From the NCBI GenBank assembly GCA_964016885.1, contig OZ024745.1:104656001-104720000 (forward strand): a stretch of 64,000 nt of DNA, in the 5' to 3' direction. The notes under the pieces are model-generated. The model saw only the letters and a program-made list of their open reading frames with translations. It did not search any database and was not told the origin of the DNA. The stretch's first letter is position 1; each line of letters opens with the position of its first letter. Shown here in pieces: positions 1-64,000 of this stretch. The DNA is from Eledone cirrhosa (lineage: Eukaryota). The position numbers and the translations under genes were made by a program.

Positions 1-12314: not shown

Positions 12315-13149
12315 CACCTTCGAAATTTGCAAAACATTCTTGTGATTCAAGGGATGACAATTTCTTTTCTTCTACAACTTTGCCACCAGGATATATATAC
12401 TCAAAAATATACTCAAAATTCAGAGAAAAAGAAAGAATACATACATACATACATACATACATACATACATACATACATACATACATACATAAATACATAC
12501 ATCCATATATACATACATACATACATGCCTCAGCTTAGTAAATAGGTATTTAATTATTATGGATATTTAATTCTTTAAAATAAAACAACAATTAAATTTT
12601 ACAGATAATAATAAGTTCCCAATTAAGATATGAAAATATGATAAAGAAACTATTAGAAAATAAATTGAAGAAAAAATCCAGAAGAAAAAAAATATCAAGT
12701 AATAAAATATTTATGCTAAAAATGTTTAATAATATTTTATTTTAAAATCAAATCTATTTTTTTAATCAATCAGGAGCTTTTAATATGCTTAGTTTCTCTA
12801 TTGATATTTGTACTGTAGTAGTTTTAATTTCACTAACAATAACTAAGCAATAAATCAATATAGTTATTTCCCATTGAATAACAGTTATATAGTTTAATGG
12901 TAGAGTCTCTGCCAATCTTAACAATGAGCATTCAGTTGTTTAATCAACTGTAATCTCACTTGTGAAATTAACTTGCATAAGTAGCTGAGTATTCCATAGA
13001 TGTATATATACTCTTAACATAATTCTCATATTGAATCAATATAATAGTATAACTATGTGGCAAGCCTGGATGGAACTCTGAATTACCGGGACAGTCCATT
13101 GATAGAAAGATAGATAGCTGGATTGATTGATGGATGGATCGATGGTGAA

Positions 13150-13260
13150 AGAGAGAGAGAGAGAGAGTGTGGGGTGGGGGTGAGAGAGATTGAGATAGAG
13201 AGAGAAAGAGAAAGAAAGAGAGAGAAAAGGAACGAGAGAGAAAGAGAGAGAAAGAGAAAG

Positions 13261-13291
<31 letters not shown>

Positions 13292-13292
13292 C

Positions 13293-13350
<58 letters not shown>
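13150..13350. repeat. (GA)n-rich microsatellite
   Basis: Directly visible. Confidence 0.95.
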
Positions 13351-13357
<7 letters not shown>

Positions 13358-13519
13358 TCATTCTAGAACTGGACTGCTACATAATATATCAAATTGTAAT
13401 GAATTCGTCCAATACTCTACTCTGGGAATTTGATTGTTGGTACCACTAGAGAGTGAGGCTTGCCGGTGGTTGCTTGAGCAGCCATAATTGGCAATCAAAT
13501 ACACATTAAATCCTATCTT

Positions 13520-13870
13520 ATCATCATCATCACCATCATCATCATTGTTATCTAATGTCCACTTTCCCTGCTAGTGAGGGTTGGATGAGGCTATATAGAC
13601 TAAGTCAGTACTGAAGCAGGGCTATTGATCTTCCAGACAAGCTGGGGATCTGTTGTCTTACTTATGTATGGTCTCATGTTCTACCGAGCATACAGGAGAG
13701 GTTGTCATGTCTTTGACACAACTGAGGGTCCTCCCAACCCTTTGTTTGGCATGCTTTCTACAGCTGGATGCCTTTCCTATCACCAACCACTTTTCAGCAT
13801 GTACTGGGTGTGTTTATCATGTACATCACCAAATATTAGAGAAGCTGTCATGTCCTTGACATGACTAAAG
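13520..13870 (-). mobile_element. RTE-tail SINE family B
   Basis: (cat)n tail and the tttctacagctggatgcctttcct motif. Confidence 0.65.
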
Positions 13871-14109
13871 AGTCCACCCGACCCTTCATTCGGCAATCTC
13901 TCCATACCTGGATGCTCTTCTCATCACTAACCACTTCATAAGGGGGCATATGCATGTGGAGGAGAAGGCATGTGTATGTGTGTGTGTGTGTGTGGGGGGG
14001 GGTAGTGTTGTTGAGAATAGCTGTTAGTGAGTGGTAGTAGAAGGGAGGGTAGGTCATATTCTATGTTGCTGGTTGGATCTTCTTCAGCGCTACAGTGCCA
14101 GCCCTCACA

Positions 14110-14630
14110 GTCTGTAGTCATTTCTGTTGTGAGATTTAGTTTTTTTAACTAATCCCATATCTTCCTGTGTCTGCCTCTTCAACAAGTCCCATCCACTGGG
14201 GTTTCTCTGTATTTCTTTATGCAGCTGTTATCTTCCATGTAAATCACATGTCCATACCAATGCAGTCTTCTCTCTTGCACACTACATCCATCCTCTTATG
14301 CCAAGTTATTCTCTCAGTTTGCTTATGCTATGTCCCTTATGCACACTAACATTACACATCCATCAGAACATACTCAAATCATTTTTTTAGCCTCTGCTAA
14401 TCTTCAACCGTCAAGGCCCATGTTTCACTGCCATATAACATTGTAGTTAGCACACAGGCATCATACAGTCTACCCTTCACTCAGAGAGAAAAGCATTTTG
14501 TTATTAGCAGTGGTAATAGATCTCTAAACTTCTTCCAGCCTGTTCTTATCCCAGCTATCACAATTTTGGAACATCCTCCTCTATTGCTAATTTGATTGCC
14601 TTGGTAGCAAGATCTGTCAAAAGCTTCTTA
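14110..14630 (-). mobile_element. RTE-clade LINE fragment
   Basis: Minus strand resembles IRTGWKKFRDLLPLL, LYGSETW and RLHWYGH. Confidence 0.75.
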
Positions 14631-16609
14631 GAAAAAATATAGATAAATATATCAGATAAATAATCCTGAATATAATATGCTAAAAAGAGATACAGGCTGG
14701 TTGTAAATTAAATGTTGATTGAATGGTGTAGGCTCTAAACACAGAACAACACAGTTTACATGCAGATACAAAGCAATGGCTCTACATGAAACAATATATT
14801 CTGTATATTCTGCACTGTAGCAAGGTAGTGTCTATACTTACTAATAACAAGGTAAGAATCAACTGTAAACTGATGGGAATGTAATAAAGAAGTTATAAAG
14901 TACAAATTCAATGTTTCAGTTAATAAAACTGTGAGAAATCCTGGTAGATTTCACACTTGTGTAAAGAGTAGTTTCAGTGTGAAACATAAAGCTGGATTTA
15001 CATTTACATCTAAGTTTGCTAATTATGTTACATAGATGTCTCATTAAAAGAACATTGACTTAGGAATAGATGATGGTAGAGCTTTTCTCTATAACTCATT
15101 TAGCTAATAATTGTGAACAATAAAAAATCCATTTTAGGAGGCAAAATCACCATAATCTAGTTGATATGATATGACAGGTTGAAATAGATTTTTAAAGTAA
15201 TAAAGATTTTAAGTTTCTCAGTTTAAATCTATCTCTTTCTGATATTGGTGATTGTTCTACTTATACTCTTCTTAGAAAAGAATTATGGATTTCTTTTAAA
15301 TAAATAAATACAAAATATTTATGCTAGAACATAACATATATTTGAAAGTTTAAAGTAGTCTTAGGGTGGATATTACTACCATCTTAAATTTAGAAGATTT
15401 AGCTGTGAAAAGAATGAAATGTGAAGCATAAACACTTTCAACTATTCCTCTGTGCACAGTAAAACATAAGAAATCATTATTATGCTTGCATTTCAGATAT
15501 TATTGTTTCCCCATCAGAGAACAAATACTATTTGATTCCTGGAGGAATATGATTTATGGAGGAATATGATTACAACAATGCAATGTATGTCATACAGAAT
15601 ATTGGAAATGTCTAAAATGGTCTGTCTAATTTGCATGATGCACATAAGTTTATAGCTATATTTCTCTATACGTAGAATCGTAGATAAATTTTAGACAGAA
15701 CATTTAGATATCACTCTGCCATCCTTACAAAAAAAAAAAAATGTTTAATTAATAACACTGCTTTAAATTTATGATATTAGCTAAAATTATCACTCACCAA
15801 AATGGAAATTAAAATCTTTTTCTTATTGTTGCATTATAAAATGGCCTCTCCTCTGAAGCATACAGCCTATGTTCAGTATCTCTTACCTAACTAATATTTT
15901 TCTTGCTCAGTTTAAGCTGGTGTAATGTTGTTTTGTTTTTACCTTTGAACCAAAGTATGCAAGCATAAACAGTTAAGTGGGATTTGATATTAAATCAGAG
16001 CAGAGATTAAAAGAAAAAAGAAAAAAACAAAATTCTTCAGTTATGCAAATTAACAATCTATCATGAATCTAAAACTAAACAGACCCACGCTTTTAACCAT
16101 ATTTAGAAACACTCATCCAATATCTAACCATATTATCTCTCTCTGTCTCTCCACATCACCCTTAGTCACTCTTTATTATGCATACATAAATTTAATCAGA
16201 ATTTGATAATCAAAAAAACATTTAATTGTGCCAGATAAAAAAATTAAGGCTTCAAAACCATGCATTATCTCTTTGAGATAAAGATAAACTTTTATTTTTA
16301 AAACGAATGAACAAAAACAACAAGAACAGCAGGAAATATCATAGTGAGAGATAATTTCAGAAAATATCGATAAAAAAGTTTTGAGAGAAATAAAAACAAA
16401 TACAAGAGTAAAAATGGAGAATTTTCTATGAATTACACTATTGATTCAGACATTGATGCAATAATGTTTCTTTTTTCCATTTTTTTGTAACATTATAATC
16501 TGCATCAGCTCAAATATACATATTTATCATAGTTTACTGTGGAATTACAGTTTAGAAATGCAGACGGAATAAACTCTGAGACTAAAACATGTTAATATAT
16601 ATATATATA

Positions 16610-16912
16610 TCATCATCATCATCATCATTTGATTTTATGTCCGCTTTACCCTGCTTGCAAGGGTGGGACGGGAACTGATTCTGGGTTGATTTCTACAGCT
16701 GGATGCCATTCCTAAAACAACCTCATTTACAGTGAGTGCTGGGTGCTTTTTTGCCGTGGCACCTCCGCGACCACTTTACAGCTGAGTAAACTGGAGCAAT
16801 GTGAAATAAAGTGTCTTGCTCAAGGAAACGACACATCACTCAGTCTGAGAATTGAACTCACAACCTTTCGATTGCAAGAACAATGCATTAACCACTAAGC
16901 CATGTGCCTCCA
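16610..16912 (-). mobile_element. tRNA-derived SINE with a CORE-like segment and RTE-type (GAT)n tail
   Basis: Head ggcacatggcttagtggtt...gagttcaattctc, then ccttgagcaagacactttatttcacattgctccag, then a family-B tail. Confidence 0.7.
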
Positions 16913-16928
16913 TCAATATATATATATA

Positions 16929-17630
<702 letters not shown>

Positions 17631-17655
17631 CTAATAATAATAATAATAGAAAGGA

Positions 17656-17863
17656 TGTTAGATCTTCAATACATTTATTGAGGTGTGACATACGTTTTGG
17701 GATTGATCACCTCAAGGCTGAAACTGTATCAACTGGGCCCGACTCTGGAATCAAAAGCTCATCAGACTTCTGTTATGGTATTGATTCTGGCCCAATTGAT
17801 ATAGTTCGAGCTTTGAGCTGATCAATCATGAAACGCACGTCACACCTCTTTAAAGATCTAACA
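17656..17863. mobile_element. Diverged foldback element with decayed hammerhead, in (AAT)n
   Basis: Arms about 17656-17741 and 17789-17863. The minus strand reads GU-CUGAUGA...AAAAC-GUAU-GUC-AC; the plus arm keeps GAAAC-GCAC-GUC-ACAC. Confidence 0.7.
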
Positions 17864-17874
17864 CCTTGTCCTTA

Positions 17875-17908
<34 letters not shown>

Positions 17909-17911
17909 GTT

Positions 17912-18322
17912 GTGAATTGGCAGTATCGGTAGTGGGTCGGATGCCATTCTTTGCAGCAAAGAGTTACGGCTCTTTATGGTCTGAGTTCAAATCCTGCCGA
18001 GGTTAACTTTGCCTTTCATCCTTACGGGGGTCGATAAAATAAAGTACCAGTAATGCACTGGGATAATTGCTCGCCTTGTGCTAAAAGTAGAAACAATTAT
18101 TATTATTGTGAATTGGCAGTATCGGTAGAAAATCGGACGCCATGCTTTGACGCATGGAGTTACGGCCCTTGCCATTCTTAGTTCAAATCCCGTCGAGGTT
18201 AACTTTGCCTTTCATCCTTACGAGGGGGGGGGGGTCGATAAAATAAAGTACCAGTAATGCACTGGGATAATTGCTGGCCTTGTGCCAAAAGTAGAAACAA
18301 TTATTATTATTATTATTATTAT
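17912..18322 (+). mobile_element. Two tandem SINE family A copies
   Basis: A-box tggcagtatcggt, B-box gttcaaatcc and (att)n tails. Confidence 0.85.
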
Positions 18323-18475
18323 TACACTCTTCTTAGTACAACACCAATACGCCTACTGGAAACTATGCATCGAGTGCTCACTTTGGTGAACCTACAGTAA
18401 CTGGACGTTACAATCCCTAAACTATATATAATGTGTGTATGTGTGTGTATGTATGTTTGTATGTGTATATACATG

Positions 18476-18529
<54 letters not shown>

Positions 18530-18546
18530 TATATATATGTATATAT

Positions 18547-18611
<65 letters not shown>

Positions 18612-18697
18612 CATACATATATATATATATACTTATACATGTCCCACCCTTGCAAGCAGGGAAAAGCGGACGTAAAATGATGATGATGATGATGATG

Positions 18698-18729
<32 letters not shown>

Positions 18730-18749
18730 ATATATATATATATACTATA

Positions 18750-19290
18750 TAATATTTTGAGAATAAGCTCTCAGTCCTTTACAATAATTAAGCTCCAGGA
18801 AAGGGTCATTTCCGAGCAGTTAAATATACATTAAAATACATGATAAACACAAAACGTGTTTGCATTGCAACAGACAGTCAGCTATTAATGAAATAAACTA
18901 ATTAAAGTGAATACAATTTGTCTGTCTCGATATAAGTCAATAAAGACAATCTTATATTGGCAACTGCCATGATTCCTGGACAGATTTAAATTTCAAAATC
19001 CAAACCTGTTCTGTAGACGAATTTGAACCTCGACGATTCTCTTTATTTTTTAAATTCACATACCACCATTGCGAAACGGATTTAGGTTTCGAGGTTCAAA
19101 TTCGTCTACAGAACAGGTTTGGATTTTGAAATTTAAATCTGTCCAGGAATCATGGCAGTTGCCAATATAAGATTGTCTTTATTGACTTATATCGAGACAG
19201 ACAAATTGTATTCACTTTAATTAGTTTATTTCATTGATAGCTGACTGTCTGTTGCAATGCAAACACGTTTTGTGTTTATCATGTATTTTA

Positions 19291-19297
<7 letters not shown>
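18750..19297. mobile_element. Foldback element: about 209-bp inverted repeat plus about 75-bp unpaired tail, between (TA)n runs
   Basis: Arms 18824-19032 and 19089-19297 are nearly identical (one mismatch seen), with a 56-nt spacer. Confidence 0.9.
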
Positions 19298-19331
<34 letters not shown>

Positions 19332-19368
19332 ATTAAATAAATGGAAACTATATTTATAAAACCATATT

Positions 19369-19434
19369 TATTTCATTATATATATTTCAGGGATAACATA
19401 TTAACAATATGCTATGCCTTCCTCAGACAAAATA
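19369..19434 (-). ncRNA. Type I hammerhead at the 3' end of PLE 1
   Basis: UAUUUUGU-CUGAGGA-AGG(C)AUAGCAUAUU-GUU-AAUAUGUUAU(C)CCU-GAAAU-AUAU-AUA-AUGAAAUA. Confidence 0.75.
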
Positions 19435-20846
19435 CAATATAAACAGTTTTATAGATAAATAGATAAATAGATTCGACATACCGTACCAACATCTACTTGC
19501 ATTTGAGAAGGTTGATTTGGTTGTGACAAAATTGTACACAGAGAGAAAGAAAGAGAGAGAGAAAGAGAGAAAAAAGAGAGAAAAAAGGAAAGAAAGACAG
19601 AAAACGAAGAAAAAGAAAAAGAAGAAATGCTTGGAACAAAATAGAGAGATGGAAAGATAGATACAGAGAAGAACTTCATGTAAAGAAACAGAAAGAGATA
19701 TATATATATAGAGAGAGAGAGGAAATAGAGATAGATACATATATAGAAAGCTAGGTAGTGGAACGACTGTTGAATAACGTATCAATGATACATTTATTTG
19801 TTTATTTATTTATTTAGCTCTAGTATTAATGTAAGGGAGATATATGGAGGGAAAACCAGCTGTTAAATAGGGAGAGAAAAAATATAGAGAGAGAAAAAAG
19901 AGAGAGAGAAAATTCAAAAACATCCAGACACAAGCGAGGCGTACAAACCTCTGTTTTAATGTAGAGGTATTAGTAATTACAAAACCAGCCTCTGCATTGT
20001 AAATATCAGTATTCCTGAATGAGATATGTATCCACAATGTGTGAAAATTAATGATCTTATGTTTAGTTTTTTAAAAAATTCATATGTTTATGTGATAATT
20101 ACAAACATCTATGTGAATGTACATGATCAATTCTGCAAACCCTAAGTTCACGGAAAGTATTCTCAATGCGGTATAAAAATTTAAGTATACATATATGTGT
20201 ATATAGAGTCAATATTACTATTTCTGTCTCTACTCTACAAGATTATCTATCAAGCAAAGATAGAGCAGATTTCAATATACTAATAAAAATAAAAATAAAT
20301 AAAAATATATCGGAAACAAAACTAAACTAAAATAACAATAATAATAATAAGTAATAATAAAATAGAAAACTAAGAAATATTACGAAAGAGTATTACATAT
20401 TAAAAAAATATTATATATTAAAAAATTTACATATTAAAAATATTAAAAATATTAAAAATAAAAAATTAGGAAATACTACAGTAATAAAAATAAAATAAAC
20501 CACAAAGATCAACCCTTTAAAATTAATTGACAATATATTGCCAAGTTCATTATAAACATCAGAGTCGAAAAACAGATAAAGCCAAAAATTATCTATCAAA
20601 TCGCATCTAGCAAAGATCATTTCAAAAAGTATAGGATGCCCAATTTGGTCTACATGTGTTCTTATATTTAATATAGAAGTTTATCTAGTGTAACGTTTAT
20701 TCGAAATATTTGGAGCATCAACTTTTAGGATAGTTTAATTTTCATGAAGAATGTTTAAATAAATAAAATAAAAATAAAAAGAGTAAAAAGAGAATCAAAG
20801 ATTTATCGGCTAGTTTCCCATATAATTATAAATCAAACTAAATATA

Positions 20847-22045
20847 CTACATTTTAAATTTAAATTTATATTTAAACGTTGAGTTTAATCTATGTTTGCA
20901 ACAACTGAATAAATTTGTCCGTAGATTAAGGGAATTTTTAGATTTTAGTATAAAGAATATCTCCTCTGCGCAGAGGTCACATGTCTCAGAGGATGAATTA
21001 AAAGGAATCCCTCTTGAGACTATATTCCAAGCCGTCGAATATCTAACGTTATCTAGCTTAAGTTGCCATAGTACGCCTGATAGTGCCGTTGAAGATTTTT
21101 TACTTGGATCTGTGAAAGAATTCTTGTGGTTATTATAGCGAAGTTTAAATTCCGTCGATGTGGAACCGACGTAGTTAAAAGAATTAGAGTCAGTATTAAC
21201 ATTACAATTGTATACTATATTTTTAACTAAGCAGTTGTTATTTAACGGACATTTAGATCTATCTCTACAGTTACATTTGTTAACTTGTATATTATTTATG
21301 CTGTTATCACTAGGTTTTAAGTTCCTATTATTTATTCTATTGATATTTTATGCTAAATTTTTGGTGGATGAGTAAGTTAATTTAATTGTATGTCTATTGA
21401 AAATTGAGTGATATCTATGTGTTCTAGGGAAGCGATTATCAAGAGCTTTAAAAAATAGTTTAGCGATGTGGGTTTTAATGTTTAGTGAGAAAGGGGGGGC
21501 AAACCAAATTATGTTCCTAGTTCTATTTCTTTTTTGGCCTTTGGAATTATTGTAATGCTTTCTATTATAGTTGTTAAGGATGTTGCCGTAATTAAAAAAG
21601 TTGTTACTTTGTTTAGTTTGTCTATCATTATCTATGTACACAATCTTATCAGCATATCCTGCTCTAGCTAATGCTTCATTGTAGTATTGGGCTTTTTCGT
21701 CGAAAATCTTTCTATTCGACGAGATCCTAGAGATACGTTTTTGGACAGAGTTTACTATAGTGTTTTTGACAGATCTGGGGTGGTTAGAGTTAAAGTTTAC
21801 ATAGTTTAAGTTTTCATTCAACTTGTGAAAAGGATAGTGAAGACATGTGTTGAGATTTAATGTTATATCTAGGAAATTGACTATTCTATGGTTGTTTTCA
21901 ATTTCTATTTTAAGATTAAAGTAATTAAAAAATTGTGTAATTTGTTTACATTTTCTATTTAGTTCAGAGTTATTATTATCAATAAGTAAAAGCATGTCGT
22001 CTCTATATAAACCTCCGGTAGTACCGGGTATTTTCCTATGTAGCG
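20847..22045 (-). pseudogene. PLE reverse transcriptase C-half plus GIY-YIG endonuclease, one in-frame TAA at 21348-21350
   Basis: GLYRDDM, VNFLDITL, YVNFNSNHP and IIWFAPPFS. After the stop the same frame reads CNCRDRSKCPLNNNC, IVY...YVGST..FKLRYNNHKNSF, CDLC..E, LN, CCKH. Confidence 0.9.
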
Positions 22046-22047
22046 AA

Positions 22048-22106
22048 TTGTCTGAGGAAGGCATAGCATATTGTTAATATGTTATCCCTGAAATATATAT
22101 AATGAA
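22048..22106 (+). ncRNA. Inverted copy of the PLE 1 hammerhead
   Basis: Same core as 19369-19434. Stem I is cut to UUGU by the inversion junction. Confidence 0.7.
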
Positions 22107-22236
22107 ATAAATATGGTTTTATAAATATAGTTTCCATTTATTTAATATTGTAAATATACTCCAAATATTTGTCGAGTGCTTTTATATCAGTTATAAATAT
22201 TTTCTAGTTGTAACACAACAATTTAAATATAACTTT

Positions 22237-22275
<39 letters not shown>

Positions 22276-22324
22276 AAGAATGAAGAGTAACATGGTTGGC
22301 TGTACAATAAGGGCTGTATTTAAA

Positions 22325-22435
22325 GTACTGACAATTGTTTCGTTGATCAGGTGAGTCTAGAGTTCGCTAATCGCCCGAGGTTGCGTCATTCGATCTCCAA
22401 AACATTATTTACCTTTGGTCAACACATCAGAATAC
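22325..22435 (-). ncRNA. Type I hammerhead of PLE 2, A9U core
   Basis: GUAUU-CUGAUGU-GUUGACCA...UGAUCAAC-GAAAC-AAUU-GUC-AGUAC. Confidence 0.75.
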
Positions 22436-23082
22436 GTAGATATGAAAGTAATTCAATCGAGGCAAGACTTATATAGAAAAATGGCGTATAATCAAAACAA
22501 TAACATCAATAATAAAATAGCATATAATCAAAACAATAACATCAATAATAAAACATACATGGTAAATAGGTAGAGAAGTTACAGATGTAAAAAGTAAAAA
22601 GTAAAATATAAGATAAGGTACATTAAAAAGTAAGAAAATGAGAAAATGAAAAATATAAAAAAATGAATAAGTGAGAGCGTGTAAGTACATAGTAGTAGTT
22701 TTTTAGTAAGTGTTCTTATAAGGATTCGTTGGTGGGTTTAGTGCTAACATGAGAAACCAGATTCGAGATCTACATAGATACGTGTAGAGGGACCGATAAA
22801 AGAAAAGACAATAAATTAGAGATTAATTGGTAGATACATGTATGATATCTATGGGCTAGGGATGACGGGACATTTGATAAACGCTTGTTGTAAATGTTTT
22901 GCTCATTGTTCTATCTTAATGAGGTTGATGCTGTTTCAGGGAGAGAGGGGGAAAGAGATGTTCCGAGATTTCTGATCCAGTGACCAGTTGGCCGTTTGAT
23001 AGCTAATAGCAGTGCGATGGTGTGTATTCTATATGTTAAAATCTATGTGGGTCAGTACTAATTTTGGGATTGCTGGTTCAAA

Positions 23083-23900
23083 TCATGATGGTTTGAAGTT
23101 TGTGAATCTAGTAGGTATTTTATGCCTACAGAAAATTGATCTTTCTATTTTGCTGTTAAGCAGTATCCCATCGTACCTTAAAATATGTAGTAGTTCTAAA
23201 TTACAAAGCCCGCAGTGGGACATACCGTTGCTGTAGGCTTTTGCTACCGATAAGTTTGACCAGCTAATCTTATATTCTAGGTTTTTGTCCTTAAGCTGCC
23301 AGATTTTATTGGCGAGCGTCGGTTCTTCATGGAGTTTCTGTGGACGTACCACCTTTTCTTGAACTCCCCAGCTGTGGAACCTATGTAGTGCCAAGTAGAG
23401 TGCCTGAATTTACAGTACACAGGTATATCATACTCGAATCCAGGCATCTATTCCGTAGTGGGCACTTATCCGGTAGGTGGCAATTAGAATTTGAGGTTTT
23501 ATTTTGTGCAGGTTCATCGTTGCGGTTTTGTAAGTTGTAGGTGGGTTGTGATTTAGGCCTATTAATGTTTTGTTGTAATGTTTTCTTATGCGTTTGTGGT
23601 TGTGATGTTGTTATGTGTTTGTGTTTTGTATTTGGTGCTATGGTTGCGTGTTTGTAGGTTAATTTCTTTAGAGATATTTTTGTGGTTGATCTTACGTATG
23701 TGTGATTCTGTGTTGGCTGCAGTAGAGTAGGGAAGTTTTATAGTTTTTCTATTGAAGATTTTATGGTATTTGTCTAGTGTAGGGAAGTGCTTATCTATTA
23801 GTTTAAAGAATGTAGAAGGTAGTTTAGTTTTTATAGAGGAGTTGAATATTGGATTGCACCATAGGTACTTTCTATCTCTGGATCTTCTATAGTGTTCTGT
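23083..23900 (-). pseudogene. PLE linker plus GIY-YIG endonuclease remnant, frameshifted
   Basis: YLWCNPIFNS; SNCHLPDKCPLRNRC; MIY...YIGSTAGEFKKRW; TLANKIWQLK; CGLCNLE; LLNSK.E....CRH. Confidence 0.85.
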
Positions 23901-24456
23901 TCGGTTATATTTGGTGTTCGTTGTCTAATTCTATGCTTAGTCCTATGCCTGTTATTTCCATATGAGCGGGTAGATAGAACAATGAGCAAAACATTTACAA
24001 CAAGCGTTTATCAAATGTCCCGTCATCCCTAGCCCATAGATATCATACATGTATCTACCAATTAATCTCTAATTTATTGTCTTTTTCTTTTATCGGTCGC
24101 TCTACACGTATCTATGTACATCTCGAATCTGGTTTCTCATGTTAGCACTAAACCCACCAACGAATCCTTATAAGACCACTTACTAAAAAAAAACTAATAC
24201 TATGTACTTACACGCTCTCACTTATTTATTTCTTTATATTTTTCATTTTCTCATTTTCTTACTTTTTAATGTACCCTATCTTATATTTTACTTTTTACTT
24301 TTTACATCTGTAACTTCTCTACCTATTTACCAGACATGTTTTATTATTGATGTTATTGTTTTGATTATACGCTATTTTATTATTGATGTTATTGTTTTGA
24401 TTATACGCCATTTTTCTATATAAGTCTTGCCTCGATTGAATTACTTTCATATCTAC

Positions 24457-24567
24457 GTACTCTGATGTGTTGACCAAAGGTAAATAATGTTTTGGAGATC
24501 GAATGACGCAACCTCAGGTGATTAGCGAACTCTAGAATCACCTGATCAACGAAACAATTGTCAGTAC
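24457..24567 (+). ncRNA. Inverted copy of the PLE 2 hammerhead
   Basis: GUACU-CUGAUGU-GUUGACCA...UGAUCAAC-GAAAC-AAUU-GUC-AGUAC, with a perfect 5-bp stem I. Confidence 0.8.
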
Positions 24568-25188
24568 TTTAAATAAAGCCCTTATTGTACAGCCAACCAT
24601 GTTACTCTTCATTCTTTAACTATTATTACTCCAAGTATAATCTGCATAGAAATTACCGCGAACTCGCTGCATAACTATGGAAGCATCTTGTTGAGTCAAA
24701 CAAAGCCGTACGTTAAAACTATCCACCACGCAGAGTACTCACAACCTCTAACTGGATTACCTATAACGATAACTTGTTATCCCATATATATATATATATA
24801 AAGGTTTACATATATATATATATAAAGTCATAGATATATATGTGTTTTACAACGGGTCACGTTGTGGCTCAATGAAGAATTAATAAATTAAATGATCAGA
24901 GCTATATATCATAAAACATCTCTATAGAATCACTAGATAAAATGTATACCGTTTCTCTACCAATTAGCATAATTAACCATATAAAAAATCAATTAGACCA
25001 AGCTATAAGAATAAAGGCTCCTATGAAGAAATCTCCGACAAATAACCGAAAGCAGCCCCTTCGCGGCAGTTACAACGGAGTATTTATCGAATATTTCGAC
25101 AGCATGTATAAATCGACCAGATATACAGTCAACCAAACACAATTAGGTGTAAAATAAACTTGGAAGAAATGTGTACATATTTCATTAC

Positions 25189-25262
25189 CTCTACCATGGT
25201 TTCGTCCGTATTTTAAGACATCCGATAACAGGGGACATCCAGAGCTTCGGATTCATCAGGAG
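25189..25262 (-). ncRNA. Type I hammerhead
   Basis: CUC-CUGAUGA-AUCCG...CGGAC-GAAAC-CAUG-GUA-GAG. Stem III ACCAUGGU is palindromic. Confidence 0.75.
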
Positions 25263-26254
25263 TTATAAATATACACGTGCCGACACGCACACATACACAT
25301 ACGCACACATGTATTGCACATTGATGGGTGCATACATATGTGTACACAAGTATACCATACGGCAGGGCCTAATGGATTCCCCTTGCAGTACGTACAATCT
25401 GGACTCACACACGTCTTGTTGTTATGACAATACTATACATCATTTCACCTCTTTTATTATTGATGTTATTGATGTTCTTTTGAGAGAATCGTTTTTGCAA
25501 ATGACTGAAAATATCGAATAACGTACGCTATTTTTACCAGTAGCACAAAAATACTGGTTCATCCACACACACACACGCATGCACACGTGCACACTAACAT
25601 ACAGACAGACATACACACACACACACTTTTCCGTATAAGACAAGAGCTGAAAAATATGTTTCAACATGTTAACACCCCCCCCCCCACACACACACACGTA
25701 CACACACATTCCTACTGACTGATTCATTTCCATTATCACAACAATGAACCACCACTTTGCTACACATGCACACATACATATTTGTCTTAATAGACACCTG
25801 AACTGTTGACCTCTCAACATGACTACAACTCAATCAAGCGGAAAAGGACACTCTTCGACAAACCTACATTTGGCGCGAAACCAGTTCGCGCTAAAATCAA
25901 TTTAAACATTCACGTAACATCTACTGACCAATCAAATTTGTTTTGACTACAAGAATTTTTGCAACACGAATTGGTGCGAAATTTATAGTGCTTATTTACA
26001 TGACATTCAACAACCAACCAAATTTTAATACCTCCCAAGCCACTTTTTTCCCATAAAACGGGAAGAATTTCCAAAACTGATCAGATTAGAGCAAAAATCA
26101 CGAGCACTCTATCTCAAAATTATTTTTGAAAAGCATAAGAAATGAGCAACCGGTAAAAACTTAAAACTAAAACTGAATACTAACTAATACTTATTCCTAA
26201 TTAAACTATTTTTCACTGGGAAAAATTTGTCAGCATTTTATTTTCCTTTTTACT

Positions 26255-26289
<35 letters not shown>

Positions 26290-26309
26290 CATATAAATAT
26301 ATATATATC

Positions 26310-26680
26310 GTCTATCCATGTCTGCCGAACGAGAATGCAAGGGCTCCTCCTCTTTATTTAGGCCGCGGACGGCTAACATAGCCCCATCTCCCTATGTAAA
26401 GCTATGTTGGTAACATCCAGTCCTAAATAAATGAGGTCGTGTAGGTGTCACGACAAAAAAACACACAGTCCACGCTGTAATGTGGCCGTGTAGGTAACAC
26501 GGTAAAAACCTCTCAGTCCACACTGTAAACGTGGTTGGTGTTAGGAAGGGCATCCAGCCGTAGAAAACCCGCCAGACAGTCCTGAGCAAGACAAACAATC
26601 TTACCTCTAGTGGGACAATTCCCGTCCAGACCCATGCTAGTGTGGAAAATGGACGTTAAACGATGATGATGATGATGATA
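26310..26680 (+). mobile_element. RTE-tail SINE family B
   Basis: ggttggtgttaggaagggcatccagccgtagaaa...gtccagacccatgctagtgtggaaaatggacgttaaac(gat)n. Confidence 0.8.
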
Positions 26681-26802
26681 TATATATATATATGTATATA
26701 TATATGTATATATATATGTGTGTGTATATATATATATATATCTCTATCTATCTTGGGCGGGTAAAATTCACGAGATCCATGGACGAGTTCTCTCATTATT
26801 GC

Positions 26803-26978
26803 TGCTATCGGTAAAGGGTCGGACGCCATGTTTTGACGCATAGAGTTACGGCCCTTTCCATTCTGAGTTCAAATCCCGCTGAGGTTAACTTTGCCTTTCA
26901 TCCTTACAGGGTCGATGAAACAAAGAACCAGTAATGCACTGGGTATTTGCTGGCCTTGTGCCAAAAGTAGAAAAAAAA
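26803..26978 (+). mobile_element. SINE family A
   Basis: Matches the 57449 copy. Confidence 0.85.
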
Positions 26979-26983
26979 ATTAT

Positions 26984-27560
26984 TGCTGCCATGTCCTGCG
27001 TCTCCAACAGAACAGCATCTGTCCTTAGGGCATCAACATACGTTAACCTTGGTCTTCCTCTTCCAGTTTTTCCATGCAGGGGCTCCCACAGGAGCACTGA
27101 GTGCAGTGTCAACTCTGGATGTCGGTGAGCATGTCCAGCTAACCTCAGTCTCCTCTGTGTCACTTTTGAGCTGACTTTTGGGAGGCTCTCATACAGCTCT
27201 GAGTTTTTCATCCTCAGTGTATACTGATTAATGTTTAGAGCCATCCTCAGCATTCTCGTGCAGCACCCATCCACCACCTGAGTGAGTTTCTTGGTCAGTG
27301 TCCAAGTCTCAGACCCGTATAGCAGCACAGACTCCACTACAGCAATGAAGAGGCGGATCTTCAGGTCTTCATGAAGGTCCGACTTCCATACCGATCTCAA
27401 GCTGTGGCACGCCGCCCAGGCTTTGCTCTTCCTCTCAACCACATCATCTTCCGTATTCCCAATCTTTGATCCCAAATACAGGAAGTCCTCAACTACTTCC
27501 AGTGGCTTCCCGCCTACATTAGTAATCCCCTCTGGCTTCTCAACATTCTCTACCAGACAT
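26984..27560 (-). mobile_element. RTE-clade LINE fragment, ORF C-terminus
   Basis: LEVVEDFLYLGS, ESVLLYGSETWTLT, RRLRLAGH and GRGRP motifs. Confidence 0.9.
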
Positions 27561-27821
27561 TTTGTATATATATATATATAGTTATGTAATACGATAATTA
27601 TTTCATTTACCAGTGGTTTCTTGAAAGCAAGCAAAATTTGCTTTCAGTCATCAGAATGAAAAAATCCTGGTGTATTTATTGACAGTGGATTTTAAAAACA
27701 AAAATATAATCTATATGAAAGAGAGGCTGGAAAAGGAAGAAGGAAAGGAAAAAGAATAAATATAAAAGTAGATAAACACACATGCACACACATACACACA
27801 CACATATACATACACACATAT

Positions 27822-28040
27822 ATGTAGCTTTTTTAAGGTCTCCTTTTTTTAACCAGTTCCATGTCTGTGGATCTCTAAATTCTGTTTTCTTAAAGAAGGT
27901 GCTATGAAGGGATTTTTCATGAAGGTTGCTCTTCCTCCTTGATGTTATTTCCTCCTTGGACATCTCCTGGTCTATTGTCTTCTCCTTCAGTACAATTTTG
28001 AGCATTGGGTCCCTACTCTCAGTCACATATTTGTGCAGGT
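27822..28040 (-). mobile_element. Internal fragment of a second R4/Dong copy
   Basis: KSLHSTFFKKTEFRDPQTWNWLKKGDLKKAT is paralogous to 29785-30005. Confidence 0.9.
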
Positions 28041-28065
28041 TATTATTATCATTATCATTATTATT

Positions 28066-29045
28066 ATGAGACTGGAATGTCTTCAGGCGCTCACAGCCCT
28101 CGACCAATCGGGCAATGTGATCGGTGGAAACTCCGCCTTGGCGTTCTATAGGGGATTAGTGGAGGGGAAGAGCGACGACGTACTTGGAGAAACTCTAGGC
28201 GTCGACGAAAATCAACTAGCCAATCTCTTCGGAAGGACTTTCGGGCCGGGGCCTATGGACAACTTCCAGAAATCCCTGGTCTGGCAGTGCTACCGAGGAG
28301 CTTTGCCAGTTCGGGATAAACTCTACAGGCATGGAGGTGCCGTTAGCCGGGCATATCCGAGATGCGCGCAGGGCGACGAAACCGTCCTGCACGCACTCGT
28401 CCAGTGTCCGAGCATTGCTGACTTGTGGGTTTATGTCGAACACCTGCTGTCACGTATAGGACGGATCCAGCTATCAGCTGAGTCCCTCGTGAGGATTGCC
28501 CCGCCCTCTTCCTTTAGCCGGGAAGGGCAGGCAGTTTTTATCTGTCTGGTGGCCATGGCAAAAGAGATAGTATGGTGGACACGTTTGAAAGGGCTGAAGA
28601 CGAGCACTTACCTCTTCGGTGATGCCCTGATTAACTTTTTCAAATTTTATTTGAAAAGGAAAATCAGGGTAGAGAGGGAAGTGCTCTCTTCCCAGCATTT
28701 TGTTGAAAGATGGGTGAGAGAAGCAAGTATGGCCCGAGTGAATGGGCCTACTCTGAGTATGTGTCTGTAAATTAAAGGTGGAAAACTGGGAGAGGGCACT
28801 TACCCTCGTGGTCAGGGTCACTGTGTTCTTTTAATGGGCTTTCTCCACAAATGTCCCTCGGAAGTCTCCCCCTATTGGGGAATTTTTCATTGTTATTTTT
28901 ATTACATCCTCTGTTTTTTTTCCACACAGAAATGCCCATTTGTACCGTCCTGTATTGTCCTGTACTGTCCTTAATGTCTACTTTATGTAAACCTTTGTGG
29001 TTAATAAAGAAAACATTATTATTATTATTATTATTATTGTTATTG
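28066..29045 (+). mobile_element. Tx1/L1-clade LINE 3' fragment (zf-RVT region) with (ATT)n tail
   Basis: WQCYRGALPVRDKL..PRC...ETVLHALVQC..IWW.R. The 3' UTR ends aataaagaaaac(att)n. Confidence 0.85.
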
Positions 29046-29048
29046 TTA

Positions 29049-32000
29049 TTCCTTGAATCTCAGTCATTGATGTTGGTTAACTGGAAAGTCCGTTGGATTG
29101 AATATCAAGCCACTACCTGCAGCCTCAGATATTCAGGACGTATCGGAGGGTTCTTGCCGTTCCAAGCAAGCATGCCTTTTGAAGCGTTCCAAAAAGCGTG
29201 AAGGGGCCGATTTTCTTTAACCATCCCTGGAAACCTTTGGAGATAGTCCCCAGTGCGCCTATGACAATCGGGATCACTTTGACTTCATGGCAGTTCCAAA
29301 TCCTTTTCACCTCCCACTTTAGGTCCTGGTATCGGTTAATTTTCTCCCTCTCCTTCTCTTGCACTCTCGTGTCGAACGGGCAGGCCACATCCACAATCAG
29401 GCACGATCTTTTTTCTTTGTCCACAACCACCAGGTCAGGTCTATTGTGTTCCAGTTTTTTGTCCGTCTGTATCCTAAAATCCCACAGCACCTTCACCTGA
29501 CTGTTCTCCATCACCGCCTCTGGCCTATGCTCATACCATTTCTCAGAATGTGGTAGATTGTTTACTTTGCACAGGTGCCAGTGGATCACCCTGCCCATCA
29601 CATCGTGTCTCCAGCCCTTATAGTGGGTCTGGGCTAGGTGTTTACACTCGGACACAATGTGAGCCACAGTCTCCTCTCTCTCTCCACAGATCCTGCACAG
29701 TGGGCTAGCCTCCTCCTTGTAGATATGGTGCTTCAACCACTTCGTTTTGAGGGCCTGCTCCTGCGCAGCCATTAGCATTCCTTCTGTAGCCTTTTTGAGG
29801 TCTCCTCTTCTCAACCAGTTCCATGTCTGTGGATCTCTAAATTCAGTTTTCTCAAAGAAGGTACTATGAAGGGATTTTCCCTTAAGGCTGCTCTTCCTCC
29901 TTGATGTTATTTCCTCCTTGGGTATCCCCTGGCCTACTGTCCCCTCCTTCAGTACAGCTCTGAGCATTGGCTCCTTACTATAGGTCACGTATTTGTATAG
30001 GTTGTTTTTCTCCATCTGAACACATGCTGATAAGACCTCTTCCACCCTCAGATCTCCTTAGGTAGAGTCTATCGACATCACTCCTCTTGTGGAACATGTT
30101 GTAGATAGTCAATAGCTTCCTAGTCTTCCTATCCATTTCTTTTTGTTCAGCAACATTCCATCTCAGAATTCCCGCACTGTACCTAATAATAGACACAGCT
30201 CGGGAATTTACTGCGCTTATGGCATTTCTGCAGTTCAGATGTGACTTCAATACGCTCCTTACTCTCCGAATGTATTCAGTTCTTAACAATTCCTTCATTT
30301 TTTTGTTCTTTATGCCATCAGCCTCCAGAACGCCCAAATACTTGTATCCTTCCTCAGAGTCAATTTCCTTTATCATCTCACCTGTTGGTATCTGGATCCC
30401 GTTACTTCTGCTCAACCTACCCCTCCTCATCACAATGACTCCACATTTACCAATACCAAACTGCATACATATATCACTGCTGAAAATACGGACAGTGTCA
30501 ACAAGCACATCCAACTCCTTCTCACTTTTCCCGAAGAGCTTAAGATCGTCCATGAAGAGGAGGTGATTGATGGTAAGCTCTCCCCTTCACAACTTGTATC
30601 CTGCTCTCACTTTTCGCAGCATAATGGTCAAGGGCATCAGGGCAAGGACAAACAACAGGGGGGGACAGGCTATCTCCCTGGAAGATACCTCTCTTGATCT
30701 TCACGCTTCCCAAGGATACTCCAGTTGATGTCAACTCTGTCTCCCAGGACCCCATACTCCTGCCCAGCAACTGTCTGATGTTATCTGCCACCCTGAAGAT
30801 CTCCAGGCTTTTGGTGATCCAGGAATGAGGCACCATGTCAAATGCCTTTCTGTAGTCTATCCATCCCATGGCAAGATCAGTGTGTCTCCTCCTGCAATTC
30901 CCCATTACCATCTTATCAATAAGCAACTGGTCCTTTGTACCACGTGACTTCTTTCGGCATCCTTTCTGTTCGTCCGGCAACAAGTTGTTTGTGTGGAGGT
31001 GATGGTAGATTTCCTCAGACACAATGCTCGTCAACAGTTTCCACATTACGGGCAGACATGTGATAGGTCTATAGTTGGTAACATCATTACCCTTGATTCG
31101 GTCTTTCATTATCAGAACTGTGGTACCTTTTGTCAACCACTCTGGCACCTCACCCGACACCAAGCAGTCATTGAACATGGCCGTCAGCTTCGGGTGGAGG
31201 GATGTTAAATGTTTAATCCAATACCCCTGCACACCATCTGGGCCTGGTGATTTCCAGTTGGTTAGTTTTTTGGCTTGCCCCTTAAGAGTTTCAACTGTGA
31301 TACTCAAATCAGTCTGTTGCTGTGCCTGCTCACCGATCTCCCTCTGTACTGTCTCAATCCACCCTGCCTGGGCATTGTGTCTAACATCCTGCTCCCATAT
31401 TCCTCTCCAGAATGTTTTAGCTTGTTCCGCCCCAGGGATCAAGTCGGTGCCTCTTTCTTTCCCCTCAAGCTGTCCAAACAGCATCTTCTGGTTGTTGTCG
31501 AACATGCGGTTCTGTTTATACTGACTGACTCTGTTCTCGTATCGCCTGATTTTGGCACTCTTTGCTACAATGCGTTGCTTCAATTCCTCTATGATAATAT
31601 TTAGCTTTTTACTCCTAGTTTTGTATTTTATTTCCAGTCTATTTTTAGTGCCTATGTTTTTTAGTGTCCCATTCAGTAGTGACTCAAGCTTTCCTATGTC
31701 ATTTCTCATTTCCCCGATTTGCCCACTCAGTCGCTTCTTCCACCACGGCTCTGCTCTTTCTTGTCTGTTGTTTCCTCTCGCTTTTATACCAAGTAGTTTC
31801 CTCACCGTATTTGCTGTTGCTTTGAGGATATTGTTGCACTGGTGAAGACTCCTCGCCTCAAGGTATGGGATGACTTTGTTTACCTTAGCTGTTGTTTCTT
31901 TTAACTTTTTCCTGTCTACAAATCTTAGGTTCATAGGTCTCCCACTATCATTGTTCAACTCATCTACCACTAAATTTAGGATGTCAACCGAATCTTGTCC

Positions 32001-32348
32001 TAGCCCGTCAGCATTCATCTCCTCAGTGGCCGTATCTCTGTTCCAGGTATTATTTATCTCAGTATTCAGATCATTGTCTGCTTCGGGTGGTTCCTCCGCT
32101 CTCAGGACCTCCTCACCTTCATTTCCCGCCGGCTCGCTTGTCTGGCATCCTACACCCGCCATCTCCAAGCCATTCTCTCTGCTCAGTTCCTCCAGTTCCA
32201 GCTCGCTTATCCACCCATTAGTTCTTATTACCCGAGCCTGCCCGGCCAATTTTTGTTCATCTAATTTAAATAAACCAATCTCGTTCCAGATGTTATGCAT
32301 CCGTCTCCTGTAGCCCCTCTCCTTGGGGTTACTTTTCAGGTAGCATTG

Positions 32349-32351
<3 letters not shown>
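29049..32351 (-). mobile_element. R4/Dong-clade non-LTR retrotransposon (RT plus restriction-like endonuclease) in (TAA)n
   Basis: YRPITCL, IDYRKAFD, GIFQGDSLSP, FMDDLK, CRIC...ETVAHIVSEC, RHD and RPDL...IVDVACP...EKIxRY. (TAA)n on both sides. Confidence 0.93.
29125..32351 (-). pseudogene. R4/Dong ORF broken by two frameshifts, near 30660 and 30030
   Basis: Three overlapping ORFs (603, 191 and 306 aa) tile one RT-REL protein. A G7 run at 30658-30664 breaks the frame just after QGDSLSP. Confidence 0.88.
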
Positions 32352-32402
<51 letters not shown>

Positions 32403-32403
<1 letters not shown>

Positions 32404-32874
32404 GGGCAGTGGATATTGTGTGGTGGACAAGGTTGAAAGGGTTGAAACAGACTTTTTCCTCTCCAGCCAATCCCTGATTAACTTTTTGAAGAGGAAAATC
32501 AGGGTGGAGAGGCAAGTGCTCTCTTCTAGTAAGTTTATTGAAAGGTGGGTGAAAGTGGCGAGTCTGGTCTGAGTGAATGGGCCTGCTCTGAGTATATGCC
32601 TGTAGACTGAGGAGTGGGAAAACTGAGAGAGGGTGCTTGCTCTGGTGGCCCTGGTCTTTTGTGTGGTTTTCGCCACGAGTGACTCTCGGAGGTTTCCCCT
32701 TTTCTGGGGAATTTTTGTTGTTTTGAATTTATTTGATTTCTAGTCCGTTTTCTATCTTGTTATAACCTTTTTACATGGCCAAAACCCCCATTGTATCGTC
32801 CTGTACCGTTCTGTGCTGTCTGTAATGTTTTTCTTCATGTTAACCATTGTGGCCAATAAAGAAACCATTATTAT
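32403..32874 (+). mobile_element. Tx1/L1-like 3' fragment, second copy
   Basis: Homologous to 28565-29015. Ends ttgtggccaataaagaaacc(att)n. Confidence 0.85.
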
Positions 32875-33200
32875 TGGCAGAATCGGAGGAGCAACGGACC
32901 CGATGCTTTACAGCATAGAGTTACGGCCCTTTACATTCTGAGTTCAAATCCTGCCGAGGTTAGCTTTGCCTTTCATCCTTACGGGGTCGATAAAATAAAG
33001 TACCAGTAATGCACTGGGATCAATTTAATCGATTAGCCCTCCTCTTCAAATTGCTGGCCTTGTGCCTAAAGTAGAAACAATTATTATTATTATTATTATG
33101 ACCCCAATGTGTTAACATACCTGTAACACATTGGGATCGATTTAATCGACTTTCCCCTCACCCCAAAATTGTTGGCATTGTGCCTAAATCAGAAACCATT
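32875..33200 (+). mobile_element. SINE family A, full copy plus 3' fragment
   Basis: A and B boxes, family core and (att)n tail. Confidence 0.85.
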
Positions 33201-33640
33201 AAGTTCATGCCATTCAACAGCATCATCAGGTGTTGGTTAAATTGCTTGGGGTCTGGTTTGGCCCGGACCTTCAAAGTGACAAAAATTGGGATCAGCATGG
33301 TGGCCGCTCTCACCCAGAAATGGGCTGAGAAGAAGCTATCTCTGAAAGGTCGGGCAGAGGTGGTGAATGTGTACATCGCATCTGTCATCTACTACCAACT
33401 GACCATTGTGCTTTGTCCTGGTCCATGACTGATTGCACTGGAGCATTTGCTCTTTTGCTTTTTGTGGAAGGGACACATGCCAATAGTCAGGCCATAAATT
33501 TGCTGCCAACTCCCACTGAGTGGAGGACAGGAGATGCTGTGGCTGATGATGTACAAACATGTGCTCAGCTTATGTCATCCCCAGCTTAACCTGGACTGTG
33601 AACAGATGTGGCCACCATTTGCTAGACACAGCTAAAATTT
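33200..33640 (+). mobile_element. Tx1/L1-like ORF2 internal fragment
   Basis: LGVWFGPDL and W..KKLSLKGRAEVVNVYIASVIYY motifs. Confidence 0.8.
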
Positions 33641-34429
33641 TGCTTGCAGGGAAAATGGCCATAAAATGCTGCTACTACTGTTGAGTCTGATAATGATGAT
33701 GATGATGATAAAATAGAAGGGTGTAAGTATATAAATAAAAATAAATACATATATGAAAGTAAATAAAAATAAAAGAAATGATGTTATAATTCACTATGGC
33801 TATATTTGTCTAAAACAATCTATAACATTGTTCATACTCAAACACTACAAATATAGTATTATATTAAAGAAAGTGGAAATTTGAGAAAAAGGAAAGAAAA
33901 TAAATTTCAGGAATGAAATGAATATTTTCTATATGTATCTTCTATTCTTCAAAGAGAAAGAAGAAAGTGTGATAGAAAAATGTTACTTCATACAAACACT
34001 AAACATTTGCTCTTCATTCATAAGTTCCTTTATTAAAATAATATATTAAATAGTTTGTGTACCTCTCTCTTTCTCTCTAAATATATATGTATTGTGTGTG
34101 TGTGGATATATATCAGTGTTTGTAATTTAATTCAGGGAGAACACTTTTCATGTTCCAAGGGTGAAGAACAGAGAAAACGTGGAAAAATATATTAAGAGGA
34201 GATTATTATTATTATCAAACTAAATTGCTACCTCCCAAAACCATTTCATATCATACGCTCAGTACACTAGAAATAACCCCACTTTCCTATCCTCTATGTA
34301 TTGATACTGAAATCATTGCTGTGGGACACAGGAGAGCCATGTCAGAATATATGAATGACATCACACACCTAAGATGTTGAGGCAGTCAGCACTGAAAGAA
34401 TACCAACAGATTATGAGAAAACATACCAT

Positions 34430-35720
34430 CTGAGATAAGTCAGGGGGATTGCAACTCGACTCCTGGGAAGGCAAGTTCATGCCAACCAGTGGCAATTTGA
34501 GTCACTAAACAGAAGGTCCAGTTAAGTTGCTCTGGGTCTGGTTTGGGCCAGACTTACACTTGAAAAAGAACTGGGAAGAACAATGTGGCTAGTCTTATTC
34601 AGAAATTAGCCTGAAAGAAAGCTGTCTCTGAAATGTTTAAAAGAAGGGGTTCACACCAACATTGCCTCAGTGATGTACTGCCATTTGATCATCATTCCTT
34701 GTCCCAAGAAACATGTAACCAGATTAGAGTGCATGCTAACATGAAAGAGACAAACTCTTCTAATCAGCAAAACCATATGCCGCCAACCACATGCTTTAAT
34801 GAAAATGGTGATGATGAAAGCAAAGAAAAATCAGAGTGGTCATCTTTTGAGCAACATCTTTCCATGGCATGTATTCATGTCTGAGATTCAGTCCTGGGTA
34901 AAGCACAGATTGAGAATTGCTGTTTGACATCTAGAATGCTTTAGTTGCTTAATGTCATGAGAATAACTATGGGTATTGATGGGGATAGTCAGGGTAAACT
35001 TATGGTCAAAATGATACAAAGCATTGACTGTTTGAGACAAACTCTATAGGCACAGAAGTGCTAATAGCAAAACCTGTCTGAGATACATGCAAAGTGAGGA
35101 AATCACCCTGCATACTATTATGCAGTGTTTGGACATTGCAGACTTGTGAGGTGCTGTCACATTTAGGACAGATCTCAATATTAGCCACATCCATTGTGAA
35201 ATTTCATTCATCATATTCTTTTGGTAAGGAAGGGTGGTAAGATTTCCTCTGTCAAGTGACTATGGTAAAAGAAGTTGTTTGATGGATGCACATGAAAGAC
35301 AAGTTCTGCTGGTCAGGAAATCCATCTGCTGCCAACTTTTCCATTCTGGGATTTTTCTCACTGGCCAAAATCACATTAATTTCTTCAAGTCTTACAAAAA
35401 GTGGGTGAGAGCAGCAAGAGTTATGAGACTTAATGGGCTTACTCTGAATTTGCTCATCTAAACAGGAGGATAGAAACTGAGAGAGGGCACCATTAATACT
35501 TTTGATGTAACAGAGTAATCCAGGACTTTGTGTAGGATTTTTCCCCAAATTTTCCCATGTGGTCTTTCCTCCAACAGGAAAACTATTCTTGTTTTGTTGA
35601 TTTTATAATTTTTACTTGATGTAAACCTCACCATGTATTTATTGTATATTATCCATGTATCTTTTTAACACCATGTATTCATGTGATGAAAGAAAGAAAT
35701 CATCCTCATTATTATCATTA
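34430..35720 (+). mobile_element. Highly decayed Tx1/L1-like fragments
   Basis: gggtctggtttgggccagactta and aagtgggtgagagcagcaaga...aatgggcttactctga...gaaactgagagagggcac match the younger copies. Confidence 0.65.
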
Positions 35721-35779
35721 ATCTTCTTGTTTTTGTTCTTGTTCTTGTTCTTCTTGGTTGATACTTTATTTCATCCTTG

Positions 35780-37038
35780 ATACTTTATTTCATCCTTTCA
35801 GGATTGATAAAATAAAGTACCAGTTAAGTATTTGGGTCAATTTAATTAACATTCCTTTTCCCTTCAAATTACTGGCCTTGTGCCAAAAGTAGAAACAATT
35901 ATTATTATTATTATTATTGGCAGTGAATTGGCCGTATCAATAGAGGGTCGGACGCCATGCTTTCCAGCATAGAGTTACGCCCCTTTATGGTCCGAGTTCA
36001 AATCCCACTGAGGTTAATAAAATAAAGTACCAGTAATGCACTGGGATAATTGCTGGCCTTGTGTCAATAGTAGAAACAATTATTATTATTATTGGCAGTG
36101 GATTAGCAGTATCGGTAGAAGGTCGGACGCCATTCTTTGCAGCATAGAGTTACGGCCCTTTATGATCTGAGTTCAATTCCTGCCGAGGTTAACTTTGCCT
36201 TTCATCCTTACAGTACCAGTTATGCACTGGGGTCAATTTAATTGATTTTCTTCTCCCCCAAAATTGCTGACCTTGTGCCTATATAAGAAACCATTATTAT
36301 TAGGAGGTTAACTTTGCCTTTCATCCTTACGGGGTCAATAAAATAAAGTACCAGTAATGTACTGGTTGGCCTTGTGCCAAAAGTAGAAACAATTATTAGG
36401 TGGATTGGCAGTATCTGTAAAGGGGCGGACGCCATGCTTTGACGCATAGAGTTACGGCCCTTGCCATTCTGAGTTCAAATCCAGCCAAGGTTAACTTTGC
36501 CTTTCATCCTTACAGGGTCAATAAAATAAAATACCAGTAATGTACTGGGTAATTGCTGGCCTTGTGCCAACAGTAGAAACAATTATTGTTATTGGCAGTA
36601 TCGTTAGAGCATTGAAGAACATGCTTTACATCATAGAGTCATGGCCCTTTACGTTCTGAGTTCAAATCCCACCAAGATTAGCTTTGCCTTTCATCCTTAT
36701 GGTGTTGATAAAATAAAGTACAAGTAACGTACTGGAATGGATTTAATTGACTTTCACTTTCCCTAAAATTGTTGGCTTTGTGCCTAAATCAGAAATCATT
36801 TATATATTCTGTCATGAGAGCAGTAGATTGGCAGTATTGGTAGAACGATGGACAACATGCTTTGCTGCATAGAGCTATGGCCCTTTACGTTCTGAGTTTA
36901 AATTCTGCCAAGGTTAGCATTGCCTTTCATCCTTATGGTGTCAATAAAATAAAATACCAGTAACACACTGGAATCAATTTAATTGACTTTCATCTCCCTT
37001 AAATTGTTGGCCTTGTGCCAAAATCAGAAATCATTATT
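35780..37038 (+). mobile_element. Head-to-tail array of about 7 SINE family A copies
   Basis: Units start near 35780, 35919, 36093, 36302, 36399, 36593 and 36820, mostly joined through (att)n tails. Confidence 0.9.
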
Positions 37039-37084
37039 ATATTCTGTCATCCCTGGCAACAAACGCATCTAAATTCTAAAGTCT

Positions 37085-37370
37085 GTCTTAGGGCAAAAGG
37101 CTTGTTAGGCTGGTGCTTATCGCAGTTTCATGGTGTGAAGTGACTGAGTGTACAAGACTCCTCTCTGGACAGGACACCAGTCCATCGCAGGGTTATACCC
37201 CCAGTTATTGCTGATACTCATTTTTGGCTGAGTATACTTGAGCAACGTGAAATGATGTGTTCTGTTCAAGAACACAACATGCAACCCAGCCTAAGTATTG
37301 CGATCATAAAGTCGTGGGACTTTATGATCGCAAGTCCCACACCCTTACCACTAGGACACACACCTCCTAA
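37085..37370 (-). mobile_element. tRNA-derived SINE with a V-domain-like segment
   Basis: Head gtcctagtggtaagggtg, then aaccctgcgatggactggtgtcctgtccag. Confidence 0.6.
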
Positions 37371-39149
37371 ATTCAGTATAGAAAAATTATGTTGATCTGA
37401 TTTATCAAGGAGGCTGGGCTGTTTTCTTCTTTTTTTTTTTATTATCACACAGTCTACTCGTAATATTTAGCCAGTTGATATCATAATTATTTCTCTAAAA
37501 CATGATTTCCTAAATCACATCACACACCAGAAGGAGAAACAAAATAATGAAATAACTAAGTAAAAACAAAATAAAATCTTTAAAAAAAAATGTTATGTTA
37601 TGCTCTAAAGAATCCTTTTGAATACTATTACACTATTTCTCAATGAAATATAATTAATAAAATTGTTTGGCGCCATCAGATTAAGTCTTATATTGATATT
37701 GATGGTCCTTTATGAACTTAATAGCTGAATAGTACCACTAGCTGAAAGAGATGGAAATTAGGGGAGGAGGGAATAAGTATCAAAGTAACAGAGAAAGGAA
37801 GGGGTCAGAAAAAAATGAAGGAGGAAGGGAGGAGGAGGAGGAGGAGGAGGAGAAGAAGAAGAAGAAGAAATGATAAATGAATCAATAAGTAAATGTATAA
37901 GATTGTACATTAGTGGTGTAAGAAAATTGAATTGTTTAAGGAAAAGATGATTCAAAGAAAGTAGTTGAGAAAGAAAGAGCGAAGGAAAGAGAGAGAGAAA
38001 GAGAGAGAGGGGGGGAGAGAGAGAGAGCAAGTGCACAATGTTTGCCATATTACAAAATATAACCACATAAACATAATGAAAAGTTTCTATAATGGATGAG
38101 AGATATATTGAGAAAAAATATATACAGCCAGCAGTGAAATAAATTCTTGTGTTGCTGTTTAGCCTCCAGTCAAGCCCGATCAAACAGCTTTATGATCAAA
38201 TGCATTCCAGCTGTGAACATCCTATCATTTTAGATATTAGAGTCTATATCATCGAATGTGTCCTTCCTTTTTTACATACTAGTTGGGTGTAAATTGAGGG
38301 GAATTTAGCTGTTATTACTAGTAGGTCGAGGTGGCAAACTGGTAGAGTTATTAAAATGTTGGATAGAATGCTTTGTGGTTTTCATTTTGGCTCTGCTCTG
38401 AGTTCAAATCCTGCTGAGATTAACTTTGCTTTCATCCATTTTAGGTCGATAAAAAAAGTACCAGTCAAGTTGATTCTTTCTCTATATCTTTCTCATTTCC
38501 ATCCTCTCACTCTCTATCTTTCTGTGGAAGGAATCTGCTGCATTCAGACCTGGAGATGGATGGGCTCTGCCAAGTTTAAAAATCCTCTAGAAATGCTGTA
38601 TGTTAACACAGCGCCCTTACGACTCCTTCAGGAGTTACAAGACCATGAACGCAGTAGTAGGTTGAGCAACCACAAAGAGACACCCCTGTTGGCTTTCAAG
38701 AGCTTGTTGTTTCTTATGTAGTATTTATCGATAACATTTTCTGTATACCCTAGGTGAAAATTATAATGGTTAATTTATTACATGAGGTGTTTTAGATAAG
38801 AAATTATAATCACCACAAATCATAAATGTCTGTATCATAGATTAGAGACTGAAATAGTTACTGGACAACGAAGCAAGAAGAGATTAGCAGTTTGTTTCAA
38901 GTTACCAAAACTGTGTTATATCTGTGACCAAGGTACTTACATTTTGGTTGCTGAGTTCACCTACCATGCAGATAGTGTCTCTGAGTTGTTAACCTCAGTG
39001 ATTTAACTATGCTTACTCTAGTATGTTTTTGTATATCTATCTATTTAGTGATGTTCTTATCACTACTTGGGCTACTATAGTTACGTTTATACTTCTTCAA
39101 GGAGGCCTAGTAAGACCAAAGCATACCAAGAGCTGAGTGCAGTATTTCA

Positions 39150-39890
39150 ACATCATTATCATCGTCACCGTTTAACGTCCATTTTTCCATGCAAAAAGCA
39201 CCCAGTACTCACTGTAAATATGGTTGGCGTTAGGAAGGTCTTCCAGCTGTAAAAACCAAGCCAAAATTGGTTCTGTATGAACAAGACATGGTCACCTGAC
39301 CTGGCATTTTTCACAACAGGATAACTCGTCTAATCCATGCCAGCGTGGAAAATGGACATTAAACAGTGATGATGATGATAATAATTGTTTCTATTTTTTT
39401 ACACAAGGCCAGCAATTATCCCAGTGAATTACTGGTGTTTTATTTTATCGTAAGGATGAAAGGCAAAGTTAAATTCGGTGGGATTTGAACTCAGACCATA
39501 AAGGGGCATAACTCTATGCTGCAAAGCATGGCGCCCAACCCTTAATAGACTAAGTTCAAAAACATTGATTATTATCCATACAATTAGTAAATACTCTTAA
39601 ACAAAGATGGGAAGATCATAGCTGCACTGCTTTTGGTAAAAGGTCTGCTCAGTCAGAGTTGATCTGGGGTTAAATAATAGTGTCCATCACTTCTGTTATA
39701 ATAATTGTTTCTACTTTAGGCACAAGGCCAGCAATTTACCCAGTGCATTACTGGTACTTTATTTTATTGACCCCGTAAGGATGAAAGGCCAAATCAACCT
39801 CGGCGGGATTTGAACTCAGATCGTAAAGGGACATAACTATGCTGGAAAGCATGGCGTCCGATCCTCTACTGATACTGCCAATCCACCGTT
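39150..39890. mobile_element. Cluster of family B fragments and two minus-strand family A SINEs (39381-39542, 39701-39890)
   Basis: Family motifs as described for the other copies. Confidence 0.75.
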
Positions 39891-41092
39891 ATAATAAAAT
39901 CCACTATGTGCAACCTACAAAACCTGGCACTAAAGATTTTACCCAAATCTCTTTTTCTCTGTTTCTAAATTAATTTTCTCCTGACTAAATAGATAAACAA
40001 ATAAATAAATAAATAAAAGAAATTTATCTCTTATTCAATTTATGCTACAGAAACATGAGATAATCAACAAACCTAGAGATCCTGTGGATCAAGAAAGATA
40101 TTAGCTATCTTGCTATTATTACAAATTATACATGACAAATTAATCCAGTAATTAAAAACAAGCAGATTAGTGCTTCAAATCAGTGAAAGTTTTCCAATAT
40201 TATCTTTTTGCTATGTTACTGCTGGTCTTGCTATTGAGCTCCTCCTGTCATCTAGATATGAGCCAATAATGGAGCCTCTATATAGTTTTTTTGACTTGCT
40301 AGAAATAGCAGCCAAATCTCACTCAAATTACATGCTGTTGACTTAAAATCAGAAAGGATACATTAGATTATGTAATTCTAGATGCTTCTAAAAGAATGAG
40401 TTGGTCACATGTGGCACACTTCTAATCATAGATCTTCTTGATCAGGGTTGACCTGGGGTTAAATAAAAACAACAGTGATAGAGATACACCAACAGTATAA
40501 CAGAATGAGATTAAAACATTAGTGTTAAAAACACCCAAACTGTTCCAGAAAAATTAAATACACACACATGTACATATGCATGTATACACCACACACACAC
40601 TCTCGCTCTCACACACACACACAGGCACAAACACACACACAGGAACACATGCATGAAGAGTTGCAATGTTAATAGCTGCGCTAAGCCTAAATTTTGTATT
40701 GGGTTACCATTCACTCTTAGAGATGGCAGCTACTGTTTGTAATGGCCAGTACTTGACACTTTAGTAAATGAAACATGACTATAGTAGAAGAGACTTGTCT
40801 AAGTTACTATGCAATGGGACTGAACCCATAACCACATAGTTCTGAAGGGAACTCCTTAGCCACATGGCCATGATATATATGTATCCTGGGTATGACATTG
40901 AACTGTATCCCGTAGCAAGGCTCCAGTTCAGGAGTTCAGGAGTTGTGGGGAATGTGGAGTTACCCCTTAGTTGCTATCGCTCCCAGGTCTGCTCTGGCCT
41001 GAAGTAGTAGTATCTGTTAGGGTCCCATTTATGGGTTAATTAATTACCTTACTTGAGTGGCGCCGGTAAGATATTATCAACCATTGAAAAGA

Positions 41093-41162
<70 letters not shown>

Positions 41163-41164
<2 letters not shown>

Positions 41165-42183
41165 GACCTGTTGGTACGTTGTCGGACCGCATGAACTTCG
41201 TTTTCATGTGGTTCATCTTGAGGCCTACTGCAGAGCTTTTGATGTCGAGCTCCATCAGCATGGACTGAAGCTGATCCGTGGTTTCAGCGATGAGTACGAT
41301 GTCATCAGTGCAATGGAGGTGCCCAAGTATCTCGCCATTGATGTTGACACCGCCTTGCCAGTCAATGCCTCTGATGATCTGCTCGAGACACGCGGTGAAA
41401 AGTTTTGGAGAGATCGTATCTCCTTGCTTCGTATCTCCCTTCTCAACCGGCACTCGTACGGGTGATGACAGCAGAGCTATGTTGGTGGTGCATCCGGAAC
41501 TCGCCTCCCTGAGCAGTTGAACGTATTGTGCCTCGACTCCTTGCCTCTGCAGCGAGTTCAGCACTGCGTTGATTGGTGGTTGGCAGTGATGAAATAGAGG
41601 AGGTGGAGGAATACGTCTACCTGGGACAAGAGGGAGATCTCGCGGAGAGTAAGGGCTGGATGGAAGGCATTCAACGGCATAAGGGATGTGCTCAAGGGGA
41701 GGTTGGACAAGACCACCCGCGCCAACCTCTTCAATAGCACAGTTTTACCTGCAATGTTATATGGCAATGAAACTTGGGCTACAACGAAGAGAGAAGAGCA
41801 GAGGCTGGTAACGGCTCAAAGAGCCATGGAGAGATCGATGCTAGGAATTTCGTTGAGAGAGCACATCAGGAGTGAAGTCATCAGACAGAAGTCCGGCGTG
41901 AGGGACGTCATCACGGAATATATGCACAGGAAGTTCAGATGGGCTGGATATGTCGCCCGGTTCACCGATAATCGGTGGACCCACGCAGTTGCCGAGTGGA
42001 ACCCGCGTGAGCAGAAACGACCACTCAGAAGGCCACCACGAGGGTGGAGTTACGATTTTAAGAATACGATTGGGAATACATGGATGAGGAAAGCATGATC
42101 CAGAGAGGAATGGACGGCATGCTGTGACCAGTGGCGCTGAATGGACATCTGACAGACTGGTCGGTCAAGGTGATCAAGGTGAT
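41163..42183. mobile_element. RTE-clade LINE with 5' inversion, in (TA)n
   Basis: Minus segment 41163-41570 (QGDTISPKLF, HCTDDIVL...VPTGR) continues as plus segment 41571-42183 (LVVGSDEIEEVEEYVYLGQ...FRWAGYVAR). Confidence 0.9.
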
Positions 42184-42279
42184 ATATATATATATATATA
42201 TATATATGACTGAATATGCACATTTTTCCATCTGCTTCTCATTCTTTATTTTTCTATTTATCTTCTATTTCTAACTCTA

Positions 42280-42315
42280 TCTTCTGATGACAGATTAGTG
42301 TCCAAAACATTAAGA
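42280..42315 (+). ncRNA. Decayed minimal hammerhead; paralogue at 58292-58326
   Basis: UCUU-CUGAUGA-CAGAUUAGUGUCC-AAAAC-AU-UA-AGA. The inferred consensus with the paralogue is CUGAUGA-AGGAC-UAAU-GUCC-GAAACGUUA-AGA. Confidence 0.5.
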
Positions 42316-42404
42316 CTTTTCCTGCTATTTCAAGCGTTAAACTAGTATATTTCTTCAATATACTGTGTTGTTTGCTTCGTTATTTCTGTTTACCATTTAC
42401 ATAT

Positions 42405-42552
42405 ATGGTTGGTATTAGGAAGCTGTAGAAATCCTGCCAGAAATAGTTCTATACAAGTGAGACACAGTCACCCTTACCAATCTTGCCTCAAGTGGGACAA
42501 ACCCATACAACCCATGCTAGCATGAAAGATAGACGTTAAACGATGATGATGA

Positions 42553-42553
<1 letters not shown>
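42405..42553 (+). mobile_element. RTE-tail SINE family B 3' part
   Basis: cccatgctagcatgaaagatagacgttaaac(gat)n. Confidence 0.75.
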
Positions 42554-42587
<34 letters not shown>

Positions 42588-42736
42588 GTGTGTGTGTATA
42601 TATATATATATAAATGTAAGTATGTATGTATACGTACATACATATATGTATACAGACGTACAGTATTATGTATATATATACATACATCCACACATATATA
42701 TATGTACGTATGGGTTTACCGAACATTTATTATAGG

Positions 42737-42795
42737 CAGGAAGGTATACGATGCTGACGATAGCTAATAAGCTTGAAACTAGTACATCGTTCCTG
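42737..42795 (+). ncRNA. Minimal type I hammerhead with extended stem I
   Basis: CAGGAA(GGUAUA)CGAUG-CUGACGA-UAGCU-AAUA-AGCUU-GAAAC-UA-GUA-CAUCG-UUCCUG. Stem III ACUAGU is palindromic. Confidence 0.85.
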
Positions 42796-43407
42796 TGTCA
42801 GTGTTGAACAAAAAGGCAACAATGGTTGCCTGAACACTGTACGGCGTAATTCGGGCTGTTTGTTTGTTTACAAACAAACTGAACATTATAATAAATGTTC
42901 GGTAAACCCATACATACATATATATATGTGTGCATGTATGTATATATATATATATACATACTACTGTACGTCTGTATACATATATGTATGTACGTATACA
43001 TACATACTTACATTTAAGTATCAGCCATACTAAGAGTGAGAAATGAAATTTTGTTTCATTTTTTCCATTTATATATATATATTATATATATATACACACA
43101 TATATGTGTTTGTGTGTGGGTGGGTGAAAGTTGTACTTCTATCGGTTCTGCTGATGAGTGTTATGGACTAGCCTCTTGTGAAATTAATGTACAAATGGTT
43201 GAGTATTCCACAAACCTGTGTATCCTTAACCCTTTAGTTACCAACTTGACCAAAACCAGCTCTATTTTTATGAAACAAAACCACCCATTTTAAAGGTTTC
43301 TTTAAATTAAAATCTTCCAACATAATTTTATATAAGAACCATACATTAAGTTACTATTTTCGTAATTAAATAATTAAGTAATTGTAGTAAATCCCTCAGA
43401 ACTGTTC

Positions 43408-43592
43408 TGGCAGTATCGGTAGAGGGTTGGACACTATGCTTTGACGCATTGAGTTACGGCCCTTGCCATTCTGAGTTCAAATCCCGCCGAGGTTAACTTT
43501 GCCTTTCATCCTTACGGGGTCGATAAAATAAAGTACCAGTAATGCACTGGGTAATTGCTGGCCTTGTGCTAAACGTAGAAACAATTAATTAA
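43408..43592 (+). mobile_element. SINE family A
   Basis: Near-identical to the 57449 copy. Confidence 0.9.
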
Positions 43593-43646
43593 TTATAATA
43601 GAGTGTATTTCATTAGAAATGCAGTCATGAAAGGGTAAAAGTAATT

Positions 43647-43837
43647 CTCAGGTAGATTCAGTGTGATGCAGTATGTGAAAAAGATGGTCTTTTGAATTAC
43701 AGGTACAACTTCTGTTTACCAGGTGAGTGGACTGGAGCAATGTGAAATAAAGTTTCTTGTTCAAGGATACAACTTGCCACCAGGAATGAAACCCGTGAAC
43801 ATGAACTGAACACCCTAAGCTCTTAGCCATGTGCCTT

Positions 43838-43838
<1 letters not shown>
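43647..43838 (-). mobile_element. tRNA-derived SINE with a CORE-like segment
   Basis: ggcacatggctaag...tccttgaacaagaaactttatttcacattgctccagtccactca matches 16780-16912. Confidence 0.7.
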
Positions 43839-43878
<40 letters not shown>

Positions 43879-44235
43879 AAATACACATAAACAGATACAT
43901 ACACACACACATACACTTACACATATATATGCATATATACACATACAGATAAACATAGATACACACACACACACATACACACACAAATATACACACATAT
44001 ATATATATGCATATATATATATATATATAAATATAAACATAGATACACACACATATAAACTTACCTCCAAATATGAAATACTTTTTTTCTATTTATTTAT
44101 TGTGTATCTGAAATGTTTTTAATCATGTGAGTTTCTCCTTGTCAGTTCTATGATAGTTTTGAAAAAAATTATTTTTTTCTACTTAACATTTTATTTATAT
44201 ATTTATTCACATAGTTATTGAATATGGAAAAAATA

Positions 44236-44284
<49 letters not shown>

Positions 44285-44407
44285 TGATTTCTAAAGAATG
44301 AAACAATTCTAGTCCTGTAGAATCTCATCTATATTAAAACTTGAATACTCTGCTATGTATTGAGTACCTTACTTACTGTGGTTACCTCCAATTCAACCCG
44401 GAATAAC

Positions 44408-44448
<41 letters not shown>

Positions 44449-44452
<4 letters not shown>

Positions 44453-44678
44453 GTATAATAAACAATACAATATAATTACCTCATTACCAGAGGTTTCCCG
44501 AATAAGACGAATACGAAAAAGGACGTTTTTTTCATATTCGTCTTATTCGGGAAACCTCTGGTAATGAGGTAATTATATTGTATTGTTTATTATACATTAA
44601 ATTTTGCTCTGGTACTTCCATAGAGCACTCTTCACTCCTATGACTTTTTCAATTTTCAACGGAAACTTCAATACTTAT
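44449..44678. mobile_element. Foldback element: 72-bp arms plus about 78-bp tail, between (TA)n runs
   Basis: Arms 44449-44520 and 44528-44599 with one mismatch. Carries GAAAC-CUCUG-GUA, a possible hammerhead 3' half. Confidence 0.9.
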
Positions 44679-44696
44679 ATATATATATATATATAT

Positions 44697-44901
44697 TGCT
44701 TAAACCATTTTGTTTGTTCACCCTAGCGTCCCCTTTATTTACGTGTCCCAACGACTTTTTTTAGCTGTTGTTCGCACCAACCTGAGCTATATGGCCTTTA
44801 AAGCGATGAAATGCCTAGGACGGTTGGAAGGTCACTGATGAAGGACTTACTTTTTCATATGTAACCCATTTGCAACGCCGCAGCTCCATTATTATCATAT
44901 T

Positions 44902-44905
<4 letters not shown>
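44697..44905 (+). mobile_element. (TA)n-flanked structured repeat, unassigned family
   Basis: Homologous to 46128-46350 and 16929-17025. Confidence 0.8.
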
Positions 44906-44943
<38 letters not shown>

Positions 44944-44944
<1 letters not shown>

Positions 44945-45347
44945 TTGTGTATAATGGTAGCTATGGTGCTTCCATAGGCGTTATGCCAAAATTAGCACTC
45001 AATATTCATACAGAGTAGAGTGTGGATAGTATAAAAAAACAAAAATTCAGTGATGCATCTGGACTCAGTTTATTGCATGTTACAATTGTTTCGCCAGCCG
45101 GTAGCTCGAGGCATGATCACTGTATGGATCTGGCTGATTCTACGGCTGCAGGTTCCTTTGGACACGGGTAGTTCGTTCGGAGCAAATTTTCTCCGAACGA
45201 ACTGCCCGTGTCCGAAGGAACCTGCCGCCGTAGAATCAGCCAGATCCATACAGTGATCATGTCTCGAGCTACCGGCTGGCGAAACAATTGTAACATGCAA
45301 TAAACTGAGTCCAGATGCATCACTGTTTTTTCGTTTTTTTATACTAT
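44944..45347. mobile_element. Foldback element: about 157-bp arms plus about 82-bp tail, between (TA)n runs
   Basis: Arms 45026-45182 and 45191-45347 with an 8-nt loop. Confidence 0.92.
45258..45297 (+). ncRNA. Hammerhead-like motif with shortened core (CUCGA); mirror copy at 45076-45115 on the minus strand
   Basis: CAUGU-CUCGA-GCUA-CCGGC-UGGC-GAAAC-AAUU-GUA-ACAUG. Confidence 0.65.
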
Positions 45348-45354
45348 ATATATA

Positions 45355-45960
45355 TGGTGGCTGCCAACTCGTTTTCGAGTACGGCCACTACTTTATATCC
45401 ATGTAGGAGAACCCCCACCGATGCGCTGAACGAGTGTGACTTTTTAGTCCAGCCAGCGACTTGAAAACTCTGTTACAAACACTACACTTGTGACAATTAT
45501 TGACACTTAGTGCTGGGCCCATGGTACCATGTGATGACAAGGGCAGAGAGATCTCCAGATATAAAGCAATGCCTGTGCTGTGAAGCTTTTATAGTGAGCA
45601 AAGGCACTGCACAAAGCCAGTCCCACTCTCTTAACCAAGATGATATTTACCAAAAAGAAGAACAAGTCAACATCATTGGATACCATCTGGGTTGCAGGTG
45701 TTATATCAGAGTTTTCCTTCTCCTAGAATTCTGCCTTGACAAAGGCTAAGGGGTCATCTCTCCCGGTGATTTTGGATGGCCATTGACTCTTAAGAGCTCC
45801 TTTGCCCTTTGACAGGTTTTGTTTTTAGTCCTGCAGGATGTCCAAAGTCACCCTCCTCACCAAGAAATCTTGGTGGGGTTGCCAGTTTAGTCGCCAACGA
45901 CCCGACCATGAGACGGGTTGTACTGGGATACATGTTACCAGTAGCACCAACTGGTGACCT
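45355..45960 (-). mobile_element. Non-coding retroposon with an RTE 5'UTR-like segment
   Basis: Homologous to 1990-2310. Contains ggtcgggtcgttggcgactaaactggcaacccca. Confidence 0.55.
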
Positions 45961-46023
45961 GACATATATATATATATACATATACATACATACATGTATA
46001 TATATGTATATATATAGATAGAT

Positions 46024-46123
<100 letters not shown>

Positions 46124-46127
46124 ATAT

Positions 46128-46350
46128 TTGCTTTTATCCTTCTATGTTGTTTACTTGTCCCCCTCGCCTTACGCGAATTCTGGTCCCAATAACTTTTTTT
46201 AGTTATTGCTAGCACCAACCTGAGGTATCTGATTTTTAATGCGATGAAATACCAATGATGGTTGGAAAATCACTGACGAAGGACTATTCTTATCATATGT
46301 AACCCATGTGCAAACCACGCAGTATTCTTCTTTCTTCTCATGTTTTTTTT
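46128..46350 (+). mobile_element. (TA)n-flanked structured repeat, unassigned family
   Basis: Homologous to 44697-44905. Confidence 0.8.
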
Positions 46351-46999
46351 ATATATATATATACATATGTGTGTGTGTGTGTGAGTGTTGGATAGGAAAA
46401 AAATTTTAAGTCAAGAAAAAATTTGAAACAGCCTGAGAATTGGTAAACAAACAAAAATAAATAAGAAAATGAAACAAAAAAGAAATTCTTCGGATCAAAA
46501 TTATTTGAATATATAGATCAATGTTGTGGATATGAAATGAACCTCTATTGATCATTTTTGTTCAGCTTCCTATCATATGTTCCAATTATTCTTTAAAGCC
46601 TGAAGTAACTATTCTGGAAACTATCCAATATTTCAAACTTGAAACTATAACATTTGCCAGCAGATAAGAAAAGCAAACCCTGAAGAAACCAAAATCGACC
46701 AAAATAGAACAAAGGTTAACCAATTCTTAGAAGAAGGGTGTAATAAATAATTTCCACTTTATGCAAATAATTCAGAAGACCTTATTTTCTAAATAAGTTA
46801 TATGAATAAGTAAAAACAGTTAAAGGTTTTATAAGTATGTTTCAGTGTTTGTTCTCTTTCTTTCCTTTTACTGAAACTGCTACTACTACTACTACTACTA
46901 CTACTAGCACCATCACCACCACCACTACAACAACAACCATCATCATCATTATCATTGTTTTAAGTTTATTGTTCTTGCAATTTTGTATCTACTTTTGAG

Positions 47000-47830
47000 G
47001 TTCCAGTCATGTTGATTTAGATGGGAGCTTAGTCGGAAAATGAAGGGTAGCACATAATACTTTACTGGGTCTCCTCTAAAGCTAGTCTGGAAAGAGATGA
47101 AGACTTCAGGATGCATGGATTTCTTGCACTAGAAGATAGCATAGCAACATATCAATTTATTTTCAAACCAGAGGCTTCGTTTGAATGCTTGAAACAAAGT
47201 TAACATCCTTTAAAGGCAGCCAACAGTCAGATGCTGGCATTAACATCTTTAGTGTCACAGATGAGATAACTCGTCCTAACATGTATGCATTCCAGTGACA
47301 TGGACGAGATAACTCGTTCTAACATGTTTGAATTCTTTCCCAAGAGTTCATAACTTCATTGTTATGAACTCGTTTCCAACAGATCTTTATCACACATTCC
47401 TTTAGCACAACAAAACTAGAAATGCTTAAAAGTCCACTTGTCACTCAAGGGTGTTTTAGGCATTTAAGTAATTGAGGTATGACACCCATGAGCTGTTTAA
47501 ATGATAGCAGATTTATTGAATAGAGGTAGCTAGATGAGGTTAATAACTGGTAGGCTTAACACATTGCCCAGTTCAACCATCACTTAATCTGAGAGAGCTT
47601 TCAAAGTCAAGGACACTACCCATCTTTTTCTAACTAATTTATCCAAAAACAAAAGACTCCTAACCACAGGAGCCATAGGAATATTTTACATCAGCTACAC
47701 TTTGGTTATTGGCTGCAGAGTCTAAAAATAGATCTTGTATACAAATGAATATTAGATTTCCAAAAGCTCTAAAGAACAGAAGATTATAGTTGGGTGACAT
47801 ATATAATGAACATCCTCCAGTAGACAGAAT
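47000..47830 (-). mobile_element. Very decayed LINE RT fragment, possibly CR1/L2/Jockey-like
   Basis: Faint RT-like words on the minus strand (VSLDFE, GVIPQ). Confidence 0.3.
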
Positions 47831-49131
47831 TGATAAAATTGAAAAAAAAAAAAATAATAATAATAACTGCACAAAGATGAGATTTTTTTTTTTTTAAAGA
47901 AGCATAATTTTTAAAGAAGAAAAAGTAAACAGAAAATCATGAATATATTCTAAAGAATTAAGAATTAGGCAAACGAATATCATGAAAAATGAATGCAAAA
48001 TAGGAACAGCTGAACATTTGTAGTACCTCAAACTTGCAACATATTATAATGAGATACTCAGGAATTGAAATAAATAAAAAAAGGGTGGGGAAAATTTCAT
48101 CAAAAAATCTAAGCTTAGGAAAATCCCTTTTAGTTTGGGAAATAATCATTTTATGTCATATAAAAAAAATGTCTCCTTATATTTGTTGGAAACAAATTTT
48201 CAGATTATAATTTCTTTCCTCAAGAAAGCAATTTAAAAAAGTGTTTATTTAATTTTTCATAACGTTGTTTATAAGTTAGTAAGAATTTTTTTTTATATAT
48301 AATAATCTTTTCTATAAGCAATTTTGGATTTTTAGTTTCCTTCTGATTCCACAAAAAATGTTTCCACCTCTCCAAAATGCTCAAATTACTTAGAGAATAC
48401 TGTTTATTTTATAACTTCTACTAGGATGGTAGATTGGCAGAATTGTTAGAGCATTGGACAAAATGCTTTGTGGCATTTAATCCACATCTTTCTGTGTTCA
48501 AATCCAGCCACAGTCAGCTTTGCCTTTTAGCCTTCCAAGATTATAAAGTACCAATTCAATATTGGGGTTGGTTTAATCAATTTTCCCTCCCTCAAAATTA
48601 CCAGCCTTGTATAACTTCTAGTATTGGCAATTTTCTGACTTTACTGTTTGTATTTATTTCCCTGTTATAGTAATTATTTTTTCCAGCCTGTGGCATTTGA
48701 GACGTTTAGTGATATTGGGCTGTTGACCGTGAAGTTCTAGTCATTGCTGACGGCTCACCTTACTGTCAGGTGATGCCCATTAGGGTGCCTGATTGTTTCA
48801 GCGCCTGAGCCTCACCATCATCCATGGCAATACTGCAAGTGTATTGGGTTGCTTCAAAGTGTTTAGTTAGCCCTTATGATGTGATGTGCAGCCGATTGTT
48901 GTACTTGGTGGTGAATTGTTGGTCGTTTTTGTTTTTCCTTCCCCAACTTTTGTTTTTCTTCTTTTCTTTTCTCTATTTTATGCATTTATATTTGTGTATA
49001 TCACCGACATTATATCTGTAATGTTCTTCTGAACAAATTGTGAGCAATTTTTAATGTTATTTACGCACATTTGTAATGTTATTTATATATATATTTAAAA
49101 CATATTTGTAATGTTATTTATACAACTGTGA

Positions 49132-49162
<31 letters not shown>

Positions 49163-49280
49163 GGGATACTATTTATGGTTATGTATATATTAAAATTTTT
49201 TATAGTTATGTATATTTTAAACCCTAAACAGTGAAGGTCAGTAATTTATTACTACCTTATTACCAGTAAGATAAGTAGCC

Positions 49281-49722
49281 GATCCATTTTTATTTGATGG
49301 ATCCGTTTTTTATTTGGGTGATCCATTTTTTATTTGATGTATCCGTTTTTTATTTGGATGGTCTATTTTTTATTTGATGGATTCATTTTTTGTGGGTCCA
49401 TTCTTTATTTGATAAATCCATTTTATATTAGATGGATCTATTTTTTATTTGGGTGATCCATTTTTTATTTGATTATCCCAAATAAAAATGGATCACCCAA
49501 ATAAAAAGTTGACCCCCCCCCCACGATAAAAAATGGATCGCCCAAATAAAAAATGGACCCTGCCCCCAATAAAAAAATGGACCTTCCCAAATAAAAAAAA
49601 CGGACACTCCCCACAATAGAAAAATGGATCACATAAGTAAAAAATGGACCCTGTCCCCAATAAAAAAAATGGACCTACCCAAATAAAAAAATGGACTCTC
49701 CCCAATAAAAAAAATGGACCCT
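49281..49722. repeat. Two inverted blocks of a 20-23-bp minisatellite, foldback-like
   Basis: (gatccattttttatttgatg)n from 49281 to 49473, then (cccaaataaaaaatggaYc)n from 49477 to 49722. Confidence 0.85.

Positions 49723-64000: not shown

What the first reader, a model, noticed from the sequence alone, without database searches (positions are those of the whole stretch)
18750..45347. One architectural rule links coding Penelopes and anonymous palindromes
Seen in five elements: one inverted arm abuts (TA)n directly, and the other continues as a unique tail of about 75-160 bp before (TA)n. The elements are 18750-19297, 19326-22240, 22271-24783, 44449-44678 and 44944-45347. The spacer between arms shrinks from 2.6 kb and 1.05 kb (coding) to 56, 7 and 8 nt. 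Known: 5'-truncated Penelope copies often carry an inverted pLTR with a tail extension. Inference: these MITE-looking hairpins are extreme-truncation products of one fold-back or second-priming reverse transcription route, and a steady source of long dsRNA.
Basis: partly seen in the sequence, partly recalled or inferred. Interest (0 to 1): 0.75.

Follow-up and report, generated by a model that had tools for sequence, protein, structure and literature searches.

The report
Two-ended Penelope insertions mimic MITEs
These lopsided mirror-image sequences are insertions of Penelope-like jumping genes and their stubs, not DNA transposons; each was likely made when both cut strands of a TA repeat started copying the element's RNA at two fixed, hairpin-marked points, and their abundance would supply much double-stranded RNA if they are transcribed.

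Summary
All five elements are real: one arm touches (TA)n, the other runs on as a 75-163-nt tail. E2-E5 belong to Hydra-clade Penelope-like families. Copies of the anonymous palindromes E4 and E5 join RT/GIY-YIG coding sequence upstream and an ORF start downstream, and the coding families E2/E3 also make short palindromes. E1 is part of a non-coding 558-bp tandem unit with no coding parent found. They are not MITEs. Simple fold-back fits poorly: in 77 resolved two-armed copies the tailless arm is longer in 34, the tailed arm in 19; tailless solo, symmetric and two-family chimeric insertions exist. Priming on both cut strands at two fixed RNA sites is likely, matching published in-vitro start sites. 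Both sites are followed by an RCTC...GAGY hairpin, and 5' ends pile up at a family-specific boundary, so truncation is not purely random. Density is 36 in 600 kb of random sequence. dsRNA is only predicted; expression is untested. The architecture is published; this scan has noted the same reading, twin hairpins included, on other pieces of this genome.

The parts
18750..19297 (.). E1: head-to-head pair of partial copies of a non-coding 558-bp tandem unit; tailed copy on minus strand (monomer 269-558), tailless copy on plus strand (214-481)
18750..18820 (-). E1 tail (between priming site 2 and site 1)
18792..18817 (-). E1 GCTC...GAGC hairpin just after site 2
19326..22047 (-). E2 long, tailless, 5'-truncated Hydra-type copy (RT C-terminal half, GIY-YIG domain, long 3' UTR, pLTR to site 2)
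20847..22047 (-). E2 coding remnant (YRDD, CxCX5C linker, YVG, CxxC, CxH); one in-frame stop between the RT and nuclease parts
22048..22240 (+). E2 short inverted copy with hammerhead-like core (CTGAGGA...GAAA) and 86-nt tail
22158..22177 (+). E2 ACTC...GAGT hairpin just after site 2
22271..23971 (-). E3 long, tailless copy with frameshifted RT-end/GIY-YIG remnant (23083-23924) and 3' UTR
23972..24783 (+). E3 shorter inverted copy with hammerhead-like core near 24461 and 162-nt tail
24628..24696 (+). E3 ACTC...GAGT hairpin with a long loop just after site 2
44450..44677 (.). E4: head-to-head pLTR stubs of a coding Hydra-type family; tail 44599-44676 on plus strand
44606..44626 (+). E4 GCTC...GAGC hairpin just after site 2
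44944..45345 (.). E5: head-to-head pLTR stubs of a coding Hydra-type family, both arms reaching the family's -250 boundary; tail 44944-45027 on minus strand
44997..45021 (-). E5 ACTC...GAGT hairpin just after site 2
42611..43069 (.).
   Evidence: family not traced to a coding parent

Best explanation
The five elements are (TA)n insertions of Hydra-clade Penelope-like retrotransposons (E2-E5) and of a non-coding tandem unit likely mobilised by them (E1), and each two-armed insertion is likely built from two cDNAs primed on opposite cut strands at two fixed RNA sites and joined head to head. Steps: (1) shown: every family has two fixed outer ends, site 1 (tail end) and site 2 (75-160 nt upstream), both at a short TA stretch of the element's own sequence; (2) shown in sequence: each site is followed 6-11 nt later by an RCTC motif, usually closing a hairpin with GAGY; inferred: this hairpin docks the reverse transcriptase; (3) inferred, and in line with in-vitro work on a related element: the GIY-YIG domain nicks both strands and each 3' end primes one cDNA, so the tail is the distance between the two start sites; (4) shown: inner ends vary but pile up at a family boundary a little upstream of the hammerhead-like motif; inferred: this is run-off at the RNA's 5' end, so short palindromes are pairs of solo pLTRs or short non-autonomous RNAs; (5) inferred: the two cDNA ends are joined by end-joining with short overlaps or insertions; the two templates usually come from one source (for example the two pLTRs of one tandem transcript) and rarely from two families; (6) predicted only: read-through transcription would give long dsRNA.
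For: Coding parents: E4 end continues upstream into GIY-YIG and RT (L185-L187) and its tail continues into an ORF start in 9 of 12 loci; E5 likewise (L182-L184; ORF start in L399, L400 and a damaged one in L398, 3 of 3 pattern matches); L254 is a full-length E2 copy with inverted tailless arm, 5' pLTR, 755-codon open frame and 3' pLTR plus tail. Coding families E2/E3 give short palindromes too. Arm lengths: of 175 loci anchored on a tail or on site 2, 77 were resolved as two-armed: tailless arm longer 34, tailed arm longer 19, within 10 nt 24; in the window the tailless arm is the long one in E1, E2, E3. Site 2 primes alone: 7 of 59 site-2 loci are tailless solo copies with TA on both sides; symmetric site-2/site-2 palindromes L393-L396 (two independent insertions, one triplicated); L343's second arm lies wholly in the tail. 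Two-family head-to-head chimeras: L123, L137, L189, L190, L350, L355. 5'-end pile-up: E5 24 of 75 ends in -253..-240 against 4 and 0 in the flanking windows; E2 15 of 29; E4 11 of 46; E3 5 of 23; L397 holds a tandem of the -250..0 unit. Hairpin motif: after site 2 in 5 of 5 window elements; strict RCTC in 8 of 22 distinct tails from unselected sequence against a shuffle mean of 1.6, maximum 7 in 2000; after site 1 in E1, E2, E4, E5 and, unselected, in 4 of 30 loci of an E1-related family that read past the tail. Literature: two adjacent RT start sites bracketing the tail, both strands cut and extended, predicted dimer (PMC11167929).
Against: Arms of one copy are more alike than arms of different copies (E5 3.9% vs 7.0%, E1 1.1% vs 5.5%; little difference in E2), which fold-back also predicts. 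24 of 77 copies have equal arms, and many E5 joints sit on a native near-palindrome, as fold-back would give. One-sided deletion of a perfect palindrome after insertion could make either arm longer; chimeras could be two separate insertions that lost the TA between them. 79 of 175 loci were unresolved; the set holds one duplicate (L096 = L354), a near-identical pair (L218/L219), one misfiled chimera (L137), and the E2 short-variant reference ends at -265, which inflates the E2 boundary count. 14 of 22 unselected tails lack a strict RCTC at 4-14 nt; E4's site-1 GCTC has no close GAGC partner; the E4 and E5 site-1 searches asked for RCTC, and E3 site 1 rests on one locus. No coding parent for E1; no hammerhead core found in it. 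Rfam reported no hammerhead in the window.
Confidence: 0.75

Rival explanations
1. One cDNA primed at the tail end folds back on itself and is copied back to site 2; later one-sided deletions at the palindrome centre make the arms unequal.
For: Arms share subfamily variants; 24 of 77 copies have equal arms; joints often fall on native near-palindromes; self-priming was proposed for inverted Penelope junctions (PMC3846280 Discussion).
Against: The tailless arm carries sequence the tailed arm lacks in 34 of 77 resolved copies and in E1, E2, E3 (2.5 kb more in E2); tailless solo copies, site-2/site-2 palindromes and two-family chimeras exist; it gives no reason for a fixed site 2 with its own hairpin and TA stretch.
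Confidence: 0.17
2. The short palindromes are themselves source elements: a palindromic locus is transcribed and copied whole, so fixed-length families spread like SINEs.
For: The 40 best full-length matches to E5 are nearly all about 400 bp; many joints sit near -245.
Against: That list is selected for likeness; tail-anchored copies run from 164 nt to 4.7 kb with differing joints.
Confidence: 0.05
3. They are MITEs of a TA-targeting DNA transposon, with TA target duplications hidden in the microsatellite.
For: Palindromic shape, TA flanks, high copy number; a minority are symmetric (L393-L396; 4 in 600 kb).
Against: Lengths are not fixed, ends are asymmetric in 36 of 40 random cases, and the traced parents encode RT and GIY-YIG, not a transposase; the symmetric E4 copies belong to that RT family.
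Confidence: 0.02

Closest known systems
EN+ Penelope-like insertion unit with inverted 5'-truncated pLTR and one-sided tail (PMC3846280 passages and Discussion; PMC8557442 passages)
   Same: Head-to-head inverted copy, partial tandems forming pLTRs, tail on one side only, microsatellite targets.
   Different: Tails here are 45-170 nt, not 30-40; ORF-less pairs of stubs are the commonest product; the evidence favours priming on both strands over the self-priming proposed in 2013.
Hydra clade of Penelope-like elements (PMC8557442 section 11; Hydra-1_Obim in its supplement, seen in part)
   Same: C-terminal GIY-YIG, RWK/RWR, DKT, CxCX5C linker, CxxC and CxH, (TA)n insertion, hammerhead-like motif in the pLTR.
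   Different: Units of about 3.5-3.9 kb with 1.2-2.2-kb 3' UTRs (paper: generally under 3 kb); clear pLTRs and inverted arms; thousands of candidates per family in this genome.
Anolis Poseidon element in vitro (PMC11167929, main text)
   Same: Two RT start sites bracket the tail; both strands cut and extended; start is internal to the RNA, near the ORF start, at a stem-loop; AT-rich target.
   Different: Other clade; there the start lies in an AC-rich stem-loop inside the ORF and is not homologous to the target, here both sites lie upstream of the ATG, at a short TA stretch, each before an RCTC hairpin.
L1 twin priming and proposed dual priming (PMC2837659 passages)
   Same: Both nicked strands prime cDNA, giving an inverted insertion.
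   Different: L1 twin priming gives inversion with deletion and a variable internal site; here arms overlap (duplication) and both start sites are fixed, closer to dual priming by two templates.
Non-LTR retrozymes / non-autonomous PLEs (10.64898/2026.07.22.740005, first fifth read; MRC1 passage in PMC8557442)
   Same: E1 is a non-coding head-to-tail tandem unit with PLE-type ends.
   Different: E1 is 558 bp, no hammerhead core was found, and it inserts as inverted pairs.

Membership tests
Hydra-clade PLE (E2, E4, E5 parents; E3 remnant) | Single ORF with RT and C-terminal GIY-YIG nuclease | tested here: met
   L254 755-codon frame with YRDD and YVG; L187, L182/L184 by tblastn. Pfam gave only a weak GIY-YIG hit, E 0.075, for E2 and nothing for the rest.
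Hydra-clade PLE | RWK and DKT motifs in the N-terminal region | tested here: met
   E2 IRWRA/SDKTN, E4 MRWKA/SDKTK, E5 RMRWRA/SDKTG; E3 not covered.
Hydra-clade PLE | CxCX5C linker, CxxC and CxH around the nuclease end | tested here: met
   CxCX5C in E2, E4, E5; CxxC in E2, E3, E4; CxH in E2, E3, E5; E3 linker is decayed.
Hydra-clade PLE | Insertion into (TA)n | tested here: met
   Tail ends followed by (TA)n in nearly all tail-anchored loci.
Hydra-clade PLE | Canonical hammerhead ribozyme in the pLTR | tested here: inconclusive
   Core pattern found in E2 and E3; E4 and E5 family copies show a CCGANG variant by eye; Rfam found none; cleavage not tested.
Hydra-clade PLE | Placement in the Hydra clade by RT phylogeny | not tested
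   Only by-eye likeness of the E4 parent to the part of Hydra-1_Obim shown; no tree built.
Non-LTR retrozyme (E1) | Non-coding head-to-tail tandem units | tested here: met
   558-bp monomer in tandems of 2-4; longest frame 72 codons; no tblastn hit.
Non-LTR retrozyme (E1) | Type I hammerhead in each unit | tested here: not met
   No core match on either strand of the monomer or in the window arm.
MITE | Fixed length and terminal inverted repeats at both ends | tested here: not met
   Lengths vary from about 110 nt to over 4 kb; one end carries a tail in most two-armed copies.
MITE | Transposase-coding relative sharing the ends | tested here: not met
   Relatives of E4 and E5 code RT/GIY-YIG; no parent of any kind found for E1.
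MITE | Target-site duplication | not testable with these tools
   Cannot be read inside (TA)n without empty-site alleles.

The most novel reading that the evidence does not exclude
Hydra-type Penelope elements integrate by default through dual priming: two tandem TA + RCTC...GAGY hairpin signals each dock one reverse transcriptase of a dimer, fix the two start sites and so set the tail length, while run-off at the RNA's 5' end yields on the order of 180,000 near-perfect hairpin loci that could be a main substrate for RNA hyper-editing in this animal.
Probability: 0.45. Interest if true: 0.68.

Novelty: new member of a known kind. Interest (0 to 1): 0.42.

Why it matters
How Penelope-like elements make their inverted, one-tailed insertions is stated as open in PMC8557442 and PMC3846280. 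This genome supplies thousands of natural products that favour priming on both strands and point to a small, movable RNA signal, which makes the question directly testable in the existing in-vitro system. It also warns that MITE-looking palindromes in (TA)n can be retroelement stubs. If transcribed they add a large pool of near-perfect dsRNA: 71 of 256 fifty-base tiles with a close inverted partner in 600 kb lie inside them; an octopus was reported to be exceptional for such loci and for hyper-editing, with its repeats unannotated (PMC5625713 passages). The architecture itself is known, which caps the score.

Tried and rejected
RNA evidence: no RNA holder listed; no reads were laid. Rfam scan of the window gave only sub-threshold miRNA-like matches and no hammerhead. 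Pfam did not name the RT or nuclease beyond one weak hit; the protein search returned 271 relatives, nearly all unnamed. A coding parent for E1 was sought through its own copies, relaxed BLAST over fetched loci and a related family: none found; the RT hit in L419 is not joined to that family's tail. The whole-region BLAST scan missed four of the five known elements and the first anchored scan had a filter bug; both were replaced. Full-length queries select for look-alike lengths and were not used for arm counts, except in the variant-sharing test. Shared variants between arms could not separate same-source templates from fold-back or gene conversion. L383/L384 looked symmetric but carries a tail behind an expanded TA and was not counted as symmetric. 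Literature: twin or dual priming for Penelope elements and the paired hairpin signal were not seen in the listings; subscription papers, Repbase notes and unread supplements may hold them. Whether the window lies in a gene was not tested.
Full report
Observation. All five elements are present as described. One arm begins at a (TA)n run and the other continues for 77-163 nt before the next run. Arms are 95-100% complementary. The five share no DNA similarity with each other in the window. The window lies in a 3.0-Gb genome, G000.

It is a genome-wide rule. First-look candidates per family ran from 328 to 2584 (not copy numbers). In 60 stretches of 10 kb taken at round coordinates an anchored scan found 36 asymmetric elements of 94-4195 bp, 4 symmetric ones and 9 with a gap over 200 nt that look like dispersed repeats. 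Scaled up, that is roughly 180,000 loci, a rough figure. Tail length is constant within a family (78 in E4, 85 in E5, 82-84 in E1, 88 in E2, 163 in E3, 60 and 80 in two other families) while total length varies.

What the anonymous palindromes are. E4's tailed end continues about 1.45 kb upstream into a GIY-YIG domain and RT, and its tail runs on into an ORF start in 9 of 12 loci. E5 does the same (L182-L184; L398-L400). L254 is a full-length member of E2's family: tailless inverted arm, 5' pLTR with tail, a 755-codon open frame, 3' UTR, pLTR and tail. The coding families E2 and E3 also yield palindromes of 260-500 bp. The proteins carry RWK/RWR, DKT, CxCX5C, CxxC and CxH, the features given for the Hydra clade (PMC8557442 section 11), and the E4 parent resembles by eye the part of Hydra-1_Obim shown in that paper's supplement; no tree was built. 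E1 differs: it is cut from a non-coding 558-bp unit found in tandems, with outer ends at monomer positions 481 and 558 in nearly all loci. No coding parent or hammerhead core was found. A short non-autonomous variant sharing E2's last 178 nt also forms palindromes.

Mechanism. Fold-back of a tail-primed cDNA requires the tailless arm to lie within the tailed arm. Of 175 loci anchored on a tail or on site 2 (window copies and one duplicate dropped), 77 resolved as two-armed: tailless longer 34, tailed longer 19, equal 24; 19 were solo, 79 unresolved (caveats in the Against line). Site 2 acts alone: exact site-2/(TA)n joints number 618 for E4 and 128 for E5, with 0 for the reversed patterns; 7 of 59 examined are tailless solos with TA on both sides; L393-L396 end at site 2 on both sides. 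Six loci join ends of two different families head to head with no TA between. Joints show overlaps of 1-15 nt in 36, insertions of 1-12 nt in 28, blunt ends in 3 and larger changes in 10 of 77. This fits the in-vitro result that a Penelope protein cuts and extends both strands and starts at two sites bracketing the tail (PMC11167929, parts 1-2 of 4 read), and resembles dual priming as proposed for L1 (PMC2837659 passages). Against: arms of a copy are more alike than arms of different copies, and one-sided deletion after fold-back is not excluded; self-priming is the published suggestion (PMC3846280 Discussion).

Signals. Both sites fall at a short TA stretch of the element itself and are followed by RCTC, mostly paired with GAGY. 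In unselected tails the strict motif occurs in 8 of 22 against 1.6 in shuffles, so it is common but not universal. I tested this after an earlier scan note mentioned a shared hairpin; another note, seen afterwards, reports the twin arrangement. Inner ends cluster at a family boundary, and L397 holds a tandem of exactly that unit; run-off at the RNA's 5' end is the likely cause but is untested.

dsRNA. Predicted folds are very stable (E1 -369, E5 -317, E4 -117 kcal/mol; perfect runs of 63-147 bp). In the random sample 256 of 11,935 tiles have an inverted partner at 90% or more within 2 kb, 71 of them inside these elements, so they are a substantial but minority source by this count. A published figure for an octopus is 4.4 per thousand at a stricter threshold (PMC5625713 passages); the comparison is loose and the species here was not determined. 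Expression remains open.

Known versus new. Inverted truncated copy, one-sided tail and (TA)n bias are published (PMC8557442 passages; PMC3846280 passages); tandem non-autonomous derivatives too (10.64898/2026.07.22.740005, first fifth). Priming on both strands for Penelope elements and the paired hairpin were not seen in the listings. The scan has recorded these readings on other pieces of this genome (none near this window). Verdict: real, ordinary in kind, with a testable mechanistic refinement; interest 0.42.

Noticed in passing
window 42611-43069: Sixth element of the same shape with internal TA runs: arms 42611-42734/42887-43016 and a tail of about 53 nt; family present in many fetched loci.
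   Followed up: partly
window 44283-44408: TA-flanked 126-bp stub with a decayed arm of about 15 nt and an ACTC...GAGT hairpin; the family is two-armed in L107.
   Followed up: partly
window 44697-44904: Single-arm TA-flanked island with a CTGATGA core; two copies in L441.
   Followed up: partly
window 49299-49651: Degenerate (71%) palindrome of short GGATC-containing repeats, not TA-anchored, no match in fetched loci.
   Followed up: no
window 59170-63150: Tandem array with a period of about 127 bp made of a SINE-like fragment and TA runs.
   Followed up: no
window 26885-32477, 41049-42098, 51751-53736: Decayed LINE-type reverse transcriptase frames on both strands, one split by a (TA)n expansion at 41096.
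   Followed up: no
L253:4200-4620 and L401:1500-1560: Arms or copies ending 30-130 nt beyond the tail, suggesting rare third priming sites further into the ORF leader.
   Followed up: no
L253:2-1970: A separate 656-codon open Hydra-type frame next to the E2-family copy.
   Followed up: no
L195, L196, L202, L209, L212, L222: Young non-autonomous element of about 265 nt that shares only the last 178 nt with E2 and has its own upstream part.
   Followed up: partly
L103:central 700 bp: E5 tail fragment amplified as a minisatellite with (GT)n spacers.
   Followed up: no
L393-L395 (G000:C1:347.50-347.76 Mb): One symmetric E4 palindrome present three times with shared flanks, a local segmental triplication.
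   Followed up: partly
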